A stretch of DNA of 64,000 nt, taken from the IMG/VR virus record IMGVR_UViG_3300032233_002382, positions 1 through 64,000 of that record, one strand, 5' to 3'. The stretch comes from a virus (lineage: Duplodnaviria > Caudoviricetes). Positions 1 through 64,000 of the stretch are shown here, piece after piece (positions within the stretch are counted from its first letter, which is position 1; every line of letters starts with the position of its first letter). A program made the position numbers and the translations under genes. The notes beneath the pieces were generated by a model, which worked only from the letters and a program-made list of their open reading frames with translations, did no database searches and was not told where the DNA came from.

Positions 1-68
1 GACGATACTTTAGTATTCAATAAAGCCACAGTTACTAGAACAGGTGGCACTGCTCAGGTAGCCACTGA

Positions 69-635
69 TCAGGCATCTATTGATAAATACTTCTTACACT
101 CATATTTTCTAGATATCCAGCTTTCGCGCATATATTCGAGACCTACCCTAAGGCACACCTTTTGGTCCCGCTCTAAATCTGACCCATCAAATCCCGTAGT
201 TTTAGAAACAGCATATCCAGAACGATCTTCATACACCACTTTAAACCGAGATCTTCCTGACTTGTCGACCCCAAGATTAATCTGCATCAAGCACCAGTTG
301 GGATTCTTCGGATCATGGATCCCCAAACGCCTTAACCTGGTTTCTGAGTACAAAGTAGATATCATTAATCCAAGAGTAAAATACGGATCTCGAATTGGCT
401 CAACGTTTGACTCAAAGGCTAATTCATATAAATCAGAAGAAAGCGCCTCTAAAAATTCATAATCACGGGAATCCGAAATCTCCTCAACGTTTAATACATC
501 AAGAAGAGTCGCGAGTATGAAATGATGTCTCGGAAAAAGAAATCGACCATTCGCTATAATAGGTGCTTCTAATAAGGTAACCGGATAAAACATTATCAAA
601 CACAAAATAATTAATTTAGCCCAGGACCTAATCAC
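69..635 (-). CDS. Possible lytic transglycosylase (SLT/lysozyme-like) protein
   Basis: N-terminal hydrophobic segment; LYSET...CLMQIN...CLRVGLEYM loosely resembles the SLT ES/GLMQI/G..YL motifs. Confidence 0.35.
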   Translation of the reverse strand: MIRSWAKLIILCLIMFYPVTLLEAPIIANGRFLFPRHHFILATLLDVLNVEEISDSRDYEFLEALSSDLYELAFESNVEPIRDPYFTLGLMISTLYSETRLRRLGIHDPKNPNWCLMQINLGVDKSGRSRFKVVYEDRSGYAVSKTTGFDGSDLERDQKVCLRVGLEYMRESWISRKYECKKYLSIDA

Positions 636-891
636 TTATCTTTTCCCATTCGCAGTATTGAGTCAGACCCGGATGTTTACCCCCATACTTAAGAATCCGA
701 TTTTTTAAAAGATAGGCACCTTGAATTTTAATTATTTTATTAGAATTCGTTCGACTACGAATTGAGAAGTCAAACGACACCTGATCGTCTTTTACCATAA
801 GCGGTAAATCAGCCACTCGAAATTCAATATGATTGGTAAGATCTAAAAAGACAAAATAAGTTCTCACAGCTCCACTAGAATTTATATTCAA
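628..891 (-). CDS. Hypothetical protein
   Basis: 87-aa ORF abutting the downstream gene. Confidence 0.45.
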   Translation of the reverse strand: MNINSSGAVRTYFVFLDLTNHIEFRVADLPLMVKDDQVSFDFSIRSRTNSNKIIKIQGAYLLKNRILKYGGKHPGLTQYCEWEKISD

Positions 892-1620
892 ATGACACCT
901 CCGAAGAAAATTACAACTGAAAATACAGATCTTAAGAAGTATGTAACTAATGCCGTTAAACGGCTTGGTTCGAAAAAAGATGCTGTTTATTTTGCTGAGC
1001 TACTAACCGATCTAGTACGGAATAATTCCATACCGGTTGAATTATTAGACAGCATACCCCAAAACAGTAGCTACGTAGGGAAAACACGATTCGATCAAAT
1101 CTTTGATGCGGCAATGTTTTTAGCGTTCCCGGACTATCGAAAAGAGACTTTGACAAAATTTCTCGGCGATGTGAATAATGATGATGTAAAACTATGGAGA
1201 GTAGTGCTGCCTGAACGGTATAAAATAGCTCACGTGTTCATAAGGGCATCCACATATCAGGATGCTTTTGCTTTAGCTTGCGATTATGCTTGTAGAGCTC
1301 ATTTAAGACTATATAGAACTATACCATCAGACATAACCATCAGAGTCATGTTCGTGACTGAAAAAGCACTAAGAAGACATCTGAATGTCAGATGGGCAAA
1401 TAGGGTTAAAAAACGACACACTCTTCAAATCGGAGCTCGAGAATTCACCACAAAGCAGGTGAACGGAGCAAGAATTGCAGCATTGGGACACAGCCACAAC
1501 GACCCAAGACGAAGCATCGCAAAATATGCCGAAGTCAGAGATCTTGTTAGAACAAGAGTAAAAGCAGGATTAGTGAAACTAAGCAGCGTGGAGCTTGAAA
1601 CCTTAAAGGACGTACCATGA
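892..1620 (+). CDS. Hypothetical protein
   Basis: 242-aa ORF, ATGA overlap with the next gene. Confidence 0.7.
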   Translation: MTPPKKITTENTDLKKYVTNAVKRLGSKKDAVYFAELLTDLVRNNSIPVELLDSIPQNSSYVGKTRFDQIFDAAMFLAFPDYRKETLTKFLGDVNNDDVKLWRVVLPERYKIAHVFIRASTYQDAFALACDYACRAHLRLYRTIPSDITIRVMFVTEKALRRHLNVRWANRVKKRHTLQIGAREFTTKQVNGARIAALGHSHNDPRRSIAKYAEVRDLVRTRVKAGLVKLSSVELETLKDVP

Positions 1621-1940
1621 ACCTGGCTGTAGGATGCGACAAGTGCAAAATAAAAAACTACTGCGAAAAATACGGTAGCAGTCCGTTAGAGGTCAATAAT
1701 GTAAAATACCCATGTCATATAATTAACGGATATGGGCGCGAAGAGCTGCCCGCCTCAAAAGTCGGAAAATCTTCTAAAGACTGGTCCGAAAAAGGCAAAG
1801 CGCTAACCATTGTCGAACATCCCACAATAATAGATGAAATATTCCTATATGAAGTAATAAAGGTGTTTCACCCACCCATTAAACACGACCGAGAAAAGAA
1901 CATTAAGCCGCTCAGTTATCACCCAAAAAATCACAAATGA
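1617..1940 (+). CDS. Hypothetical Cys-containing protein
   Basis: 107 aa with CDKC...C...C; translationally coupled to the previous gene. Confidence 0.6.
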   Translation: MNLAVGCDKCKIKNYCEKYGSSPLEVNNVKYPCHIINGYGREELPASKVGKSSKDWSEKGKALTIVEHPTIIDEIFLYEVIKVFHPPIKHDREKNIKPLSYHPKNHK

Positions 1941-3235
1941 TCACCGATTGATATCGGGTCTACGGCCTGACACCACTGCATCAAATCAGGCAACACATCA
2001 TGGACTTTACGGTACATGTCGAATGCAATCCGTCGATAAGAAATATGGCCCTGCGGCTTAGTCCGAAGTTCCGTTAAATAGTATAGCTCCCGGAGATCCA
2101 TTCTGAAGAGCGATCGATGAAGATAACCCATTGGCACCATGTACTGATAGATCTCTGGATCGTTAACAACGGCATCGTTATCAAACGCCACGATCGACTC
2201 CATCGTGCGCTTGTATGTAGACTCGATTTCTGAATCTTTAAAATCATCGGGCGTTTCGTAGCCTATGTAAGGAGTCAAATATTCACTCCACTGTTCGCAG
2301 CGACGATGACGTTGAATATCTCTATAAGCGCCGTAGTCCATAGTAATGAGAAATTCTACATGGTGCCGCTTGAACACACTAGGAACCTGTGACTGCTTCC
2401 GTAAGGACATGTGACTACAAAACCGATCCCACGACATACCATATAACTCGAACACATGCGTTTTAAACTTCTCGAATGAATTTGTATCATAAGATATTAA
2501 ATCGACTCCAGAAACACATCTTGATGCCGGGACCGAGAAATTTGTAGTACGAATATCGAATAAGTCAGGCTCAGCATTTTTAATCAAGCTGGGCGTGATT
2601 TCAGATGCTGCTGCAAATACCTTTTCGCCAATTTCTCTAATCTCCGGATTTTGACTAGCTCGCGCTAAGCTCACCATATACCGAACATCCCGAAGATTCA
2701 TAACCGCAGCTAAATTGGTCCCCGTTCCCGCAGGTAGAAGATAACGTAGACTATCGTAAGCTCGAGCTCTGACTTTGGGTAAATTGCGACTTTTCTCGTC
2801 GTTCGGTAGATCCATGAGCTTACATGCGTTAGTTATAGACCAATCACACAGCCGATCATACTCTTCATAATATCGATTTATGAAATTCCGCACACTAGGA
2901 TCTTTGGTCGGATTTACGAACGAATCGCGAGAAAATTTCTGATACCTAGTGCTTTTCTCTGAATAACCGGCGCGTTGAAAAGATTCGATAAATTTAGAAG
3001 CAACCATACTTACGCCTTCAAAACATATGGGTATTACGCTCAACTCGGCCACGGAGCTATGACCGTAATTTATGACCCATTTCTCGTGGAACTTCTCCGA
3101 CTCTTCTCTTGAAAGAGAGTTCACTAATTCCACCGCTGAATCTGGCGACCTGGAGTATTTAGCCAGTACAGTTGCTTGTAAGGACGGGTGATAAAGCTTC
3201 CCATCTGAATCCTTAAGTACAAAAACGTTTGACAT
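1931..3235 (-). CDS. thyX: Flavin-dependent thymidylate synthase (long two-domain ThyX type)
   Basis: YGHSSVAE, SEKSTRY and YRDIQRHR motifs; 434 aa. Confidence 0.88.
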   Translation of the reverse strand: MSNVFVLKDSDGKLYHPSLQATVLAKYSRSPDSAVELVNSLSREESEKFHEKWVINYGHSSVAELSVIPICFEGVSMVASKFIESFQRAGYSEKSTRYQKFSRDSFVNPTKDPSVRNFINRYYEEYDRLCDWSITNACKLMDLPNDEKSRNLPKVRARAYDSLRYLLPAGTGTNLAAVMNLRDVRYMVSLARASQNPEIREIGEKVFAAASEITPSLIKNAEPDLFDIRTTNFSVPASRCVSGVDLISYDTNSFEKFKTHVFELYGMSWDRFCSHMSLRKQSQVPSVFKRHHVEFLITMDYGAYRDIQRHRRCEQWSEYLTPYIGYETPDDFKDSEIESTYKRTMESIVAFDNDAVVNDPEIYQYMVPMGYLHRSLFRMDLRELYYLTELRTKPQGHISYRRIAFDMYRKVHDVLPDLMQWCQAVDPISIGDHL

Positions 3236-3249
3236 GTTGAGGCTCCAGA

Positions 3250-3819
3250 ATGCCGATAGACGTCGAGAAAATACAGCAAAGAATCAACGAAATCAAAATC
3301 CCATTCATAAGAAGTCTTCACTCATTTGAAGGCATAGAAGAAACGTTCAAGCCATGGAAGCTTAATTTATCGCCATCGGCGCTGTACAACTGTTCGGTAG
3401 CCTGTAAAAAGGCGATGAAACTCAAGACCCCAGAAGTAAAATGGGTCAGCATTAAACGATGGGTTACGGTCACGCCCACAGGAATCGTGCTCCCTGAAGG
3501 TTGCTATCTATCGATAAAACGAAGAGAACATTTTGTAGCATCACCTAGCCCGAGACTAGAGAAACAGGATTTTATCTTAATAATGCTCCCATACGGGAAC
3601 GTTTGGTCACAAATCGAGCCAGATCGGCCCATTACCGAAGATTGGCTATGGTCCGAACTCGACGGAAAATTAGTATTTGAGCGACTAATCGATAAAGATG
3701 CAGTAAACCCCTTGAAGGGTTATTTCGCCGCCTGTAAAGATTATTTTGAGAAAAACCCCGATCAGATTGGAATCCACTTAAAGCGCAAAAAATCCATAGA
3801 ATCGACCACCGAAAAGTAG
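3250..3819 (+). CDS. Hypothetical protein
   Basis: 189-aa ORF ending at a strong hairpin. Confidence 0.7.
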   Translation: MPIDVEKIQQRINEIKIPFIRSLHSFEGIEETFKPWKLNLSPSALYNCSVACKKAMKLKTPEVKWVSIKRWVTVTPTGIVLPEGCYLSIKRREHFVASPSPRLEKQDFILIMLPYGNVWSQIEPDRPITEDWLWSELDGKLVFERLIDKDAVNPLKGYFAACKDYFEKNPDQIGIHLKRKKSIESTTEK

Positions 3820-3821
3820 AA

Positions 3822-3870
3822 ATATGAATGTGGGGATTTGCAATCAAGCCGCAAATCCCCACATTCATAT
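3822..3870. terminator. Bidirectional terminator hairpin
   Basis: 20-bp inverted repeat ATATGAATGTGGGGATTTGC / GCAAATCCCCACATTCATAT between convergent genes. Confidence 0.8.
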
Positions 3871-3878
3871 CATATCAT

Positions 3879-5054
3879 TTATTCTAAGTCGATGATTTCT
3901 TCATGGGACGCACCAGTGCCGATTAGCACAACCGGTACGTTTGCCGCCTCTTCTACCTTGCTAATGAAAGCTCTTGACTCTTTCGATAATTTCTCTAGTG
4001 CCTCTCTACCGCCCTTGATCCCGTTATCCTTCCAGTTAATGTACTGGATAAAATTAAGGCTGAGTTTGGTGGCACCGTTGACACGAACCGCATCCTGAAG
4101 CCCCAAAAAGCTGAAAGAGCAAACGCGCCGGATTCGCTTTGTAACGGTCGTCCGCTCGCGCTCGGCTAGAGCCTTCGCTTCCTCTGGAGGCATCCCAGAA
4201 TTACGAGCTACTTCTTCCCATGAAAGCTCCGTGCAGTCTGAATAAAAATCACCAGAATATCCCTTTTGCTGACCATCCTCGACAACGTTTCCTACGCGAA
4301 TAGGGAAAGTGCGAAGATTTAAATAGACATCGCCAACCATCGAAGGCGGAATCGCCATGTGATCCATAGCGGCCTGAACAGTGCAGTTACGGCTCGTGCA
4401 CTGGGGGTAGTGGCTCCCGTGGTCAATACTAAGAGCGTAGCCCTGGCTGCCTTCATGCAACCATGTTTCACCATGTTGAATAAAGCTGTGAGTCAGGTTA
4501 CGAAATTCCATCGCGTCCAGAACCGTAATGGACTGTAGCATTTCATCTGTGACCTGAACTCCGCCTTCAGTAAGCCACTGCTTCAAGGACGCGGAACCTG
4601 CGAGAGGCACATTAGACTTCCGCAATACTTTATCAGCAATCGCGGTTCCGGAGCCCTGCATGGTACTAGCTATGTGCTTAGTGCTTTCAGCGCCATCTCG
4701 CTCTCGAGCAGCATGACTCTCTAGTACTAAACTAGCTCGAGAATGAATGAAGAGCTTCGGGCGTCCACACTCTTCCCATTCCTTAATGAGCTGCTTCGGG
4801 TGAAATCCTGAACCTGGACTGATGAAGCCAATGATCCCCATGGACTTCTGCTTCTTAAGAGCTAAAGCTGTGGGGATCGCCTTAGCCACAAATTTCGTTC
4901 CATCGGGGAATAGAACAGAATGACCGGCATTCGGAAAATTCGAACTACTTACCTTCGTCACGTTATGCTTGTCGACTAGATAAGAAGAAATCTTACCCTT
5001 TCCGCTGCTCCCCCAGGCGGCATCCAAAATAACGTTGAACTTAGAGTTTTGCAT
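3879..5054 (-). CDS. purZ: PurZ-like 2-aminoadenylosuccinate synthetase (PurA superfamily)
   Basis: WGSSGKGK (Ser where PurA has Asp), PNAGH, EGSQG, RTFPIRVGN, ERTTVTKRIRR, and LNFIQY instead of PurA TKLD. Confidence 0.8.
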   Translation of the reverse strand: MQNSKFNVILDAAWGSSGKGKISSYLVDKHNVTKVSSSNFPNAGHSVLFPDGTKFVAKAIPTALALKKQKSMGIIGFISPGSGFHPKQLIKEWEECGRPKLFIHSRASLVLESHAARERDGAESTKHIASTMQGSGTAIADKVLRKSNVPLAGSASLKQWLTEGGVQVTDEMLQSITVLDAMEFRNLTHSFIQHGETWLHEGSQGYALSIDHGSHYPQCTSRNCTVQAAMDHMAIPPSMVGDVYLNLRTFPIRVGNVVEDGQQKGYSGDFYSDCTELSWEEVARNSGMPPEEAKALAERERTTVTKRIRRVCSFSFLGLQDAVRVNGATKLSLNFIQYINWKDNGIKGGREALEKLSKESRAFISKVEEAANVPVVLIGTGASHEEIIDLE

Positions 5055-5065
5055 TGGTTGGCCCT

Positions 5066-5851
5066 TTACCAGTTGTAGTGAGAAATTACATCGTCGATTT
5101 TAGCGTACAGAGCTTCGATCGTTCCGTCATTGACGACAATATGATGAAATTGCGAGTCCGGTATTTCGGTCTGTTCTATTTCAGATCGATGATTAAACGG
5201 CGGCTCCGTTATTTTCGGATGCTTAATACGAATAAAAATTGGCTCAGTTGTTCCGTCAGCCGCCTTTCTAGCCTCCTGAAATTCATGTTTGTGACGGAAA
5301 TCCGTAAAGACGGTCATAACCTTTTCCGGAGTGTCTGAGTTAGTTGTCGGAATTAACCCAAGCATTCGCGAATAGGCGAATCTTCCAGTCGCGATTTGCT
5401 TATGGATTTCGATGCCTTTTCTAACCCAAGAGTTTTCATACATAAGATTCATAAGTTCGCAGTACCTTTGTAACGCTTCTCTTGGAGACAGCCAGTATTT
5501 AGGGTCGTGCTGCCTGACCCAGACACGATCTTGGTCATCATCACCTTGATCGAAGCACCACCAAGGCACTGCGGCATCTACCCACTGATTCGACTCAGGT
5601 GTCAGTTCAGACGATATTCTAAATCTGGGAGGGTTGTTGGTCTTCGGGTATCTCAGGTCGCCAGCGTTTCGATTTCGGCTCGGCCCAAACAGTTGTGACT
5701 CTGTAAATCCATAAAGATCGGCCATATGGCGCTTCGCAGGATCAACTAAACCGGTTTGGATCGCCCCATATTTGGTGATCAAGCGCTTGGCGCTCTCGTC
5801 TTTCCCAACACCGGAGAATCCGGAAATGCAAACCATTAGATGTCGAGTCAC
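5066..5851 (-). CDS. Deoxynucleoside monophosphate kinase
   Basis: P-loop SGFSGVGKD, PAKR, SPREALQ, TDFRHKHE, HRSE and VVNDGTIEAL, the T4 gp1-like dNMP kinase pattern. Confidence 0.82.
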   Translation of the reverse strand: MTRHLMVCISGFSGVGKDESAKRLITKYGAIQTGLVDPAKRHMADLYGFTESQLFGPSRNRNAGDLRYPKTNNPPRFRISSELTPESNQWVDAAVPWWCFDQGDDDQDRVWVRQHDPKYWLSPREALQRYCELMNLMYENSWVRKGIEIHKQIATGRFAYSRMLGLIPTTNSDTPEKVMTVFTDFRHKHEFQEARKAADGTTEPIFIRIKHPKITEPPFNHRSEIEQTEIPDSQFHHIVVNDGTIEALYAKIDDVISHYNW

Positions 5852-6537
5852 CGTTCTCCCTCTTTCTTTATACTAATAGTACCGAAGGTACTGGCTGCAT
5901 ACCACACAATAAGATCCGCAATACCAAGCGGTTCATTATACTGTGAATTCATGTGTTTAATCATGTCAAGAGGAGAGTCGAATCCCCAGTGATTGGCCAT
6001 TCGAACCAAGTGGAGGTCAGGCTTGACCGATTCTAGTAGTCCGATATTTCGAGCCAAATGGTAACAGGTCACTTTCCCTATATAAGGCAACTTCACTAAT
6101 TTGGCCGGTTCGTTCAGATCCTCTGACTTAATCTGCTCCCATGATTTATGCATCAACGAGTTACAGAGCCATGAGGCCGTAGAATGAACGGCCTTTGCCT
6201 TCTGTTCGTTATTACAAACAATTTTCACAGATTCGAACATCTCGTCGAAGGATTGAGTAGACGCGCTCTTGTAGGTCCCGTACGCGGTTGCGAGTCTCGG
6301 AATAAAGTTACCTACTGCCTTCGCAGAAAACCCAGTGGCATGAACAACCCAGATATACTCAGAAAAGAACTTCTCGGGCGTAAGATCTTCGAATTTAACA
6401 GATTTAATTTTATTGATTTCTTCAGAATAATAAGTGTACGCAAATTCCCGGGCCTTTTGATAATATAACTGAGGTTCTCCATTGATATCCGGAGCGAATT
6501 TCGCGGCCTCAGCCGGAAGAAGCTTATGAGGTTCCAT
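5848..6537 (-). CDS. Helix-hairpin-helix DNA glycosylase-like protein
   Basis: LVKLPYIGKVTCYHLARNIG HhH motif followed by KPDLHLVR. Confidence 0.55.
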   Translation of the reverse strand: MEPHKLLPAEAAKFAPDINGEPQLYYQKAREFAYTYYSEEINKIKSVKFEDLTPEKFFSEYIWVVHATGFSAKAVGNFIPRLATAYGTYKSASTQSFDEMFESVKIVCNNEQKAKAVHSTASWLCNSLMHKSWEQIKSEDLNEPAKLVKLPYIGKVTCYHLARNIGLLESVKPDLHLVRMANHWGFDSPLDMIKHMNSQYNEPLGIADLIVWYAASTFGTISIKKEGER

Positions 6538-6546
6538 TTTAGGAAA

Positions 6547-6837
6547 TTACATCAGAACGCTTAAATGCGAAACGCCTTTTGGGCTAAGAACAAATGCAAT
6601 ATTTCGAGACCAAAGAGCTTTAACTCGATTTGTCCAAAGCTCACTAGAAACGCCGCATTCAACGGTAAAGGCATTCCAGCACGGTTCGCAAAAGACCGAA
6701 TGGTTGAGGTCTTTCGTATAACGTCGAGAAAATGAGGTGTCGATTCCACATACAGTGCAGCGCAGATGCTCGGGCTGCCAAAGGATTGAATGGGCCATAT
6801 AATCGATATCACAAAAACGACGTAACACTGAAATCAT
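6547..6837 (-). CDS. Hypothetical protein with two CxxC pairs
   Basis: CTVC...CEPC; co-oriented within the operon. Confidence 0.45.
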   Translation of the reverse strand: MISVLRRFCDIDYMAHSILWQPEHLRCTVCGIDTSFSRRYTKDLNHSVFCEPCWNAFTVECGVSSELWTNRVKALWSRNIAFVLSPKGVSHLSVLM

Positions 6838-6847
6838 TAGAACTGCT

Positions 6848-7072
6848 TTAGGACGCTTTTGTCTTGATCGAATTTAGGTCTATCTTTGTTAGTTCGTTTA
6901 AAAGACTACGGAAATTATCAAATATTTCTTCATCAGACAATTTGACAGATCCGATTTGATTTTCATTACGAATTTTGACTTCATTAGAAACTAGTTCCAA
7001 GGCTTCTAGAAGCGTTTCGTCATCATAAGATATGATGAGGTCCTTCAATGACGCAAGCTTATTGGAGTCCAT
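6848..7072 (-). CDS. Hypothetical protein
   Basis: 74-aa ORF in a tight operon. Confidence 0.6.
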   Translation of the reverse strand: MDSNKLASLKDLIISYDDETLLEALELVSNEVKIRNENQIGSVKLSDEEIFDNFRSLLNELTKIDLNSIKTKAS

Positions 7073-7078
7073 AGTTTA

Positions 7079-8131
7079 CTATACGATCGACACTGGAAAC
7101 GAATAAGTTTCTGAGGCAAAATCCGAATTTTGGTTATGATAAATACTAACAGTGCCACTTCCAACCTGTGATGACTCTGGAATCGTAATTACTCCACTGA
7201 CCGGGTTATTATAATAACCCTCAACGATGCCGAAAGAATACACATTTGAGGCTGAATCGACAAAAGTAATATCAAATTCACCGACTACAGACTGGGATGC
7301 GGACGGCGTAAAGGATATAATGTAATCCGAACCCCGTGTGAGACTGCCACTAGCATTAGTAAACGTAACAGAAGGAATCGAGACAGTTCCTCGAGCTACT
7401 AGCATCGAAGAGGTGTTGAAAGCTGTCTTGTAATTTATATTGTTTCGAATGAATCCATTATAATTGACCAGCAGTGGAAAATTGCCGGAGTGTAAAGGCA
7501 CAAACGAAGGAGAAGAAAACGTACCGTTTATCACCGGGATCGTAAGAGACTGATCATCGAATCGAATCAGCACATCGCCATTATTAATCACTGGGAACGG
7601 AGGCGGAGGTGTCGGAAACGAATCGACCGGCACAAGACTCGTAATCGAAACAGCGCCCGAAATGGACCCGATAGGAGCTATTAAACCTACGGTTAGTGGA
7701 GATACCGCATTAATAGTGAGATCAATGTTAGCCAGGTATGCGTATTGCGTGACAGATGATGAGGCAGGATAATCTGGCAAAGCACCTAAGTTTAGGCCAT
7801 ACCAAACGAATGTCTTAGGTGATCCATTTGCTAAGACGAGCGCTTCGGTAGTGTTGGCTGCTTGCACCACTACCCTGGCTTCGGGTGGGAAAGGTTTAGA
7901 ATAAATTATAACGTTGTACTGATCACCTACGCCAAGAGATAAATCAAACGACTGAACCGGGATAACGGTTTCATTAAATTGTGAGCCTGCTATCTGCCAG
8001 ATTAACTCAGTGTCGAGAGATAAAAATTCATTTACCTTATATTTTGCTTCTTCAAGACTTCTAGCGAAGACTGAATAAGCACTCGTGGCCGAAATAGGCT
8101 CAACGACGTAAACAACTTCATAAAGAGCCAT
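7079..8131 (-). CDS. Putative virion structural protein (beta-rich, Ig-like)
   Basis: 350 aa, S/T/V/P-rich beta-strand pattern with an internal repeat (YEVVY/YNVIIY...ARxxxEA). Confidence 0.5.
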   Translation of the reverse strand: MALYEVVYVVEPISATSAYSVFARSLEEAKYKVNEFLSLDTELIWQIAGSQFNETVIPVQSFDLSLGVGDQYNVIIYSKPFPPEARVVVQAANTTEALVLANGSPKTFVWYGLNLGALPDYPASSSVTQYAYLANIDLTINAVSPLTVGLIAPIGSISGAVSITSLVPVDSFPTPPPPFPVINNGDVLIRFDDQSLTIPVINGTFSSPSFVPLHSGNFPLLVNYNGFIRNNINYKTAFNTSSMLVARGTVSIPSVTFTNASGSLTRGSDYIISFTPSASQSVVGEFDITFVDSASNVYSFGIVEGYYNNPVSGVITIPESSQVGSGTVSIYHNQNSDFASETYSFPVSIV

Positions 8132-8139
8132 GGTATACC

Positions 8140-8394
8140 TCAGATATCTATTCGATTTAAAAGGTCAATTTCTTCTCTGAGGTCCTTGATAGATTCTCTA
8201 GCCTCTAACAATTCGACATTAAGTGCCTTGGCAGAATCCGTTAGATACTCATACATCTCTACAAACAACTCAGCGTCTGCTCGACTACTGAATTTACCAA
8301 TAACACGGCTTCCAGCCAACACAGTATTATCGGACCCTAAATTAAAGGGGCCTGGGGAGGCCTTAGCAATTAATACATCAAAAGGATTGCGCAA
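8140..8394 (-). CDS. Hypothetical protein with C-terminal coiled coil
   Basis: 84 aa, PGP..., LLEARESIKDLREE. Confidence 0.6.
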   Translation of the reverse strand: MRNPFDVLIAKASPGPFNLGSDNTVLAGSRVIGKFSSRADAELFVEMYEYLTDSAKALNVELLEARESIKDLREEIDLLNRIDI

Positions 8395-8408
8395 TCGACC
8401 CTCTCGGC

Positions 8409-8822
8409 CTAATTATTAACGTTACGAGATAAAATAAGCCGATTGCGCTTTTCTCGATATCGCTCTCGAGACGCAAGAAAATCATGGTCTCGACAGTATC
8501 CACGCTTGCAATTTTGGACCACTCGAATACTGCAACCCTCAGATTTACATGTTGGACCTAATTTCCAATGCTCTCTACAATATCCAGTCTTCGACCGCAC
8601 TCTTTTAACACAGCCGGAAAACCAACAGTATATCATAAATTCAGCTTCAGATTTCTTATTTTTAAGATGGCATTTAGTACAAAGCACAGAACGCCAATCG
8701 CACCTCGATAGACACCTGCGACAGGTGCCCCACCGATTTCGATGGATTTTACATACTCCCGTTACATTATCGGACCTGAGCTTCCTGTCGCATTTATCTG
8801 CTCTACAAATTTTAGGCAACAT
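8409..8822 (-). CDS. Basic protein with repeated C-x4-C...C-x2-H zinc-binding units
   Basis: CRADKC..GVCKIH, CWFSGC..GYCREH, CKSEGC..GYCRDH. Confidence 0.6.
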   Translation of the reverse strand: MLPKICRADKCDRKLRSDNVTGVCKIHRNRWGTCRRCLSRCDWRSVLCTKCHLKNKKSEAEFMIYCWFSGCVKRVRSKTGYCREHWKLGPTCKSEGCSIRVVQNCKRGYCRDHDFLASRERYREKRNRLILSRNVNN

Positions 8823-8865
8823 GTTTAAATTTACAATGTGGTCGACAAAATAGAGGTATGCCAGA

Positions 8866-11001
8866 ATGCCGACTTACGGAATTGTGCTAAGGTTGACTCA
8901 CACGGGCACAACAAATACATCCATCCCAATAAACGATGTCGCAATCGTAGAAAAAGGTTCTCCCATTTCTAAGAATGTCTACGTGCCCTTAAATGGCACT
9001 ATTGACCTGGCTTATGGAGGACTAGTTCCGTATTCTTTTGAAACGGGCACTATAAGATCGCTAATCAATGCAGGATTGGTAAACGCAACCATAATCCAGG
9101 GATCTGAATTTAGTTTTGGCCCAACTGGTCCAGCAGGAATCGATGGGCCAACGGGACCGCAAGGACAGATAGGACTCCCCGGTCAAACCGGACCAACAGG
9201 AAGTGCAGGTATACTTGGACCTGCTGGCCCTACAGGACTGGAAGGTCCAGCAGGTCCGACTGGTGGATCTGGAATCGAAGGACCTACAGGACCCACGGGA
9301 TTAAGTGCTACGCTTGGAGTAACTGCTGGAACCTACGGAGACGTTTCGAACATCCCTCAAATCACCGTCGACGTGAACGGTCAAATCACTTCCATCGTCG
9401 AACAGAACATTACTTCGACTAGCATTCTCACACTTTATGTCTCGAATGCTACTGGCAGTGATTCAAACGATGGGTTAACGCTTTTAACCCCTAAAAAATC
9501 AATTCAGGCGGCTGTCGACGCCGTAGGGTTATTTCTTGCGGCTGCTACCTCACCTAATGCGCACGCGACAATCAATGTAGCAGCACAGTCAACGGTTGAA
9601 GATTTTAACGTGACCGGAACTTATGCCGGGCGAGGATTGAACGCGAGCCCACTCGGCATTTTAATTCAGGGTGCAACTCCCACGATTTTATCGGGACCCC
9701 ACACACTTACCTCAGTGTCTTTAACCGACCCAGATAATACGGTTGTAGGATCCAACAATGGGGCTGAAGGAACAATCACAGTGCTCGGGGCTGGTTGGAC
9801 GGTTAACGCTTATGCCGGAAAATTCGTGCGGATCCAAGGCGGCGCAACAACAACATATGCTCCTATAAGTTCAAATACTTCAGACACATTGACGGTTATG
9901 CGACAAACGGGAGGTAGCCTAGGGTTTTCTGTAGGCAACACTATCGAAATCGTGCAGCCTTCTACCATCATGACTGGCGGGGTTGCAGTTAACTCTGCTA
10001 ATCTTCAGATTCGTGTCAACGATTTCCAAATAATAGGAACTGCTGGGACACCCCCGATTCGCACGATAGCGGCTGGAGTCTTAGGATTTAGTACATTTAA
10101 TCTACAACGCTGTATTATCGACTTCTCAGCTTATACTGGAGTAGGGTGGGCGTGCTCGAGTCAGATTCTTACGACTTGCCAAGTCGTGGCGGCTTTAGCT
10201 TTGCCTATAAACATGGTAATTGGAGTAGGCGGCATTTTCAGCGCATCTAGAACATATTTTAAGAACCTAGCTCGAATGGTATTAAGAGACTCAAGGTACT
10301 CGAGCTTTCTCTCTTGTGTTGTCGACGGACTTTCAAATGCGCAGGGGCTTGAACCGGGCGACGTTTGTAGAGCGCAGGGGTTTAAGTATAAAAACAATTC
10401 GGGACCGTTCGCGATTCGTGGAGAAGCGGGATTTGGTAACGGAAATAATCTTCAATCAGCATTGTTCACGAGTTCGGGAACGTCAGTTACCCATATCCTG
10501 TTGATAACGGCTAGCGGGTATAATCTCGAGGGCATAACGTTTATTAACGGAGCGATTGGAATTAACGCGACACTTGCGAGTCAAGCGAGCGGAATCGCAA
10601 CAACGCTAGCATTCTCTGGGACGCTAAATCCGATAGTGGCGGACGGAGCCAGCGCGGTTGCAGTTTCAGCCATCCAGGTGGGAACGGGCGCGACGACCGG
10701 GATTTCGGTGCTCGGGGCGAGCCGCTTGATTTGTGATGGAAATGTCGATTTCACGGGAACGACGAACCCGATCGTGCTTAGAGACGGGTCGACGCTTGTT
10801 ACGAGGGGAACGCTAAGCGGGACCGGAAATGTAGCACAACCGCTGGTGATCGTGAACGACGGTTCGAGGTTTGTGTGCGCGGCCACTCCAACGCTATCAG
10901 GCGGGTCGTCCGATTTAAGGTTCGACGGTACGACTAAAGCGTTCACCGACATGCCATTCGCAAACGCGGTTGGAAGCGCGGCTTCTGTGAGGAGCGCCTA
11001 A
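8866..11001 (+). CDS. Tail fibre/spike-like protein with collagen-like repeats and beta-helix-like C-terminus
   Basis: About 20 G-P-T/G-x-y triplets; YVSNATGSDSNDG...KSIQAAVD motif; G/A/T/V-rich C-terminal half. Confidence 0.7.
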   Translation: MPTYGIVLRLTHTGTTNTSIPINDVAIVEKGSPISKNVYVPLNGTIDLAYGGLVPYSFETGTIRSLINAGLVNATIIQGSEFSFGPTGPAGIDGPTGPQGQIGLPGQTGPTGSAGILGPAGPTGLEGPAGPTGGSGIEGPTGPTGLSATLGVTAGTYGDVSNIPQITVDVNGQITSIVEQNITSTSILTLYVSNATGSDSNDGLTLLTPKKSIQAAVDAVGLFLAAATSPNAHATINVAAQSTVEDFNVTGTYAGRGLNASPLGILIQGATPTILSGPHTLTSVSLTDPDNTVVGSNNGAEGTITVLGAGWTVNAYAGKFVRIQGGATTTYAPISSNTSDTLTVMRQTGGSLGFSVGNTIEIVQPSTIMTGGVAVNSANLQIRVNDFQIIGTAGTPPIRTIAAGVLGFSTFNLQRCIIDFSAYTGVGWACSSQILTTCQVVAALALPINMVIGVGGIFSASRTYFKNLARMVLRDSRYSSFLSCVVDGLSNAQGLEPGDVCRAQGFKYKNNSGPFAIRGEAGFGNGNNLQSALFTSSGTSVTHILLITASGYNLEGITFINGAIGINATLASQASGIATTLAFSGTLNPIVADGASAVAVSAIQVGTGATTGISVLGASRLICDGNVDFTGTTNPIVLRDGSTLVTRGTLSGTGNVAQPLVIVNDGSRFVCAATPTLSGGSSDLRFDGTTKAFTDMPFANAVGSAASVRSA

Positions 11002-11334
11002 ATGAAAATTCGGGACATCTTTTATTGCGAGAATTTTCCAAGTATAACTGGACTACCTGATGGTTTCGATGACGCGCGAATCGATTGGGATGAAAGGCTG
11101 AAGTTAGCTGAGATGGGGATGGATTCGATCGATTCGATCCGGGAAGACCGGGAGAAGCTTACCAAAGAAGGATATCACCTTGCGGTTGCGGGCGGATTTA
11201 TCGGAACGTGGCCGACTGAACCCGAACTGCTAAGTGGACCGGATTCGCATGGAGGATTCCGAATCGGATTTAAACATTCGCCAGATGCTTACTTATGTGC
11301 TGTCTGCCGGAGCCCGATTCGAATGAAGACATAA
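11002..11334 (+). CDS. Hypothetical protein
   Basis: 110 aa, directly follows the fibre gene. Confidence 0.55.
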   Translation: MKIRDIFYCENFPSITGLPDGFDDARIDWDERLKLAEMGMDSIDSIREDREKLTKEGYHLAVAGGFIGTWPTEPELLSGPDSHGGFRIGFKHSPDAYLCAVCRSPIRMKT

Positions 11335-11350
11335 GACCGATAAGATCCAA

Positions 11351-11938
11351 CTAAGCGGATAGTTTAAGTAAATAGCCCGAACGGTAGACTGGATGGTCGG
11401 GAGACCCGCTAGATACCGCTTTTTCAGATGAATCGGGAAAAAGAGGGACCTTCACCGGTTTCCCGGTCTTCGGATCTTTCATCATTACCGGTTTTCCAAT
11501 CTGAGGATCGAAAAGTTCGATGTTATATCCGTCCTTCAGCATTCGATACCAAGAAGCGATCGAATCTGGAGTCTGATGGATGTCAGAATAGACGGGACCG
11601 AGAGTCAATGCGAAGTCATACATCGTGCGACCGAGTTGCTTACCGCGATAACTTCTTTTGGTCGTTATATACTTAACTTGATGTCCGTCGCGATATTTCT
11701 CAAGATCCAGTTTTCCGACCGAAATTAACTTACCGTCTTTTTCGACGCAAAACGAGTAACTCCCGTATCTCTCGAGAATCTTATAACCGCCGAAGTCGAA
11801 CGTATGATGAGGCGGGAATTCGACGAAAAATTCATGAGATCGGTCGATTGCGGCGTCGTCGGACTCCTCGAACGGACCGACGTTAAAGACCGAAGTCTTA
11901 GATCCAGAGATGCGGGAAGCGATTCGAGAAAATCTCAT
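11351..11938 (-). CDS. GNAT-like protein with N-terminal IASRI motif
   Basis: YRGKQLGRTMY acetyl-CoA loop-like; paralogous YSD..QTP motif; starts MRFSRIASRISG. Confidence 0.55.
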   Translation of the reverse strand: MRFSRIASRISGSKTSVFNVGPFEESDDAAIDRSHEFFVEFPPHHTFDFGGYKILERYGSYSFCVEKDGKLISVGKLDLEKYRDGHQVKYITTKRSYRGKQLGRTMYDFALTLGPVYSDIHQTPDSIASWYRMLKDGYNIELFDPQIGKPVMMKDPKTGKPVKVPLFPDSSEKAVSSGSPDHPVYRSGYLLKLSA

Positions 11939-11980
11939 ATCGGTAATCGAAATCGCAAGCCTACGACAGTCGATCGACGG

Positions 11981-12532
11981 TTAGGTTATCTTGATGAGAA
12001 GATTGTTGTCGTCATAAAGATCGATTGAAGGATCTGCGCTCTTAATCTCTTTAGCCGAATGGTCCGGGACGAGCTCGGTGTCGAGAAGGTTTCCCGAATC
12101 CGGATCGAAAATCCGTATTTTATAACCGGACTGAAGCATTCGGTAACAAAGACTGCGGGCGTCTCGAGATTGGAAAGCGTCCGAATATACGGGTCCGAGG
12201 GAAAGGGCGAAGTCGTGAAACTTAAACCCGTAGTTCAGACCTTTCTTCCGGAATTCGGGCTTCATGTCGACCGTAGCAACCATGCGACCGTCTCGATATG
12301 GCTTTAAATCCATGTAACCGACCGGAATTGAGTCTAGGACGAAGACGTAAATACGACCCTTCTTAAGGATCTCGAATTCTCCAAATTTAAAGGTCTGGTC
12401 GGGGGAGTTCGGGGGACTGACCGACTCGAAATAAGAATCGACCGAGTGTTCAGAATTCGCGGGAAGCGAATCGAATCGGGAAAGAGCTATTCGATTCGAA
12501 ATGTTCAGTAACCTGACTCGAAGACGGTTCAT
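11981..12532 (-). CDS. GNAT-like protein, paralog of 11351..11938
   Basis: FRKKGL...DFALSLGPVYSDAFQS; start at the ATGA overlap. Confidence 0.55.
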   Translation of the reverse strand: MNRLRVRLLNISNRIALSRFDSLPANSEHSVDSYFESVSPPNSPDQTFKFGEFEILKKGRIYVFVLDSIPVGYMDLKPYRDGRMVATVDMKPEFRKKGLNYGFKFHDFALSLGPVYSDAFQSRDARSLCYRMLQSGYKIRIFDPDSGNLLDTELVPDHSAKEIKSADPSIDLYDDNNLLIKIT

Positions 12533-13191
12533 TTCTCCCACCACTCCTTGGGATTCATGGGCTTCGGATGCTCATGGAGAGGCTCTGGATCCTGCCAGCC
12601 CTTCGAAATGTCGTAATAAGGTTCGAAACGACCTTCACCGCCCTTCATGTTCGGGTGATCGATGATGAGCTCTTCGATGTCAAAGAGATGCTTAGAAGGT
12701 TCGTCCAAGATGCCATCGAAGATCTTTCGGAAGTTCGTGCAAACGCCGTCGACGCACATCCCGCGATAACCGCCTGCTATATAGACGGTCCCGAGCTGAT
12801 CACCTCGTTCGACCGTCTCGATGATATAATTGCCGATCTCATTATTGAAAGCCAGTTCGCCTAAGTGGATCTTAGGAGACGTAGGACCGTAACCGCGTCG
12901 CTCGCTGGTCGGATCTGCAACGTGAGTCATATCAAGGATGATTTCGAAGCCTTGGGATTCGAGTTCGGATTTAATTTCTTCATATCCTTCTTTCCCGACA
13001 AATAACTTGTAAAGAAGGGCGAATTTGCGGTCAAGATTCAGACCCGAGGTCTTTGACTTTAAGGTGTCGAAATATTTCGACCGGACGTCCGGATACATAT
13101 ACCACCCGATACCTAACATGTCGGGATGGACGAGTATGAGAATATTCTTCTCGGTTCCGGCGATACGAGAAGCGATTCGAGTGAGTCTCAC
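12529..13191 (-). CDS. Hypothetical protein with N-terminal IASRIA motif
   Basis: Starts MRLTRIASRIAG; 220 aa. Confidence 0.65.
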   Translation of the reverse strand: MRLTRIASRIAGTEKNILILVHPDMLGIGWYMYPDVRSKYFDTLKSKTSGLNLDRKFALLYKLFVGKEGYEEIKSELESQGFEIILDMTHVADPTSERRGYGPTSPKIHLGELAFNNEIGNYIIETVERGDQLGTVYIAGGYRGMCVDGVCTNFRKIFDGILDEPSKHLFDIEELIIDHPNMKGGEGRFEPYYDISKGWQDPEPLHEHPKPMNPKEWWEK

Positions 13192-13200
13192 GAGATACTC

Positions 13201-13719
13201 CTAAGAGGCCTTCAGAATCACGTGGTGTGGTTCGGAATCGACGTAAAGATCTATCGAATCGGACTTTAACTCCCGACCATCAACGTAGACTTTGTGTTCT
13301 TCACCAGATTCAGTATCGACTGCTATAACATCGAACAAACCAGACAGTATAACCCAGAGCTTCCTAGCTTCGGGCGTCTGAGTCTTATCACTATAAAGCG
13401 GTTTCTTAGATATGATGTACTGATACAAAATGGTCGACAGCTTCTGGCCAGAGAATTCGGGTTTCATGGCGGTCGTTGAGACCTGATATCCGTCCTTAAA
13501 AGAATTAGCTGACAAATAAGCTGCAGGCTTTCCGTCCACCATCAAAATATGTTTGGTGCCGTCCTCAATTATCTCGTGTCCCATAAATGAATGTGAACGG
13601 GGATTTTTCTTCAGCACCTCCGAATAAGCCCAGTCAACCATCTCGTCTTGAGAATGGACTCCCTTTAAGGTCGGCCTTCGGCTAATAGCGATTCGAGATG
13701 CAATACCTAGTACATCCAT
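13201..13719 (-). CDS. GNAT-like protein, third paralog
   Basis: FSGQKLSTILY...LYSDKTQTPEARKLW; start refined to MDVLGIASRIA. Confidence 0.55.
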   Translation of the reverse strand: MDVLGIASRIAISRRPTLKGVHSQDEMVDWAYSEVLKKNPRSHSFMGHEIIEDGTKHILMVDGKPAAYLSANSFKDGYQVSTTAMKPEFSGQKLSTILYQYIISKKPLYSDKTQTPEARKLWVILSGLFDVIAVDTESGEEHKVYVDGRELKSDSIDLYVDSEPHHVILKAS

Positions 13720-13913
13720 AACGAACCCGGAAAACACAAGGCTTAAATAGTATACTGGTTCCGGGGGACCCAAAAAGTTCTAAGAAAGGTCCTTTCTCTC
13801 CAAAAAAGGTTTTTTAAAATACCTACACACCTGAAAATTGGCACCCCAGAGATTTTCGAAATACCTATAATACTCAAAAACGGGACCGCCCACGCGAATA
13901 TCGGATGACCATC

Positions 13914-14225
13914 GGAAATCGGCGGGGACCCCCGTTTTCCCCAGACACGCGTCTCCCCCACCAAGAAGGGTGGGCGGAAATCGGGGGTATGGATACGTAT
14001 AGGGGGGATATAGGGGGATAGGTATACCCCCGGCGGAGATCGGCCTGCGCCCCCGTCTCTTGGGTGTGGCGGCGCTGCTCTTGCGCCGCTGCGCTGGGGT
14101 GGGCGGGGGCGGGGCCGGAAATCGGCTGCCCCGCCCGTCTCAGGGGTGGGCGGCGGCGGGGTGGTCCCGTGGCGCAGCCCCCGGCTCGACCGGAAGTCGA
14201 GCGACCCGCCCGTCGGCGGGATGCG
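13914..14225 (+). promoter_or_regulatory. Four tandem GGARR-N14-CGTY promoter-like motifs
   Basis: Motifs begin at 13914, 14035, 14117 and 14192, upstream of 14276. Confidence 0.7.
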
Positions 14226-14275
14226 AGGGCGGCGCGGCGCCCCGCAATCACCAAGCCGCGCAGGAGCCGACCAGC

Positions 14276-14695
14276 ATGAGCAACGTGAACACGATCGTCA
14301 GCAAGCTCGCCACCATCATCCCGCCCGTCATCGCCGCCCCGCCCAGCTACCCGTTCGTGGGCAAGAACGCGGTCAAGGCGACCCTCCTCGCGAACACCGA
14401 GGTGCAGCACCTCACCCTGCAGCTCATGTACCTGCTGCAGACCGACGAGGAGCAGAAGGCCAAGGACACGGAGGTCCGCAACCGCTGCGGGTTCATGTCG
14501 TCCGACGCCTACACCGGCTCGCTCCTCGCGGAGAAGCTGCTGCTGGGCATGGAGCTGGAGGGCGAGGAGGTGGCCAAGGCGGAGCGCATCGCCACCAAGT
14601 ACAGCAAGCAGCTCTCGCAGCAGCTCGTCCGCCACGCCTGCGCGCAGGACGCCCGCCTCGCGGCCTACGCCATCACCTTCTCCATCAAGGTCTAG
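14276..14695 (+). CDS. Hypothetical protein, family A copy 1 (YHLQT.DEQ..NR.GFMSSDA..KY.KQ)
   Basis: GGAGCCGACC RBS; high GC3; paralogs at 21581 and 35990. Confidence 0.85.
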   Translation: MSNVNTIVSKLATIIPPVIAAPPSYPFVGKNAVKATLLANTEVQHLTLQLMYLLQTDEEQKAKDTEVRNRCGFMSSDAYTGSLLAEKLLLGMELEGEEVAKAERIATKYSKQLSQQLVRHACAQDARLAAYAITFSIKV

Positions 14696-14782
14696 TCGGT
14701 CGGGCGGTCCCCGCCCCCACCCCTGCGAGGGGGTGGGGGCGGTCGCGTTTTCGGGTGGAAAATCATTTCCAAGGAGGCGACG

Positions 14783-14941
14783 ATGCTGCGGCACTTCGTG
14801 TTCGGGTTCGGCGGGCTGTGCGTTCTGGGTGTGTGCTTCATCGGTGGTTCGCAGACCACCCTGCCGCTCGTGGCGGGTGGATTCCTCGAGGGGGCGGTCA
14901 TGGGCTGGATCGCCTACGCGGTCACCCGCCCCGCCACCTAA
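14783..14941 (+). CDS. Small membrane protein (52 aa, not in ORF track)
   Basis: AAGGAGG RBS; MLRHFVFGFGGLCVLGVCFIGG...; followed by a hairpin. Confidence 0.7.
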   Translation: MLRHFVFGFGGLCVLGVCFIGGSQTTLPLVAGGFLEGAVMGWIAYAVTRPAT

Positions 14942-15030
14942 GGCAGGTCAGTCCATTTGAGGCCGGATCCCATCGCGGGATCCGGCCTCATTCGTATATC
15001 GGGTGAACCCATTTAACGGAGGTATGGCAT

Positions 15031-15210
15031 ATGTTTCTGAAGTACGTGGCAGCATTTCTCGCAGTCATGGCCATGGGGGTCGTCCTCAGCGCCTTCTGGA
15101 TCTACGCGTACCTCTTGATCGAGAATGCCCACCTAGGTCTCATCAAGGGAGTGACCCGTTCGACGCGGGAATGGCTCTGGACGTTCCGGCTCCGCAAGTC
15201 CATGTACTGA
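15031..15210 (+). CDS. Small membrane protein (59 aa, not in ORF track)
   Basis: GGAGG RBS; MFLKYVAAFLAVMAMGVVLSAFWIYAYLL... Confidence 0.6.
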   Translation: MFLKYVAAFLAVMAMGVVLSAFWIYAYLLIENAHLGLIKGVTRSTREWLWTFRLRKSMY

Positions 15211-15229
15211 GATATACTACACATTTCGA

Positions 15230-15270
15230 AGATATCCCCCACCCATCATCGAGATGGGTGGGGGATATCT
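15230..15270. terminator. Inverted repeat, 18-bp stem
   Basis: AGATATCCCCCACCCATC-ATCGA-GATGGGTGGGGGATATCT. Confidence 0.6.
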
Positions 15271-16139
15271 GTTTCGGGCGGAAGGTGTGAACGAAACGGA
15301 ACCGGAAGCTCGATCGGTCCGTCGTCTGTTGGGTGTGGGGCGACGCTGCAGCGTTCGTTCCCGATATACTGGTGGGGTCGCGCCAGTATATGGCATAGGG
15401 TAGTGCGACCCATCCCCTCACTCCGCCGAGTGATGGCACTCAGCCCAAGGGAGCGTGAGCCGTCTGGCGAGTGGCAGCTCGTGAGCGGGATAGTCTGCCG
15501 GAAGGGTGGGTAGGGGGATATGAAACCAAACCCCCGGCCATATGGCTAAAGTCTGGTCGATATATTGTCGGCCTACCCCACCAGGACGCCCAAGGCCGCA
15601 AATGGGGCGCCAATATGAAGACAGGGCCGCCGACCCTGAACCCGAACCAAGGAGGCGCAAGTGCAGCTGGCTTTCGAGATCTTCACGATCGGCGTGACTT
15701 CGTTCGCTTTCGGGCAGGCCGCATCGTTCGTGATCGACGTCGTTCGAGATAGGTAGTATATCGAACGAACCCCTGGCAGGGGTTCGGCGTGGAATGCCAG
15801 TTCGGAAGGGAGCCCTCGCGCTTGAGGGGCGTACCTTGGTCGGCTCCGCCCTTAGGGTGGTTGGCTCCCGACCCCGAATTCCGGCGAAACCACCCGAACC
15901 CCGCCAGGGGTTATTTCGTTGTCGGGTATCTATATCAAAATAAATCTTCAAAGTATACCCTATACCTCAAAGGGGACCGGAGATCGCGCCTCGCGCCCGT
16001 CATATGGATGTGGGGCGGCAGACCTACGGCGCCTGGGCGGATGCCAGCCAGGGGGTAGGGACCCGTGATAGACCATTGTGCGGCGGGATGGAAATCCTGG
16101 GCGATGGGAGCAATTAACTGCAATAAAGGAGCCGACCAA

Positions 16140-16622
16140 ATGCGAAACACCCTCTGCAACTGCCCGGTCACCATCAAGGGCCACGTCGAGCACATGGCCA
16201 AGTTCGTCGGCGTCCAGAAGAAGATGGACCCCGAGCTGGTCCCCGCGCTCGTCCGTAACCTCCGCTTGGCGGGGATGGCCAAGAAGCACATCCTCAAGCA
16301 CCTCTACGGCCTCGAGAGCAACCCGACGAGCAGGCCGACCATCACCGAGACCCGCCCCGCCGACCGGTGGGTGGCCTGCCGGACCGGTCACATCACGCCG
16401 CTCCTGGAGCACGCCAAGGTCTGCCCGAACGGCATCACCCCGCAGCACGTCATCGCGGCGTTCTGGTCCCACGGCAAGGCGGTGGCCCGCAAGAAGCACC
16501 CCAACGCGACCGCGCCGTGCGACACCCTGGCGAACCGCCTCATCGCTGAGGCCAACCGCCACGGTCTCAGCGGGATCGCGGAGGGCTTCAAGACCGCCAT
16601 GCGCTTCAACCGCACCTGGTAG
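16140..16622 (+). CDS. Hypothetical early-type protein
   Basis: GGAGCCGACC RBS; high GC3; motif at 15979 upstream; 34-bp palindrome downstream. Confidence 0.8.
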   Translation: MRNTLCNCPVTIKGHVEHMAKFVGVQKKMDPELVPALVRNLRLAGMAKKHILKHLYGLESNPTSRPTITETRPADRWVACRTGHITPLLEHAKVCPNGITPQHVIAAFWSHGKAVARKKHPNATAPCDTLANRLIAEANRHGLSGIAEGFKTAMRFNRTW

Positions 16623-16739
16623 TCCGAAAGGCGGTCGAGCCCCAGTCCCGTCGACGGGACTGGGGCTCGTGCTGTCTCTGGGTTAAGAGACCTATTTCCT
16701 TTGACTTCCTTTGCATTCAAAGGCATCGAGCACGGCACG

Positions 16740-17390
16740 AGTAGCCATCTATCCCTTTGAATAAAAGAGAAGTGCCCTTCTTTTAAAGACGCCGCGAGAT
16801 ATCGAGTTCTGACAGCGAATAGGGATATCGGAGTTCCGAATCCTTTATAGAGAGACCTCTCAGATTTTATAAGTTATATCCCATACTTTTATAAACTGAC
16901 ATAGATATATTGATAAAAAGTATCCTATATTTTCTTTAAATCTCAACACTCTAAACTTTTAAACTGTAAAGTGGGATGCAGACTACGGAAGAAGGGATCC
17001 AATCCCGTTGGAAGTTTGAAGTCCTGTTCGAGAGGATTCAAACTTCCAATCCCCTACCAGGGGATACCGGTATAACCGTGGAAGATTTAAAGAAAATATA
17101 GGATATCTAAAACTCCTCACTCTTAGATATCTAGAAAGAAAAAGTTTTTTTCTTTTCTTTCTTTTTCTTTTCTTCGATTCCGTTCTGCTTTATGAAATAA
17201 AGAAGAACCTCTGAGACGAAGTCTAAGAGTAATAAGTCTAGAAGCAATAGGAACAGTTTAACCAGTAGAAGTAAGAGTAGAAGCGTTAAAGGTAGAAACA
17301 GCGGATAATGCAGTAGATTTAGAAACAATATATACCATATATTTAGTAAAACAGTATGGGGTTGGTCCGCAGAGTTTTTATATGAATTAA
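16740..17390. other. AT-rich non-coding region with repeats (origin- or terminus-like)
   Basis: No credible ORF; pyrimidine tract, recurring TAGAA units, 13-bp inverted repeat at 17008..17049. Confidence 0.4.
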
Positions 17391-17394
17391 GTAT

Positions 17395-17838
17395 GTGGCG
17401 GACTTTATTAGAGTGGCTCGAAGTGTCTTGAATGTTCGGTATGCTTCGGGTATTTTAATTTATTCGAATAGCACCGGACGATTCCTTCTAATTCAAAGAA
17501 GCCAATCGGTCCCAGATCCTTTAACTTGGGGTCCGGTTTCTGGATATATTGAGAAGGGAGAAGATCCTCTTACGGCGGTTCGAAGGGAAGCATTTGAAGA
17601 AATCGGTCTAAGTCGTATAGAGATAGATCCGATCCCTCTTTACACGTTTGAGAATGAATCGCTGAAATTCTTTAATTTCATGGGGAACGTTGATAGGGAA
17701 TTCGATCCGGTACTCGATTCTGAATCGGTGGACTTCGTCTGGACTACTATGGACTCTCTACCGGCTCCCTTACACCCCAATTTCCAGATATTCGTAGATA
17801 GTTTCATAAACCCCTTGTTATCCTTAAAACGGGGGTGA
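17395..17838 (+). CDS. NUDIX hydrolase
   Basis: Nudix box GYIEKGEDPLTAVRREAFEEIG. Confidence 0.88.
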   Translation: MADFIRVARSVLNVRYASGILIYSNSTGRFLLIQRSQSVPDPLTWGPVSGYIEKGEDPLTAVRREAFEEIGLSRIEIDPIPLYTFENESLKFFNFMGNVDREFDPVLDSESVDFVWTTMDSLPAPLHPNFQIFVDSFINPLLSLKRG

Positions 17839-17842
17839 CCCA

Positions 17843-18061
17843 ATGCCTGGATTCGTAAAGACACCTGCTGACGAAAAGCTTTGGTCGAAAGCCAAAAGAC
17901 AAGCGAAGAAGGGTCTTGGCCTTAAGAAAACCCCGAAATCTGGGGAGGCAAAGGACTCGTTTTATGCTTACGCTAATAAAGTCTTTCATAACCTAAAGAA
18001 GCAGAAGAAAAAGAGGAAGGCCTCTTTAATTTCTATAGCTTCTCGGATCTCTAACCCTTAA
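17843..18061 (+). CDS. Small basic protein
   Basis: DEKLWSKAKRQAKK; Lys-rich; ends ISIASRISNP. Confidence 0.7.
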   Translation: MPGFVKTPADEKLWSKAKRQAKKGLGLKKTPKSGEAKDSFYAYANKVFHNLKKQKKKRKASLISIASRISNP

Positions 18062-18072
18062 AGGAGTCTGCA

Positions 18073-18276
18073 ATGAAGAAGGTGCTGTTCTGCGTCATGC
18101 TCTTCGCTTGCAAGCAGCCTGCTCCGTCCGCTCCGGACGCGTCCGTTGAGGTCGCGCCTCCTCCGGCGGTCATCAGTCCGGTTCCGGCTCCCGTGGCTGC
18201 TCCGGTGGTCGTCGAGGTGTTGGATGCCTCTGTTCCGGCTGTTGCGCCCGAAGCCGCAGTCGACGCCGGACACTAA
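18073..18276 (+). CDS. Small lipoprotein with Pro/Ala/Val-rich linker
   Basis: MKK + hydrophobic stretch + LFAC lipobox; AAGGAG RBS. Confidence 0.75.
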   Translation: MKKVLFCVMLFACKQPAPSAPDASVEVAPPPAVISPVPAPVAAPVVVEVLDASVPAVAPEAAVDAGH

Positions 18277-18328
18277 ATACTTTTCGGCCCCGGTCTCTTT
18301 TTGAGGTCCGGGGCCGAAAAGTATTTAG
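18275..18328. terminator. Bidirectional terminator
   Basis: TAAATACTTTTCGGCCCCGG...CCGGGGCCGAAAAGTATTTA between convergent genes. Confidence 0.75.
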
Positions 18329-18654
18329 GCTTTGGGAGCTTCTTCAGCGGGTTTCTCTTCCGCTTTTGGCTCTTCCTTCTTTTCCTCTTCCACCTTCTTG
18401 ATCGTCTGCTTTACCGGATGCCCCTTCAAGAGCTTCTGCATCTGGGCCGCTTTGTCGATGTTTAGCGCTAAACAGTTTAGAACAAGCGCCAACCAAAGGA
18501 AGAGATCGGGTACCTCTCCCTCAGAGTCCATCGCCTCTCGGACCTTATGGTTGAGCTGTGCGGCTGCAAGAGAAGCGACGGTCACTAAAGTCCCGCCGAG
18601 TCCGATAAGGTGGTCTACCTTCTGATTTCCGGTACTGATCGCGGTCAAGTCCAT
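18325..18654 (-). CDS. Hypothetical protein with charged tail
   Basis: GGAGG RBS before MDLTAIST. Confidence 0.65.
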   Translation of the reverse strand: MDLTAISTGNQKVDHLIGLGGTLVTVASLAAAQLNHKVREAMDSEGEVPDLFLWLALVLNCLALNIDKAAQMQKLLKGHPVKQTIKKVEEEKKEEPKAEEKPAEEAPKA

Positions 18655-18716
18655 TTGGAACCTCCTACACCCTCTGAACATAAAAGCTTTCAGGTTTTTG
18701 TTCAGTCACCTGTAGT

Positions 18717-19424
18717 ATGAACATACATAAAATAGCATCCCATATTTCCAGTTCAGGTTACATTAACTTCGACCGAATAAAGGACATGGCGAAGTCGCTC
18801 CTGGAGACGAAATTCCCAGGCAGTGGCAACGAAGCGGATTTGACCGACTTTATTGACCGAATGGTCAATAAAGCCAAGGGACTCGTGAAGCCTCATAGTT
18901 TCGAGTGGGACCGGTCTGGAACAACATATGAAGATGTCCTGGAGTCTATAATCGCTGAGTCTTTTGAGAAAGCCAAGAAGTTTTCCGGAAAGCCTACAGA
19001 TGTTGATTCCTACAAGAATATGATTGTGTACACGGTGGGGAGAGCGGCCAGGGACGTGTTGGGTCCCTTGAAGGAAATGCAGCGGTGGGAAAGACCGAAG
19101 CCTATGACAGACAAAGAAAGAAAAGATTTAGCGCATAAAATCAGATATGTTTTAAAAGCAATATTTTCTTCGAACGTTTCCGATGGTGAAATGGATGGTT
19201 TGTTGAATAGTTTATCAAATCTATCGAACGAGGAAAATATCGAAGATAGTTTGATTTCTCTGGTCGAGTATATCAAACGAAAACCAGAATCAGTTCAAAC
19301 TAAGGAAGAATTCCTCGAGGCTTTGAAGTCGAGAGTGGAAAGCCACCCTCAAAGAGAAAGAGTAAAATCAGCACTAAGGACAGAAGAGAAACTTTCCGAT
19401 TATTTCAAACGATCTGAAGAATAG
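18717..19424 (+). CDS. Hypothetical protein with N-terminal IASHIS motif
   Basis: Starts MNIHKIASHISS; AT-rich. Confidence 0.7.
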   Translation: MNIHKIASHISSSGYINFDRIKDMAKSLLETKFPGSGNEADLTDFIDRMVNKAKGLVKPHSFEWDRSGTTYEDVLESIIAESFEKAKKFSGKPTDVDSYKNMIVYTVGRAARDVLGPLKEMQRWERPKPMTDKERKDLAHKIRYVLKAIFSSNVSDGEMDGLLNSLSNLSNEENIEDSLISLVEYIKRKPESVQTKEEFLEALKSRVESHPQRERVKSALRTEEKLSDYFKRSEE

Positions 19425-19486
19425 CTCTTAAAATAGATTCCGAATACTTCGATGGCCGGTCTCCTCGCGGAGACCGGCCATCTCGT

Positions 19487-19765
19487 TTAGAGGGTCGAGG
19501 TCTGCTCCTCGAGGGGCGTGGGGTCCCACGAGGAGACCGGCTCGAAGCAGATCACCCCGTCCTCGACCTTCGCGACGAGGATGTCGGTCGAGCAGCACCC
19601 GCAGGAGTCGGTCTCCTCGCGGAGGATCTCGCCCATCTTCCCCGTGAGGAACGGGGCGATGGTCCCCAGCGTCCCCCTGATGACGAGGAACGAGCTGAAG
19701 TCCGGCGAGAGGTCCGAGAAGAACCCCTGCTTCTGGCGGAAGGTGAGGATTGTGTTCTTATCCAT
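19487..19765 (-). CDS. Hypothetical early-type protein
   Basis: Motif at 19826 (-); GGAGCCGACC RBS; high GC3. Confidence 0.8.
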   Translation of the reverse strand: MDKNTILTFRQKQGFFSDLSPDFSSFLVIRGTLGTIAPFLTGKMGEILREETDSCGCCSTDILVAKVEDGVICFEPVSSWDPTPLEEQTSTL

Positions 19766-19853
19766 CGGTCGGCTCCTTGGCGGCAGAAGCGCCGCACAGG
19801 AAGGACGGGCGGCGAGGTCGATCTCCGCCCGTCCTTCTGTTAGACTATCTGAT

Positions 19854-20069
19854 TTAGGCCCTCTCCCCGACGAGGAACTGGATGCCCCTCACGAGGCAGA
19901 AGGGGAGCGCCATGCCCGCCGCGACGCTCGCGAGGCCCGCGACGTTCACCTGCCAAGCAGGAACCTGCTCGAAGCCGGGGCATGTCGCGACGGACATGAA
20001 GTGGCCGCCGAACATCACGATCGCGCCCACGGTCATGAGCTTCTGGATCTCGGTCTGCTTCTTCCACAT
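19854..20069 (-). CDS. Small two-TM protein
   Basis: Motif at 20132 (-); GGAGG RBS; two hydrophobic segments. Confidence 0.7.
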   Translation of the reverse strand: MWKKQTEIQKLMTVGAIVMFGGHFMSVATCPGFEQVPAWQVNVAGLASVAAGMALPFCLVRGIQFLVGERA

Positions 20070-20149
20070 GATAGAGCCTCCAAGGTCGGCAGGAGCGCCG
20101 CACCAAGGAGACGGAGAGAGTAACAGGTTTCCGGTTGGCTTTAGATGGC

Positions 20150-20452
20150 TTACTTCGATTCAGATTTTGACTCTAAATTATGGATTCGTGCTTCAAGTGG
20201 GGCGACTTTTATCGAAAGTTCTTCGACTTTTGAATTCAGTTTCTCGAGAGTCTTATCTAACTGGTCCATTGAACGCTTGAGCAGATATCCGATAAAACCG
20301 AGAGCCAGCGTGACGGCTAGCGACAACGCCCAAACAGGAATGACGACACCGCCTGGAACGGTCGGGCTTTGAGCGGCTGCGGCTTCTGCCAAGACGAGCG
20401 GCATGCCACCGACCACCGCGAGAGCCGAACCGATCAAGCTGGAATCTGACAT
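20150..20452 (-). CDS. Small membrane protein with coiled-coil tail (holin-like topology)
   Basis: Two hydrophobic segments then LDKTLEKLNSKVEEL. Confidence 0.5.
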   Translation of the reverse strand: MSDSSLIGSALAVVGGMPLVLAEAAAAQSPTVPGGVVIPVWALSLAVTLALGFIGYLLKRSMDQLDKTLEKLNSKVEELSIKVAPLEARIHNLESKSESK

Positions 20453-20577
20453 TCTTGTGCTCCCGATTCTTTCTTTGATCCGGTAATAAAAGGCTTTAAA
20501 CATGATGCTTAAAAATAATCCCAACAACGAATTAGCCCTCTAACGAGATAAACCCGTTAGAGGGCTAACACGTCGCG

Positions 20578-20805
20578 TTATCGGGTCTTGAGCCATATCG
20601 CGATCGTTGCGGTGTCGACCGAGATGATCTCCTTCATCTCGACCTTATGGAAGGCCACCCACTCGGCGAACCCTTCGCGCCCCGAGGTGGTGTTCGGGAA
20701 TGTCATGGTCCCGAGGAGTGTTCCCTCCTCCGTCTTCAGCGGGAGATCGACCTCGCCGTTCGCGTGGAACGTCATCGTCGACTCCACCATTCGCCAGCCC
20801 ATCAT
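20578..20805 (-). CDS. Hypothetical early-type protein
   Basis: Motif at 20867 (-); GGAGG RBS. Confidence 0.7.
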   Translation of the reverse strand: MMGWRMVESTMTFHANGEVDLPLKTEEGTLLGTMTFPNTTSGREGFAEWVAFHKVEMKEIISVDTATIAIWLKTR

Positions 20806-20955
20806 GCTCGCCTCCGAATGCGCGTCCATCGCGCCCACCAGATGGACGAACAGACGGTCTGGTTTCCGCTCGTCTTGGTTTTAGCCAGGTACTTTTAAAG
20901 TAGATCCCTGGTTTGCGAACTGGGAATGGGCGTTGAGGCCCATTCCCAGTCGTGA

Positions 20956-21171
20956 CTAACCCATTCGGCTCAAGAGCTCCTTGCCGGTGGGCGTGGTCGT
21001 CAAGGTGTATCCCTTGCGCTCCACCAGCCGCAGCTCGACCATCTTGCTCACGAGCCGGTCGTACTGGTCGAGGCTCACCCCGTGCCCTTGGAAGGCCAGG
21101 AAGAGCGGCCCTTCGGGCGCGTTGCCGCCAGAACCCTCAATCGTCTCGAGCACCGCCTTGATGATCTCCAA
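20956..21171 (-). CDS. Small winged-HTH-like protein
   Basis: Motif at 21232 (-); LVSKMVELRLVERKG..YTLTTTPTGKELL resembles a wHTH wing. Confidence 0.55.
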   Translation of the reverse strand: MEIIKAVLETIEGSGGNAPEGPLFLAFQGHGVSLDQYDRLVSKMVELRLVERKGYTLTTTPTGKELLSRMG

Positions 21172-21580
21172 GCTCGCCTCCTCGCGGCACCAGCGCCGCC
21201 CACCAAGGAGACGACAGTCCGAGCTGATCTCCGCCGGACTTTAAAAGGGATGTTCAAAACGAATGGTCTGTCTCAAAGGGGACCGGAAGCTGGCGGGCCG
21301 TCGCGTCTGTTGGGTGCGGCGGCGGTGGTGCCGCACGGCGGCGCGGCGGAGATTGGGCTGCGGCGGCGTCGGTTGGGTGCGGACGACGCGAGTCGGCGGG
21401 GATTGAGCGACAGCCCCGTGTCTCGTAGGCTCCGATGGTCTGGCAATGTGCGTCCTGATGGAAATCGGGGGCATTGTCTTTCGGCAGCGTCGGGTGGTCC
21501 GACGTGAATCCGGAAACCGGTGAATCCCGCCGTCCATGGGATGGGAAGCGTCCCCCTGAGTGACGCATGGAGCCGACCAA

Positions 21581-22006
21581 ATGAACCACTTCAACTCGAT
21601 CGACACCGTCATGGCGTTCGTGGCGGAGAAGCTGCCGCCGGTCATCGCCGCGCCCCCGGCCTACCCCTTCATCGGGGAGAAGGCGGTCCGCGCCGCCCTG
21701 CAGAGCGACTACGACCTGCAGGAGGCGGTGCTCGTCATGCTCTACCACCTGCAGACGCAGGACGAGCAGGCGACCCGCGACACGAAGACCAAGAACCGGG
21801 CGGGCTTCATGAGCAGCGACGCCTTCCACGGCACCCGCATCGCGGAGGCGCTCGTCCTGGGCCTCTGCCTCGAGCACGAGGACATCGAGCGGGTGCAGCG
21901 CATCGCGACCAAGTACGCCAAGCAGACCACGGTCCAGCTCAGGCGGGTGGCGATGCAGCAGGATGCCCGTCTGGCGGCCTACGCCACGGTCTTCAGCATC
22001 AAGTAG
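21581..22006 (+). CDS. Family A copy 2
   Basis: Three promoter motifs upstream (21285, 21348, 21512); GGAGCCGACC RBS. Confidence 0.85.
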   Translation: MNHFNSIDTVMAFVAEKLPPVIAAPPAYPFIGEKAVRAALQSDYDLQEAVLVMLYHLQTQDEQATRDTKTKNRAGFMSSDAFHGTRIAEALVLGLCLEHEDIERVQRIATKYAKQTTVQLRRVAMQQDARLAAYATVFSIK

Positions 22007-22079
22007 TCCCGTAAGACGGACCGGCCCCTCTCCCTTGCGGGAGAGGGGCCGGATCTGTATTCGACATGACATTTTAAGA

Positions 22080-22694
22080 TTACTCTTCGAGTCGATCTAA
22101 TCTCTTTTGAAGTTCAGGCTTGAACTTTTTTGTAGCTTTCCGAATTTCATCTTTAAGAATAGACTCATATCTGTCGATCAGTCTTTGTTTTTCTTTTATA
22201 TCAGACTCATCTGATATCTTTTTCTCAACCATATCCAATCTATCTGTAAGAACTTTATATGCCATATTTTGTTCTTTGTCCATGAGTTCGATCATTAAAG
22301 ATTCTATATCCTTTTTCTTCCATTTCTCATCTATAATCCATCGATAGTTCGCATTGATTCGGTTTATTTCTTTGCGTTCCTTAGAATTGTGTTTGACTTC
22401 TTCCGGATCTTTAATGTACCCTTCTTCTGTCCATATTTCAGTGTATATGAAATCTGAAATATCATTTATCATTTGATGAAGTTTATCGACCGTCTGCTGT
22501 GTGGTTTTGGCTTGTCGGACAATACTAGATATAATATGTCGAAATGTACTGGATATGTTGATTTTTGATGGGTTATATGTTGATCCTTCCTCAATTCCGG
22601 CGGAACGTGATTCCTCTAAAAATTCTTCGTGAGTCGTATCAGGATCAACGATCCGCATAGTGATTTCACGAATCATGCTTGAAGTGATCGCCAT
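22080..22694 (-). CDS. AT-rich charged coiled-coil protein
   Basis: K/E/I-rich; abrupt composition change relative to neighbours; start uncertain. Confidence 0.65.
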   Translation of the reverse strand: MAITSSMIREITMRIVDPDTTHEEFLEESRSAGIEEGSTYNPSKINISSTFRHIISSIVRQAKTTQQTVDKLHQMINDISDFIYTEIWTEEGYIKDPEEVKHNSKERKEINRINANYRWIIDEKWKKKDIESLMIELMDKEQNMAYKVLTDRLDMVEKKISDESDIKEKQRLIDRYESILKDEIRKATKKFKPELQKRLDRLEE

Positions 22695-22803
22695 ATATAA
22701 TATATCTAATAAAGGATCCACATACTCCAGTGTCAGACCGGAGATCGGTCCGGCGTCTCGTCCTTTGGGTGGCGGCGGTGGTCGTCGCCCAGTAGGAGCT
22801 GAG

Positions 22804-23217
22804 ATGAAATCGCCTCGCTTGGTTAGGTTCGTCGAGGAGCACGCCGGTCTCGATGGCGTGGAGATGAAAGGACCCTGGGGTCGCGTGACGAAGTATGTCA
22901 CGGAGAACCGTATCTCAGGCCAGATCTTCGGGCCTGGCTTCCATGGGAGTGATTCCGCTATCGCCACCGTCCTCGAGGGCGTGATTTACGAGGTGATGGA
23001 GGAATTCGATGGAGAGCTCTATCCGGTCTTCGAACCGGACGACTCCTCTGAGTACGAATTCGGGGAGCGCGAAGCGATCGATGCTCGTCGAGCGCAGGAA
23101 CCGGAGCCTGAGGAGGATGTCGCTGAGACGCCTCGTGTGCTTCGACACAAGTTCCAGCGGGAACGTCGTCGCGAGCAATGTCGCCGGTTCGACGAGCACT
23201 ATCCCGAACTCGACTAA
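22804..23217 (+). CDS. Hypothetical early-type protein
   Basis: Motif at 22740; GGAG RBS. Confidence 0.7.
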   Translation: MKSPRLVRFVEEHAGLDGVEMKGPWGRVTKYVTENRISGQIFGPGFHGSDSAIATVLEGVIYEVMEEFDGELYPVFEPDDSSEYEFGEREAIDARRAQEPEPEEDVAETPRVLRHKFQRERRREQCRRFDEHYPELD

Positions 23218-23298
23218 TTTCCCTGGACGCAGGGGCGGAGATCGAGCCGCCCCTGCGTCCCCTTGGTGGGCGCGGTGGTCGCGCCATGGAGGCAGACG

Positions 23299-23709
23299 AT
23301 GTTTGAGAACAACCTGCGCGTGCAGTTCGTGGACAACAACACCCTGCTCGAGACGGTGGGCCGGTTCCAGGAGGTCCGCAAGGTGATCGAGGTCTTCGGC
23401 GCGACCGGCACGCTCAAGGCCATCTCCCCCGTCTACTGCTGCTACGACTGCGACGGGGAGGGCTGGTGGGAGGAGATCGCGGTCGTGAACGAGGGCCGCA
23501 TCTGGCCGACGTCCCCCTCCTCCTTCGAGCCGGAGAAGTTTGGCCCCGAACGCACCCTCCGCACCCGCAACACCACGTACGTCCTGGCGAACTACATGCC
23601 GGGGGCGGGGTGGCCCGACGCCCAGAGGTTCACCCGCAGGGAGGGGCGGCGCGCGGCGCGGCGCTTCGGCAAGGCCATCGTCGCGGAGGCGATGGCCGAG
23701 CTCGAGTAA
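23299..23709 (+). CDS. Hypothetical early-type protein
   Basis: Motif at 23237; GGAGG RBS; CYDCDG. Confidence 0.8.
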   Translation: MFENNLRVQFVDNNTLLETVGRFQEVRKVIEVFGATGTLKAISPVYCCYDCDGEGWWEEIAVVNEGRIWPTSPSSFEPEKFGPERTLRTRNTTYVLANYMPGAGWPDAQRFTRREGRRAARRFGKAIVAEAMAELE

Positions 23710-23934
23710 GATTGAGGGGAGGTCCCATTCGGGACCTCCCCTCATGTCGTTCAAAATGGCGGAGGATATCCGATTCGAACGGATGGTACCTTTCGATACG
23801 CCTGTTTAGTAGACAGGTGCCTTAGACCACTCGGCCAATCCTCCAGATCTTAAACTATACACCCCAAAGCAGATCGGAAATCGGTCGTTCGGTTCGTCTT
23901 TTTGGTGGGCGGTGGTCGCCCGATTGGAGGTCCG

Positions 23935-24228
23935 GTGCATTCTGGCGAGTCGAATCTGAACGGTAAGAAGGTGTGCGAGGATTGCGCCCAGTCTCTTGAG
24001 ACCAGGGTCTGCATGTCAGCGGCAGGATACTACCTCGGGAGCTGGTGTAACTGTGGCCCCTATTCCCGCGAGTCCGGGTATTTCGGCTCGAAGCAGGAGG
24101 CGGAGGTCTGCCTCAGGGAGTGGGAAGAGATGCTTCGGGTCGCCCACATCCATGAGGAGAGGCCCAGTCTCCCGAACGAGCGCAAGACCGGCTTCAACCC
24201 TGACGGTCTCACGGTCGAGTTCCTCTAA
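23935..24228 (+). CDS. Small Cys-containing protein
   Basis: Motif at 23876; GGAGG + GTG; CEDC...SAAGYYLG.WCNCGPYSRESGYF. Confidence 0.75.
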   Translation: MHSGESNLNGKKVCEDCAQSLETRVCMSAAGYYLGSWCNCGPYSRESGYFGSKQEAEVCLREWEEMLRVAHIHEERPSLPNERKTGFNPDGLTVEFL

Positions 24229-24546
24229 CTGCATGGCCCCTGGCGGGAATTCCCGCCAGGGGCCATGGGTGCATCAATGATCATTCTTGAATATCTCTCT
24301 TATCCTTTCGTCTGGGCTAAATTCTGCTTTCGGTTCGGATTCAAATACGGCTCGAAGAGGTTCCATTACTTCTGGCTTGAACGAATCTGGGTTCGGAACG
24401 GAGGCGAACTAAGGACCCTCAGGGAGCGCCAATGAGTCAGATGCATATCGGCCAGATCTTCTTGAACAAGTGTTCAGAAATCCTGGATTGTCTCCCGGAA
24501 ATCTCTGGTGTATCTCGTCTAGACGCACTAGAGGAGGCGTATTATA

Positions 24547-24861
24547 ATGTCCGATCTGCTTACGCCTGGGGACATCCAAATGCAATCCAATACGCCCGTG
24601 GAGTCCCCGAGTTCGACGAATTCAGACAACTCACTATTAGAGACGTCGACCTTCCCCGAACGACTCATCTATCGACTGGACGCTGCCGTTGCAGGGGAGA
24701 GTCTACACGACGTCATGCTTGCGATGGCTAGTGTGATCGGAAGGCGTTTCGGTAAGACACATTTCGGCTTAGTGTCCCATGTTTTATCATCAATGGTATC
24801 TATTGTTCGTCTCAATGACCAGGAATCATCATTGAAGCCCAAAGTCCGTCGCAAGAAGTGA
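24547..24861 (+). CDS. Hypothetical protein (frame ambiguous versus 24432..24731)
   Basis: Two overlapping frames; neither recognisable. Confidence 0.35.
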   Translation: MSDLLTPGDIQMQSNTPVESPSSTNSDNSLLETSTFPERLIYRLDAAVAGESLHDVMLAMASVIGRRFGKTHFGLVSHVLSSMVSIVRLNDQESSLKPKVRRKK

Positions 24862-24948
24862 TCTGATTTAAAGAAGGTCGGAAGCTGGTCGCTGGGCGCG
24901 TCTCCTTGGTGGGCGGCGCGCCCATTCCTCGCGCCAGGAGCCGACCAC

Positions 24949-25218
24949 ATGCAGGCAGATTTCACCCAGCTCGACGGCACGGCCACTCGCGACCAGCGGG
25001 TCTCCCTCAGCGACGTCCTCTCCTTCCTCCAGAAGCCGGAGGCGGCCATCGCCCACGTGAAGAGCAATGGGGTCGAGGTGGTCGTCTACAAGGACGCGGG
25101 GTTTGGCGTGACGGTGGGGGTCGAGACGGAGAGCCAGGAGATGGCCTTCCGGGAGTTCTCCGCCCAGGAACAGGCGCTCAAGTACATGATCCTCTCGCTC
25201 GCCGCCGGTTCCCGCTAG
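24949..25218 (+). CDS. Hypothetical early-type protein, distantly similar to the next two
   Basis: Motif at 24880; GGAGCCGACC RBS; VSLSDVLSFLQKP resembles ITMGDVVEHLQKP. Confidence 0.8.
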   Translation: MQADFTQLDGTATRDQRVSLSDVLSFLQKPEAAIAHVKSNGVEVVVYKDAGFGVTVGVETESQEMAFREFSAQEQALKYMILSLAAGSR

Positions 25219-25300
25219 AGAAAGTTGGAAGTCCGCCGCGCCGCCCGTCTATTGGATGGGCGGCGCGGCGCCCATTTCATCCCCGCGCATGGAGCCGACC

Positions 25301-25570
25301 TTGAAAATCACAGGATTTAAGTTCGGGACGCCGTACGTGAGCGAGACCCTGGTCACGATGGCGGATGTAGTGGAGCACCTCAAGCACCCCGACTGCGACG
25401 CGGTGTGGATTCGCAATGGGCGCCGCAAGGCCACGATCCTGGGTGCGATGAACGATGGGTCCGTCACCGTCAACGTCGAGGGTCCCGGTCGAGATGCCTC
25501 CTCCTTCCGTCAATTCACCGATCCGCTCATGGCGGCATTCTACGCCGCGAGTGAGGTCCGTTCCCACTAG
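25301..25570 (+). CDS. Tandem duplicate copy 1
   Basis: Motif at 25227; GGAGCCGACC + TTG. Confidence 0.8.
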   Translation: MKITGFKFGTPYVSETLVTMADVVEHLKHPDCDAVWIRNGRRKATILGAMNDGSVTVNVEGPGRDASSFRQFTDPLMAAFYAASEVRSH

Positions 25571-25627
25571 AATGTCAGACTTCCCACAGAAAGGACGTCC
25601 TTTCTGTGGGAAGTCGGGAGATCAAAC

Positions 25628-25900
25628 GTGAAGATCACTGGATTCTTGCATGGGCGCAATCACCTTCGGTCCGAAGTCCTCATCACGATGGGTGATGTGG
25701 TGGAACACCTTCAAAAGCCTGGGTGTGATGCTGTTTGGGTCCGCCTGGGTCGCCGAAATGCCACCATTCTGAGTCCTCGTGGTGATGGTGTTTTCTCTGT
25801 TAGTGTCGAGGGTCCTGGGCATGATTCAGACAAATTCCATCAATTCACGAATCCCCTGATGGCCGCTTATTTCGCAACCAGTGCAGTTCGTTCCCGATAG
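25628..25900 (+). CDS. Tandem duplicate copy 2
   Basis: KITGF..CDAVW.R.GRR.ATIL..VEGPG..QFT.PLMAA shared with copy 1. Confidence 0.75.
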   Translation: MKITGFLHGRNHLRSEVLITMGDVVEHLQKPGCDAVWVRLGRRNATILSPRGDGVFSVSVEGPGHDSDKFHQFTNPLMAAYFATSAVRSR

Positions 25901-25931
25901 ACTTCCCATTTCACCCGAACCAGGAGCCACA

Positions 25932-26840
25932 ATGCAGATCATCTTCGAGAAGGGCAATGTCATTCCGTTCGAGCAGCTCCCTATCAATTCGATCGCCCTG
26001 GATGGGTATGTCCAGGGACCGCAGGTCGACCCGATCAACCGCAAGTACTCCTTCGATCACCATGCGGGCTGCCTGAGGCTCGTTACTAAGGCGACCTGCG
26101 AGCAGGTGCTTGAGAGCATCCTGCTCGGCCTCACCACCGACGAGAATACGAAGATCTTCATCAACGACATCGACGGGGATACGGCTCTGAGCGTCTGGCT
26201 GCTCCTGAATCAGGATAAGGCACGGGACTCCGACGTCCAGTTCCTCGTGCGAGCAATCGGACTCACGGACGCCCATGGTCCGGCATTCAAGCCGCACCCC
26301 ATGCACAATGAGCTCACTCCTCCCCCGCCTTGGATCAAGGATTCTCCCCCGCAGTCACTGGGGATGCTGGAGGGGATGCTCGAGAAGCTTACTCTCTGGC
26401 ACCAAGGGAAGTTCAATCCCTCTCCTAAGTCCGAAGAGCTCTCGAAGGGATGGGCATGGAGCCCTCAGAAGGGATGGTTCGCGGTCGAGGTGAAGGGCGG
26501 GATGGAGGGCTTCTATGCTGCCGGGGCAGTACTCGGATTCCTCTACCAGAGGCTCCCGGATGGGACCTTCATGTACACGGTCGCCAAGGCTTCGGATCTC
26601 GTTCCGGCGAAGTTGGGTCCTGGTAGCCAGGTTCGTCCGGTAACGGACGTCTCCCAGTTCGAGAACACCATCATGGGTCGCCTGGGGGTGGTGGAGCAAT
26701 TGAAGAACCCCGCCCAGTCCCTCGCGCACACCTGGGGTGGCGGGACGAGCATTGGCGGTTCCCCGCGCAATGCAGATGGCTCCTCGAGCATGCTGCCGCC
26801 TGAGCAAGTCCTCGAGATCTTCCAGCAGTTCCAGCCATAG
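25932..26840 (+). CDS. DHH-like phosphoesterase fold protein
   Basis: IALDG, FDHH and NDIDGDT motifs; GGAG RBS. Confidence 0.45.
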   Translation: MQIIFEKGNVIPFEQLPINSIALDGYVQGPQVDPINRKYSFDHHAGCLRLVTKATCEQVLESILLGLTTDENTKIFINDIDGDTALSVWLLLNQDKARDSDVQFLVRAIGLTDAHGPAFKPHPMHNELTPPPPWIKDSPPQSLGMLEGMLEKLTLWHQGKFNPSPKSEELSKGWAWSPQKGWFAVEVKGGMEGFYAAGAVLGFLYQRLPDGTFMYTVAKASDLVPAKLGPGSQVRPVTDVSQFENTIMGRLGVVEQLKNPAQSLAHTWGGGTSIGGSPRNADGSSSMLPPEQVLEIFQQFQP

Positions 26841-26896
26841 TGTGAGTCAAACAACCCCAAGAGCGTTTGCTCTTGGGGTTGTTTGTATGGTTTTAT

Positions 26897-27607
26897 ATGA
26901 GCTTACCTGATATAAAGCATATTAACGATTTGCAAGATATGCTAGACCGTAATGAGCCATTTAGTTTCGTTAACTATTGTGATGGTGAATGGAAGCAAAT
27001 ACTTGGTGCGACTTCCGGTGCTCAGTGCGATGGTCAGAGCTTCACAGCGGAAGGTAGAGACTTACTGATAGACTGCATACGAAACCACCGAGACATGTAC
27101 TACATGACTCAGTTCCACTGGCGAGATACGCCCATATGTTTCGAACTATTTAGAAATCTAGGAATAGGACAAGGAATTAAGTGGTTCGACCGAAACATCA
27201 TACTACACAAGCTTTGGAATGGGGAGATAGGGCCTTTTCTTTCTAGTATAAAGAAAAAGAAGGTCCTTATTGTTGGTCCACAGCATATGAAGAACATCGA
27301 AATAATTGATCCGGTCGGGTTTGTGGTCGTTCCTTCTTCAAATGCTATGTCGGACCGAACCCGGATTCTCAACGAATCGATCGAGAAAATAGAAGAACTT
27401 AAACCAGACGTAGTAACCGTTTCGGCTTCGTTTCTTGCCAAAGTGTTAGTTCATGAGCTTCATAAGAAGTATGGCGATACTAAATGGTTGCTTGACGTAG
27501 GAAGCCTGTGGGATCCGTTCTGTGGCGTTCTGTCCAGATCACCCTATAGAGTCGAAAAGTGGACACAGTCAGAGGAAAAGATCCGATCCTATCTTAAGCA
27601 ACACTAA
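26897..27607 (+). CDS. GT-D-fold glycosyltransferase-like protein
   Basis: PFSFVNYCDGE, VLIVGP, LLDVGSLWD. Confidence 0.6.
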   Translation: MSLPDIKHINDLQDMLDRNEPFSFVNYCDGEWKQILGATSGAQCDGQSFTAEGRDLLIDCIRNHRDMYYMTQFHWRDTPICFELFRNLGIGQGIKWFDRNIILHKLWNGEIGPFLSSIKKKKVLIVGPQHMKNIEIIDPVGFVVVPSSNAMSDRTRILNESIEKIEELKPDVVTVSASFLAKVLVHELHKKYGDTKWLLDVGSLWDPFCGVLSRSPYRVEKWTQSEEKIRSYLKQH

Positions 27608-27686
27608 ATAATCATCGGGGGCCAACGGATTGACTTCGTTGGCCCCCGATAACTGTAGCTCGCACTCTAGAGTAACCTAAATTACA

Positions 27687-27935
27687 TTAAACGTCGTATG
27701 TTGATGTTAGTTTAATGTTCTTTGCAGCTTTCTCGAGTGCTTTAGCTGTGGCCTTTTCGGCCTGCTCTTCTAGTTCTTCATGGCGTTCTTGGTCGAGTGC
27801 TTCCGTCTTTTTCTTTAATTCTTCGTGATAATCTGCGTCGAGATCTTCCATCTGCTTCTCGACTTGCTTCTTCACCTTATCCATGACCTTCTCTACTTCG
27901 GTCAGGGCGAGGTGAAACCTTTTAACGTCACTCAT
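27687..27935 (-). CDS. Small coiled-coil protein
   Basis: E/K-rich heptads; coupled to the upstream gene. Confidence 0.65.
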   Translation of the reverse strand: MSDVKRFHLALTEVEKVMDKVKKQVEKQMEDLDADYHEELKKKTEALDQERHEELEEQAEKATAKALEKAAKNIKLTSTYDV

Positions 27936-28309
27936 TAGTGCGACCCGTGCTCAGCAGGCTTCTCTGCGCTCTTCTCCATCTCGGCAAGGAGAGCGGAGTG
28001 GAAAGTCTCATTACCGGTGCACATCTCGCCATACTCGGCCATCTTCTTAGCCATCTTACCACAATGATCGGCTGCCTCAGCGTAGTTGTGCTGCTTCATG
28101 CAGGTCTTCATCTGCTCTTCGCAGGTTTTAACCTCAGACCAGCACTCCTGAGCCTTAGCGGCCCAAGCAGCGTACTGCTCGTCCGATTGAACGGCCTTCG
28201 CGATAATCCGTCGAAGGTCAGCAACCACAAGCTCCTTGGATGGATTGGTAGAAGCGTTGAGTTTAGAAGCAACGCGGCGAAGTTCGGCTGATAACTGGCT
28301 AGGGGTCAT
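27935..28309 (-). CDS. Protein with N-terminal PSxLSxxLRRIA domain
   Basis: MTPSQLSAELRRVASKLNASTNPSKELVVADLRRI; AAGGAG RBS. Confidence 0.8.
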   Translation of the reverse strand: MTPSQLSAELRRVASKLNASTNPSKELVVADLRRIIAKAVQSDEQYAAWAAKAQECWSEVKTCEEQMKTCMKQHNYAEAADHCGKMAKKMAEYGEMCTGNETFHSALLAEMEKSAEKPAEHGSH

Positions 28310-28435
28310 ATTATATCTCCTTATTAGGTGGCCTGATATAACCTCTAAACAAAAATTTATGTAATTTGATCGATATTGGAAATCCGGTTGTTGGCTTCGT
28401 TTGTCCTGTGGGCGGGTTGCCCGTGGAGGTGTCGG

Positions 28436-28639
28436 ATGGCTAGGACTCGTGCTTTGTCAGCTGGTGAAGTCGATTTGCTCGGTGTGTTCATTCCGTCGGA
28501 TCGGGTCGAGGCGATCAGGGTGGCGCTGAAGGAAGGCAAATCGGTACTGCTCGAAGAGAGCGAATTCAAGGATCCAGGTGAAGATTATTGTAAGGTGATC
28601 GTTGAAGGAACGTGTATGGCTTATCTACCTGGATACTAG
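28436..28639 (+). CDS. Hypothetical early-type protein
   Basis: N15 variant of the motif at 28378; GGAGG RBS. Confidence 0.7.
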   Translation: MARTRALSAGEVDLLGVFIPSDRVEAIRVALKEGKSVLLEESEFKDPGEDYCKVIVEGTCMAYLPGY

Positions 28640-29398
28640 GTTCCGTAAACAGGTGGCGTGATAGTTCACGTCATCCCAAACGTTTTGCGGGCATTCTGAA
28701 TGAAGGGTTTGGCCTACATCATCCAGTGTCAGACCCTTCGTTGATTTAAACCGGTTCATGAGCTCTCGTATCCGAAGCCAAACCATATATCTCATAGCAG
28801 ATCTGCGTCCGGTTTCGTCGGCCTGTAATAGCGATCCTGGTCGAATCCTATACTCGTAGACTGCATCGTCTATATGGTTCATTTTCCCGAACGTCTGAGT
28901 TATTTCAAGTATCATCGAATCGTAACTGACTCGTATGTTCGGGTTCGTTCCGCCGATGCGTTTAAGATAATCAGTTCGATATAGTGCCTGCCACGACTGA
29001 TCCTTCGTGTCTTGGCTCTTTCCATCCATTTCAATGACTCGGCAAATGCCAGACACGGCGTGCGACTCACCAATCGCACCGACGAGCCGTTCGATTCGGT
29101 CTGCATGACTGAAGTCGTCGGAATCGTGCGGCATCCAGAAAGGTGAATTGCAAGCGGCGAGAGATATTGCATGAGCGAAGTATGGGCCTCGATTTTGCGG
29201 TAAGTCATACCTGACGATTCTACGATCTGTTAAATCAGATATCGGGGACCAGCAGGCTGGCGACATCCCATCGTTTATTATGAATATTATATAGTCTTGG
29301 TGTGTTTGATTTAAGATTCCAAGGATGGCGTCTCGAATTAGGTGACTTGTCCCAAAATAAGGAACTGAAATTGTTATTTGTGGATTTTCCATGGCCAC
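28625..29398 (-). CDS. GT2-family glycosyltransferase
   Basis: TISVPYF, IINDG, NRGPYFA, PHDSDD. Confidence 0.85.
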   Translation of the reverse strand: MAMENPQITISVPYFGTSHLIRDAILGILNQTHQDYIIFIINDGMSPACWSPISDLTDRRIVRYDLPQNRGPYFAHAISLAACNSPFWMPHDSDDFSHADRIERLVGAIGESHAVSGICRVIEMDGKSQDTKDQSWQALYRTDYLKRIGGTNPNIRVSYDSMILEITQTFGKMNHIDDAVYEYRIRPGSLLQADETGRRSAMRYMVWLRIRELMNRFKSTKGLTLDDVGQTLHSECPQNVWDDVNYHATCLRNLVSR

Positions 29399-31560
29399 AG
29401 TTCTTTCACAACCCTGTTTTGTTCTTCTGAGGTATTTTTACTGTTTTTAGCGTTAGTTTTTGCTGCTGCATATATCGAGTCGTTCGATGTTCCAGGGAAT
29501 TCCCAGCACCACATTTCGCTTCTTTCCACGGCAATGAATGGGACTTTCTGTTGTTGTCCGAGTTTCGCAAACCAAACATCGGCCATGTTTGGTATAGGGA
29601 AATCTGATAATTTAACATCGATTGAGCCGTCGAAATACCCGATTGTTCCTGATCCGAGCAAGTGTACGTGCGTATCTTTCCCGAGTTCTTTCGCAAAATG
29701 TAAGACGTTTCTTTCTTTATAGTAGTTTGAATTACCAGTGATTTGAACGCCATGTAAACCGACAACTGATTTCTTTCCGTACTGTGTTACTTTAGATACC
29801 AAGTAATCAACATAGTTTGGTGGGTAGTTTATGTCGTCATCCACCAGCATCCGGAAGTTTCCTTTGTCAAACTGTTCACACCAAAACAGTTTCCCTACGT
29901 CTCCCATATTACCATGGTCTTGGGATCGTGCAATAACACACCCGTCTAAGAAACCGGGTATGGACGAGTATCCGTTTAGATAAACACACAGCTTATCGAC
30001 TTGAGACTTCAAAGAATTTACGACTTTTTCTAATGAGATGACTCGTGAGCTTATGGAAGCCAAGGAAGCTATTCTTGGGTTTTCGTTTATTTTATTTGTT
30101 TCAATGAAAGCGACTTTCTTTGGGTTGGTGTCTACGGATTTTACTTCGGTATTCATCAAAGATTTCGGAACGTATGGTCTAACAAACACATGTTTTGCTT
30201 TGACTGAGTGATCATTAAATATCGTAGATAAATTCCAATTAGTTATGAACGAACACTTCAGCGAAGACTGTCGAATCTTCTTCTCTAAGGTTTGTTGTCT
30301 AGATCGAGTTGATATGTGAGTTAGAACATCAACACACATCACCATGTCGGCTTGTGGTATTTCGGATTCTACACAGTCCGACACGATGAATTTCATGTTC
30401 GGCAGTGCTGAAGCAGAACAGGATGCCACCGCAGTCGGCGAGATGTCGATCCCGACATAAGTGACGTCCGGGTGACGTGACATTACTGCTCTTGCTATTC
30501 TCCCATCCCCGCTTCCTACATCAAGCACGCTCTTTATTCCATACTTAGTTATTAGGCGACTTAGTTCTTTTACTTTCCATTCCGCTTCTATCCCCTCAGA
30601 TCCTGATCCACTATTTCCACCGGAAGCATATCTTTGTTCCCAAAACAAAGACTCGTTATAGTCTTCATTCGCCTTCTTCGGCTTTTCTTCTAAAACCCTC
30701 GGCTTCTCTTCCGTTGAAGGTTTTGGAGGCGTTGCAACCGCATTGACTTTAGATGCAATGACTTCCGGTTTTTGGGTGCTGGTCCTTAATATTAATTCAG
30801 ATAGATCGGCGGAAAGAGCAAAAACCTCCTGTTTTATATCAAAGGGTATCTGAGACTCTATAATTCTTCTGATTCTTTCGGCGGTTGCCATTTCTGGCTT
30901 TTCCACCTCTTTAATCATCGTGCGTTCGTACTCTATTGCGTCTTGCCTGATTAGAGACTTTATATTAGTGTTGTCATTAACTGTCAGCGAGTTCGGTCTT
31001 AGGATATAGGAATATAGCTCTTCTTCGATTTGTGTTGTTTTCCCTAGAACTTTGCACAGGTGTATCAGTGTCGAGTCAAAACCGACTCGTCGTGAAGGGT
31101 TTATTCCTCCGATAGACTTTAGGAATTTTGTTCTATATAGGGCAGACCAATGCGGAAAACTTTTCGATGGTAGTTTACTTCCATCTACGTTTATTTTGTT
31201 ATACTTGTTGAATACGACATCCTGATTTGCTGATCTCGATAATAATTTTTCGAGTCTATCAAGTCTGCTAATGTCATCTGAGTCGTGTGGAAGCCAGAAT
31301 TCTGTATTGCATGATAATAGACTGATGGCGTGAGCAAAATAAGTCCCGGAATTCTTCCTGATATCGAATCGAACAACTCTCGGATCGTCTATACCCCTCA
31401 GAGGCTCCCACACTTTATTTGTATCACCGCCATCGTTCAGTATGACTAGTCTGAAATCACGAAAGGATTGATTTAATATACTTTTCACGGACTCGAGAAT
31501 CCTGTCTCCCGTTCCATAGTATGACATAGATATGGTGATCTTCGGATTATCCAGACCCAT
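29374..31560 (-). CDS. Multidomain GT2 + SAM methyltransferase + second GT-like domain
   Basis: N-terminal GT2 paralogous to the downstream gene; FWEQRYASGGNSG...VLDVGSGDG; C-terminal VDDDINYP. Confidence 0.8.
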   Translation of the reverse strand: MGLDNPKITISMSYYGTGDRILESVKSILNQSFRDFRLVILNDGGDTNKVWEPLRGIDDPRVVRFDIRKNSGTYFAHAISLLSCNTEFWLPHDSDDISRLDRLEKLLSRSANQDVVFNKYNKINVDGSKLPSKSFPHWSALYRTKFLKSIGGINPSRRVGFDSTLIHLCKVLGKTTQIEEELYSYILRPNSLTVNDNTNIKSLIRQDAIEYERTMIKEVEKPEMATAERIRRIIESQIPFDIKQEVFALSADLSELILRTSTQKPEVIASKVNAVATPPKPSTEEKPRVLEEKPKKANEDYNESLFWEQRYASGGNSGSGSEGIEAEWKVKELSRLITKYGIKSVLDVGSGDGRIARAVMSRHPDVTYVGIDISPTAVASCSASALPNMKFIVSDCVESEIPQADMVMCVDVLTHISTRSRQQTLEKKIRQSSLKCSFITNWNLSTIFNDHSVKAKHVFVRPYVPKSLMNTEVKSVDTNPKKVAFIETNKINENPRIASLASISSRVISLEKVVNSLKSQVDKLCVYLNGYSSIPGFLDGCVIARSQDHGNMGDVGKLFWCEQFDKGNFRMLVDDDINYPPNYVDYLVSKVTQYGKKSVVGLHGVQITGNSNYYKERNVLHFAKELGKDTHVHLLGSGTIGYFDGSIDVKLSDFPIPNMADVWFAKLGQQQKVPFIAVERSEMWCWEFPGTSNDSIYAAAKTNAKNSKNTSEEQNRVVKELWPWKIHK

Positions 31561-31660
31561 ACATTCTCCTAGGACTAATTAATTATACCCACCAAGCCCG
31601 ATTGGAAACTTGTGTGGTCGTTCGTCCATCACGTGGGCCTCCGCCCGTCGGGTGATAAAC

Positions 31661-31873
31661 ATGGTGGTTTTAATCGACAAGCAGGGTCGTGAGTATAACT
31701 GGAGGGTCGGTCACCCTAAGGTCGAAGATCTGGAAGTGAGGAAACTCCAGGCAGACGGAGATGAGCTTATATTGATCCTGACGAAAGTTCAGAACATACC
31801 TTTGGCACCCAACAGGCGAGTGGTAGTCTGGTCCGGAGATACCGCTCAATTCATATACGACAACGCTCTGTGA
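31661..31873 (+). CDS. Hypothetical early-type protein
   Basis: Motif at 31604; LQADGDEL. Confidence 0.7.
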   Translation: MVVLIDKQGREYNWRVGHPKVEDLEVRKLQADGDELILILTKVQNIPLAPNRRVVVWSGDTAQFIYDNAL

Positions 31874-31874
31874 T

Positions 31875-32141
31875 TCAAACTCGTGAAGTCGGGACTTGGT
31901 TCTCTATCTTTTCTTTGAGTCCAGTGTCGGCAATTCCGTTCAGTAGTTTCAGCCACTCGGATGTTGATAGTGTAAAAGTGACCGAAATCATATCATGGCA
32001 GCCAATGCTGTGTCCGCACATCTCGCAAAATCCGTCTTGTGTAGGCGAATAATATCTGCAGGACTGCGGTTGCCTGTTCGGGTTGCAATTGTCATGATCT
32101 AACGACGCGACTCTTGATGCTATATGACTAATTTTCGACAT
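31875..32141 (-). CDS. Small Cys-containing protein with N-terminal IASRVA motif
   Basis: MSKISHIASRVAS; C..Y...FCEMCGH. Confidence 0.65.
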   Translation of the reverse strand: MSKISHIASRVASLDHDNCNPNRQPQSCRYYSPTQDGFCEMCGHSIGCHDMISVTFTLSTSEWLKLLNGIADTGLKEKIENQVPTSRV

Positions 32142-32270
32142 ATACACCCCGTTTCACGACCAGACGAGTTAGCAAAAACCTATTGAGGAATTTTCCTGAT
32201 TCGTATCCGGAAGTCCGACCCGCCGCACGTTTCATTTGTGGAGGCGGCGGGCTTGCCGTCTGGAGGTCAG

Positions 32271-32525
32271 ATGAGCTTCTTGATCAAGCGTCCTTTTGCC
32301 GATGGACTTGCGAACGCCATTATCCACAACGGTCTCAAGGAAATCTCGATCGCCTGCGATGACTCGTGCGGGATGATGAAGGACTACAGCCGAAGCGACA
32401 TTCGCCTTTACCGTGATAACAAGAACGCGACTCATGAGGTTTGGCCTGAAGTCGGACCTAGCGGGACGGTTTACGCGACGCTGGAAAACATCGAGAAAGC
32501 AATCGCCTGGCTGAAGGAGGTCTGA
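32271..32525 (+). CDS. Hypothetical early-type protein
   Basis: Motif at 32209; GGAGG RBS. Confidence 0.75.
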   Translation: MSFLIKRPFADGLANAIIHNGLKEISIACDDSCGMMKDYSRSDIRLYRDNKNATHEVWPEVGPSGTVYATLENIEKAIAWLKEV

Positions 32526-32526
32526 A

Positions 32527-32703
32527 ATGGTCTACCTGAAGAGTCTGCTGATCGCCGTTGGGATCGTTTACCTCATCGGTTCTTGGGTGAACTGGGTTGG
32601 TGAAAGCGATGAACACTTGTTCCGTATCATGAACTGCATGTCAGACCATAAGGATGTGAGCCGTCAAGAAGCTGTGTATCTTTGCGAACGGGAGGTCCGG
32701 TGA
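32527..32703 (+). CDS. Small membrane protein (58 aa, not in ORF track)
   Basis: GGAGG RBS; N-terminal TM segment; GTGA overlap with the next gene. Confidence 0.6.
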   Translation: MVYLKSLLIAVGIVYLIGSWVNWVGESDEHLFRIMNCMSDHKDVSRQEAVYLCEREVR

Positions 32704-33473
32704 AGACTTGGGTGATCGGTGATGTGCATGGTTGTTCGGTGGAGCTCGCTCAGCTCCTGAGAATGGCTAGTGGGCTGACACAGAACGAACCGCACCGTTT
32801 CATTTTCCTGGGTGACCTTGTACACAAGGGACCGGATCCGAAGGGCGTTATCGCTCAGGTGCGTGGGGTTCTGCATGACCGCCCTGGAAGCGTCTGCCTT
32901 GCAGGGAATCATGAGGAGATCGAGATCCGGGCTTCGATGAAGGATCCGAAGAAGACCCCTGAGGAACCCGTACGACAGAAGCTCGACAACCTGTCGGCGG
33001 ACGAGATCGAATTCCTAAAATCCCTCCCTCTCCTCCACCAGTTCGAGGTTGATGGGAGTAAGTACATCGCAGTTCATGGCGGCATTCCTCCTTCCTTCCC
33101 CAAGGCCTATCCGGAGGGAATCGGGGAGATTCCGGCCGACTGGCATAAGGGCGGTGGAAAGAAGATGGACCGCCTGCGCCGGTTTCTTCGCGCAAGGTAT
33201 GTCAACCCGGCAGGCGATATGGTCGCCATGGGACAGGAGAAGCCGGAAGACAAGTTCTGGGCGGAGGTCTATCAGGGCGAGTACGGGGTCGCTCTTTTCG
33301 GGCATGATCCGTCTGAGACTGGAGCGATCCGATTTTTCCCGAATGCTATTGGACTCGACACTGGGTGTGTCTTTGGTCGAAGTCTGACCGCGTACTGCCT
33401 GGAGGATGGACTGATTCTTCAGGTTCAGGCCGAGCGTCAGTACGCCGAATTCCTCAACAGGAACGCAGAGTAG
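32700..33473 (+). CDS. Calcineurin-like metallophosphoesterase (PrpA/ApaH/Pnkp-phosphatase type)
   Basis: GDVHG, GDLVHKGP, GNHE, VHGG, FGH, GLDTGC. Confidence 0.92.
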   Translation: MKTWVIGDVHGCSVELAQLLRMASGLTQNEPHRFIFLGDLVHKGPDPKGVIAQVRGVLHDRPGSVCLAGNHEEIEIRASMKDPKKTPEEPVRQKLDNLSADEIEFLKSLPLLHQFEVDGSKYIAVHGGIPPSFPKAYPEGIGEIPADWHKGGGKKMDRLRRFLRARYVNPAGDMVAMGQEKPEDKFWAEVYQGEYGVALFGHDPSETGAIRFFPNAIGLDTGCVFGRSLTAYCLEDGLILQVQAERQYAEFLNRNAE

Positions 33474-33491
33474 ATGTAAGATGAGGAGACC

Positions 33492-34196
33492 ATGACACAC
33501 AAAGATTCAATCGAGTATTACCGCAGCGTTGCGAAGAATTTCCCTCCCCTGAAGAGGGAGGATGAAACCAAACTTTTGAAGAGAGTCAAAAGGGGAGATA
33601 AGCAAGCCCGAGAGCTCCTTGTTAAGCATAACTTAAACCTTATAATTATGCTTGCCAAAAAGCAAGAAAAGACCGGACTGGCACTCGAGGATCTAGTCCA
33701 AGAAGGAATGGCGGGTTTTGTTCATGCCATAGACAAGTTTGACCTCAAGAAGGAAGTGAAGCTATCGACCTACGCGGTTTGGTGGGTCAATGCTTTCATA
33801 TTCCGCCACGCGAGGTCCGCTCGCGGTCCGGTCAAGTTGCCGAACAAGCGGAAGGATGGAGAGCTCCCGCCGTTCCCACGTTCCGTGTCGATGTCGTCGC
33901 CGATCGGGGAAAACGATGACGGAGAGTTTCTGGATTTGTTCGCTGACGAATCGCCGCTCATTGATGAACAATATGACCGTGAGACCGCAAGCGGCGGGAT
34001 TCGCTCATCCCTGAAGAAGATGGGATCCTTAGGATCAATCGGACGTGACATTGTTTATGAGCGTCTAATGGCAGAAGAGCCTATGACGCTCGATGAGATC
34101 GGAAAGCGGCACGGGCTCTCTAGGGAACGAATTCGTCAGTTAGAGGTCGGAGTTAAAGATAAGCTCCGGAAGCGTCTCATGGACTATGCAGCTTAA
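33492..34196 (+). CDS. Sigma70-family RNA polymerase sigma factor (RpoH/group 3-like, compact)
   Basis: Region 2 EDLVQEG...AIDKFD...STYAVWW; region 4 MTLDEIGKRHGLSRERIRQLE. Confidence 0.92.
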   Translation: MTHKDSIEYYRSVAKNFPPLKREDETKLLKRVKRGDKQARELLVKHNLNLIIMLAKKQEKTGLALEDLVQEGMAGFVHAIDKFDLKKEVKLSTYAVWWVNAFIFRHARSARGPVKLPNKRKDGELPPFPRSVSMSSPIGENDDGEFLDLFADESPLIDEQYDRETASGGIRSSLKKMGSLGSIGRDIVYERLMAEEPMTLDEIGKRHGLSRERIRQLEVGVKDKLRKRLMDYAA

Positions 34197-34274
34197 ATCG
34201 CATCGGAGATCAGTTCGGTCCGCCGTCTCGTGTGTGGGCGGCGGTGGTCGCCGCCCCTATCCACGGGGTGACGC

Positions 34275-34487
34275 TTGGGTGACATCAGGACGGCTTTCGC
34301 GCAGATGACCTATCTCCGAGAGGAGATGGCTCCACCGGCCCCTTTCGAGCCATCGGTCTACACTAAAGCAGATCGTACTCACATGGAGAGGCGATATCGC
34401 CAGCTTGGCCATTCGATCTCTGACCAAGCGACCGAGTTCCTCAAGGCTAATGGGTTCCGGCCTGGTGGTTTGAAGAAGATCAAGTAG
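34275..34487 (+). CDS. Hypothetical early-type protein
   Basis: Motif at 34205; hairpin downstream. Confidence 0.6.
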   Translation: MGDIRTAFAQMTYLREEMAPPAPFEPSVYTKADRTHMERRYRQLGHSISDQATEFLKANGFRPGGLKKIK

Positions 34488-34573
34488 TCACGAGGCCCGT
34501 GGGGATCATTCCCCATGGGCCTCGTTCGTTTTTAGGGTTATTTTAAAAATCGCTATTTGCTGTAAAATCAGTT

Positions 34574-34762
34574 ATGGAGGATTCTAAAGTGAGCTACGTT
34601 ATTCGGGAAGTTTATCCGCTTGGTGGACATAATGTGACGGACAATCAGGGTCAGGTTATGTATTTTCGGTCTGAGCAGGATGCTGAAAAGACTGCATCGA
34701 CTTTGAACAAAATGAAGAAGGATGCTACACGTCTCTTCATAGTAGTGCCCGACACCCATTAA
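34574..34762 (+). CDS. Hypothetical protein
   Basis: 62-aa ORF. Confidence 0.5.
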   Translation: MEDSKVSYVIREVYPLGGHNVTDNQGQVMYFRSEQDAEKTASTLNKMKKDATRLFIVVPDTH

Positions 34763-35266
34763 GATAAGTGCACTGTTGCTGCATAAGCCAGAAGGACTTC
34801 TCGATCTAATACTTCGAGAAGTCCCTCTGGCGTTCTATTATCCAGGAAGTCCATACGTTTGACGTACCCATCAACTTCGATCATGACTGATGCAGACATT
34901 TTGGTAACTAACACCCGGACATCATTGTACCTCAAGACCCATACGACATGAGGATCGTTCGGCATCCATTTCCTTGGATCAGATAGGGCGTTTCGCCATT
35001 TCTCAATCTCAGGATTCATGTATCTTCCTCACTACGATAATTTGACTCAAGAATTCCACGACTTCTTTTAAATCGCGTGCGGACGGTACATCGTCAAAAT
35101 ATCTAGTTTCAAGGTCGTTCTGGATCCGGACTGAAACTGGGATTCCTTTCCGAGATTTCGCCCCTATCAAAACAGCCAATCCCGGTTTATCGAAGTATCT
35201 GTTAACGGGTAACTTCGTTGTGGTTCGTGTCTTCACGAGATTTTCGAGATCGGGAAATGGAACCAT
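34759..35266 (-). CDS. Two small coupled genes (35009..35266 and 34759..35019), both C-terminally tagged
   Basis: Motif at 35306 (-); end VRKIHES and AATVHLS. Confidence 0.7.
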
Positions 35267-35353
35267 CAGACCTCCCACAATACGACGAACGAGTCGGTAG
35301 ATTTCCGAGTGCCTTATGAAGTTCTTATGTGCTTCCGAGTGTAAGGAGAAACC

Positions 35354-35815
35354 ATGACCCCATCTGAACTGTCAGCTGCACTTCGCAAAATCGCCGCTAA
35401 GATCGACGCCTCTAAGAATCCGTCCCGAGAGCTCGTTATTTCAGACATCCAAAGAGTAGCTTCGAGACTGGTTACAGCGGCTTGGCAACCCCACAAAGCT
35501 AAGAATGTAGAAGAAGTAGACATGAGTAAGCTCCCAAGGCAGCTTTTAACCGGTACCACCATGGGAGACATAGTTCGTGGTGTTCTAAAGCACATGAAGG
35601 ACGAACAGCCTGTTAGAATGTCTCTTTCGGGCAAGGGTCCTCTTGGGACTGACATTTCAGTCGACATCGACGACGGTCAGATCACCATTAAGGTGCTTAA
35701 AGCTGAAAAGGATATGAAAGCTCCGACGGATGATTCGGTAGCTTTATCAGCTTCCATGCCTCTCAAGGATTGGGTCAAGGAAAATAAAGCCGCTATCGAA
35801 AAAGAAAAGCGGTAG
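35354..35815 (+). CDS. Protein with N-terminal PSxLSxxLRRIA domain
   Basis: MTPSELSAALRKIAAKIDASKNPSRELVISDIQRVASRL; AAGGAG RBS. Confidence 0.8.
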   Translation: MTPSELSAALRKIAAKIDASKNPSRELVISDIQRVASRLVTAAWQPHKAKNVEEVDMSKLPRQLLTGTTMGDIVRGVLKHMKDEQPVRMSLSGKGPLGTDISVDIDDGQITIKVLKAEKDMKAPTDDSVALSASMPLKDWVKENKAAIEKEKR

Positions 35816-35989
35816 TTCACAAAACGTTCTACTAACTTTTGGGCCGCCTAGGGTAACCTAGGCGGCCCAAATCGTATTTATGGTGCATAATCAAGTTCAA
35901 AGTGCGATCGGAGATCGGCTGGCCACGGCGTCATGTGGATGGGACGGCGCCAGCCGCATTTAGCGGCGGCCGCTCCCTTGGAGCCGACC

Positions 35990-36421
35990 ATGACCCGCAA
36001 CAATCTCTCCACCCTCAACGACACCATGGCGGTGCTCTGCGAGGCGATCCCGCCCATCGTGGCTCAGCCGCCCCTCTATCCCTTCATCGGGGTCAAGGCC
36101 GTCAAGGCCCGCCTCGAGGCGGATCTGGTGGTCCAGCACGCCACCCTGGCGATGCTCTACCACCTGCAGACGGGTGATGAGCAGCAGGCCAGGGACACCC
36201 ACCACAAGAACCGTGCTGGCTTCATGAGCAGTGATGCGTTCACGGGCACCCGGTTGGCTGAGAAGCTGATTCTTGGTCTCGAGCTGGAGCCGGATGAGCT
36301 CGAGCGGGCCTCCCGCATTGCAACCAAGTACTCCAAGCAGCTCTCCATCCAGCTGCGGCGGGTGGCGATGCAGGAGAACCCCATGCTGGCGAGCTACGCC
36401 GTCACTTTCAGCATCAAGTAG
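35990..36421 (+). CDS. Family A copy 3
   Basis: Motif at 35910; GGAGCCGACC RBS. Confidence 0.85.
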   Translation: MTRNNLSTLNDTMAVLCEAIPPIVAQPPLYPFIGVKAVKARLEADLVVQHATLAMLYHLQTGDEQQARDTHHKNRAGFMSSDAFTGTRLAEKLILGLELEPDELERASRIATKYSKQLSIQLRRVAMQENPMLASYAVTFSIK

Positions 36422-36554
36422 TCTGGGCTGAAGACCCCGGCTCCCCTCGAGGGGAGCCGGGGTTCGGCTTAATGTGGATCTGTTTTGAAATAAATCGGAA
36501 ATCGGGCGCGGCTCTCGTCCTGCTTGTGCGGCGCGGTGCCGCAAGGAGTCGACC

Positions 36555-36890
36555 ATGGGACTGGAACTGAATTTGCCTGAGGACTACAAGCTTTCTGCGG
36601 GAGAGATCGACAATATCGTCTACTTGACGTGCAAGTATGCTGTTGACTGGCCTATGCGTCAGGTGGACCTCTTTGTTTGCAAGATGATGGCGGGTCTCGA
36701 TAAGCCAGATGCCCCGACCGGTTCGAAGGCGGTAGAGAAACTGCTTGAAGTAACCTGCGATTATCTGTGGGACCATGTGTGCGGTGAGCCCGATGACTTC
36801 ACCGCAAAGAGTCTCGTTGAGCACATGGAGCCTGCACTAACCCAGTGGTATCAGAACAGCACTCCGGAAGAGCGTGCCAAGACAGAATAA
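36555..36890 (+). CDS. Hypothetical early-type protein
   Basis: Motif at 36497; GGAGTCGACC RBS. Confidence 0.75.
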   Translation: MGLELNLPEDYKLSAGEIDNIVYLTCKYAVDWPMRQVDLFVCKMMAGLDKPDAPTGSKAVEKLLEVTCDYLWDHVCGEPDDFTAKSLVEHMEPALTQWYQNSTPEERAKTE

Positions 36891-36941
36891 TGTAATTTCG
36901 AGGGCCCTGGGAGAATTCTCCCAGGGCCCTAGGGGTGTTTC

Positions 36942-37403
36942 GTGGGCGATAACAGGTATCGAAGTAAGGATCCGGCTTTGAATGATGTCCGATTTCGAAT
37001 CACAGAAGAGATCCGCAAGAATATTGAGGCCACGATCCGAGAAGAGATTGGTCGGCAGGTTAACCGTCAGATCACCCCTCTGCTTAAAGGGGATCTGAAT
37101 GGGATCGTCGTCAGGTACGTGGAAGAGGCCGCAAAGGGGCATGTCGGTGCCGTTCTCGGCATCAATTCCAAAGGTAGGACGAACGATCTGTTTAAGCATC
37201 TTGTTAAGGCAGTTGCGTCAGATCCAGACTTCGCCACAAACATGCGTCAGTTTGTTTTAGGAGAGATGAACCAACTGGTGGAGAGGCACTGGGCGAATGC
37301 ATATAAGAATGGTCTCGCAATGAAGATGAGGAAGATGCTTCGAGATACCTGGCGGGAGATGATTGTGCGGGAGATTCAGGAAGAACCTGGAGATGACAAT
37401 TAA
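36942..37403 (+). CDS. Hypothetical helical protein
   Basis: 153-aa ORF. Confidence 0.7.
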   Translation: MGDNRYRSKDPALNDVRFRITEEIRKNIEATIREEIGRQVNRQITPLLKGDLNGIVVRYVEEAAKGHVGAVLGINSKGRTNDLFKHLVKAVASDPDFATNMRQFVLGEMNQLVERHWANAYKNGLAMKMRKMLRDTWREMIVREIQEEPGDDN

Positions 37404-37492
37404 ATGAGTCCGGGAATCGGCCGCGCCGCGCGTCCTCTTTGTGGGCGCGCGGGCGGGCGCGTCCGACCCAAATTCCGCCCAGGAGCCGACCA

Positions 37493-38176
37493 ATGAGCTG
37501 CATGATCAAGATCGACGGTGTGAAGAAGACCAGCACCCAGAAGGCCCGTGGGTATCGCGGCAACACCCATCGCCCCTGGAACGACCAGCACCGCTCGGTG
37601 GAAGATCTCCTCGGTGTGGGATTCTCGTGCTACACCACCCCTATCATTGAGCACCTGAAGATCTGCAAGGAGTGCAATCTGAATCGGGTCATGTGGTTGC
37701 TCGAGAAGGAGAGCGTGTCCGCAAACTCCCACTCGGAGCGGATCGCAAGGACCTTCTTCGACGACCCCCGGACCACCCGCAAGCAGGCGACCAATACCTT
37801 GGTCAAGCTCCAGGGTTTGAATAGCCTCTTCTGGCTCGGAACCAAGCTTTCGAAGGAGGAATTCTTCGAGGCCATCCGGATGGCCTACCTCAAGGCGGCA
37901 ATGGATTCGGCAAGCTACCGGCAGCTCCCCCTGTTCAAGACGGTGATCCCTCGCAGCGCGCGGGTCGCTTGGGATGCCACCCGTCCGAACGCGGAGGTCG
38001 CGCTCCAGGGCCCTCACCCGTTCGGGCCGGATCGTTCACGATACACCAAAATGTCCGTTGAGAATCGGGAGCTTCTCACGAAGGCGGCCACTCTGATCAA
38101 CGCCAAGATGACGTTCCCGAATACCATGGATGAGCTCGAGCGCACCGCCATCGTCCATAAGATCCAGACTAGCTAG
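37493..38176 (+). CDS. Hypothetical early-type protein, tagged
   Basis: Motif at 37412; GGAGCCGACC RBS; HLKICKEC; ends IVHKIQTS. Confidence 0.8.
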   Translation: MSCMIKIDGVKKTSTQKARGYRGNTHRPWNDQHRSVEDLLGVGFSCYTTPIIEHLKICKECNLNRVMWLLEKESVSANSHSERIARTFFDDPRTTRKQATNTLVKLQGLNSLFWLGTKLSKEEFFEAIRMAYLKAAMDSASYRQLPLFKTVIPRSARVAWDATRPNAEVALQGPHPFGPDRSRYTKMSVENRELLTKAATLINAKMTFPNTMDELERTAIVHKIQTS

Positions 38177-38297
38177 TCTGAAATGGATGCCTGGTCCCCT
38201 CAATGAGGGGACCAGGCATGGTCCGTAAATCCAACATGGAAGTCGTCTGTCTCCCTCGTTCTCTCTGTGGGCGCGTGGTGCGTCCGTGGGGTGTATT

Positions 38298-38636
38298 ATG
38301 CGGATATGTGTCGAGTGTGGCGGGGATTTTGACCCGAAGTCCCCTCAGAAGAAGGCGGTCGGTGGTCTTATTACCCAGTGCCCCGAGTGTTCTGAGGAGG
38401 TCGTGGCTAAGCACGCAGGTGTTACTGCGGGTGATGGTAAGCAGGCTGGAGTCCAGGTATTGGCTTTCGAATCCCCTCAGGCACGCGAAGGATTCCTGAG
38501 TTATTGGAAGGCAGCCACCGGCCTATATACTGGAAAGCAGTGCCAGATGGGTCGAGGCCAACCGAATTCGCCGAAGATGGAATTCCGTAAAGTAACCGAG
38601 CACGGTGTCGGAATGAATCATAAGGGGAAGTCATGA
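38298..38636 (+). CDS. Zn-ribbon protein
   Basis: CVECG...CPECS; motif at 38238. Confidence 0.75.
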   Translation: MRICVECGGDFDPKSPQKKAVGGLITQCPECSEEVVAKHAGVTAGDGKQAGVQVLAFESPQAREGFLSYWKAATGLYTGKQCQMGRGQPNSPKMEFRKVTEHGVGMNHKGKS

Positions 38637-38863
38637 TATCGCGCAATCAGTTCGTTGGTCTCATGGTTGTTCTTTTCTCGTTGCTCTTTTTGGTTCTGGG
38701 TGTTCGGGTGTGCCACGATTCTGGTGCCACCTCATCCAGCGCGGTCTGCCAGGAGGCCTGCTATCCAAATCCGGTAGATCGGGTATCTGGTAGACAGTGC
38801 TTTTGTCAGGCAACCATTACAATTAAGGAGATTCCAAATGAAGAGGTTCCTCGTAGTCGATGA
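38633..38863 (+). CDS. Small membrane-anchored Cys-rich protein
   Basis: TM segment then CQEACYP..CFC. Confidence 0.6.
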   Translation: MISRNQFVGLMVVLFSLLFLVLGVRVCHDSGATSSSAVCQEACYPNPVDRVSGRQCFCQATITIKEIPNEEVPRSR

Positions 38864-39209
38864 TATGCAGGTGAGGCACGACGAATTTGACCGGATTCTG
38901 GCAGGGAATCAGGTGATCCATACTTGGAATGTGATGCAGGCATTTCTTCAGATCCGAGAAGACTTCAGGGATGAGAAGAAGTTCGACACTATCTTTCTTG
39001 ATCACGACATTGAGGAAGGAGACGACAGGCGAGATGTGATCGAACTTGTACACTGGATTGTCAAGACGCCTTGGGTTCGTGACCAGCTTAAGAAGGATGG
39101 GACGAATTTCTTCATCCACAGCTGGAATAATCATGGGGCGCAGAACATGAAGGCGCTTCTCGAGGATGCCGGATTCGAAGTAAAAGTGAAGCCGTTTAGG
39201 GTGGGATAA
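38838..39209 (+). CDS. Receiver-like domain (cyclic-phosphate-processing receiver type)
   Basis: LVVDD, IFLDHD, IHSWN..GA..M. Confidence 0.7.
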   Translation: MKRFLVVDDMQVRHDEFDRILAGNQVIHTWNVMQAFLQIREDFRDEKKFDTIFLDHDIEEGDDRRDVIELVHWIVKTPWVRDQLKKDGTNFFIHSWNNHGAQNMKALLEDAGFEVKVKPFRVG

Positions 39210-39885
39210 GCAAGTGGTCGAAGTCGAAGAATTTATCCCTGAAGTCTGCTTTATACCAGCGTGGGCTGAAACCAAGGTGGGTTTCAGCCCACGCCCATAA
39301 CATGACTTCGAGATGAAGTCTGGGATACAGAGACTGGAACGCTTGTCTGTGGAAGTTGTAAAATGATATGAGATCGTGTAGATGCCCTGTGAAGAACCCA
39401 CCTAAGAATCTCCAATATAATGTTTCGATGTCAGATGTAGGGGATTCTTCCCATCCAGGAATCACTAAACCACATCCCAAGTGATGGAGTTTATTTAGCT
39501 GTGCCAGCGTCTGCGGATGATGTTTCAGGATATGCATTATACCGAAATCGATCCAAGATAATCGTTCATCCGGCACTAATTTCATCGCCCGAACCATGAA
39601 TTCGGTCTTGGCGTTCGTGATGAGGTAGTAGTCTTCGGGCGGATCGGAAATTCGACGTTCCGGTCGTTTAACTTGTGAGCGGACGAACTGGTAAGTCCAT
39701 AGGTCTTGTATGGTAAGATAAACGACGCGGACGTTTGGATAGTTTACTCGACCTTCTAACGACTTGTCTAGAAATAAGATGATCGGAATTTCAGTTGCCG
39801 CAAGAGAATCGAATTCCGCCAAATATTCATCGACAGTCTTTTTAGACGACCCGTCTTCATAACATATGAAGGCCGACACGAACAT
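39196..39885 (-). CDS. HtrL/YibB-like (glycosyltransferase-related) protein
   Basis: NAKTEF...WIDFGI.H...WRFLGGFF.G; start refined to MFVSAF. Confidence 0.55.
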   Translation of the reverse strand: MFVSAFICYEDGSSKKTVDEYLAEFDSLAATEIPIILFLDKSLEGRVNYPNVRVVYLTIQDLWTYQFVRSQVKRPERRISDPPEDYYLITNAKTEFMVRAMKLVPDERLSWIDFGIMHILKHHPQTLAQLNKLHHLGCGLVIPGWEESPTSDIETLYWRFLGGFFTGHLHDLISFYNFHRQAFQSLYPRLHLEVMLWAWAETHLGFSPRWYKADFRDKFFDFDHLLIPP

Positions 39886-39909
39886 AAACCACGTTACCTG
39901 GAGAAATAA

Positions 39910-40266
39910 GTGAAGCCCGCAGACATGACCCTTTTTGGTGGAAACTCGGTTCATCGGATTCTGGACGCATTGGCGTACGAACTGGGTGAGCATCACGATG
40001 TCGAAACCAAGTGGTTGTGGAATCTGTCGGAGCCCTACACATGCGGTTGGAAGATCGATCCAGACAGCCTTTTGGCTGAGAACCTGTTCAAGGTATTTCC
40101 GAAGCCTGGATTGAGTCAGTTCGAAGAGCCTGAGGATTTCGAATCCCTTGATGTGGATGCGAAGTTTGCTTGGCAGATGAAGAGAATTCTCGAATCAACC
40201 GGCTATCAATTTGCTTATGAATCCGGTCTCCTCCGTGGTCTCCCCCTCGGGGTCGAGCCTCGATGA
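39910..40266 (+). CDS. Hypothetical protein
   Basis: 118 aa, coupled to the deaminase gene. Confidence 0.55.
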   Translation: MKPADMTLFGGNSVHRILDALAYELGEHHDVETKWLWNLSEPYTCGWKIDPDSLLAENLFKVFPKPGLSQFEEPEDFESLDVDAKFAWQMKRILESTGYQFAYESGLLRGLPLGVEPR

Positions 40267-40604
40267 ATCCATATAAGTATTTCGAGATCGCCGCGAAGTT
40301 CGCTGTTCTTAAGGAAGATCAACGGGTCCACCGCCTGGGTGCGGTCGGTGTCCGACGCGATGGCGTTCTGGTCGGTGCTTATAACTCGCCTGCGCCCGAC
40401 AAGCTACCGAAGGCGCACGCGGAAGCACGGCTCGCCCGTAAGCTCGACAAGGGCGCTACCGTATTCGTTGCTCGCGTTGCTAAGTCCGGAATACGACTCG
40501 CTCGACCTTGCGCATCCTGTCAGGCTTTCCTGAAGGCGGCAGAGGTCGAGCGAGTTTATTACACGATTTCTGAGACTGAGTACGGAGTTATCGACCTCGT
40601 GTAG
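40263..40604 (+). CDS. Cytidine/deoxycytidylate deaminase-like protein
   Basis: HAE...PCASC zinc motif. Confidence 0.85.
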   Translation: MNPYKYFEIAAKFAVLKEDQRVHRLGAVGVRRDGVLVGAYNSPAPDKLPKAHAEARLARKLDKGATVFVARVAKSGIRLARPCASCQAFLKAAEVERVYYTISETEYGVIDLV

Positions 40605-40606
40605 TA

Positions 40607-41374
40607 CTAAAGACCGTGAGTAATGAGACCGTTCTCAACGGTAAGGATGTCGTGAACTTCATGACCTTCCCGAGTGGCCACGGCCTCCACAGCCATCGTG
40701 AAAGCATCGATTGGTCTTAAACTATTAAATTCATCCGGACTAAACATCTGAGCACTTTCCGGCGGATCGAACGTCTGTCTTGACCCACCACGTCCGGCTG
40801 ACACCACACTGACTCTAGTCTTCATTCCTCCACAGTCGATCGTACCTTCCACGTTGCTCGCACTTTTTTCGCCCAGGAAATCACACCTGTGGAGAGTTAT
40901 AGTGCATGAAGGACCGAGCTCAGTCGGTCCTATATCGACAGGCTTATTTAAGACGTTGACTTGCCCACCGACAGCAGCTACCAATTTCCTAATATCCTTC
41001 AAAACTAATTCTTTCGAGGGACTCTTAGATTTTTCGATCCCCGCCGCGATGCGGCGGAGTTCCTGACTAAGATCTGACGGTTTCATTCGACTGGCCTTTC
41101 TGGGTTTTTGTGAACCCTTGAGAAATGTTCCGACGAGTTTCGCGATCTCACCGAAGTGCTTATCGCTGAGCTTCTGCTTCTCGATTCCGGAAAGGACGCG
41201 ACCGTAGTGGGCGGCCTTCTGCATTATCGAGTCGTCCATCGGGACCGTGACGCCGCCCTTCTCGATCGCTCCGAGCGCCCCACATAACATCGCGTGCTCT
41301 CTGGATTTCGGGTCCTCGGCGGCTTCTGCGACTCGCTTCGGGTCGCTAAGTTCAGATAAGGATGGCTTCGACAT
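40607..41374 (-). CDS. Protein with internal PSxLSxxLRRIA domain
   Basis: MKPSDLSQELRRIAAGIEKSKSPSKELVLKDIRKL at mid-protein. Confidence 0.7.
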   Translation of the reverse strand: MSKPSLSELSDPKRVAEAAEDPKSREHAMLCGALGAIEKGGVTVPMDDSIMQKAAHYGRVLSGIEKQKLSDKHFGEIAKLVGTFLKGSQKPRKASRMKPSDLSQELRRIAAGIEKSKSPSKELVLKDIRKLVAAVGGQVNVLNKPVDIGPTELGPSCTITLHRCDFLGEKSASNVEGTIDCGGMKTRVSVVSAGRGGSRQTFDPPESAQMFSPDEFNSLRPIDAFTMAVEAVATREGHEVHDILTVENGLITHGL

Positions 41375-41416
41375 ACTTTTAGGCCTCCAACGACGTCTGT
41401 CATTGGAGGCCTAAAT

Positions 41417-42184
41417 TTAAAATCCTAGATCGTCTTCACCAAACCCAAGGTCATCAAATTCATCCTCGGACGGTTTCTTAGTGGATGATGGGTTTTGTTT
41501 CAACTTAGACTGGAATGGTTTATTGAGTCCAATAAGTGCCTCTTCGAGGTATCCCTTGAAAACGTCTTCTGATCTTTCTCCAACGGCGGTTTCAAGATCA
41601 TGGGTTGCAAGATAATCTTTAATCTTCTTCAAACCTAGTACCTTTTGAAGCACGTTATTTAGTGCCTTTTCAGGGGACATGGGTTTCTTCTTATCATACA
41701 ACATATCCAGGTAATACTTCTGGATTTCAGGGTGTTTTTCCAGCTCCGAGCGGATTAGAAGGATCATATCCTCAAGATCCTTCGGTCGACCTGAACGAAC
41801 TTTCAGTGCGGTCAGGGCGTGCTGGCTTATGACTGGGACTCCGTCTCGGATTGTCGGATCAGATAAGGCATCAGAAGGCAGGCCATCTGCAAAAAGAAAA
41901 TCGACCTCTATGCCGAGGTGTTCGGTTGACCAAATCGGCAATTTCCCGGAAGGCGTTTCGCTGGATTTGCCTCCTGGGAACAGACGTTTAATTTGCTGTT
42001 TGGATCTAGAATCCACCAAGATGTCTATATCTTGCGTGGTCCGTCCGCTTATGTAAGTTCCCATAGCGATGCCGCCGACCACAGCATGCGGGATCCGATT
42101 ACTAGTCAGTGTTTGCGAAATGTCCTTCACGACCTCTCGAAGGTTCTCGCCAACTTCTTCGTAAGCCGCATAACGTAAGATCAT
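41417..42184 (-). CDS. Nucleotidyltransferase-fold protein
   Basis: VVGGIAM...RTTQDIDIL; LKVRSGRPKDLED. Confidence 0.7.
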   Translation of the reverse strand: MILRYAAYEEVGENLREVVKDISQTLTSNRIPHAVVGGIAMGTYISGRTTQDIDILVDSRSKQQIKRLFPGGKSSETPSGKLPIWSTEHLGIEVDFLFADGLPSDALSDPTIRDGVPVISQHALTALKVRSGRPKDLEDMILLIRSELEKHPEIQKYYLDMLYDKKKPMSPEKALNNVLQKVLGLKKIKDYLATHDLETAVGERSEDVFKGYLEEALIGLNKPFQSKLKQNPSSTKKPSEDEFDDLGFGEDDLGF

Positions 42185-42197
42185 CCGGAGCCTCCAT

Positions 42198-43577
42198 ATG
42201 GAGAAACAATTAAAGATGTCTTACGGCGATCACCGGATGGTGGCTACCAAAACATTTGATCCCATGGCCGCAAATTTAACGATTCATCTTCATTGTGAAT
42301 CATGCAATAGTCACATCCAGTCGCGATATACCGAGTTTGAACAAGTCCTGAACCCTTCATTTTACGAAGACTTCTTCGAAAGCGCTTGCCGAATATTTCG
42401 AAAAACATTTCCTGAATCGTGTGATGAAACTAAAGTCAAACAAGTTCACGATTCTTGATGTACGGCAGAAGTCTCCAAAATCCGGGAAGACGGAATTCGT
42501 TCGGGTCTGGCACATACTGACGAAGTACATGGCATAGATTCAATTTGTTTTCGAATTACTCATGATGCACGGAGTCAGCTATCCAGTATTGAGTCGCGAC
42601 CTGTACCATAGTCTCGACTACCTGATCCACTGTCGGATTCGGCGGACACTTGGCGAGACAGGGTGTTCTTGCTTGCCAGCCAACGTCCTGAGTGATTCCA
42701 AGATCGCCCATTAGAGCTAAGTCATCGCCTGCTTGGCTCGAGAGCATACTTCCGAACCTCAAGAGCCACGTGCTTCGATCATTCAAGTCATCTTCCGTTG
42801 CTTCCACATTAACTTCCCATACTTCAAAAAGGTCTCCGTGACGTTCATTGAACGCTTTGGAGACCTTTCCGATAAACTCCTGGGTCACCACTGCTCCTTC
42901 CTCCAGTCCCGCTTAGTTTCACGGGACTTTCGGCGATCCTTCATGATGCGGGTACCAGCCTTTCCGGCCAGCACCATCTGCATCGCAATGTAATTTCGCG
43001 GCTTCTTGACTTCAATTCTCATCTCAAGCTTCGGCTTGTCCATTTGATCCTCCATCAACCAAACGAGCGAACGATCCAATTTCCGAATTCGTTTGACTGT
43101 GGTGTAATTTGTTGTATGGCAGAGAAGCGACCGATACTCGTCATTAAGGGTCAAGCGGCGCTTCCGTTTGCTGATATATGCACAAATAAGCGTCACGTAT
43201 CTTATCTGAGACCGATCTTTGAGTGTAATGCTCCTTCATGCGCTCCGAAAAAACTACACGCAGCTTAATAAATGCCTAGAATCGCACATTCGAAACGCCC
43301 TGGTAGTCTTCGTCGCAAACATAACCGCGAGCGGTTGATTAAAGCGCGTATTTTATTGAAAGAGAAAGAAATTCATATACGCGAAGTCGAACAGCTCACC
43401 GGGATCGGAGTAGGACAAACAACCCTGATGATCCAGGGTAAAGCCAGAATGGATCAAGTTACTGTTATGCTAATAGAGACGATCGCGAAGTATCCATCAA
43501 CGATGCGTCAGATTGAGCTCATGTGGCAAGGCCATACAATTGATGAAGTTGCGGCCATCATGGTTCATGAATCATGA
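42198..43577. CDS. Four small genes: 42198..42458(+), 42556..42891(-), 42885..43196(-), 43272..43577(+); three carry the C-terminal tag
   Basis: End VKQVHDS, ADSVHHE and AIMVHES; the last has an HTH-like IREVEQLTGIG segment. Confidence 0.6.
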
Positions 43578-44756
43578 ACTTGCCATGCTGCGTGTTCGTC
43601 GCAGTCTAGAGCTGTGTGAATTCCATCATAAATTTCGATCCTTGCGTCATTCGGTGGCTTGTCGTTCGCCAACCAAGCAAGGCGTCTATCAATATCAGAA
43701 CTCGTGCCTCCGCACTTACGACAAACCCAGTAGTCGCCTAGTCGGAGTTTCCCGATTTCAGATGGTACTTCATGCGGTTTAATATAGAACCACAAATGAG
43801 CCATTTCAAACAGTACTTATGCTTCCATCATTTCTCTTACGATTTTCTCATTCTTAACGTCGTCACAAGTTAATATAACGCACCCAGTAGTTGCGGCTCC
43901 GAAGAGAATAGTTATGTACATTCCACCATGTGCCATAGATCCGCATTTAGTACACTGACCACCAAACCGGTTCGAACGCACCCAGTGTCCGTAGTTTTCC
44001 TTTGAATGCTTTAAATTCCATACGACATCATAAACGAATCGAATTGGAGTCCATATGCGCCAATAACGCATATATGTCTCTTTATAAACCATGGTGAAAA
44101 TTAATCCGAGGAATGGACCAATTATGAAGACAATCATGAAGATCTCTTGAGTCATTCGATATCCGTTTATATTGGTGTTCACTCATGACTTATGGATCTG
44201 AGCTACCATGAGCTCATCGCATGTCATGTGGTTTCCTCCCCCGACCCATATTTTAGCTTCGTTTGGTGGTTTGTCTGAGACGAAATGGAACATCCAAGAT
44301 GCTATGTTCTTATGAGTTGCACTACACTTAGTACACTGCCATTCATTATGAGAACCCCTGTCGACTAATTCCCATTTATGGCTCATGAGCTCGTTACATA
44401 GCGAACAATGCAATCTCTGTCCAAACATTCTTTAGCTTCAATTCCATGCCGACATTTTTCCTGAACAAACAAATCATTCAGATTGTATGGCTCGTGAAGG
44501 AGATCTGCAATTGCATTTGCGATAAAGGCAAGTATGATTCTCACGATTTCATCACCTGGGCTAACACTATCTGATGGCAGTGGTAGAATGCTGCCTTACC
44601 GTGTCCGTCTATGATCGTTATCTGAAATTCCGGGAGTGGTTTACCGTAGTGTTGACATACTTTATATCCGCAGTTCTGACATCGATACCAAATCTCGCCA
44701 TACTCACTTTCGTCATCAGTCAGCTGCCAGTCATGATGTTCAAGATCCATGAACAA
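43565..44756 (-). CDS. HxW-CxxC-C Zn-finger microproteins, cluster 1 (43565..43804, 43817..44182, 44183..44386, 44541..44756)
   Basis: Shared H-x-W...C-x2-C...C + tag architecture. Confidence 0.7.
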
Positions 44757-45329
44757 ACGCTGCCTGACATTCGGGATCTTCGCAGTATCGAATATCCCGT
44801 GAATGTTTACATATGTTGTTCAGGGCCCTCATGATCCTAGCGTCTTCTTCTGCCTGTATTTGGAGCTTCATCTGATGTTCTAGATGCGACATAATATCAA
44901 CCGACACAGAATCGACCAAAGCATTCGATGTGGACTCCAGAACGATCTTTCTCAGTTTATTGATCATGAATCAACTCGACTATGCACGATTTATCGTCAC
45001 ATTTTTCTGCTTCTTTAAGATGCTTACATATCGAATACCTACCATATATGGATCCGAATAAAATCGATTTCGCATCATTTCGGATTAAATTAATTTCTTG
45101 TTCGAAGTGTTCATTCGTCGTGGATGTACTCAGCGACGCATTTAGGGTTATCGCATTCACCTGGTCTTTTATCATGTTCGCAGTTCCATTTCAGGCCGTA
45201 AATCAATGCGTCGTGTACGCTCGGTGGATACCTGTTCATATGTGCCTGACTATGCTTCTTAGCCATTTCAAGCCACTTCTTTTTGTCCTCTTCCGTCACT
45301 TCCGGGATCGGAAACCTGATCGAGGTCAT
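44383..45329 (-). CDS. CxH-x6-C-x4-C microproteins (44383..44544, 44740..44967, 44957..45175, 45111..45329)
   Basis: Identical ligand spacing in four ORFs; 44383..44544 found by manual translation. Confidence 0.7.
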
Positions 45330-46014
45330 TTAGGACTCCCACGACTCGGAGCATGTCGTCCGCAACCAGGTTCAGTTTATCATCCACGTCGGGAAAGCGC
45401 TCGCGCAGCAGCGGGAGCACGGTCTGCCGGAGCCAGACGCGGGTGTAGCGGTCGTTTGAGTTGCTCGGATCGGTTGCGGCCTCGAGCCGGTGGACGCCGC
45501 AGTACGCAGCGAGAGCGGAACGCGACACGCGCAGCAGCGGACGGAAGACGCGACCGGACAGCGGCGGCAACACGGCGAGCGAGCCAGCGCCCGACGCACG
45601 CAGCAGGCGGAGCAGCACCGTCTCCGCCCTGTCGTCGCTGTGGTGCGCGGTCACAACCCAATCAGCGCCGTACCGGATTCGGGCGTCATAGAGCTCGGTG
45701 TAGCGACCGTCCCTGGCTCGCGCCTGGATATTGCCGCCCGGCTCGACCTGGATTCGGCGAGTCTCGTAGGTGATCCCAAGAGACCTCGACAATTTCTCGG
45801 CGAGCTGAAGTTCTGAATCGGCTTCAGGACGAATCCCGTGATTCACTCCAACGGCTGCCACGACTTCGTGGCCGAGCTTCTTCGCTACGTGCGGGAATGC
45901 TTTAAGGAGGGCTTGGGAGTCAGGACCGCCGCTCACAGCCAAGACAAACTTCTGTGGATTCGAAAAAGATTCTTTCAGCGACTTCTCGATCGAGCCATTG
46001 ACCGTCATGATCAT
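45268..46014 (-). CDS. tilS: tRNA(Ile)-lysidine synthetase (short form)
   Basis: AVSGGPDS, VNHGIR, ARDGRY, TAHHSDDRAETVLLRLLR, RPLL, DPSN. Confidence 0.92.
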   Translation of the reverse strand: MIMTVNGSIEKSLKESFSNPQKFVLAVSGGPDSQALLKAFPHVAKKLGHEVVAAVGVNHGIRPEADSELQLAEKLSRSLGITYETRRIQVEPGGNIQARARDGRYTELYDARIRYGADWVVTAHHSDDRAETVLLRLLRASGAGSLAVLPPLSGRVFRPLLRVSRSALAAYCGVHRLEAATDPSNSNDRYTRVWLRQTVLPLLRERFPDVDDKLNLVADDMLRVVGVLNDLDQVSDPGSDGRGQKEVA

Positions 46015-46071
46015 ACCCCAAAATACAACGAGGCCCCCGTCGAATTCGACGGGGGCCTCGCAAAACTTCCG

Positions 46072-46449
46072 TTAGGCCTGGCCGACCTGAGGTGACATTC
46101 GAGGATCCGCAGCGATCATCTGTCGTGCGACCTCCATTCCGCGACCACGGACGATCACGCTCATGTAGTCGCCCGTCACGCCATACCGATCAAACGCGAA
46201 TTGCGTCTTGGTTCCACGCTTGATCAGTGGGAGATGACCGGCTCGGCGGAGAGACTCCACGTCAACTCCGCCTCGCTGGCCTCGCTTGTAGTCGTATCCG
46301 TCGAACTTCGCGACGTCCTCAAGGAACTCCTGGAAATCCTCCTCGGTCGTCACAACGGACGTCATCTTCCAAGGACCGGGATCCCCGACCGGGGACTTCG
46401 TGAGGACTTCGAACTCATGAACGCTAAAGGTATCCTGGCTCATCTGCAT
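46072..46449 (-). CDS. Hypothetical protein
   Basis: AAGGAG RBS; 125 aa. Confidence 0.7.
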   Translation of the reverse strand: MQMSQDTFSVHEFEVLTKSPVGDPGPWKMTSVVTTEEDFQEFLEDVAKFDGYDYKRGQRGGVDVESLRRAGHLPLIKRGTKTQFAFDRYGVTGDYMSVIVRGRGMEVARQMIAADPRMSPQVGQA

Positions 46450-46636
46450 CTCCTTAGATAAACTCTCGGGTGGTCTTCCCGTCGGGGTGGAATTGCACGA
46501 TAACGTCCTTCTTGCCGCTTGCGATCATGTTCATGGCGATCTCCCACTCGAGACTCGCCTCAGGAGGAGCACCGGGGTTGGAGAGGACTGACATGTAGAT
46601 CGGGATGCTCATCTTCTGCGATTGCACTACGCCTCC

Positions 46637-47026
46637 TTAGGGAAAACTAGCGGAATGGCCGCCAAGATCGGTGAACACCTTCGGGTCAATCCCCGGCTTC
46701 TGAGACTTCGCATCTGCCACAACGACTGTGCGGGTCTTATCTTGCATCACCTCACGCACCTTCTCGAGCACCTCCGGAAGAGCGCGCCGGACTTCGGAGA
46801 TGATGACGGTGGCGTCCGGAGACGTCGACCGGACCTCAGCCGAGAACGTTTCGACGTCCATCATATCGACCTCGAGCAAGATCGGCTCAATCCCCTTCTT
46901 CCAACATTCTTCCTTTACCATCATAACAGCTCCGGTCGAGCTGCCGGTCGTTACCAAGAGCGGTTCCCCTGGCTTCATTAGATCCCCGAGAGACGTTCCC
47001 TTGCCGTGGTCACATGACTGGCTCAT
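46637..47026 (-). CDS. Degenerate AAA+-like fragment or hypothetical protein
   Basis: Motif at 47091; VIISEVRRA resembles a Walker B region but there is no intact P-loop. Confidence 0.45.
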   Translation of the reverse strand: MSQSCDHGKGTSLGDLMKPGEPLLVTTGSSTGAVMMVKEECWKKGIEPILLEVDMMDVETFSAEVRSTSPDATVIISEVRRALPEVLEKVREVMQDKTRTVVVADAKSQKPGIDPKVFTDLGGHSASFP

Positions 47027-47112
47027 CAACACCTCCAACGGACGAGCGCCGCGCCCGCCCACACAAGGGACGAGCGCGGCGTCCGACTTCCAGATTTACT
47101 TCAGTGGTAGTT

Positions 47113-47640
47113 CTATCCTTTGTCAGTCTCATGGAGAATCTTCTCGATCAACGCCACCCGATACTTCTTTCTCTTAATCTCCTGAAGCTTACTAATTAAG
47201 AGTTGGTTCTGCTTGGCAAGCTCCTGATATTCCCAGACTTCTTTCGGAATCTCGTCATCGGGGACCCGAATTTTCATGCAGAGAGACTCGATGGGTGGTT
47301 TTTCCGCCACGAGTTCATATTCGTACTTACCGTCGAAAATCTCACTCTGACGGAAGTAAATATCGATCTCGGTACCAGGAATCACTAATTCGATCGAAGG
47401 AACGACTTTGGATAGGCTCTTCGGAATGTAGTCGAGAGGACCGTTTGAGTGGGCACCGACCTTGCCAAAGATGAGATTCATTTTCTTCTGAACTTCGGCG
47501 AGTTCCTGGTTGATCAGCTCCTCGGCCTTTGCCGCGATATAGTCGGCAATTTCGGATACGGTGAGCTTGCTCTCGGCATATGTTGCCATCAGGTTGGCCG
47601 TAATTCCATCAATCTTTTCAATCGCGCCAGTCTTCGACAT
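47113..47640 (-). CDS. Hypothetical early-type protein
   Basis: Motif at 47707; GGAGG RBS. Confidence 0.75.
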   Translation of the reverse strand: MSKTGAIEKIDGITANLMATYAESKLTVSEIADYIAAKAEELINQELAEVQKKMNLIFGKVGAHSNGPLDYIPKSLSKVVPSIELVIPGTEIDIYFRQSEIFDGKYEYELVAEKPPIESLCMKIRVPDDEIPKEVWEYQELAKQNQLLISKLQEIKRKKYRVALIEKILHETDKG

Positions 47641-47938
47641 ATCGAACCTCCAAAATGGTGACGCCCTGCGCGTCCCACAGAGGGAACGAGCGGGGCGTCC
47701 GACTTCCATATCTGATTTAAGGGATCCGATATTTCACTTCAATAAGTTAGTCGAACGGGTAGTAGTCTCGGATTCACACACCCATCAACCCTGAACTAGT
47801 GCCGGTCTTTCATTATACGTAAGTCGCTTCTCTCTGAAAGTGTAGTTGTCCCGGCATCACTTTCACATCAAAGAGTCGCCTAGGCTAGCCTTACGACCAG
47901 CCCGTACTAACTAGAGAACCATACATAGGGCCTCCTTT

Positions 47939-48599
47939 CTAAGAGTTATGGACTTCATAGACGGGTCGGTTTTTGATCTTATTCGCGATCGTGATTCCGA
48001 TCTTCCGAAGGTTCATCATTGATTCAGGCCTGAAGCGAACTCGATAAAACATACGAGGGTGTTGCTCAACCGTCATCACGTAAACCGAGACTTCGCGTTC
48101 ATCAACGCCGATCGAGAGGTTGTAGGAGTGATCATCTTTCGTGATTAGGATGTCCCATCCCTCATGAGCCTCCGCTCGCATCTTAAACCTAGGACGGTTG
48201 AAGACGGAGCGGAGGCTCGTCGAGACGTGATCCCTTAGAGCGTAGAATGGCTCGCGACTATGCAGCACTCTTCTTCGCCTTCTGGATTGCCTGAGCGTAC
48301 TTGGTCAGCTCGTAAACAGCTCTCTCAAACCGGCTGTGCGCTCGCGACCAATCCTGCTTACACTCGAGAGATTGCTTCTCCCAGTCAGCCCCCTTCTCCT
48401 TCTCGAAGCGCTTGAAGTGGTCGTTCTTGTCGTCGTGGGCGTTCACAAGTTCCTCGAGAAGAGAATCGAGTCCCTTGTCCAGCGCCTTGGCCTCGATCTC
48501 AAGACTGTAGAGTCGTGTGCTGACGGCCTTGTTCAGTTCAGTCGTCGCGTTACGGATGGTTTCGATCGCCTTCGTGATCATCTCGGTCTCGGTCATCAT
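47939..48599 (-). CDS. Two genes: 48258..48599 (coiled coil) and 47939..48268 (tagged, VYEVHNS)
   Basis: Motif at 48660. Confidence 0.7.
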
Positions 48600-48796
48600 A
48601 ACCCCCAAAGAGGGCGGGAGAATCCGCCCACACAACAAACGCACCGACGGCCCGATTTCCATACTGACTTCAGACTTCCCACCATTGAGCCAAGAACATA
48701 CCGATTAGTGACGTCCAAATACAAGACCACCGAAGGGTCTCATCGGTTGCAAATACACCGATAAAGAACATGAACGAAAGAATACCTTGAGTTCTC

Positions 48797-49539
48797 TTAG
48801 TCAACGTTAACCATCTGTTCAGCAATGACCCTTCGTTCAGTTCGCCTGTTCACTCGTGCAGTATCTCCATCCTTCCTCGCGTGGCACATTCCCGAGTGGT
48901 CTGAACAATTACACCCGAGGGCACTGCGCTTCCTGAACTTCCCAGGCTCCTCAGCGTCCTGCTTAGTGGACCAGCTGAACCAGGAATAGACCCGCTGGCG
49001 GAGCTTAGCCCGCTTGGCAACGATCTTCCCGTTCCGATGCCGACGCTCTGATCTATGCATTAGTCCTCCACTTGGACTTCATGAACCGAATAAGGAACGG
49101 TCTGAACGAACTCAATCATCTGTTCCCGACGCTCATCGCCCGCAGGAAGCAGACGATAAACGGTCTGGAAATAGCGAACAAATCGCTCAAGCTCCTCGTG
49201 CGATCCAGACTCCTTGATCGTGTTAAAATCTACCTCCATCGACTCTTCTTCCTCGTTATGGATCTCGATCGGAGTGATCAGGTCCTTGAACTGCTCCATG
49301 AACTTGATGCCGTCCTCTTGCATGAAGCTCCATACCCCGTCGTTCAGGTAAGTGATAAAATTGCTTGAGAGGACGAGATCCTCATTTGCTGCGTTACAGG
49401 CCTTGCGCGCCTTCTCCTCGCTCTTATAAAGAGAGCGCGGGCTTGAATAACCCTCTGTCGCGTTATAGTAGTTGTCGTCGTACTCGTAGTGGGTTTCAAG
49501 AACCGCGTACATCAACTGAGTGCTCTTCTTCTTAGCCAT
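48797..49539 (-). CDS. Two coupled hypothetical genes (49060..49539, 48797..49060)
   Basis: Stop-start coupling; GGAGG RBS. Confidence 0.7.
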
Positions 49540-49916
49540 TAGTCCACCACCTCAACATTGTGACGGGAAAGGGAAATGGTCATCGGACGGGGCTTGATCT
49601 CAGGAGCGCCCATCCACGGCTCCATCGGGAGAGAAGCAAGACACTTTTCAAGCGTCGGAATGTGGCCTAGATCTTCGATCACATGAGCCTCGAGGATATC
49701 ACGCACCGCAACGGTCTTTCCATCCGAGTTTGTGATATAGACCCCGAACTTATCTTGGCCTTGGTAGATCCCCCAGGCGTTATGGAGAATCATCCGGTGC
49801 CTCATGTCGGGCACCAGCATTTTCGTGTGGTCCATCCACTCATGAAGCGGGATGTAGTCGTCGAGCTTGCCGCCGAACTTACGAACAGAATTCTTGGCGT
49901 GCGTCAAAGGCTTCAT
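49539..49916 (-). CDS. DUF6915-like protein
   Basis: PLTHAKNSVRKFGG..DY..LH.W.D...RHR..LH...G...EAHVIEDLG.IP; motif at 49957. Confidence 0.6.
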   Translation of the reverse strand: MKPLTHAKNSVRKFGGKLDDYIPLHEWMDHTKMLVPDMRHRMILHNAWGIYQGQDKFGVYITNSDGKTVAVRDILEAHVIEDLGHIPTLEKCLASLPMEPWMGAPEIKPRPMTISLSRHNVEVVD

Positions 49917-49966
49917 GCGAACCTCCACCGGAGAAACGAGCGGAGCGACCGACTTCCACATTTACT

Positions 49967-51124
49967 TCAGTGCTCGTATGGGTGTGGAACGACAACAACT
50001 TCTCCATCTTCAGTCTCAACTTCCACCGATCGGTTTTCCAGCACCTTCATCTGCAACTTCGGGCTAGTTCCAGCAAAGGCTAGAATTAGGGCTTCATCTG
50101 GGTGGATGGCTTCGTGGTGACCTTCCCCGCACCACATGAACATCCGGATTGGTGGGAAAATGTCCATGTACTTAAGCTTCGGATGATCGATCTTGATGAC
50201 TAGACAGTCTTCAACCCGAGTCTCACCGACTTCCCAAGCGTATCCGTGAGTTTCAATCATTCCCTTGATGCAGGTGCGAGCCCAGCCAGGAAGAGACTTA
50301 ACGTCTTGCTTCTCGAACTTCATCCCGGAATTGACGAGCTCTTCGAACTTATCTGAAACTCTCGCGATCAGATCGTCGATTTCCTTGTCGGTCATCTTAG
50401 GCTCCCATCACATTCTCTACGCAGAATTCATCAAGTGCTTCCTGGAACACCTGCTGCCATTCTTCTCGAGTCAGCTTCGCTACGTTGCGCTGCCCCATCC
50501 AATGTTTAAGCCGGAGCTTTACTCCATCAGTTACTTGGGTCTTCTGGTATTGCCTCAAATTCGATACTTCAACTTCTTCAAAAGACTGGACCTGACCGCC
50601 AAGCCACCTAATATGGCCTTCGCTATACTTGTCTTTCCACTTCGTCGGATCGCCGTGAGTTAACAGGTGTTTCTCGCAAATCCCGATGATGGCTTCTTGT
50701 CGCCAACGACCGTTTGTCCGAACCTTGAAGAACTTCTTCCCATACTTCGGGCACGTACCGATCTTTTCGTGGTTGTACTTCTCGTTGAAGCTCTTCACGA
50801 GCACCTGACATCTGGTCGACATATTACCTCCTATTCCGAATGAGTCCGTCTAACTTCCTTATCATGACTACAGATCTTCATCAGATTCACATAGTGCAGA
50901 ACGGCTGCCATCGGAGCATGGTGGATTATCGCGACAAAGTACTCGCTCTCTTCTAGCTCGGAGAAATACTCCGCATCTTCATGGCCCGCATTCGGGCCAG
51001 ATATTACAACGAATCGGGCTCGAGGACTAGTCTCTTCGCCCTCGATACCGGTTACTAGACTATAATCATAATCGGTATCGACTATGATCGACCCGACACG
51101 AATCTCATCGGACGAAATAGGCAT
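49967..51124 (-). CDS. Three hypothetical genes (50831..51124, 50397..50822, 49967..50395)
   Basis: Motif at 51168; the first two end VRRTHSE and VENVMGA. Confidence 0.7.
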
Positions 51125-51176
51125 GCGCGGCTCCTCCCGTGGTGGGACGAGCCGCGCTGCCGATTTCCGGATTATT

Positions 51177-51491
51177 TTAATCGTGCCCGTATTCGATCAG
51201 AAAAACGCCTGCCATGGCTACGAACATTCCCACTAAAGACATAGGGGAGATGGATTCACCTTCTTTCCATACGACCCAACCAACCGCCATCAAAATGACT
51301 ACTGTTTCCCAGATAACTAGGGATGACCCAAGGTCATTCCCATCCTTCAGGATCTTCGCCCAAATGAAGGCGTCGATCACGTAAGAAGCAAGACCCCAAG
51401 CAATGTGAGTCTTGCCGAGTGACCAACGCTTTAAAAGGATATCACCAAGGACGTTAAATGCAGCGCCGAGAAAAATCCAAAAGAATTTCAT
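51177..51491 (-). CDS. SMR/DMT-like four-TM membrane protein
   Basis: 104 aa, four hydrophobic segments, GDILLK...GE.IS...LVG. Confidence 0.75.
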   Translation of the reverse strand: MKFFWIFLGAAFNVLGDILLKRWSLGKTHIAWGLASYVIDAFIWAKILKDGNDLGSSLVIWETVVILMAVGWVVWKEGESISPMSLVGMFVAMAGVFLIEYGHD

Positions 51492-51992
51492 TCGCAGGAT
51501 CGAGCAAACGAGACAGCTTCAGACTTAGCCGTCTCGAGGCTATTCGAACTCCCGTTACCGACTAAACAGCCGTTCCCCTGTTCGTCGAACTGCATGACGG
51601 TCCAAAAGTACTTGCCTCGAAAATTGGTAACCGAAACTTTTTTATCGCTAAAAGACGTTTCATAGTTCTCGCGATCATCCTGCGCCCAGTTCATTTCGAC
51701 TCCATCAGGTTTCGTGAATATCCTCTAAGATATCGTCCACAAAAGCTGGGCTCAACGGAATCTCTCCTAAAATCCTCTCGAATTGCTCGGGAGGCGCGCC
51801 AGCTTTCGCTAACGCTACCGCCTGAGCAATGCAAGCGTTCTTCATGTTCTGTGCGGCGAATTTATACGCCTCATCCGAGAGACGCTGATATTCCCGATAG
51901 GCGTTATGTAAATCAGCCTGAAGCTTCTGAATGGTTTGTTCTAACTTCATGGCTCGATTTTTGAGGTCGTTAAATTCGACTGCCGGTTTCAT
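51488..51992 (-). CDS. Two small genes (51705..51992 tagged LEDIHET; 51488..51694)
   Basis: Tight operon spacing. Confidence 0.65.
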
Positions 51993-51998
51993 TGGAAC

Positions 51999-52304
51999 TC
52001 ACCCTACTAAGAAAACTCCGATTATGAGAAACAATATCCCGCACACTTGCTTTATAGTCACCTCAGTACCAGAGATTATTGCTGCCACGTACCAGGATAA
52101 GTTGTAGCTTACATCAAGTACTGCCGAAGTGAGCAATAAACTGGCAAAAGGCCTTCGGAAAGCCTCTGCCCAGACCGCGACCATTCCTACTGAACCTATG
52201 AGAGTAAACCACCAAGGCAAACTGCCGGATCGGATGTGGTGAGCAACCGATCCGGCAGTCAGACCAAGGCATATCGTGATGAAGATGATTATCTGGAATC
52301 GCAT
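51999..52304 (-). CDS. SMR/DMT-like four-TM membrane protein
   Basis: 101 aa, four hydrophobic segments, ...QVCGILFLIIGVFLV. Confidence 0.7.
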   Translation of the reverse strand: MRFQIIIFITICLGLTAGSVAHHIRSGSLPWWFTLIGSVGMVAVWAEAFRRPFASLLLTSAVLDVSYNLSWYVAAIISGTEVTIKQVCGILFLIIGVFLVG

Positions 52305-52326
52305 CCAGACACTTTACGTGCCCGGT

Positions 52327-53487
52327 TTATTCGTAGTTGCGGGCCGCAATGAAAATCGGGAACCTCGGAACCTGATCCTTGGACAGCTCGAAGTATCGGA
52401 AGGTGACCTGGGTGCCGACCGGAGGTGGATTTCGTCGGATTGCGTCTGAGATCCCACTACCGATGTTGAACTGAACGCCGTTCGGGAGCTGGCAGATGAG
52501 TCCGCCGGTCATCCCCTTGAGGCGGCCCTTCCCTGGCATGTGTCCAATGACCTCGGCCTCGGCGTCGAAGAATGTCTTGACTTTCAGAAGCGAGTGACTG
52601 CGCTGCGCCTCGTACTTGGAGCCAGGCTCCCGAAGCATCAGACCCTCGCCTCCGAGCGCCTCAATCCGCTTCAGCTCGCTCTTGAGGTGTGCGAAGCCCT
52701 TACAGACCTCCTGATCCAGCATCAGAGCGTACGGAGCGTTCCGAATCAGCTCCTTGGCCTTCGCGATTCGTTCCTCGAACCCTCCAGGAACACTCGGAGC
52801 GTCGAAGACCTCATATTTGACCTGCTTCCATGCGTCGCCGGAGTTCAGGGTCTTCACAACCGAGATCGTTTCAGCGAACTTCCCACGACCGATAATCAGC
52901 TCTCCATCCAGAGGACAGTCGGGTAGACCTGCCTTAAACCACTCAGGGGCCGTGTAGATGTTCCCGTTGCGGGAGAGGAAATCCTTGCCGTCCCAATAGG
53001 CCCGAACCCCATCCCGCTTCTCGCTCAGCCACCATCCGGTCGGGTCCTGCTCGCCGTCCCATGAGTGTGCAAGGAGGACGGGAGGGCCGTAGAGGTCGGC
53101 CTTCTCATCCTGACGGAGCTTCCGCCCCTCCTTCGCGGCCCGCTCGAGCACCTCGCGAGCACGTTCGGGCGTGCAGGTGAACTTCTTGTCCGGTTCCGGA
53201 TTGACCGGATAGCCGTCCGAAGACACGGAGACGGCCTCCGGAGCCTTCTGGGAGACCGGAATGGCCTGAACCACCACCCCTCCCATATTGCGCGCAAGAC
53301 GGGCGGCCTCGTTTGCCTCGCCATGGACCTTCTTGGTGTGCTTACAGGTCTTCAGATCGACCTTCCCACCCGAATTGCGCCAGGCAGGGCAATCGCAAGA
53401 CCAGATTCGGTCGTCGTGATTCTTGACCACGTACGGATTCTTGCCCGATCCCTGAACTGTCGTGGACTCACCGGCTGCAAGCGACAT
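52327..53487 (-). CDS. lig: ATP-dependent DNA ligase with N-terminal SWIM zinc finger
   Basis: SCDCPAW...CKH; motif I SEKRDG; LDGEL; EGLMLR; LLKVK; RFP; motif at 53546. Confidence 0.93.
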   Translation of the reverse strand: MSLAAGESTTVQGSGKNPYVVKNHDDRIWSCDCPAWRNSGGKVDLKTCKHTKKVHGEANEAARLARNMGGVVVQAIPVSQKAPEAVSVSSDGYPVNPEPDKKFTCTPERAREVLERAAKEGRKLRQDEKADLYGPPVLLAHSWDGEQDPTGWWLSEKRDGVRAYWDGKDFLSRNGNIYTAPEWFKAGLPDCPLDGELIIGRGKFAETISVVKTLNSGDAWKQVKYEVFDAPSVPGGFEERIAKAKELIRNAPYALMLDQEVCKGFAHLKSELKRIEALGGEGLMLREPGSKYEAQRSHSLLKVKTFFDAEAEVIGHMPGKGRLKGMTGGLICQLPNGVQFNIGSGISDAIRRNPPPVGTQVTFRYFELSKDQVPRFPIFIAARNYE

Positions 53488-53555
53488 GATTCCTCCATAG
53501 GCGGACGCCCCGCCCACCAGCAGAACGGGCGGAGCGTCGGATTTCCAGATTCGAC

Positions 53556-55522
53556 TCACGAGTTGTGGATCTTATCGATAAACGTCTGTTCTCTTTCCCA
53601 CATCTTGATACAGATTCGATTGCAAAATGTCGTGAAACCGCAATGCTCAGTGCAATGACCCGCTACACACCGTTTATCCTTGAACGATCGGCAATTCTCC
53701 CTCGAGCAATAGTATTTCATCTTCCTAGATTCGGAATGGTAACAAGCCCCGAAACCTGCAATGAACGCAGTGATTGCAGCGAGGATTCCAATAGCAATCG
53801 CTTGACCTACCATCATTGCTTCATAACCCAAAGAACCGGTTCATCTCGAGCGAAATCCCAATAAACCTTCCCATCCTTTGTCGACCCTGTAACCTTCACA
53901 ATCTTAGACCAGATCGGGCGTCCGCCGGTCGAATTCCGATTCGGTAGAATCGTCACAATTTTCGTGTCACCGGACGACGTGCTCAGGTACCCGGAAGCCG
54001 TATCCCCGTGCTCATACCAGACCTTCACGCGTGTGCGGTATGAACGACCCGGATGTTTAATGAGATCGAGCATTACCTTGCAAAGGGACTCCGGCCATTC
54101 ATTGCGGAAAGTGATCCCATCGATGATCATGTGTTCATGACTTTCTCCAAGACATCTTTGACTTGATCCCAAAACACCATCTTCCGAACGGTCAACCGAA
54201 TGACGTCCGGGCGAAGCCATTTCCAGGTTTTAGCCTTCTGAGTCTTAGTGATAGCGGGAAGAGTAAGTTCGTTTTTCGATTTTGGGCAGAGGTAACCGGA
54301 TTCGTGAGTCCCGTCCGAATAATGAACAGTGACCCAAATCGGAAGGTTCTCGGTCTGCTGAATTACGAAGAAGGAGACACGCTCCTTCAGCTCGTCTGGC
54401 CACTCATCAAAGAATGAGAGGTCAGACGCTTTCACAATGTTTACTCAACCTGTTAGCCAGGTTCTGAATAGCTTCCTGTGGAGTCTTACCGGTTGTCTGA
54501 ATTCCGACACACGCCGCAACCCACCCGTCCGGCGTCCTTGCAACCACGACCGGTCCAGTCCGGTCGAGCCTAATATCATCCAAGTCAACATTCATCTCAG
54601 GACTCCTCATAAGCTTTCAGCGCGGCCAGATATGGCTCCGATTTTTTAATGGCGTCTTCGATGAACGCTAAATACCTACCAGGTGGGGTTAGAACTCGAC
54701 CACTATCGTCTTGAGCTAGAATGTCCCTCTCTGGCTCATTGATACCTACGACGGCGTTTGCGGTGAACTGAATGCCATCCATCACTCCCTTCACAGTGAA
54801 GGAAGGAGTATCGATCGGGTCCAGTGTCTTGATGAACTCGGGCGATTTCAGATCAGCATCGGTCAGTGCGTAGTCATCCTTGAAGTTACGTTCGATGGTA
54901 CTGATGCTTAGTCTCATTTAGTGCTCCTTGATTCGCTTGCCATCACCGATCCAAAACATCCCAACCCCGTTCGAGCGGTCGAGCCACTCGTCCAGATTGG
55001 CGTGAAGGAAAGCACGCCATTCGGTATCGGTCATGCCCTTCGAATCATGCTGAGGTGGGCAGATGTCCGAATGGACGCTCTCCCCGTCCTCGTTGAGATA
55101 CTCGATTTCTGCGTGAACTTCGGCCATGTGTGCAACCTCCACCCAACGAACGAGCGGAGCGACCGATTTCCGGATTTGACTTAAGCTTCCATGACTTTCT
55201 TGACTTTCTTTAAACTTGGGCAGTCATCAATGATCTTTGATATCTGTTCGGTCGGATCTTGAGTATAGAAATAATAGTGGGCAAGAGACCCTATCATAAA
55301 TATCACTTCATAAAGCGATTTCTGACTGCCTAATATGTACCCGCGAATGAATCCCAGTCTTGTGGCTCTAGAAATATCGCCGCTACCGGCATCGGATAAC
55401 ACGTATCCTGGGACAGCTTCTATAGCTTCTTCAAAAGTCTCGCCGAGTCCGACGCCGATATCCTTAGCCAACAAGCGCTCGTACTGGTTTATACCGTGAA
55501 GGAAGACCCTTATCTGCGGCAT
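53556..55522 (-). CDS. Run of small genes: 55181..55522, 54918..55127, 54597..54917, 54422..54610, 54127..54435, 53813..54220, 53556..53831
   Basis: Motifs at 55564 and 55171; four end in the tag; 54127 and 53813 share W..L...V.V.Y..G....GYL. Confidence 0.7.
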
Positions 55523-55621
55523 CAAACACCTCCACAGACCGAACGAGCGGAGCGGTCGACTTCCAGATTTGACTCAAATAAGCTGATGGCCCGTCACCTA
55601 ATCCGGTGACGGGCCATCAAT

Positions 55622-55698
55622 TGGTAGGTCCCCGGTGACTTGAACACCGAACCCCCTGATTATGAGTCAGGCGCTCTAACCTGTTGAGCTAGGGACCC
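55622..55698 (-). tRNA. tRNA with CAT anticodon, probably Ile2 (lysidine type)
   Basis: GGGTCCC TA GCTC...CCTGA CTCATAA TCAGG...TTCAAGT...GGGACCT A CCA; TilS encoded in the window. Confidence 0.85.
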
Positions 55699-55740
55699 AA
55701 ACTTCTACTTGTCGAACTTTACATCTGAGGAATTTCCGTT

Positions 55741-56079
55741 CTACTCATCATCCTCTTCATACTCGTCGTCTTCATCCTCTTCTTCTTCGATCAAGTCGTC
55801 TTCCGTATAACTATCGGCGAAACATTCATCACAAATCCGTCCATCCTCGACGACTTTTGCCTTCTTCGCCTTCGCTAATCCCTTGAATGCCTTGTCGCAG
55901 ATGGCGCAGTGCGAGCAAGTCTCACAGAGCTTCTTCCCGATTGACGCTTCAGCATCACAGAGCGCACACTCTTCAGGTGCTATCGACTCGTCGTCTGTAT
56001 CGCTTCCTTCATCTTCATCTTCAAGACTCTCAAGTTCTTCGTCTCGGTCGATCTCTTCGGTTTCGCGCTTACGACCCAT
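55741..56079 (-). CDS. Highly acidic protein with two CxxC-CxxC units
   Basis: D/E-rich; CALC, CETC, CAIC, CDEC. Confidence 0.75.
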   Translation of the reverse strand: MGRKRETEEIDRDEELESLEDEDEGSDTDDESIAPEECALCDAEASIGKKLCETCSHCAICDKAFKGLAKAKKAKVVEDGRICDECFADSYTEDDLIEEEEDEDDEYEEDDE

Positions 56080-56083
56080 ATGG

Positions 56084-56296
56084 TCACCTCGTTTGGACGT
56101 CCCGAGCCATAGAAATCGGAAAATAAGTGTTGATCAAAAGACCCTTATCTTCTCGGCTCAACGTTACCGTCATCAGATCCGGATCGTAAGTCACCAAGTG
56201 ACCAAAGGCACGGCGACCATCAGACAGCTGGACGTCCACGTTTTTACCCACGAGCTTCGCAAGACCTTGAGGAGTCTGCCATTCACCGTTCTGCAT
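56084..56296 (-). CDS. Sm/LSm-like (Hfq-fold) protein
   Basis: LAKLVGKNVDVQLSDGRRAFGHLVTYDPDLMTVTL matches the Sm1 pattern. Confidence 0.65.
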   Translation of the reverse strand: MQNGEWQTPQGLAKLVGKNVDVQLSDGRRAFGHLVTYDPDLMTVTLSREDKGLLINTYFPISMARDVQTR

Positions 56297-56340
56297 TTAA
56301 ATCCCCTTTAGGGGTTAGAAGTGAGTCATGCTCGTTTAAA

Positions 56341-58706
56341 TCACGAGCCATTGATTTTACTTACAATGATCTCTTCGCAGGTTCCCGTATGTCTTAAATC
56401 GCCTTTTACGATACGATCAGGTTCTGGCGTAGATCCATCATGAACAACTTCGGTAACTCCGCAGTTCAGGCATTTCCACAAGTTATAACGAGGCGGGGGT
56501 CTTTTGGTTCGGTTCACCCAATCATGAGGCATGAACTTGCTCCGCCTGCTTCTCCTCGCAGGTAAGCCACTTACCCCCATTACCCTGAACCAGCATCCCT
56601 GAATGCGGGCTCTGGTCCAGGTTAATCATCATCGTAGAACCACAATTGCGGCAATGGTACCGCTCCCAGTAATTGTCAGGGGAACTGTCCGTAATCGACC
56701 ATCGATGACCCATGTGAGCCTCCACGGACCGGACGAGCGGAGCGGACGACTTCCAGATTAGCTTCGATGAACACTCTCGGCTTGTTTCTCTTCGCAAGTC
56801 ATCGGCGGTCCGTTATGATAACTAGACACGAGCTCTTCCCCGTCAGGAGGTTCATGAATCTTATAGATTACTGATCCGCATGAAAGGCATTTATATCTGT
56901 AGTGTTCTTGGCTTGTTCGGCCTTGTCCTTCCCACTTCCATTTATGAGACATTCACGACTCCATCACGTTCTTCGCAACCGCCTCACTACAGGACATGTG
57001 AATTTTCTGAAATGGTATGTTCCCGTACCAGAATTTGTAATGAGGACTGGGCTTCTTTCTTTGATGCCATTCGTGATCACAATTCGTACATTTCCAATAC
57101 GAGCAAGCATTCGTCTCTATCCACACCCAACTATGCATCTTGGATGTTCTCCACCATTTTCTCTTTACAATTGAGCAGCTTTTTCCGGTCTTTCGATAAG
57201 GAGAGTCCTGTGGGCTTGGGCGGTGTAGGATCCATGTAGCTAGAAGCGCGAGAATCACAACGGGAGCAAATCCAGAAATGAGTTACCCTATCGTCCTCGG
57301 TAGGGCCCTCAAACCCTCGATAAACCCAGTCATGATTCGTGGACATCAGCGGCTTGAGCCTCCATACACGTCATGAACGTGGCGACGCGTACATGGTCTC
57401 TATATATCTCCGCACTCATAGGACTTGGAATGCCTTCCCGACATCGAGTGAGGCTATGACAGTTCTGACACTCCCACCATCCGGACTTCGCACCGGACTT
57501 AATGCTTGGATCAGTATAGCGCTTCCAGTTATGATTCATGTACTGACCTCACGGTCATTAGTTCTTGGATTTCTTCACATGAAACATCTTTAGCATCTCT
57601 AAAACTAAGCTTAAAATCTTCGCTAGGTTTCCCAGATTGCGTCCACTGGGAACCGCAGTTATTACAACGCCACAGGGTGTCCCACCCGCTATTCGTAAAA
57701 TTCAAGATCTTAGTGACTGGTAACCAGTTATGATTCATGGATCAGCCTAGCCTGAAGTTCTTCACAAGTCAATTGGCCGAGTCTGATACCAACTGAGACC
57801 AAGAGTACTGAATCGGGCGGTTCATCATCCATCTCCCCAATCCCCCATTCAAGGCACTTCTGACACCGGAATTCGAACTGTCCGAACTTATTCCGACCAT
57901 CATATTTCCACTCATGAGGCATGAAGGTTCCTGACCTGAATTTCTTCACATGTCATTTTGACGGTCTTGGTCGGGATCTTCATCTCTGGATCAGGGTCCG
58001 GTGCACTTTGATGGGTTCTGGTATAGCAACCGCATTTTTCGCAATGGAATGTAACCGTGGTCGAATGAGAGGGCCACTCGTGACACTGCCAATCATGAGG
58101 CATGTACTTCTCTCACAATATTGAGTTCCGACATTTCATTACACTGAAGGAACGCACCCGTCTGATAATCGAACACTTTCTCAGTCGGATCAGGCTTGCT
58201 AGCGTGGAACGACCAGTGATCGCACTTCTTGCACCACCAGTAACCGCCAAGTTCAATATATCTATGACGATTGGACCGATTCGGCGAGAAGAAGGTTCGA
58301 AACCAGTTCAACCATCCGTTTAGCTGAAGCTTCATCTCGGGTGTTACCTTCTATGAAGTGGCCATAACCTTGTAACGCATACTTCCAGATGGAATCCTTG
58401 CTCCAGACCGAGGCATTGCAACCATCATCACTTACATAGAAGAATCTACCAGAACCAGGATCATATTGCCATCTAGGATTCTTGAACATGATACACTTTC
58501 ATGAGATGGCAGTCATGGAAATCCAGTGTGAATCGGTTCGGATGCTCCAGTCGACAAGGCTGAAAGTATTTTACCCCATTATCCTCGGCCTGCTCGAACA
58601 AAACAGGTCGGCCGGGCGTCGGATAGACGTCCCCGACCCAGTAAGTTGCACAACTCCGACACATCCACACTCGATTCAGATTGGTTTTGATCCAGGTGTG
58701 CCTCAT
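56341..58706 (-). CDS. HxW-CxxC-C Zn-finger microprotein array, cluster 2 (11 members plus tagged 58262..58489)
   Basis: 56341..56532, 56522..56713, 56758..56952, 56953..57138, 57131..57346, 57330..57539, 57529..57738, 57728..57922, 57912..58103, 58093..58335, 58473..58706. Confidence 0.8.
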
Positions 58707-59185
58707 TAGACTCCCCCATACTTCTTCTCCATCTGGTCTAGCCACTTAAATAACGCGTCGTTTGGCTTACTGTAAGCGTAATAGTCCGTTTCGTGTTCAG
58801 GTGAACTCGGACTCGCGTGCTTCCACCGGCCAGGGAACTTGATGACCTCACCGTCATCATAAGTCTTCTCGTGTGGTTCCAAGATATATTCGACGGGCTC
58901 ATTGCAGACCGAGCACCAGGAGCCAATTAAATTCGACACATTCTCGATTTCCGAGGGAAGAATCTCGTTAAGCTCTTCAAGAGGCTGGACGGTTCCGAAT
59001 GGCGGACCGTTATCATAATGATATTCCTGAAAGACGAAGTGGCGACCGAATTTCTCTCGAATTCCATTGAATCCGTTTTCAGCTTTATTAAAGACACCGA
59101 ACTTTAAGTTCCTTGACGCGATGCGATATAAGACTCGATCCTTACAATCTTCTCGCTTGATGTATCCAGGCATGGTCCTACTCAT
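58706..59185 (-). CDS. Hypothetical protein
   Basis: 159 aa, WCSVC. Confidence 0.7.
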   Translation of the reverse strand: MSRTMPGYIKREDCKDRVLYRIASRNLKFGVFNKAENGFNGIREKFGRHFVFQEYHYDNGPPFGTVQPLEELNEILPSEIENVSNLIGSWCSVCNEPVEYILEPHEKTYDDGEVIKFPGRWKHASPSSPEHETDYYAYSKPNDALFKWLDQMEKKYGGV

Positions 59186-59683
59186 TCTGAAGATTTCGGA
59201 CCATCATCTGGTCACAGTCGTGGAAATTAGTAAACTGAATCTTAGCGGAACTTAATGGTCTGCAGCAATAATAAATGTCCATCCCATCCATCTCTTTTAT
59301 GCCTAGTCCAATTGTCATAGTTCGGTTCGGAAGGCGGTTACCAAGCCACTTCGTCTTACACTGGTTACAAATCCATGTCGAATGATATGCACTAAGTTCT
59401 TCCCATTTATGAGCTCGCATGCTCAAGCCTGATTAACATGCAAAGTCGCCATGAAACCGCAGTCGCGGAATTCACTTACATCGAACTGGTGTGGAACATG
59501 CATCCCAACTTCGTAGTAGGAAACGCCCCCAGTCTGAGAGACTGTTCCCTGCACATTCTTCACCGTGGTCGGGTAGCTCGATCCACGATACCTGGTTCCG
59601 CAATCCGAGCAAATGAACACACGAGAATGGATGCTGCCCTGTGATAAGTCGGGACCAGATTTCTTCCATCGGTGTTTCTTCAT
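59178..59683 (-). CDS. Two more Zn-finger family members (59423..59683, 59178..59426)
   Basis: HRW/HKW...CxxC...DC + tag; motif at 59745. Confidence 0.75.
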
Positions 59684-59758
59684 TATTCACCAACACGCCA
59701 GCGCGGCGGCCCCCATGATAGGAACGCGCCGCGCCGCTGATTTCCGTGTATGATTTAG

Positions 59759-59932
59759 CTATTCCGCCTGAGACGGTTTCTCAGGCCTCACCATACAAAA
59801 GCGGCAATTAGGATCTCTACACTGGGCCTCTAGCCACTTGTCGCACGGGACGCAATAGTATGCGTCATGTCGATCGTTCCGGATGACTTTGGGTTTTGCG
59901 CAACCGCATTCAGGATAGAATTTAGGCATCAT
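59759..59932 (-). CDS. Cys-rich 57-aa protein (not in ORF track)
   Basis: ...DAYYCVPCDKWLEAQCRDPNCRFCMVRPEKPS. Confidence 0.7.
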   Translation of the reverse strand: MMPKFYPECGCAKPKVIRNDRHDAYYCVPCDKWLEAQCRDPNCRFCMVRPEKPSQAE

Positions 59933-60793
59933 TATCATCCATTGGATCTGGGAGACCGCGAATCACCCACGCACACTCGTCGGCTCCGTGGGCGGTCAAA
60001 GACTCGTGTGGATGAGCGAGAGCCGACCGACATTTCATGGCCACAAGGTCGCTTGCCTGTGCTGCCGCATCCCGCATCGCTTTAACGCCTCGTTTGAAAG
60101 CTAACTTCTCATAGTCCTTGCGGAGAGCGATCATCTCGGACGTCATCTTATTCACGTCTTCTTGAGAGTACGTCAGATCTACGGGCTCTGCAAGAACTTC
60201 ATTGATTTTGTGCTCAAGTTCGCCAATGTATCGAACGCCCATATACTCACCAAGAACGAGACGGTTCGAAGCGATAACGCCCTGGGCTTCTTCAAGAGTT
60301 TCCCTTATCTTATCACTCATCTTGAACATTCCTCACTGACATGTATTCGCAGTCGTGGAAATTCCATTCTACGATATAGACACCAGCTCTTACATCTGGA
60401 ATTCTATGAAATTGCGACATCTCAGTACCCTGAAAATGCTTGGTGTAACACTGTCCCTTGCGAGGCTTTTCCATCCCGTAGGCGGTGGAATCACATTCAT
60501 TGCAAATCCAAAACAAATCACGCTCTGGAGCTTTTCTCCATTTGTGCGTTTTCATCCGATTTTGCCTCCAAGTAGGACTTCAGAAGATTGACATCTTGGA
60601 TTATCAAATCTATCTTCTTCTGATTCGGTGGCTTCCCGTACGAACCATCCTGGTGACACTGAATCTGGAATTCCTGCTCCCGAACCATATCACATACTAC
60701 CTTTCGATAGGCTTCCATCAGCTCATCGGGTGAGAATCGAACTGACTTATCGTACATGGCAAAATGAAGATAATTCTCAACGGTCGGCTTCAT
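59922..60793 (-). CDS. Three genes: 60518..60793, 60313..60555 (Zn-finger family, VRNVQDE), 59922..60329
   Basis: Motif at 60838. Confidence 0.7.
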
Positions 60794-60878
60794 GTGATCA
60801 AACCTCCACCGGAGGAACGAGCGGAACGTCGGATTTCCATATTTAGGTTTTTATATACTGTTACACCTGGAGGATATC

Positions 60879-61385
60879 ATGAAACCAACCGACCTATCGT
60901 CAGCTCTACGCCGCATCGCTTCGAAAATCGAAGCTTCAAAATCCCCAAGCCGAGAACTCGTACTCAAAGATTTGAATAGTTTGGTTCGGAAGATGGCTAT
61001 GGATGATGATTCTCAGGATGATAGTAGTCTTCCTACCGGCGTACATGAAGTCATATCTATGCCGAATGCCGAGTTCACTGTCACTATCGATTGTACGAGG
61101 GGGAGTTCTGGAGTCATAGGTGAGTGTACCATCCAGATACAATCTGAGTGGTCTGAAATCCCGTCTGTAGTTTCTGCTGTACAAAGTATTGATAGAGAAA
61201 TCAACAGTGCCACCACTGGTGAATATTGGGCTATGGTACCAGACAACTTGCCCAAGGCGGCTCGAAGCGCCACGGACGGTTGGATAACTGGATACCTTGT
61301 GTGGTGCTTAGAAAATGGGAAATTCGAAGGCCAACCTGATATCGGTCAGTTTATTTTCAAGTTTGACGTTCTTTTCGAAGGCTAA
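60879..61385 (+). CDS. Protein with N-terminal PSxLSxxLRRIA domain
   Basis: MKPTDLSSALRRIASKIEASKSPSRELVLKDL; GGAGG RBS. Confidence 0.8.
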   Translation: MKPTDLSSALRRIASKIEASKSPSRELVLKDLNSLVRKMAMDDDSQDDSSLPTGVHEVISMPNAEFTVTIDCTRGSSGVIGECTIQIQSEWSEIPSVVSAVQSIDREINSATTGEYWAMVPDNLPKAARSATDGWITGYLVWCLENGKFEGQPDIGQFIFKFDVLFEG

Positions 61386-61463
61386 TAACCGGCTAGATGA
61401 CGATCATGATTCCATTCACGAATCATGAGCCAAACTAAGCGAACCAAAGAATCTTCGATGTAT

Positions 61464-61521
61464 AAAAAGCCGGAGTGATAAGCGCACCAGACTGAAACTG
61501 GGCTTATCACTCCGGCTTTTT
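61464..61521. terminator. Bidirectional intrinsic terminator
   Basis: AAAAAGCCGGAGTGATAAGC...GCTTATCACTCCGGCTTTTT. Confidence 0.85.
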
Positions 61522-61539
61522 CTTTCCAGATCTTCATAT

Positions 61540-61617
61540 TGGCGCTCCTGGAGGGAGTCGAACCCCCGACCGTCGCCTTAGAAGGGCGCTGCTCGTATCC
61601 AGCTGAGCTACAGGAGC
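61540..61617 (-). tRNA. tRNA-Arg(TCT)
   Basis: GCTCCTG...CGCC CTTCTAA GGCG...TTCGACT...CAGGAGC G CCA. Confidence 0.92.
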
Positions 61618-61619
61618 AA

Positions 61620-61795
61620 ATATCCCATCAGGTCCGGTCGGCGTTGCAGCGCCGCCCTTCGCATACTGCAATATACCGCGCTTTCTCAAAGGCGCGCCTG
61701 ATGGAAAACGAGTCCCTGCCGGTCAATTCCGGTAGATTCACGGTGTTCAGCACACCGCCATTCTTTTACCGCCCTTAGCGGGCAGTCCAGGGAAA
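61620..61795 (-). ncRNA. Candidate structured RNA between tRNA-Lys and tRNA-Arg
   Basis: No ORF; nested stems CCATCAGG/CCTGATGG and TCCCTG/CAGGGA enclosing several hairpins. Confidence 0.4.
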
Positions 61796-61871
61796 TGGTG
61801 AGGACGGTGGGGTACGATCCCACAACCAACGGCTTAAAAGGCCATTGCTCTACCAATTGAGCTACGTCCCC
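61796..61871 (-). tRNA. tRNA-Lys(TTT) with non-canonical T-loop
   Basis: GGGGACG...ATGGC CTTTTAA GCCGT...GTGGG ATCGTAC CCCAC CGTCCTC A CCA. Confidence 0.9.
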
Positions 61872-62195
61872 GAAATCTGACTGATTTTACATTTAAAGTG
61901 TCGGCTCGCCCCATAACCCGACCGAATTGCCGAGTATTTTCCACCCGCTGCCGACCGATCCGCCTGAGGAAAGACGAACCCCCTGTGATTACGATTTTAG
62001 GAGTGGTAAATCGCGTGCGGCTCACCGCAAGCCGTTTTTATTTCTTGTTGGCTCGCCCCGTCGGGATTCCACTCCCGAACACCGCCGCTACCAACTTGTG
62101 CTTCCTGGAAAGGTTTAACAGGAAGCTTTGCCCCTGTGATCCGCTGAGAGGCGGTAGATGAATTCGCCTTCAGCTTGCGCTCACGCTCGCGTTTG
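61872..62195 (-). ncRNA. Candidate structured RNA of about 300 nt
   Basis: Several hairpins, internal repeats GGGGCGAGCC and TCACAGGGG, promoter-like motif at 62221. Confidence 0.45.
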
Positions 62196-62222
62196 CTTGA
62201 CGTTCGATTGTCGAGATTTCCG

Positions 62223-62444
62223 CTATCGCTTAGGCTTAATAGTCCCGATGATAGGCGATTCATCCTCGGTAGACCAGAGGGCATTCAGGGCTCTTTCCAG
62301 AGCCCTGGGATCTTCCATGACTTCTGACACGACTGCAACATTAGGGATGTCGAGCAAAAGTTCTTCATTGATTGGACCTGAATAAACGGGCTCGTTTCCA
62401 AGCGTAACGCGGAATTCTTTAGAAGCTGGAATTTTGATCTTCAT
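62223..62444 (-). CDS. Hypothetical protein
   Basis: GAGG RBS before MKIKIPAS. Confidence 0.6.
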   Translation of the reverse strand: MKIKIPASKEFRVTLGNEPVYSGPINEELLLDIPNVAVVSEVMEDPRALERALNALWSTEDESPIIGTIKPKR

Positions 62445-62456
62445 GGCGACCTCATC

Positions 62457-62532
62457 TGGAGCGGGAGACGGGATTCGAACCCGCGACATTCAGCTTGGAA
62501 GGCTGACGCTCTACCAACTGAGCTACTCCCGC
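62457..62532 (-). tRNA. tRNA-Gly(TCC)
   Basis: GCGGGAG...TCAGC CTTCCAA GCTGA...TTCGAAT...CTCCCGC T CCA. Confidence 0.95.
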
Positions 62533-62533
62533 A

Positions 62534-62620
62534 TGGTGGTTGGGGTTGGATTTGAACCAACGAAAGTCATTGACTGGCTGATTTACAGTCAGCTCCCTTT
62601 GGCCGCTCGGGCACCCAACC
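62534..62620 (-). tRNA. tRNA-Tyr(GTA)
   Basis: GGTTGGG...GCTGA CTGTAAA TCAGC, long variable arm, CCCAACC A CCA. Confidence 0.93.
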
Positions 62621-63040
62621 TTAAATATCTACTAGACCAGCGTGATGCTCAGCATGACAGTTATGGCAAAGCAAAGCACACTTATCTATTTCTTCTTTTA
62701 TTATTTCCCATCTTCTCGTTCGACCATCGTTCAATCCAAACGATTTTTGGGATTTGTCTTTATGGTGGAAGGTTAGTGCTGCTAACGATTTAGAATACCC
62801 ACAAATTTCACATTTCCCGCCTTTGTATTCTACTGATTTCCTCTTCATCTCTTGTCGATAAGCTGTAACAAGAGCCATATTCTTTTGTTTCTTATCGAAT
62901 CCTGGCAGTCCGGGGCCTGACTTCTGGTTCTTAAAAGGGCTGCACTTGAAACACTTTGTTCGGTTTGAAAGGGAGTGAGTCTTACCTTCAATCGTAATCA
63001 ACTTGGGTATTTCACCACCACAGGATTTGCAGCTCTTCAT
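62621..63040 (-). CDS. HNH endonuclease (homing-type) inside the tRNA cluster
   Basis: GGKCEICGY...LTFHH...CALLCHNCHAEHH; N-terminal CxxC pairs. Confidence 0.88.
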   Translation of the reverse strand: MKSCKSCGGEIPKLITIEGKTHSLSNRTKCFKCSPFKNQKSGPGLPGFDKKQKNMALVTAYRQEMKRKSVEYKGGKCEICGYSKSLAALTFHHKDKSQKSFGLNDGRTRRWEIIKEEIDKCALLCHNCHAEHHAGLVDI

Positions 63041-63083
63041 AACAGGGGCACGTTAATAGAGCTCTATTAACGTGCCCCTGTTA
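63040..63083. repeat. 44-bp perfect palindrome spanning the HNH 5-prime leader
   Basis: TAACAGGGGCACGTTAATAGAG|CTCTATTAACGTGCCCCTGTTA. Confidence 0.9.
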
Positions 63084-63085
63084 AT

Positions 63086-63161
63086 TGGCTCCTGGGGAGG
63101 GATTCGAACCCCCGACATGGCGGTTAACAGCCGCCCTCTCTGCCAGCTGAGATACCCAGGA
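63086..63161 (-). tRNA. tRNA-Asn(GTT)
   Basis: TCCTGGG...GGCGG CTGTTAA CCGCC...TTCGAAT...CCCAGGA G CCA. Confidence 0.93.
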
Positions 63162-63193
63162 GTGAAACTATCCAGGAGCGAACTAACTACACT

Positions 63194-63541
63194 TTACCAC
63201 GGCTCGTCTTCATAGAGATCGAAGAACGTGTTTTCGTAATCGTGACCGTCGTCGTGTTTTACGCTGCGCCGTGCTGTCGGCTCTTTCCGCATTCGCGCCG
63301 CGCCGCCGTCGACCGGCTCGGCCTCGATCGGTGCGACGGGCGCGGCCTTCTTGCGCTTTCGCGTCTTCGGCGTGTGCGGTCCGTGCGGTCCGTCGCGCAT
63401 CGGGAATTCGGTGATTCCGCCACACCAACAGCATTTATTCCCATGGAAACAGTGGGTATCATCCCGATCAAACCACCCTAGTCCACGCTTCTCATTGTCG
63501 ATCGATCTTTCCATACAATGATCAGGTCCCAAATTCGGCAT
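63194..63541 (-). CDS. Hypothetical protein with Cys/His motif
   Basis: HC...HCFHGNKCCWCG; start refined to MPNLGP. Confidence 0.6.
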   Translation of the reverse strand: MPNLGPDHCMERSIDNEKRGLGWFDRDDTHCFHGNKCCWCGGITEFPMRDGPHGPHTPKTRKRKKAAPVAPIEAEPVDGGAARMRKEPTARRSVKHDDGHDYENTFFDLYEDEPW

Positions 63542-63649
63542 GAATTTCCCTATTAAAAGAATGCCGCTTGTAGGAATTCGGCGCAGCGGCGGCACCGGAA
63601 TTGGGCATCCTACTTACCCGTATTGATAGAAATTACCGGACTCATAATT

Positions 63650-63955
63650 TCATTCTTCGGGAGGAATCGGCTTTAGTTCCAGGGGTGGACGGCGTTTATA
63701 CTTCCGAACCCAGAAGAATGGGGTAGTCTCAAGATCTGGGCCATCGAAATGATCCCACTTTATTATTCCAGCAGGCACGTTCCCATAACGTCTTGGCTTT
63801 GAACCGGGTATCGGTGCAAATTCCTTTGTAACTGTAACAACGGTGCCCTTCTTATTGATATCTAATTCGAGATAAACTCGATCTCCTACTTTGATATCAT
63901 CACCTAAATAAGGTTCCGAGGAGATACGAACCGCAATATTGTTGATGTCGATCAT
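63650..63955 (-). CDS. Small protein with N-terminal IAVRIS motif (SH3/KOW-like strand pattern)
   Basis: MIDINNIAVRISS; IKVGDRV...KGTVV. Confidence 0.7.
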   Translation of the reverse strand: MIDINNIAVRISSEPYLGDDIKVGDRVYLELDINKKGTVVTVTKEFAPIPGSKPRRYGNVPAGIIKWDHFDGPDLETTPFFWVRKYKRRPPLELKPIPPEE

Positions 63956-64000
63956 ATGATCACCCCTCATCCAGGCGATCTATTAAAAATTGGTAGGGAT

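What the first reader, a model, noticed from the sequence alone, without database searches (positions are those of the whole stretch)
34759..60555. A common C-terminal tag on about 37 small proteins of different folds: candidate undescribed docking, degron or sorting system
Seen: the last seven residues fit [VIAL]-x-x-[VIL]-[HMQN]-x-[SATE]-stop. Examples: VRKIHES (35009), AATVHLS (34759), VHKIQTS (37493), VKQVHDS (42198), AIMVHES (43272), AWQVHDS, VREMMEA, VAQIHKS, LAQVMKS, AAFVHGS, VELIHDQ, AEYIHDE (43.5-45.3 kb), VYEVHNS (47939), VENVMGA (50397), LEDIHET (51705), IDKIHNS, VLWVMKQ, LEKVMNT, VKKVMEA (53.5-55.5 kb), VSKINGS, AEQVHAS, AESVHRS, AKNVMES, VENIQDA, AADVHES, VRSVHES, ARLIHES, VRNLHAS, VREVHAS, AESVQSS, VYHVQES, VRNLQNE, TLHVNQA, VRNVQDE (56.3-60.6 kb). 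It is always exactly terminal, on both strands, with varied codons (CAT, CAC, ATG, CAA), so selection looks protein-level. It is absent before 34 kb and from the recognisable enzymes, and never co-occurs with the IASRI leader. Established: free C-termini are read by ClpX, Tsp/Prc PDZ domains and SSB-tail binders, and poxvirus ankyrin/F-box proteins pair a variable binder with a constant C-terminal dock. Inference: a library of variable target-binding modules plugged into one hub (protease, RNAP or scaffold), or a timer that clears early proteins. I know of no description of this motif.
Basis: partly seen in the sequence, partly recalled or inferred. Interest (0 to 1): 0.92.

Follow-up and report, generated by a model that had tools for sequence, protein, structure and literature searches.

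The report
Shared C-terminal tag on phage proteins
About one gene in seven of this uncultured 308-kb phage, including 36 genes in this window, ends in the same short helical peptide placed exactly two residues before the free end; it looks like an address or docking tag on fast-evolving proteins of unknown function, and what reads it is not known.

Summary
The core [VILAM]-x-x-[VI]-[HMQ] is followed by exactly two residues and a stop in 36 proteins of this genome. Any other offset from 0 to 12 occurs 0-3 times.

The "different folds" claim is half right. Of the 36 carriers in the window, 17 belong to one unnamed family of about 65 aa that looks like a zinc ribbon (M-x-H-x-W ... CxxC ... T-C-E-E ... 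V-x-x-V-H-x-S), arranged in tandem. In that family the tag is the only helix. The other 19 match the family only over the last 9-13 residues.

Outside the family, 27 of 103 genes at 34.5-92 kb carry the tail, against 5 of 255 elsewhere.

The tag marks a clade of uncultured huge phages. It ends 109 of 550 genes in a complete 377-kb relative and about 1.5% of ORFs in more distant phages. Eight of ten detectable orthologs at 24-43% identity keep it. It does not depend on the next gene's start signals, and codons vary. An earlier scan report on the 377-kb phage reached the same view.

Best reading (0.55): a portable tag anchored on the free C-terminus and read by one common partner. The partner and the outcome (docking, sorting or turnover) are unknown. 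I found no published description.

The parts
34759..35019 (-). 86-aa carrier, ends AATVHLS; probable paralog of the next gene by eye, not tested
35009..35266 (-). 85-aa carrier, ends VRKIHES; 11-nt overlap with the next gene
   Evidence: hhalign matches the family only over the last 9 columns
37493..38176 (+). 227-aa carrier, ends VHKIQTS (tail at 38176); its match in L004 at 30% identity ends IEVNRA
42198..42458 (+). 86-aa carrier, CxxC ... SCDETKVKQVHDS; convergent gene end with no downstream gene
   Evidence: hhalign matches only the last 13 columns
42556..42891 (-). 111-aa carrier, ends ADSVHHE; convergent gene end
43272..43577 (+). 101-aa ORF (my gene finder starts it at 43428, 49 aa) with a weak HTH match, below Pfam's cut-off, ends AIMVHES; its 3' end overlaps the next gene by 13 nt on the near-palindrome GTTCATGAWTCATGAAC
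43565..43804 (-). Family member, 79 aa, ends AWQVHDS
   Evidence: HMM E 4e-14
43817..44155 (-). 112-aa carrier: hydrophobic N-terminal stretch plus CxxC ... TCDD ... VREMMEA; partial relative of the family
   Evidence: 38 columns aligned, probability 66
44183..44386 (-). Family member, 67 aa, ends VAQIHKS
44541..44750 (-). Family member, 69 aa, ends LAQVMKS
44740..44967 (-). Second small Cys/His group (C-x-H ... C ... C), 75 aa, ends AAFVHGS
44957..45175 (-). Second small Cys/His group, 72 aa, ends VELIHDQ
45111..45329 (-). Second small Cys/His group, 72 aa, ends AEYIHDE
47939..48181 (-). 80-aa carrier without Cys, ends VYEVHNS; the next gene has its own AAAGGAGG ribosome-binding site after the stop
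50397..50822 (-). 141-aa carrier, ends VENVMGA; orthologs at 49% identity end VEEVQSA and VEEVQDA
51705..51992 (-). 95-aa carrier, ends LEDIHET
53556..53831 (-). 91-aa carrier with a hydrophobic N-terminal stretch and many Cys, ends IDKIHNS
53813..54130 (-). 105-aa carrier, ends VLWVMKQ; probable paralog of the next gene by eye, not found by BLAST
54127..54435 (-). 102-aa carrier, ends LEKVMNT
55181..55522 (-). 113-aa carrier, ends VKKVMEA
56084..56296 (-). 70-aa weak carrier, ends ARDVQTR; found only with the relaxed pattern and may be chance
56341..56532 (-). Family member, 63 aa, MPHDW ... VSKINGS
56522..56713 (-). Family member, 63 aa, MGHRW ... AEQVHAS; 11-nt overlap in which HAS-stop also encodes MPHD of the next gene
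56758..56952 (-). Family member, 64 aa, MSHKW ... AESVHRS; Ser is AGC and a 44-nt gap follows
56953..57138 (-). Family member, 61 aa, ends AKNVMES
57131..57346 (-). Family member, 71 aa, ends VENIQDA
57330..57539 (-). Family member, 69 aa, ends AADVHES
57529..57738 (-). Family member, 69 aa, ends VRSVHES (helix longer by one turn)
57728..57922 (-). Family member, 64 aa, ends ARLIHES
57912..58103 (-). Family member, 63 aa, ends VRNLHAS; this is the one modelled (pLDDT 85; three strands and helix 52-62, which is the tag)
58093..58335 (-). Family member, 80 aa, ends VREVHAS
58262..58489 (-). 75-aa carrier without CxxC, ends AESVQSS
58473..58706 (-). Long-form family member, 77 aa, ends VYHVQES
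59178..59420 (-). Long-form family member, 80 aa, ends VRNLQNE
59423..59683 (-). Long-form family member, 86 aa, ends TLHVNQA
60313..60555 (-). Long-form family member, 80 aa, ends VRNVQDE

Best explanation
The tag is the last two turns of a C-terminal amphipathic alpha-helix. Its consensus is hydrophobic(-7)-x-x-[V/I](-4)-[H/M/Q](-3)-[E/D/N](-2)-[S/A/E](-1)-COOH. An acidic helix start such as T-C-E-E or P-E-D often precedes it.

Shown:
- The tag is selected as protein sequence.
- It always ends exactly two residues after the [H/M/Q].
- It sits both on one large family of small zinc-ribbon-like proteins and on many proteins with no detectable relation to that family or to each other.
- It is confined to the non-structural part of the genome, which is rich in genes without a Pfam family, in one clade of uncultured huge phages.

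Inferred: it is a portable tag anchored on the free C-terminus. One common reader, encoded by the phage or the host, would bind the helix end together with the terminal carboxylate. That would give all carriers a shared fate, such as docking on a hub, sorting to a place, or timed removal. The variable body of each carrier would supply its individual activity or target.

For: - Register: the core [VILAM]xx[VI][HMQ] is followed by exactly 2 residues in 36, 98, 26 and 15 proteins of G000, G002, G003 and G001. Every other offset from 0 to 12 has 0-4 proteins, and two control phages have 0-2 at every offset. A ruler measured from the free end points to recognition of the terminus.
- Unrelated carriers: hhalign aligns the non-family carriers to the family profile only over the last 9-13 columns. 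BLAST all-against-all links none of the larger carriers to one another. The two AlphaFold models differ in fold: a 63-aa sheet plus one helix, and a 255-aa protein with a helical C-terminal bundle.
- Selection: 8 of 10 orthologs of carriers at 24-43% identity keep the tail, against 6 of 391 orthologs of non-carriers. Orthologs of the 141-aa and 255-aa carriers conserve the tail region best.
- Independence from the next gene: the tail ends 44 of 104 genes followed by a gap over 15 nt and 8 of 37 convergent gene ends. For overlapping or abutting genes the figure is 38 of 62.
- Shifts shared by unrelated carriers within a lineage: -3 is mostly H here (30 of 52) and in L016. It is M in L018 (26 of 28), L014 (9 of 10), L008 (7 of 8) and G003 (26 of 33). 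Position -1 is L or Y in all six L016 carriers and in none of the 52 carriers here.
- Clade-wide spread: 109 of 550 genes in a complete 377-kb relative, nearly all between 100 and 280 kb. L018 has 28 of 47 and L020 has 22 of 38. More distant phages have 23 of 1542 ORFs.
- Carriers have almost no known domains. The 105 carriers of G002 match 10 Pfam families, and four of them are ankyrin-repeat proteins, a typical protein-binding module. The 102 non-carriers of this genome match 63 families.
Against: - No reader has been found, and nothing shows binding, sorting or turnover.
- In both models the tag is part of a confident helix that belongs to the folded domain, not a flexible tail. The hydrophobic positions -7 and -4 may therefore be buried inside each carrier. 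I had no model coordinates to check this.
- In the 65-aa family the helix starts at an invariant Cys that is probably a zinc ligand, so there the helix is structural as well.
- Many small carriers have a Cys just before the helix. They may be very distant relatives of one family.
- The tail is somewhat more frequent where genes overlap (61% against 42%).
- In GC-rich relatives E-V is often encoded GAG-GTN, which resembles a ribosome-binding site.
Confidence: 0.55

Rival explanations
1. Inherited structural helix. All carriers would descend from one old family of mini-domains, or would have captured its 3' end. The terminal helix would be kept because it packs against the rest of each protein and caps itself well. 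No outside reader would be involved.
For: - The helix is confidently modelled as part of the fold in both carriers tested.
- 17 of 36 window carriers are one family in tandem arrays.
- Partial relatives exist at 42198, 43817 and 65946.
- Many small carriers in L018 and L008 have a Cys just before the helix, as in the family's T-C-E-E.
- T/S-x-x-E is an ordinary helix N-cap (established knowledge).
Against: - Carriers range from 37 to about 300 aa and have different predicted architectures.
- Only the last 9-13 columns align.
- A self-packing helix does not need to stop exactly two residues after [HMQ] in more than 170 proteins of four genomes.
- Shifts at -3 and -1 shared by unrelated carriers within one lineage are hard to explain without a common partner.
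- The H/M/Q choice suggests a pocket of fixed shape rather than generic packing.
Confidence: 0.25
2. Degradation tag. This is a special case of the reader model. The tail would be read by an ATP-dependent protease or an adaptor, so that this class of proteins is cleared at a set time in infection.
For: - Free C-termini are what ClpX, Tsp/Prc and FtsH read (established knowledge), and the register is exact.
- The tail-rich block encodes a MoxR-like AAA+ ATPase (68483-69583) and a protein joining a VWA domain to a zinc metallopeptidase domain (70783-72267). The HExxH and MIDAS motifs are intact.
Against: - The tag is helical and confidently modelled (pLDDT about 70-90), unlike known unstructured degrons.
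- The ATPase-peptidase pair is widespread in large phages that lack the tag: 1.5% tails in 57 loci, and 0-6% in L019, L026 and L027, where the peptidase is 46-51% identical.
- A published comparison proposes a role in virion assembly for this pair (PMC7824862).
Confidence: 0.12
3. By-product at the nucleotide level. The tail would be the ribosome-binding site and start codon of the next gene, read in the upstream frame. That includes the 11-nt overlap in which H-x-S-stop also encodes M-x-H of the next paralog.
For: - About ten junctions have CATG..TCATRA overlaps. There, upstream V-R (GTG AGG) provides a ribosome-binding site and CATG provides the start.
- In L018, E-V is often GAG-GTN, and the last codon ends in A or G before TGA, which gives ATGA or GTGA starts.
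- The tail is more frequent at overlapping genes (61% against 42%).
Against: - 42% of genes followed by a gap over 15 nt and 22% of convergent gene ends carry the tail, against a background of about 1.5-2%.
- Third codon positions vary freely, His is CAT or CAC, and Ser is TCN or AGC.
- An in-frame ATG for Met cannot start the next gene.
- Overlapping genes without the tail are common.
- Orthologs keep the residues with different codons.
Confidence: 0.04

Closest known systems
Capsid-targeting sequence of phage T4 internal proteins (IPI-III, Alt)
   Same: A short terminal peptide shared by unrelated phage proteins that gives them a common destination. This genome also has a separate shared N-terminal leader on at least ten proteins.
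   Different: The T4 signal is N-terminal and is cut off by the prohead protease. This tag is C-terminal, helical and measured from the free end. It sits on 11-20% of all genes and lies outside the structural modules. Packaging was not tested.
Cargo-loading peptides of encapsulins and encapsulation peptides of bacterial microcompartments
   Same: Short terminal peptides, helical in microcompartments, on non-homologous proteins of one locus. They dock cargo on the inner face of a protein shell. Encapsulin shells have the phage HK97 fold.
   Different: Those peptides follow a flexible linker, and their sequences differ (encapsulin consensus near LTVGSLKG; microcompartment peptides conserve only amphipathicity). 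Here the sequence and the two-residue register are strict, the helix is part of the fold, and no shell partner is known.
Adaptors with a constant C-terminal dock: the ClpX-binding peptide of SspB, and poxvirus ankyrin/PRANC (F-box-like) proteins
   Same: A variable target-binding body joined to a constant C-terminal element that plugs into one hub. Four carriers in the 377-kb relative are ankyrin-repeat proteins.
   Different: The SspB peptide (ending LRVVK) and the PRANC domain of some tens of residues (from memory) have no sequence likeness to this tag. Only ankyrin families matched in Pfam. No hub is known.
C-terminal degrons (the ssrA tag and ClpX C-motifs) and C-terminal translocation signals (Dot/Icm effectors)
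   Same: They are read from the free C-terminus and occur on many unrelated proteins. Dot/Icm signals combine an acidic block with a hydrophobic residue at -3 or -4.
   Different: Those signals are unstructured and loosely defined. This one is helical and has a sharp consensus. The terminal residues are polar (S, A or E), not LAA-like.

Membership tests
Known Pfam / PHROG families (for the 65-aa M-x-H-x-W ... CxxC ... C family) | Match to a curated profile above its cut-off | tested here: not met
   Ten members were scanned against Pfam at E up to 1. Only sub-threshold zinc-ribbon matches appeared (best 15.7 bits against cut-offs of 23-34). PHROGs gave none. PF20576 (HEWD) and PF07874 (DUF1660) find nothing in the genome.
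Classical zinc ribbon | Two CxxC/H knuckles on beta-hairpins | tested here: inconclusive
   The invariant residues are H3, W5, C21, C24 and C52, so there is one CxxC plus a single His and a single Cys. The model has three short strands and one helix. The best fold matches are weak: Foldseek E at or above 0.45, VIA Z at or below 2.6. Metal binding was not tested.
T4-type capsid-targeting sequence | N-terminal position, removed at a prohead-protease site | tested here: not met
   The tag is at the extreme C-terminus. Cleavage cannot be tested with these tools.
T4-type capsid-targeting sequence | Carriers are virion proteins | not testable with these tools
   Carriers lie outside the structural region: 2 of 77 genes at 0-100 kb of G002. 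No proteomics is available.
Encapsulin cargo-loading peptide | C-terminal peptide on non-homologous cargo | tested here: met
Encapsulin cargo-loading peptide | Consensus near LTVGSLKG after a flexible linker, with the shell gene nearby | tested here: not met
   The consensus is hydrophobic-x-x-[VI][HMQ][EDN][SAE], at the end of a helix modelled with confidence. A shell partner was not sought.
Microcompartment encapsulation peptide | Terminal amphipathic helix of about 18 residues on unrelated proteins of one locus | tested here: met
   Helices 52-62 and 237-254 in the two models. The carriers are unrelated.
Microcompartment encapsulation peptide | Shell proteins (BMC-H / BMC-P) encoded alongside | not tested
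   None appeared among the families listed in the Pfam census of 102 proteins. Only 25 of the 63 families were shown.
ssrA / ClpX C-motif degron | Unstructured tail ending in non-polar residues such as LAA | tested here: not met
   The last residues are mostly E, D or N followed by S, A or E, and the tail is helical in the models.
Poxvirus ankyrin/PRANC adaptors | Ankyrin repeats followed by a C-terminal F-box-like PRANC domain | tested here: not met
   Four G002 carriers match ankyrin families only. No PRANC or F-box family is among the ten families found.
Translational-coupling signal (ribosome-binding site plus start of the next gene) | Present only where a downstream start lies within reach, with conserved nucleotides | tested here: not met
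   The tail is present at 42% of genes followed by a gap over 15 nt and at 22% of convergent ends. Third codon positions vary.

The most novel reading that the evidence does not exclude
A clade of uncultured huge phages runs its own protein-addressing system. A C-terminal code of about 12 residues, read from the free carboxylate by one dedicated reader, would mark 50-110 fast-evolving effector proteins per genome. These include ankyrin-repeat binders and mini zinc proteins.
Probability: 0.3. Interest if true: 0.92.

Novelty: new variant of a known kind. Interest (0 to 1): 0.8.

Why it matters
Most genes of huge phages have no known function. Here one gene in five to nine, all from that unknown part, carries one sharply defined label. 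That groups dozens of otherwise unclassifiable proteins per genome into a single functional class.

It also offers a practical handle. The tag peptide can be used as bait to find its reader, and with it what this class of proteins does. If the tag is a dock or sorting signal, it would be the most widely used terminal address known to me in a phage. It would also be a ready-made tool for directing foreign proteins. The 65-aa family, with 228 cluster representatives in public metagenomes, is itself an unnamed and widespread small-protein family.

Tried and rejected
- Chance: rejected.
- Ribosome-binding site or overlap as the sole cause: rejected.
- DNA or RNA repeat, or a cassette recombination site: not supported, because codons vary. 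The near-palindrome at 43565/43577 is a single convergent overlap.
- Alternative genetic code: not needed. Table 11 gives 92% coding density.
- Close relatives among GenBank phages: none for the array DNA or a family member. The nearest record, LR745208.1, shares a ligase at 40% identity and has no family match.
- IMG/VR scan with one family member: no relatives.
- Fold searches of both models (PDB and AlphaFold DB clusters by Foldseek, and VIA-wide): nothing above noise. Weak rows naming Rad52-, Sak- or Bet-like proteins for the 255-aa carrier (E 0.1-0.4) are not usable.
- ESM Atlas leads (HEWD, DUF1660): not confirmed.
- Complex prediction of the VWA-metallopeptidase with a family member: no answer (score 0.00). 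This counts neither for nor against binding.
- Phylogenetic profiling for a reader: not decisive. The complete tail-free genome G005 shares almost nothing with this phage. The nearer tail-poor relative is a fragment whose second contig is not held.
- Whole records behind L014, L016 and L018-L020: not held.
- Sequencing runs: one DNA holder, probably the source sample, and no RNA holder listed.
- Literature: four searches found no description of the tag.

Full report
**Setting**

The window is the first 64 kb of a single 307,777-bp contig. IMG/VR classes it as a linear virus record, about 72% complete. It encodes ThyX, a PurA/PurZ-like enzyme and an ATP-dependent ligase. Beyond the window it encodes RecA, RuvB, four proteins with sigma-70 region 4, and structural modules. 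No GenBank phage is close. The best match is the uncultured 485-kb record LR745208.1, whose ligase is 40% identical.

**Checking the observation**

The coordinates given are each gene's low coordinate. For the plus-strand genes 37493-38176, 42198-42458 and 43272-43577 the tail therefore sits at the high coordinate.

A slightly relaxed pattern gives 36 called genes in the window.

Three tests show this is far beyond chance:
- A position matrix built from family members of other metagenomes puts 36 of 356 non-family C-termini above the 99.5th percentile of internal windows. The expectation is 1.8.
- Among non-family genes, 27 of 103 at 34.5-92 kb end in [VIL][HMQ]xx, against 5 of 255 elsewhere (Fisher 9e-12). 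The internal frequency of that dipeptide is 1.6%.
- The core [VILAM]xx[VI][HMQ] is followed by exactly two residues in 36 proteins, and by any other number from 0 to 12 in at most three.

**What the carriers are**

Seventeen of the 36 window carriers belong to one family of 61-86 residues (HMM; alignment A1). The pattern is M-x-H-x-W, then CxxC, a P-x-P stretch, and T-C-[ED]-E-x-x-[VA]-x-x-[VI]-[HMQ]-x-S. Seven more hits, one of them marginal, lie at 65.9, 122.3, 190.0 and 259-260.3 kb.

A profile search of 1.84 billion representative proteins found 228 clusters at E up to 1e-3. Nearly all are 57-90 residues long and match end to end. Of the 134 small hits, 102 end in the tail pattern.

In a 115-sequence alignment the invariant residues are H3, W5, C21, C24 and C52. 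I read this as a His-Cys3 zinc site, which is an inference. The family matches no Pfam or PHROG model.

AlphaFold2 with this alignment gives pLDDT 85: three short strands and one helix, residues 52-62. That helix is the tag. Fold searches find only weak likeness to generic zinc ribbons.

The other 19 carriers are not detectably family members. hhalign aligns them to the family profile only over the last 9-13 columns. Two are partial relatives: 42198, and 43817, which keeps the CxxC. Three form a second small Cys/His group (44740, 44957, 45111). Two pairs (34759/35009 and 53813/54127) look paralogous by eye but not by BLAST.

Beyond the window the same tail ends unrelated proteins of 103-255 residues at 66-79 kb. 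An earlier first-reader note had also flagged these. None has a Pfam match above the curated cut-off.

A second model, of the 255-residue carrier at 73511-74278, has pLDDT 83. Its tail is helix 237-254, at the end of a helical C-terminal region. This differs from the architecture of the 63-residue protein.

**Protein or nucleotide signal?**

About ten junctions in the arrays overlap by 11 nt. There CAT-GAA-TCA-TAA reads H-E-S-stop in one frame and M-N-H-N in the next gene. Other first-reader notes saw this too. Upstream V-R (GTG AGG) then acts as a ribosome-binding site.

This cannot be the cause of the tag, for these reasons:
- Third codon positions vary freely, His is CAT or CAC, and Ser is TCN or AGC.
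- Met at -3 is in frame and so cannot start the next gene.
- Over four genomes or loci the tail ends 42% of genes followed by a gap over 15 nt and 22% of convergent gene ends. For overlapping or abutting genes the figure is 61%.

The overlap is best seen as secondary dual use of a conserved junction.

**Selection**

Orthologs of the 141-residue carrier (50397-50822) at 49% identity end VEEVQSA and VEEVQDA.

Seven orthologs of the 255-residue carrier at 45-61% identity conserve the last 60 residues best. They end AIE[IV][QT]KS, with one more divergent (VSIIQKS).

Across four genomes, 8 of 10 orthologs of carriers at 24-43% identity keep the tail. Only 6 of 391 orthologs of non-carriers have it.

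**Spread**

The tag is a clade trait. Around the conserved VWA-metallopeptidase gene:
- A 382-kb NCBI contig has 28 tails in 47 genes, 26 of them V-M-x-x.
- A 377-kb JGI contig has 22 in 38.
- A 322-kb contig has only 2 in 34.

A 42-kb contig holding a distant family member has ten or eleven tails in 19 consecutive genes (ten by the [VIL][HMQ] rule), and only one of these is a family member. A 3-kb contig shows a second zinc-binding family (C ... C ... ARC-x-H) with the tail T-[RF]-[ED]-E-Y-x-V-x-x-[VI]-M-[EQ]-S.

Among 80 IMG/VR loci fetched with the peptidase profile, the three whose peptidase is 70%, 62% and 44% identical have 29-45% tails. Two loci at 46-50% identity (L026, L027) have 0-5%. 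The 57 most distant loci have 23 tails in 1542 ORFs, or 1.5%.

In whole records:
- The complete 376,674-bp genome G002 has 109 tails in 550 genes. Nearly all lie between 100 and 280 kb, and 2 of 77 lie in the structural 0-100 kb.
- G003 has 33 of 277 and G001 has 21 of 299.
- The controls G005 and G004 have 7 of 618 and 5 of 222.

An earlier follow-up report in this scan describes the same tag on a 377-kb phage and reached the same view. My counts were made independently.

**Preferences shared within a lineage**

Position -3 is mostly His here (30 of 52) and in L016. It is Met in L018, L014, L008 and G003. Position -1 is Ser, Ala or Glu in most genomes, but Leu or Tyr in all six carriers of L016. 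Family and non-family carriers of one genome share these preferences.

**What the carriers do**

The 105 carriers of G002 match only ten Pfam families. Four carriers are ankyrin-repeat proteins ending QKVM[SN][AT]. The ten largest carriers include only one above-cut-off domain, a DHHA1 protein whose tail is probably chance. By contrast, 102 non-carriers of this genome match 63 families.

Recognised enzymes inside the tail-rich block all lack the tag.

**Interpretation**

The facts that matter most are these:
- An exact two-residue distance from the free end.
- Carriers with no other detectable relation.
- Retention where the rest of the protein has diverged to about 25% identity.
- A residue choice at -3 (His, Met or Gln) that suggests a pocket of fixed shape.
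- Shifts within a lineage that are shared by unrelated carriers.
- Restriction to one genomic compartment.

Together they fit best a tag anchored on the C-terminus and read by one partner (confidence 0.55). Whether the outcome is docking on a hub, sorting or turnover is open.

The main rival (0.25) is that the helix is only a structural element, inherited or captured. Both models place it inside the fold. In the small family it starts at a probable zinc ligand. I could not inspect coordinates to see whether -4 and -3 are exposed.

A degron read by the phage's MoxR-like ATPase and VWA-metallopeptidase is a special case (0.12). Both genes sit in the block at 68.5-72.3 kb, with intact Walker, HExxH and MIDAS motifs. 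However, that pair is common in phages without the tag, and a published comparison links it to virion assembly (PMC7824862). My one complex prediction gave no answer and is not evidence either way.

**Comparison with known systems**

The nearest concepts are:
- the T4 capsid-targeting sequence;
- encapsulin and microcompartment loading peptides;
- adaptors with a constant C-terminal dock (SspB, poxvirus ankyrin/PRANC);
- C-terminal degrons or translocation signals.

The tag shares with each the logic of a short terminal label on unrelated proteins. It fails at least one defining feature of every one of them (see the membership table). Four literature searches found no description of it.

I rate it a new variant of a known kind of system: a real and unusually pervasive tag whose reader is unknown.

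Noticed in passing
window 56341-58335 and 35009-35019: 11-nt gene overlaps in which cATG-nn-TCA-TRA encodes H-x-S-stop of one gene and M-x-H-(D/N/E/K) of the next paralog. The downstream His is the probable first zinc ligand.
   Followed up: yes
window 43565-43577: Two convergent carriers overlap by 13 nt on the near-palindrome GTTCATGAWTCATGAAC, so that both strands read V-H-[ED]-S-stop.
   Followed up: partly
window 3879-5054 and 1931-3235; G000 81477-82775: An adenylosuccinate-synthetase-like protein of 391 aa (another reader suggests PurZ and a 2-aminoadenine genome), with ThyX nearby in the window and an adenylosuccinate lyase at about 81 kb.
   Followed up: no
window 27935-28309, 35354-35815, 40607-41374, 60879-61385; also G000 69.7, 216-220, 262 and 282 kb: Ten proteins share an N-terminal leader (M-x-P-x-[DE]-L-S-x-A-L-R-[RK]-I-A in two of them). 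None carries the C-terminal tag. It may be a separate N-terminal targeting peptide.
   Followed up: partly
G000 68483-69583 and 70783-72267 (L011:4483-5583, L011:6783-8267): A MoxR-like AAA+ ATPase, and a protein joining a VWA domain to a zinc metallopeptidase domain (HESYH, MIDAS DTSGS, four invariant Cys). It is a conserved core gene of the clade, with 427 homologs at E up to 1e-10.
   Followed up: partly
G000, regions 1-136 kb and 255-308 kb: Four proteins with sigma-70 region 4, plus RecA, RuvB, a RecD2-like helicase, an NAD-dependent ligase and an RRM-domain protein. Their positions were not resolved, because the census reports families rather than members.
   Followed up: no
L008:255-2120: In an unrelated 3-kb metagenome contig, a second family of small zinc-binding-like proteins (C ... 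C ... ARC-x-H) carries the same 13-residue tail next to members of the main family.
   Followed up: partly
G002 208420-209913 and 221146-221619 (L111, L112): Four paralogous ankyrin-repeat proteins of 123-213 aa end in the tag (..EQAKxxLxVQKVM[SN][AT]).
   Followed up: partly
window 14000-16000, 20000-22000 and 36000-38000: Stretches at 58-64% GC in a genome that averages 46% GC. Another reader reports a repeated tripartite motif in front of small GC-rich genes there.
   Followed up: no

Follow-up and report, generated by a model that had tools for sequence, protein, structure and literature searches.

Much of what is unknown in jumbo-phage genomes consists of small accessory proteins, which are also the usual place in which counter-defence factors are found. 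T4-type phages reportedly carry PeSL-type mobile regulatory cassettes and hyperplastic regions, as described by Arbiol et al. in 2010. There, as in the locus described here, short sequences repeated where genes meet allow related phages to gain, lose and shuffle small accessory genes; here, however, the repeat is part of coding sequence used in two frames, and the cassettes belong to one protein family. Bacillus phage G carries a lineage-specific expansion of a small zinc ribbon in about 35 copies, for which Iyer et al. proposed roles as transcription factors, RNA-polymerase modulators or DNA-coating proteins (Iyer et al., 2021; PMC7824862). The present family shares with these ribbons a jumbo phage as its carrier and dozens of diverged small copies, here putatively zinc-binding, that are read as specificity variants. 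It differs in having one knuckle together with a His and a helix Cys (HCCC), in being mostly acidic, in its fixed N- and C-termini and in its dual-coding junction. No homology between the two is detectable, the best match of the profile over the whole phage G record having an E-value of 0.067 over positions 2-28.

The family is encoded by an uncultured freshwater jumbo phage, represented by a 308-kb record with a CheckV completeness of 72%, of which the first 64,000 nucleotides form the window. A preliminary description of the window had claimed an 18-member family in two arrays, and all 18 ORFs were found there on the minus strand, four at 43565-44756 and 14 at 56341-60555. Seventeen of them, 61-86 aa each, form one family. 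When each member was left out in turn and the resulting profile was run over the 5120 six-frame ORFs that the phage has in total, 16 members were recovered with E-values of about 2e-6 to 2e-11, while m02 (59423-59683) was marginal with an E-value of 0.01; a relative has a counterpart of m02 that is 76% identical. The remaining ORF, m17 (43817..44182, minus strand), encodes 121 aa with an N-terminal membrane helix and is possibly a member at best. It has the pattern G-H-W, C-x2-C, T-C-D-D, scores 33 bits only when it is part of the model, and was not recovered by the leave-one-out profile (E 11). The count is also too low for the phage as a whole, where seven further members lie beyond the window: five in a third array (genome 259035-260282), one alone on the plus strand (122348-122527) and one forming the C-terminus of the ORF at 65949-66398. 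The total is about two dozen (~24) copies. The head-to-tail arrangement holds for much of array 2, but four unrelated genes are interspersed in it (59922-60329, 59759-59938, 58706-59185 and 58262-58489).

Array 2 was compared with a syntenic contig, L008; the members below are all on the minus strand, with E-values from the profiles and omega from the NG86 method. The long-loop subfamily B comprises m01 (60313..60555, 80 aa, E 4.8e-9), whose L008 orthologue is 88% identical with an omega of 0.06; m02 (86 aa), whose 74% identical orthologue, also with an omega of 0.06, has an m03-like tail; m03 (59178..59420, 80 aa from its ATG, E 9e-10), which is missing from L008; and m04 (58473..58706, 77 aa, E 9e-7), whose 68% identical orthologue has a hybrid m04/m07 tail. 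Three consecutive members are likewise missing from L008, namely m05 (58093..58335, 80 aa, E 1.6e-8), the modelled member m06 (57912..58103, 63 aa) and m07 (57728..57922, 64 aa, E 1e-7), the last being 59% identical to P0017 of another contig. Then come m08 (57529..57738, 69 aa, E 2e-11; orthologue 91% identical, omega 0.16), m09 (57330..57539, 69 aa, E 9e-9; 94%, 0.06), m10 (57131..57346, 71 aa, E 1.8e-9; 73%, 0.18), m11 (56953..57138, 61 aa, E 1.9e-7; 66%), m12 (56758..56952, 64 aa, E 1.3e-8; 83%, 0.16) and m13 (56522..56713, 63 aa, E 1.2e-10; 81%, 0.13). The last gene of the array, m14 (56341..56532, 63 aa, E 1e-7), has the tail I-N-G-S; its copy in L008 breaks off behind T-C-E, with two additional members after it. 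Besides m17, array 1 contains m15 (44541..44750, 69 aa from its ATG, E 2e-8), m16 (44183..44386, 67 aa, E 1.7e-10) and, at its end, m18 (43565..43804, 79 aa, E 2e-6).

An alignment of 17 members has W5, C21, C24, P37 and C52 invariant and H3 in at least 90%. Among 145 short homologues, H3, W5, C21, C24 and C53 are present in 100%, P36 in 99% and E55 in 86%. All conserved residues are putative metal ligands or core residues, which bears out the earlier idea of a conserved scaffold with variable loops. The H-x-W near the start also held, except that m05 has H-R-Y in its place, behind an N-terminal extension of 22 aa. The proline said to follow C-x2-C by about 10 residues was found 11-20 residues after it. 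An AlphaFold2 model of m06 was confident (pLDDT 91.3), with three strands (5-8, 16-21 and 27-31) and a C-terminal helix (52-62) starting from Cys52. For m01, an AlphaFold model from a 10-sequence alignment reached a pLDDT of only 57; it repeated the first three strands and was otherwise uninformative. Since the C-terminal helix begins at the last Cys, the fourth putative ligand, what had been called a tag helix belongs to the fold and is not separable as a tag here.

The four invariant residues suggest a putative zinc site, in which the His of M-x-H-x-W, the C-x2-C and the Cys at the helix start would hold one metal ion (HCCC). The C-x2-C knuckle would be placed between strands 2 and 3, and the tiny core would consist of two Trp, one Pro and the hydrophobic face of the helix. 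The remainder, a loop 1 of 8-25 residues and a loop 2 of 25-45 residues, would be free to vary. An N-terminal copper site of the ATCUN type (X-X-His) was considered as well and dropped, because Pro, Ser, Gly or Ala frequently occupies the second position, so that removal of the Met would put the site out of register.

Searches of Pfam-A, NCBIfam and PHROGs gave no match above the family cut-off. At E <= 1, any one Pfam family matched at most two of 30 members and any one NCBIfam family at most three of 30, and the PHROG matches, all with E >= 0.024, were scattered. Among solved structures nothing beyond a generic zinc knuckle was found. To judge from these comparisons, the family is new to the curated libraries. 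It is widespread in metagenomes, with 288 clusters at E <= 1e-3 in a profile search of 1.84 billion representatives, and an unrelated phage contig of 92.8 kb (L014) has at least 12 copies within about 9 kb. As a single-protein query, m13 found no relative in IMG/VR, and m07 matched none of 50,697 GenBank phages by tblastn. For a large protein of the window, the sole match was to a methyltransferase domain of Synechococcus phages; hence no cultured relative is known. Long multi-repeat matches to the profile (P0010, P0016, P0030 and P0059) were set aside as BspA-type LRR surface proteins; they have a repeated W-x-C-x2-C and match profile positions 11-44 only. Across PHROG, Pfam, NCBIfam and PDB searches, no member resembled a known anti-defence or host-takeover protein. 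A sub-threshold match to AcrVIA2 (7xmw; E 0.025), with no passing stretch, was treated as noise.

Classical zinc ribbons and treble clefs (Rpb9/RPA12, Elf1, Rpp21, eL43, rubredoxin-like) share with the family an aromatic residue before C-x2-C in a beta-hairpin. Using Foldseek, residues 3-37 were aligned to ribbon knuckles with E > 1 in PDB and 0.2-0.6 in BFVD/AFDB. All matches to known knuckles are sub-threshold (Foldseek E > 0.2, VIA Z <= 2.7, PDB profile E >= 0.018). A classical ribbon needs two C-x2-C/C-x2-H knuckles, whereas this family conserves one, with His3 and Cys52. The knuckle C21/C24 and a helix starting at C52 loosely recall a treble clef, but the helix gives one ligand instead of two, which would leave His3 of strand 1 as the fourth. 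The only family found by four different searches was ShdD/VdcD/BsdD (PF26358; 7ae4, 7ae5, 7ae7), the small zinc-binding D subunit of hydroxyarylic-acid decarboxylases. It is likewise a zinc mini-protein of ~60-75 aa, acting as a purely protein-binding subunit. All of its scores are within noise (Foldseek TM 0.44, VIA Z 2.5 over 51 residues, Atlas TM 0.50 over 55 residues, PDB profile E 0.059), and no member had a Pfam match to PF26358. Unlike in that family, there is no nearby decarboxylase partner gene and the conserved motifs differ, and the likeness is a lead for shape only.

Seven orthologue pairs against L008 gave an omega of 0.06-0.18, values that are approximate because synonymous sites are near saturation (dS 0.3-2.3); three more pairs have no omega value because these sites are saturated. 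Pooled by region, omega came to 0.07 (head), 0.13 (loop 1), 0.14 (loop 2) and 0.13 (tail). The loops, for which dN/dS had been proposed as a check, are thus under purifying selection relative to the syntenic contig, with omega far below 1 and nothing at this divergence that points to an arms race. "Hypervariable", the term of the preliminary description, is misleading for loops so conserved between orthologues. The best paralogue within the genome is 23-40% identical, and since no pair exceeds 40% there was no recent proliferation; the best match in another contig is 55-88% identical for most members. These comparisons suggest that the paralogues are old and each is conserved individually in related phages. 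RVT_1 had no match across the 308-kb record (72% complete), so a diversity-generating retroelement was not seen; near-identical repeat pairs are absent, and the locus does not look like a target of such an element.

In the tightest cases, neighbouring members are joined by a dual-coding junction, a stretch of 14 nt read both as the tail of one gene (H-x-S-stop) and as the head of the next (M-x-H-x-W). In the example at 58089..58109 (minus strand), CATGCCTCATGATTGG, the m05 tail H-A-S-stop is combined with the m06 head M-P-H-D-W. A family of 21-nt direct repeats has five copies, at 56518, 57326, 57525, 57908 and 58089. Cassettes differ between the phage and L008, and the breakpoints of gain and loss lie within the tail/head junction, in agreement with the proposed expansion by recombination: the size of the repertoire shifts. 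Whole cassettes would occasionally be gained or lost in frame by crossover in the repeated junction, and the genes of the arrays would be translationally coupled. The two-frame junction neatly illustrates how an overlap between genes can restrict protein termini and direct the exchange of cassettes. An exact IMG/VR search with a 16-nt junction word returned nine contigs, taken as chance since none encodes a family member. Contigs of four sequencing runs gave the source contig and short, 97-99% identical m06-m10 fragments in the three other runs, which are from freshwater or groundwater; with no bridging joints, these contigs say nothing on copy-number variation.

Taken as old copies under purifying selection, the paralogues point to a fixed repertoire of ~24 surfaces on one scaffold. 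The leading explanation, to which we give about an even chance, is that these are phage-specific single-domain zinc mini-proteins whose copies each bind a different protein target. Acting in host takeover or counter-defence, each copy would bind its target, a host or a phage protein, in the course of infection; that the targets are host defence or regulatory proteins is speculation. The family has also been weighed as nucleic-acid-binding zinc ribbons, that is, specific transcription factors, RNA-polymerase modulators or DNA-coating proteins, for which phage G is the precedent (PMC7824862) and to which the sole, sub-threshold resemblances (the knuckles of RPA12, Rpb9, Elf1, Rpp21 and L37ae) also point. 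However, the members are mostly acidic or neutral, with a net charge of -5 to +4 and a pI of 4.8-9.2 in the window, and the 145 homologues have a median net charge of -1.3, 70% being net negative. There is no conserved basic patch or other conserved surface residue, a single knuckle does not make a classical ribbon, and the phage G genome has no detectable homologue beyond its partial match. We regard this reading as quite unlikely. The charges also argue against a single shared nucleic-acid target, which the preliminary description had named as contrary to its proposal. Together with a surface on which no residue is conserved, they favour a zinc scaffold with paralogue-specific binding surfaces. 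Decaying or selfish filler, neutral or untranslated ORFs spread only by the duplication-prone junction, would fit the variable cassette number between close relatives and the absence of functional annotation everywhere. It is hardly credible and already largely refuted by the selection data: omega is 0.06-0.18, contrary to the neutral or untranslated ORFs that had been named as fatal to the proposal, reading frames and six invariant residues are kept over 288 clusters, no paralogue pair exceeds the 40% limit, and a single truncated copy was seen, the L008 counterpart of m14.

The constant parts may instead be what matters, with the C-terminal tail docking all members to one machine (an adaptor, a protease/degron or a capsid-loading site) and the loops counting for little. 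The motif [VI]-[HMQ]-x-S stands at a fixed distance from the C-terminus in the 145 homologues and is kept in L014, where overlaps between genes are the exception. The ending recurs in another small Cys/His family (44383-45329) and in a few further proteins; in a profile comparison with that family only the last 8 residues align. In the model, however, the helix is integral from the fourth putative ligand, and H-x-S-stop is partly forced here by the overlapping M-x-H-x-W start. The loops are as strongly constrained as the tail (omega 0.13-0.14 against 0.13), which is unexpected if they are irrelevant, and ~24 diverged copies are left without explanation. Docking through the tail seems an unlikely account. 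Binding of different targets, the preferred reading, extends to a natural binder-cassette system, a doubtful elaboration: about two dozen fixed specificities on one zinc-stabilised scaffold would each neutralise a different host defence or regulatory protein, and the 14-nt junction, as stop, start, first metal ligand and recombination site, would let co-infecting phages swap binders in frame.

The family adds a newly defined 60-aa domain that folds well, occurs widely (at least 288 clusters) and has clear boundaries and a testable metal site, with natural variant sets of ~24 per genome. If the variants bind different targets, the family would list the weak points of hosts and offer a small natural scaffold on which binders could be engineered. 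The family-wide position of the tail motif could mean one common partner instead of many. If members share one partner through the tail, this would be a pointer to an undescribed docking or turnover system in such phages.

The genes are part of long operons, made up of small accessory genes on one strand, that follow a promoter-like motif specific to the phage. A search allowing three mismatches gave 23 matches in the first 80 kb, or ~20 without doubtful ones, and the matches inspected are on the strand of the following gene. Sigma-70-type promoter matches were no commoner than in shuffles. SD-like motifs precede 15 of 23 starts, against a background of 27%. The promoter-like or 5'-leader motif (GGAA-R-TC..CGCTCCGCTCGT..GGAGG..ATG) stands at the head of the array-2 operon (60803..60843, minus strand), with a second copy between m12 and m13 (56719..56759, minus strand), and a terminator-like hairpin lies downstream of array 1 (43422..43439, minus strand).

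All 18 minus-strand ORFs of the preliminary description (m01-m18) were found, m01-m14 in array 2 (56341-60555) and m15-m18 in array 1 (43565-44756), and most encode 61-86 aa once trimmed to the Met ahead of H-x-W. In a 17-sequence alignment W5, C21, C24, P37 and C52 are invariant and H3 is nearly so, while all six show no variation in an alignment of 30 sequences, distant metagenomic homologues among them. Among 145 short homologues, conservation reaches 100% for H3, W5, C21, C24 and C53, 99% for P36, 86% for E55 and 83% for W19. Leave-one-out profiles recovered 16 members strongly and m02 (59423-59683) weakly; m17 (43817-44182) was missed and is therefore listed as a possible member only. The family profile also matched five members in a third array (genome 259035-260282) and, likewise beyond the window, two solitary ones, giving about 24 members in the phage. 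The arrays are mostly head-to-tail as first described, except that four unrelated genes interrupt array 2.

AlphaFold2 was run on m06 (57912-58103) with the 17-sequence alignment as input, and the model has a mean pLDDT of 91.3, with strands at residues 5-8, 16-21 and 27-31 and a helix at 52-62. The C-x2-C motif sits in the turn joining strands 2 and 3, and His3 lies within two residues preceding strand 1. The simplest reading of the four invariant potential ligands (HCCC) is one putative zinc site. Since the helix opens with Cys52, what had been taken for a separate "tag helix" belongs to the domain itself rather than being appended to it. The model of the long-loop subfamily (m01-m04) is of low confidence. 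Pfam, NCBIfam, PHROGs and a PDB sequence-profile search assigned no family, and structure searches (PDB, BFVD, AlphaFold DB clusters, a Foldseek-independent PDB scan and ESM Atlas) returned only sub-threshold generic zinc-knuckle matches. The small zinc subunit ShdD/VdcD/BsdD matched the family weakly in four different searches.

The family profile, run against 1.84 billion cluster representatives, matched 288 proteins at E <= 1e-3, almost all of them 58-90 aa long and spanning the whole profile; a few are tandem fusions. The members checked are all metagenomic and either unnamed or labelled "hypothetical protein", on contigs resembling phage small-gene regions. One unrelated 92.8-kb phage contig, L014, holds at least 12 members inside about 9 kb, and array expansion therefore recurs as a property of the family.

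At tight junctions, where the tail of one gene overlaps the head of the next, two reading frames run through the word CATG-MM-TCAT-RA-YTGG, one giving H-[AE]-S-stop and the other M-[PN]-H-x-W. In four metagenomic proteins (P0022, P0029, P0045 and P0096; 113-160 aa) two family domains are fused, and stop-codon loss at a junction would yield exactly such products. Array 2 is syntenic with L008, an 18-kb contig from a different sample. Present only in the window are m03 and a block comprising the 58262-58489 gene with m05, m06 and m07; present only in L008 are three further members, one in the m11/m12 interval and two after m14. These differences are undirected, and each may be a gain or a loss. 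The breakpoints fall at the tail/head junction in all three cases where the nucleotide sequence was read, and a fourth, placed by protein alignment, lies in the m14 tail. The L008 orthologue of m04 matches its window counterpart up to the tail His codon, where it switches to the m07 tail and leads into m08; that of m02 ends in a tail like that of m03 and leads into the gene found after m03 in the window; and the extra member in the m11/m12 interval is flanked by two ATG-CCT-CAT head words. The m14 counterpart (L008 5708-5869), the sole truncated copy seen, ends directly after T-C-E without the whole tail helix, immediately before the two extra members.

L008 holds orthologues of ten members at 55-94% amino-acid identity. 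For the seven computable pairs the Nei-Gojobori omega lies at 0.06-0.18, and for adjacent non-family genes at 0.03-0.35, values that are approximate because dS is high (0.3-2.3). Regional pooling puts omega lowest in the head (0.07), against 0.13 in loop 1, 0.14 in loop 2 and 0.13 in the tail, and pN is far below pS in every region. Hence these are coding genes under constraint, with the loops of each paralogue conserved, and they are largely ruled out as neutral or untranslated ORFs. Paralogues within the genome share at most 40% identity, and most members have counterparts in other contigs at 55-88%. Together with the low loop omega, these values mark old paralogues that differ from one another, not the ongoing diversification implied by the earlier label "hypervariable". 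No reverse transcriptase was found in the 307,777-bp IMG/VR virus record, which CheckV places at 72% completeness.

Overlap accounts for part, not all, of the tail conservation in the phage, since V/I-H-x-S is kept in m12, m16 and m18, all without an overlapping successor, and L014 members, with little overlap, end in [VI]-M-[ED]-S. Across the family, M, H or Q occupies tail position -3. Four genes immediately upstream of array 1 (44383-45329, minus strand) form a second family of small paralogues (53-75 aa), with invariant H28, C-x-H, C and C (C-x-H-x6-C-x4-C), the tail [VI]-H-x-[SQE] as in the main family, and no Pfam match; in a profile comparison between the two families the last 8 residues align and nothing else does. 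Small proteins at 42174-42455 (+), 53556-53831 (-) and 55181-55525 (-) have differing N-terminal parts and a Cys followed by a similar [VI]-[HM]-x-[SA] end. A common partner recognising all members through the constant tail is conceivable, though we consider it unlikely.

Every conserved residue is a putative ligand or core residue, the surfaces vary among paralogues and stay conserved inside each orthologous group, and the charges of members run from acidic through mildly basic. These features fit a single scaffold whose many binding surfaces are stable and differ from one another, with proteins as their most likely targets, a reading held with about even confidence. The scaffold-plus-variable-loop repertoire proposed in the preliminary description thus keeps its shared scaffold and paralogue-specific surfaces, but its loops prove stable between orthologues. 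A host-takeover or counter-defence role for such binders is a guess from context. A transcription or nucleic-acid role has a precedent in phage G, where such roles were proposed for a zinc-ribbon expansion (PMC7824862). Jumbo-phage expansions of small zinc proteins are thus already known, but no homology links the present family to that of phage G, and the charges and variable surfaces do not fit binding of all members to the same nucleic-acid target; this role is considered unlikely, to about the same degree as the common partner. The family, its HCCC mini-fold, its fixed termini and a two-frame junction doubling as crossover site did not turn up in the curated libraries and literature searched.

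The units are bounded by strong terminator hairpins, and SD-like motifs are found ahead of 15 of 23 starts, compared with a background of 27%. A motif of about 45 nt, AAATC-TGGAA-R-TCG..CGCTCCGCTCGT, is often followed by a GC-rich hairpin and then by GGAGG and ATG. Within the first 80 kb it matches at 23 places when up to 3 mismatches are allowed, or about 20 after removal of doubtful ones, spanning 14117-60838 of the window and onward to genome 79399; those that were read lie on the same strand as the downstream gene. The clearest copies (49936-49957, 55150-55171, 55543-55564, 56733-56754 and 60817-60838) are on the minus strand. The motif stands at the head of array 2 and again ahead of m13, is kept in L008, and is likely a phage-specific promoter or 5' leader. 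Translated in frame, it produces false N-terminal extensions on several ORFs, e.g. W-K-S-V-A-P-L-V.

The phage record, whose first 64 kb make up the window, carries many tRNAs (seven tRNA genes within the window) and encodes ThyX, a PurA/PurZ-like enzyme, DNA ligase and a TilS-like PP-loop ATPase. The last (45268-46014, minus strand; PF01171, E 2.5e-44) is first in the operon containing array 1, which lies downstream of it and of the second Cys/His family. No cultured relative was found among GenBank phages, and other freshwater and groundwater metagenomes hold short near-identical fragments. Three paralogous ORFs (14060-14695, 21520-22014 and 35933-36421, plus strand), with no Pfam match, lie in islands of 57-64% GC against roughly 48% for the surrounding region. 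Their homologues occur in two copies in L014 at 36-45% identity, and they may represent a mobile or recently acquired element.

Follow-up and report, generated by a model that had tools for sequence, protein, structure and literature searches.

What does a jumbo phage keep in the 350-base gap between two genes of its tRNA operon? The window, the whole stretch of 64,000 nucleotides that we analysed, is the start of a 307,777-bp IMG/VR virus record (G000) from an uncultured jumbo phage with 46% GC. The minus-strand tRNA operon that houses the gap has the order tRNA-Leu, tRNA-Ser, a 743-nt spacer, tRNA-Leu, two ORFs, tRNA-Asn, an HNH gene, tRNA-Tyr, tRNA-Gly and ORF73, followed by the candidate RNA, tRNA-Lys(UUU), a 178-nt spacer, tRNA-Arg(UCU) and the 51-codon ORF51. 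A first-pass annotation had proposed a non-coding RNA of about 300 nt, with its own promoter motif and internal repeats, and had read the repeats as a sign of a protein-sponging or multimerising RNA. We find its observation confirmed and its interpretation partly supported. In our view, the gap likely encodes a structured minus-strand RNA about 320 nt long (about 62193 to 61872), built of two homologous modules in tandem, each of about 140 nt, and belonging to an uncatalogued phage RNA family. The immediate neighbourhood is as follows.

62223..62444, minus strand: ORF73, a small acidic protein gene; its stop codon abuts the promoter motif, and its codon-usage score is typical of the genes of this phage
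62222-61872, minus strand: the candidate RNA stretch, in the 350-base gap between ORF73 and tRNA-Lys
61796..61871, minus strand: tRNA-Lys(UUU), the first gene downstream, on the same strand (ARAGORN and Rfam)
61617-61540, minus strand: tRNA-Arg(UCU), after a structured spacer (ARAGORN and Rfam)
61382-61537, minus strand: ORF51, 51 codons, starting 2 nt past the CCA of tRNA-Arg

Both ORF73 and the convergent neighbour ORF168 at first showed no relatives and looked like orphans. The starting point for homologues is a 54%-identical relative of ORF168, which leads to the syntenic Logan contig L075. With ORF73 as the syntenic anchor, a profile of two ORF73 proteins finds six more small contigs in Logan and ENA (ORF73 homologues P0006-P0011). 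The RNA is present between an ORF73 homologue and tRNA-Lys in four lineages (the window, L075/L080, L082 and L083), and two loci with an ORF73 homologue, L081 and L084, are without it. Between lineages, the RNA core is 83-90% identical, compared to 54-73% for the adjacent ORF73 gene and 74% for tRNA-Arg. That the RNA core is more conserved than the neighbouring genes argues for selection on the nucleotide sequence. There is one RNA locus per jumbo-phage genome, with no further copies in the 308 kb of this one. Two-motif scans of IMG/VR (TCACAGGGG..GGGGCGAGCC and GGGGCGAGCC..GGGGCGAGCC) return chance matches alone. A loose motif scan of a metagenome collection gives at least 120 matches, with chance matches only among those listed, and in prokaryote genomes the single-unit pattern has two matches, both by chance and with the other motifs absent. 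Relatives sought through the odd T-arm of tRNA-Lys amount to 59 loci with tRNA similarity alone and no RNA; those sought through the DNA ligase and the vWA protein are distant kin or none; and blastn against GenBank phages finds tRNA matches only, or none. In IMG/VR, the single-unit pattern identifies one further member, in phage G001.

The same contigs inform on the rest of the operon. ORF51 is kept in L075 and L080, and its conservation right after tRNA-Arg suggests that the tRNA transcript probably runs on into this small protein gene. The spacer between tRNA-Lys and tRNA-Arg (61618-61795, minus strand) has two multi-branched domains and folds far better than its shuffles (z -4.3 to -5). 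In L082, its second domain (CCAUCAGG...CCUGAUGG) persists with altered inner stems, and L075/L080 lack the entire spacer; this is probably one more small structured RNA, variably present. The 743-nt gene-free spacer from tRNA-Ser to tRNA-Leu(UAA), which lies past the window at 64078-64820 of the record (minus strand), has a z of about -3 against shuffles and is a further candidate RNA of the same operon. The HNH endonuclease gene between tRNA-Asn and tRNA-Tyr (62621-63040, minus strand) matches PHROG 2255 (E 4e-28). According to the gene table, it seems to be missing from a 78-kb variant contig that has an identical ORF73, which fits a mobile insertion. A group I intron splits the anticodon loop of tRNA-Lys(UUU) in L075 (10812-11031, minus strand) and L083 (755-958, plus strand), with 61-63 bits for Rfam RF00028, whose gathering score is 50; tRNA-Lys is intron-free in the window, L080 and L082.

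The RNA is composed of two units, U1 and U2, joined by an A-rich linker.

62045..62193, minus strand: module U1, from comparative alignment A7 and U2-based models
62191-62178, minus strand: U1 hairpin Ph, with GUGA at the end of its loop (62184-62181)
62174-62143, minus strand: U1 hairpin Pa, with the loop motif CAUCU
62139-62136, minus strand: U1 strand UCAC of the pseudoknot P0, partner of the GUGA in the Ph loop
62135-62131, minus strand: U1 strand AGGGG
62126-62100, minus strand: U1 hairpin Pb, GCTTCCTG/CAGGAAGC
62095-62047, minus strand: U1 Pc, GUUGGU-AGCGG .. CGGGA/UCCCG hairpin .. GGGGCGA-GCCAAC, or GTTGG...GGGGCGAG-CCAAC
62078-62061, minus strand: inner hairpin of U1 Pc, TCGGGA-GTGGAA-TCCCGA
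62037..62046, minus strand: single-stranded A-rich linker between the modules, AAGAAAUAAAAA, invariant in the four lineages except for one A/C change
61898..62036, minus strand: module U2, from comparative alignments A6 and A9 and model R1
62034-62018, minus strand: U2 hairpin Ph, CGGCT-TGCGGTG-AGCCG, with GUGA in its loop (62025-62022)
62014-61991, minus strand: U2 hairpin Pa, with the loop motif CUCCU (62003-61999)
61988-61985, minus strand: U2 strand UCAC of P0, pairing with the GUGA in the Ph loop
61984-61979, minus strand: U2 strand AGGGGG
61980-61957, minus strand: U2 hairpin Pb
61955-61900, minus strand: U2 Pc, GTCGG...GGGGCGAG-CCGAC, with an inner hairpin at 61935-61916 and GGGGCGAG at 61912-61905

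The elements that the first-pass annotation had read off the minus strand are all there: GGAAA-N14-CGTC at 62221-62199, the hairpins, the stems that close right after GGGGCGAG in both Pc elements, and the two occurrences of TCACAGGGG, at 62139 and 61988. In both units the order is Ph (3-4 bp), Pa, UCAC, a fixed AGGG, Pb and Pc. P0 is an H-type pseudoknot in which the GUGA of the Ph loop and the downstream UCAC enclose the variable hairpin Pa. Pa and Pb vary in sequence, and the pyrimidine motif of the Pa loop is fixed (CAUCU in U1, CUCCU in U2). Pc is a GUYGGY/GCCRAC helix that brackets the invariant purine strands AGCGGYGG and GGGGCGA around its inner hairpin. The junction strands of the module are fixed, and the helices covary. 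In U2-type units, AGGG and the UCCU of the Pa loop could form a second pseudoknot; these bases are invariant and thus give no covariation signal.

The two units share the 10-mers ATCACAGGGG and GGGGCGAGCC, in the same order and with offsets of 151 and 147 nt. Two colinear exact 10-mers are matched in 4 of 20,000 dinucleotide shuffles, so the repeat is non-random, and the repeated motifs do not recur elsewhere in the genome. nhmmer finds no connection between U1 and U2, and we have no joint model of the units, as MAFFT misaligned them and automatic model alignments of the 5' half of U1 were inconsistent. A model made from U2-type units, R2, scores all four copies of U1 at 22.7-25.6 bits (E 2e-4 to 8e-4). 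The U1 of the window, with 14 bits under R1, has 23.2 bits under R2 (E 0.006 over the whole genome). In a control of 1.27 Mb of unrelated phage and metagenome loci, the best R2 matches have 18.8 and 14.4 bits, the former sitting within an 814-codon ORF. Repeats and R2 scores together demonstrate, at the level of sequence comparison, that U1 and U2 are homologous modules, which is what the internal repeats of the first-pass annotation turn out to be.

The covariation analysis draws on four lineages and one distant phage, and its counts are therefore small. For the full RNA (alignment A4), 97% of the cells are paired and 10 pairs are compensatory (0/500 shuffles; 0-3 in slid controls). U1 (A7) has 97.4% of its cells paired and 8 of 39 pairs compensatory (0/500 shuffles), and U2 (A6) has 100% paired and 4 of 38 compensatory (3/500 shuffles). 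When unit B of G001 is added to U2 (A9), 100% of the cells are paired and 19 of the 38 pairs are compensatory (0/500 shuffles), in an alignment fitted to the model, which favours the structure. Considering how few the sequences are, this is strong covariation. Homologue collection and covariation were the checks proposed in the first-pass annotation, and what they return (four lineages and G001, with 0/500 shuffles for A4, A7 and A9) bears out a structured, non-coding RNA of about 300-320 nt.

P0 itself covaries. Its strands are GUGA/UCAC in general, AUGA/UCAU in the U2 of L075, and GCGA/UCGC in G001. In L075, U1 keeps GUGA/UCAC; since the change is limited to U2, the pairing is within the unit and does not link U1 to U2. 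The protein-sponging or multimerising reading is left unsupported, and the covarying GUGA/UCAC is an internal pseudoknot. Copies of the same unit on separate molecules may pair with each other. The pairs also identify the strand. G-U pairs occupy 18 of 150 cells in U2 and 9 of 155 in U1, a total of 27 that become A-C mismatches on the opposite strand; because these cells mispair on the plus strand, the functional form is a minus-strand RNA. The folding energy is not exceptional: MFE z is -1.0 to -1.9, weaker than for the spacer between tRNA-Lys and tRNA-Arg, and z-scores are unremarkable for the whole stretch and for each unit. The case for a structure rests then on the comparison of homologues and not on thermodynamics. 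Homologues, selection on nucleotides, covariation, strand-specific G-U pairs, module homology, the non-coding character and the promoter motif make a structured RNA probable.

The distant member comes from a very different genome. Phage G001 has 85.8 kb, terminal repeats, no tRNAs, and 64.8% GC, 18 points apart from the jumbo phage, with which it has 4 ORFs in common. Its unit B (L222B) scores 57 bits with the U2 model R1 (E 1e-11), lacks a promoter of its own, and ends 30 nt ahead of the Shine-Dalgarno and ATG of a 124-codon ORF. The intergenic gap before this one, of 350 nt, is taken up by two weaker units, A1 and A2; it lies in a replication gene cluster that spans from a Sak4-like protein to a family A DNA polymerase. 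A U-tract (GCUUCUUUUUC) comes after the final helix of unit A2. Overall, the units precede one tRNA gene and two ORFs, and neither ORF has a Pfam or named PHROG family. The link to tRNA clusters that the first-pass annotation had drawn, as for GOLLD and ROOL, holds for the four lineages, where the RNA is beside tRNA-Lys, and fails for G001, whose member is amongst replication genes. The two phages share a protein of 214/218 aa, 62% identical, at 112914-113570 (plus strand) of the jumbo phage and 17875-18519 (plus strand) of G001. It has no Pfam or PHROG family, and amongst its look-alike clusters in the ESM Atlas, 36-58% of the members of the top named ones have an SLT lytic transglycosylase domain. 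As a candidate partner of the RNA we dropped it: it looks like an SLT-type cell-wall enzyme, a likeness that concerns some cluster members only.

The first-pass annotation could match the RNA to no known family, and neither can we. Rfam 15 has nothing in 61872-62222 at gathering score or at E up to 10, nothing in the G001 units at E up to 10, and nothing in the RNA of the other homologues at E up to 0.1; its scope includes GOLLD, ROOL, HEARO, glycine, c-di-GMP, small ribozymes, Y RNA/YrlA, tmRNA and the group I intron. As to a tRNA or tRNA-like pseudogene, ARAGORN and RF00005 find only the flanking tRNAs, and the fold is not tRNA-shaped.

The predicted ends of the RNA involve two more elements.

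62199..62221, minus strand: ECF-type promoter-like motif, GGAAA (62221-62217), N14, CGTC (62202-62199)
61872..61899, minus strand: A/U-rich 3' tail, ACUUUAAAUGUAAAAUCAGUCAGAUUUCG, reaching tRNA-Lys

GGAAA-N14-CGTC occurs at 14 sites in the 308-kb genome, with 2 expected; all of them are in the first 68 kb, and 62221 is one. Upstream of the RNA, GGAA(A/G)-N14-CGTC is found in three of the four lineages that bear it. Promoters in evolution retain boxes and spacing while the spacer sequence diverges. In L082 and L083, the boxes and the 14-nt spacing are kept despite an unrelated spacer sequence; L084, which is without the RNA, has GGAAG-N14-CGTT, and L075/L080 carry an altered motif. The 62221 site appears to belong to an ECF-type early promoter set characterised by GGAA(A/G)-N14-CGT(C/T), fixed spacing and enrichment in the early region. 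The excess of sites, and the boxes and spacing kept in relatives, suggest that the claim of a promoter motif for this RNA was sound. The Ph of U1 starts 8-10 nt past CGTC, which predicts an RNA start near 62193. At the other end, the tail element ACUUU-N2-AUGUAA is kept in four of four lineages. Between U2 and tRNA-Lys we find no terminator and no sequestered ribosome site. With no terminator ahead of tRNA-Lys the transcript should continue, and RNase P would make the 3' end at 61872. RNase P processing of tRNA precursors is established, and by analogy a cut at 61872/61871 would release the RNA. On the plus strand, the U2 Ph hairpin and the A-rich linker (62017-62045) resemble an intrinsic terminator, a hairpin and then TTTTTATTTCT, which could halt antisense transcription from the convergent ORF168.

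How might such an RNA act? Fixed junctions, covarying helices and a pseudoknot are the pattern of a folded binding or catalytic unit. Every member of the family, in two unrelated phages, is co-oriented with a gene and directly upstream of it. That siting, together with the A2 helix and its U-tract, leads us to put a role in cis first: a cis-acting leader is the reading that, judging from gene arrangement, we tentatively favour and rank slightly ahead of a trans-acting RNA. Transcription would start just upstream, at an ECF-type early promoter that belongs to the phage itself. The transcript would have the RNA as its leader and go on into tRNA-Lys, tRNA-Arg and ORF51, and an RNase P cut at tRNA-Lys would free the 3' end of the RNA. 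Each module would be a folded unit that binds a small ligand or a protein, and would act in cis on its own transcript, through read-through, processing or stability of the part downstream. Against a role in cis, the downstream genes (a tRNA and two small ORFs) share nothing, neither a terminator nor a sequestered ribosome site stands before tRNA-Lys, the promoter motif is altered in L075/L080, and unit B is promoterless. Against an essential role, the L081 and L084 loci keep an ORF73 homologue without the RNA. The generic riboswitch pattern, a conserved aptamer with fixed junctions and covarying helices, is apparent in the alignments. A narrower proposal, that each module is the aptamer of a new riboswitch class or a new ribozyme and gates read-through downstream, singly or in tandem, seems to us doubtful.

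The possibility that we rank second, and consider a real one, is that of one or more stable trans-acting RNAs, which would serve as decoy or scaffold for a host or phage protein. RNase P would release them by analogy with tRNA maturation, and a split at the A-rich linker would perhaps yield two species of about 140 nt. An own promoter motif and a tRNA-defined 3' end suit this, as do the conserved single-stranded A/U-rich linker and tail, which could be RNase E sites, and the display of fixed purine strands and loop motifs (CUCCU, CAUCU). T4 offers a precedent: its tRNA operon includes, next to a gene for a homing endonuclease, two stable RNAs (119 and 139 nt). The G001 units fit badly, as they lie within a protein-coding operon with no tRNA to set their ends. 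Nor does a gene for a partner protein travel along: the acidic ORF73 occurs without the RNA in L081 and L084, and the sole well-conserved protein common to both phages is the SLT-like one.

The RNA might also be a structured insertion of selfish or neutral nature, in effect a mobile intergenic element that spreads between phages and persists by that alone. This would explain presence and absence among close relatives (L081 and L084 without RNA) and the occurrence in two phages with only 4 common ORFs and 18 GC points between them. The neighbourhood is mobile too, with the HNH gene, the group I intron in the tRNA-Lys of relatives and the variably present spacer. We find this improbable, as we see neither terminal repeats nor a target duplication and no nuclease or recombinase gene associated with it, each jumbo-phage genome has a single locus, and fixed junctions with compensated helices point to selection on the folded RNA.

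Still less probable is a ribozyme, self-cleaving or with some other catalytic activity, that would process the polycistronic transcript. Phage-like contexts are a known setting for small ribozymes (twister, pistol and hatchet among them), which are often present there in multiple copies. The invariant junction nucleotides, covarying helices and compact pseudoknotted fold would agree with one, as would multiple copies between cistrons in two unrelated phages. But no Rfam ribozyme family matches even at E up to 10, 140 nt exceeds the known small self-cleavers, and the sequence names no cleavage site. A DNA-level element (protein-binding repeats, an origin or a packaging site) could account for exact repeated 10-mers and for conservation above the neighbouring genes, but compensatory helix changes, 27 G-U cells that work only as minus-strand RNA, and motifs that recur nowhere else in the genome make it very improbable.

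The weakest alternative is a small protein gene, in the 95-codon open frame ORF95 (61997-62284, minus strand) or in another frame. The first-pass annotation had set conservation of this frame as protein against the RNA; the frame has no relatives and is broken. Amongst 1.84 billion representative proteins ORF95 matches only itself, and it has no relative in IMG/VR. In L075, indels and stops break the frame and the longest minus-strand ORF has 42 codons; the gene listings for L080, L082 and L083 include no such gene, and gene callers passed over ORF95 on two other contigs. Its start lies upstream of the promoter motif, inside ORF73, and the conserved 10-mers are in different reading frames in U1 and U2. 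On the other side, its codon-usage score is intermediate, at the 9th percentile of real coding chunks and in the top 6% of off-frame windows, and its end, I-Y-H-S, is loosely like the [VI]-H-x-S C-terminal tag of about 35 small proteins of the phage. The ending [VIL]-[HMQ]-x-S-stop is found on about 35 small ORFs across the genome, most of them at 34-59 kb. With the frame broken and no relatives, we give a protein gene next to no credence.

If the cis-acting leader that we favour is indeed a sensor or gate, a sensed ligand would control how much tRNA-Lys(UUU) and tRNA-Arg(UCU) of its own the jumbo phage supplies. Host anticodon nucleases commonly target tRNA-Lys(UUU), and a sensor before it would tie RNA-based regulation to the contest between phage and host over this tRNA. 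The same module before ordinary genes in an unrelated phage is separable from tRNA biology, which makes a sensing or processing role in cis testable. Copies of 140 nt with sharp invariant strands suit in-line probing, SHAPE and structure determination.

That phage tRNA operons can house stable RNAs of unexplained function has been known since T4. The RNA here would be a further one, unrelated in sequence, with a well-defined pseudoknotted module and probably its own promoter. The closest case by arrangement is T4 rnaC (species 1, 139 nt) and rnaD (species 2, 119 nt), at 70908-71171 of NC_000866: also a tandem pair of 120-140-nt non-coding RNAs in a phage tRNA operon with an adjoining homing-endonuclease gene, stable, co-transcribed with the tRNAs and of no known function. 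Model R1 does not match them (best score in 68500-74500 of NC_000866, 3.9 bits, E 1.7, on the opposite strand). The T4 RNAs come after the last tRNA, and rnaC ends, as we read its sequence, in a tRNA-like arm; unlike them, the present RNA precedes tRNA-Lys, is pseudoknotted, and has a family member in a phage without tRNAs. GOLLD and ROOL (RF01998 and RF03087) are large ornate RNAs often found beside phage tRNA genes. Our RNA resembles them in having a complex conserved fold in a phage, here adjacent to a tRNA; it differs in size and build, with 2 x 140 nt in repeated modules, compared to more than 500 nt, and in having no Rfam match. The tandem-aptamer glycine riboswitch (RF00504) is similar in its two homologous aptamer-like domains in a 5' leader, just past a promoter motif here, and in its fixed junction nucleotides with covarying helices. 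It differs from the present case, where Rfam has no match, no expression platform is identified before tRNA-Lys, the downstream genes are functionally unrelated, and nothing points to a particular ligand. In its niche, then, this RNA joins the little-understood RNAs that phage tRNA operons contain, and its fold and sequence set it apart as a new family, not tied to tRNAs.
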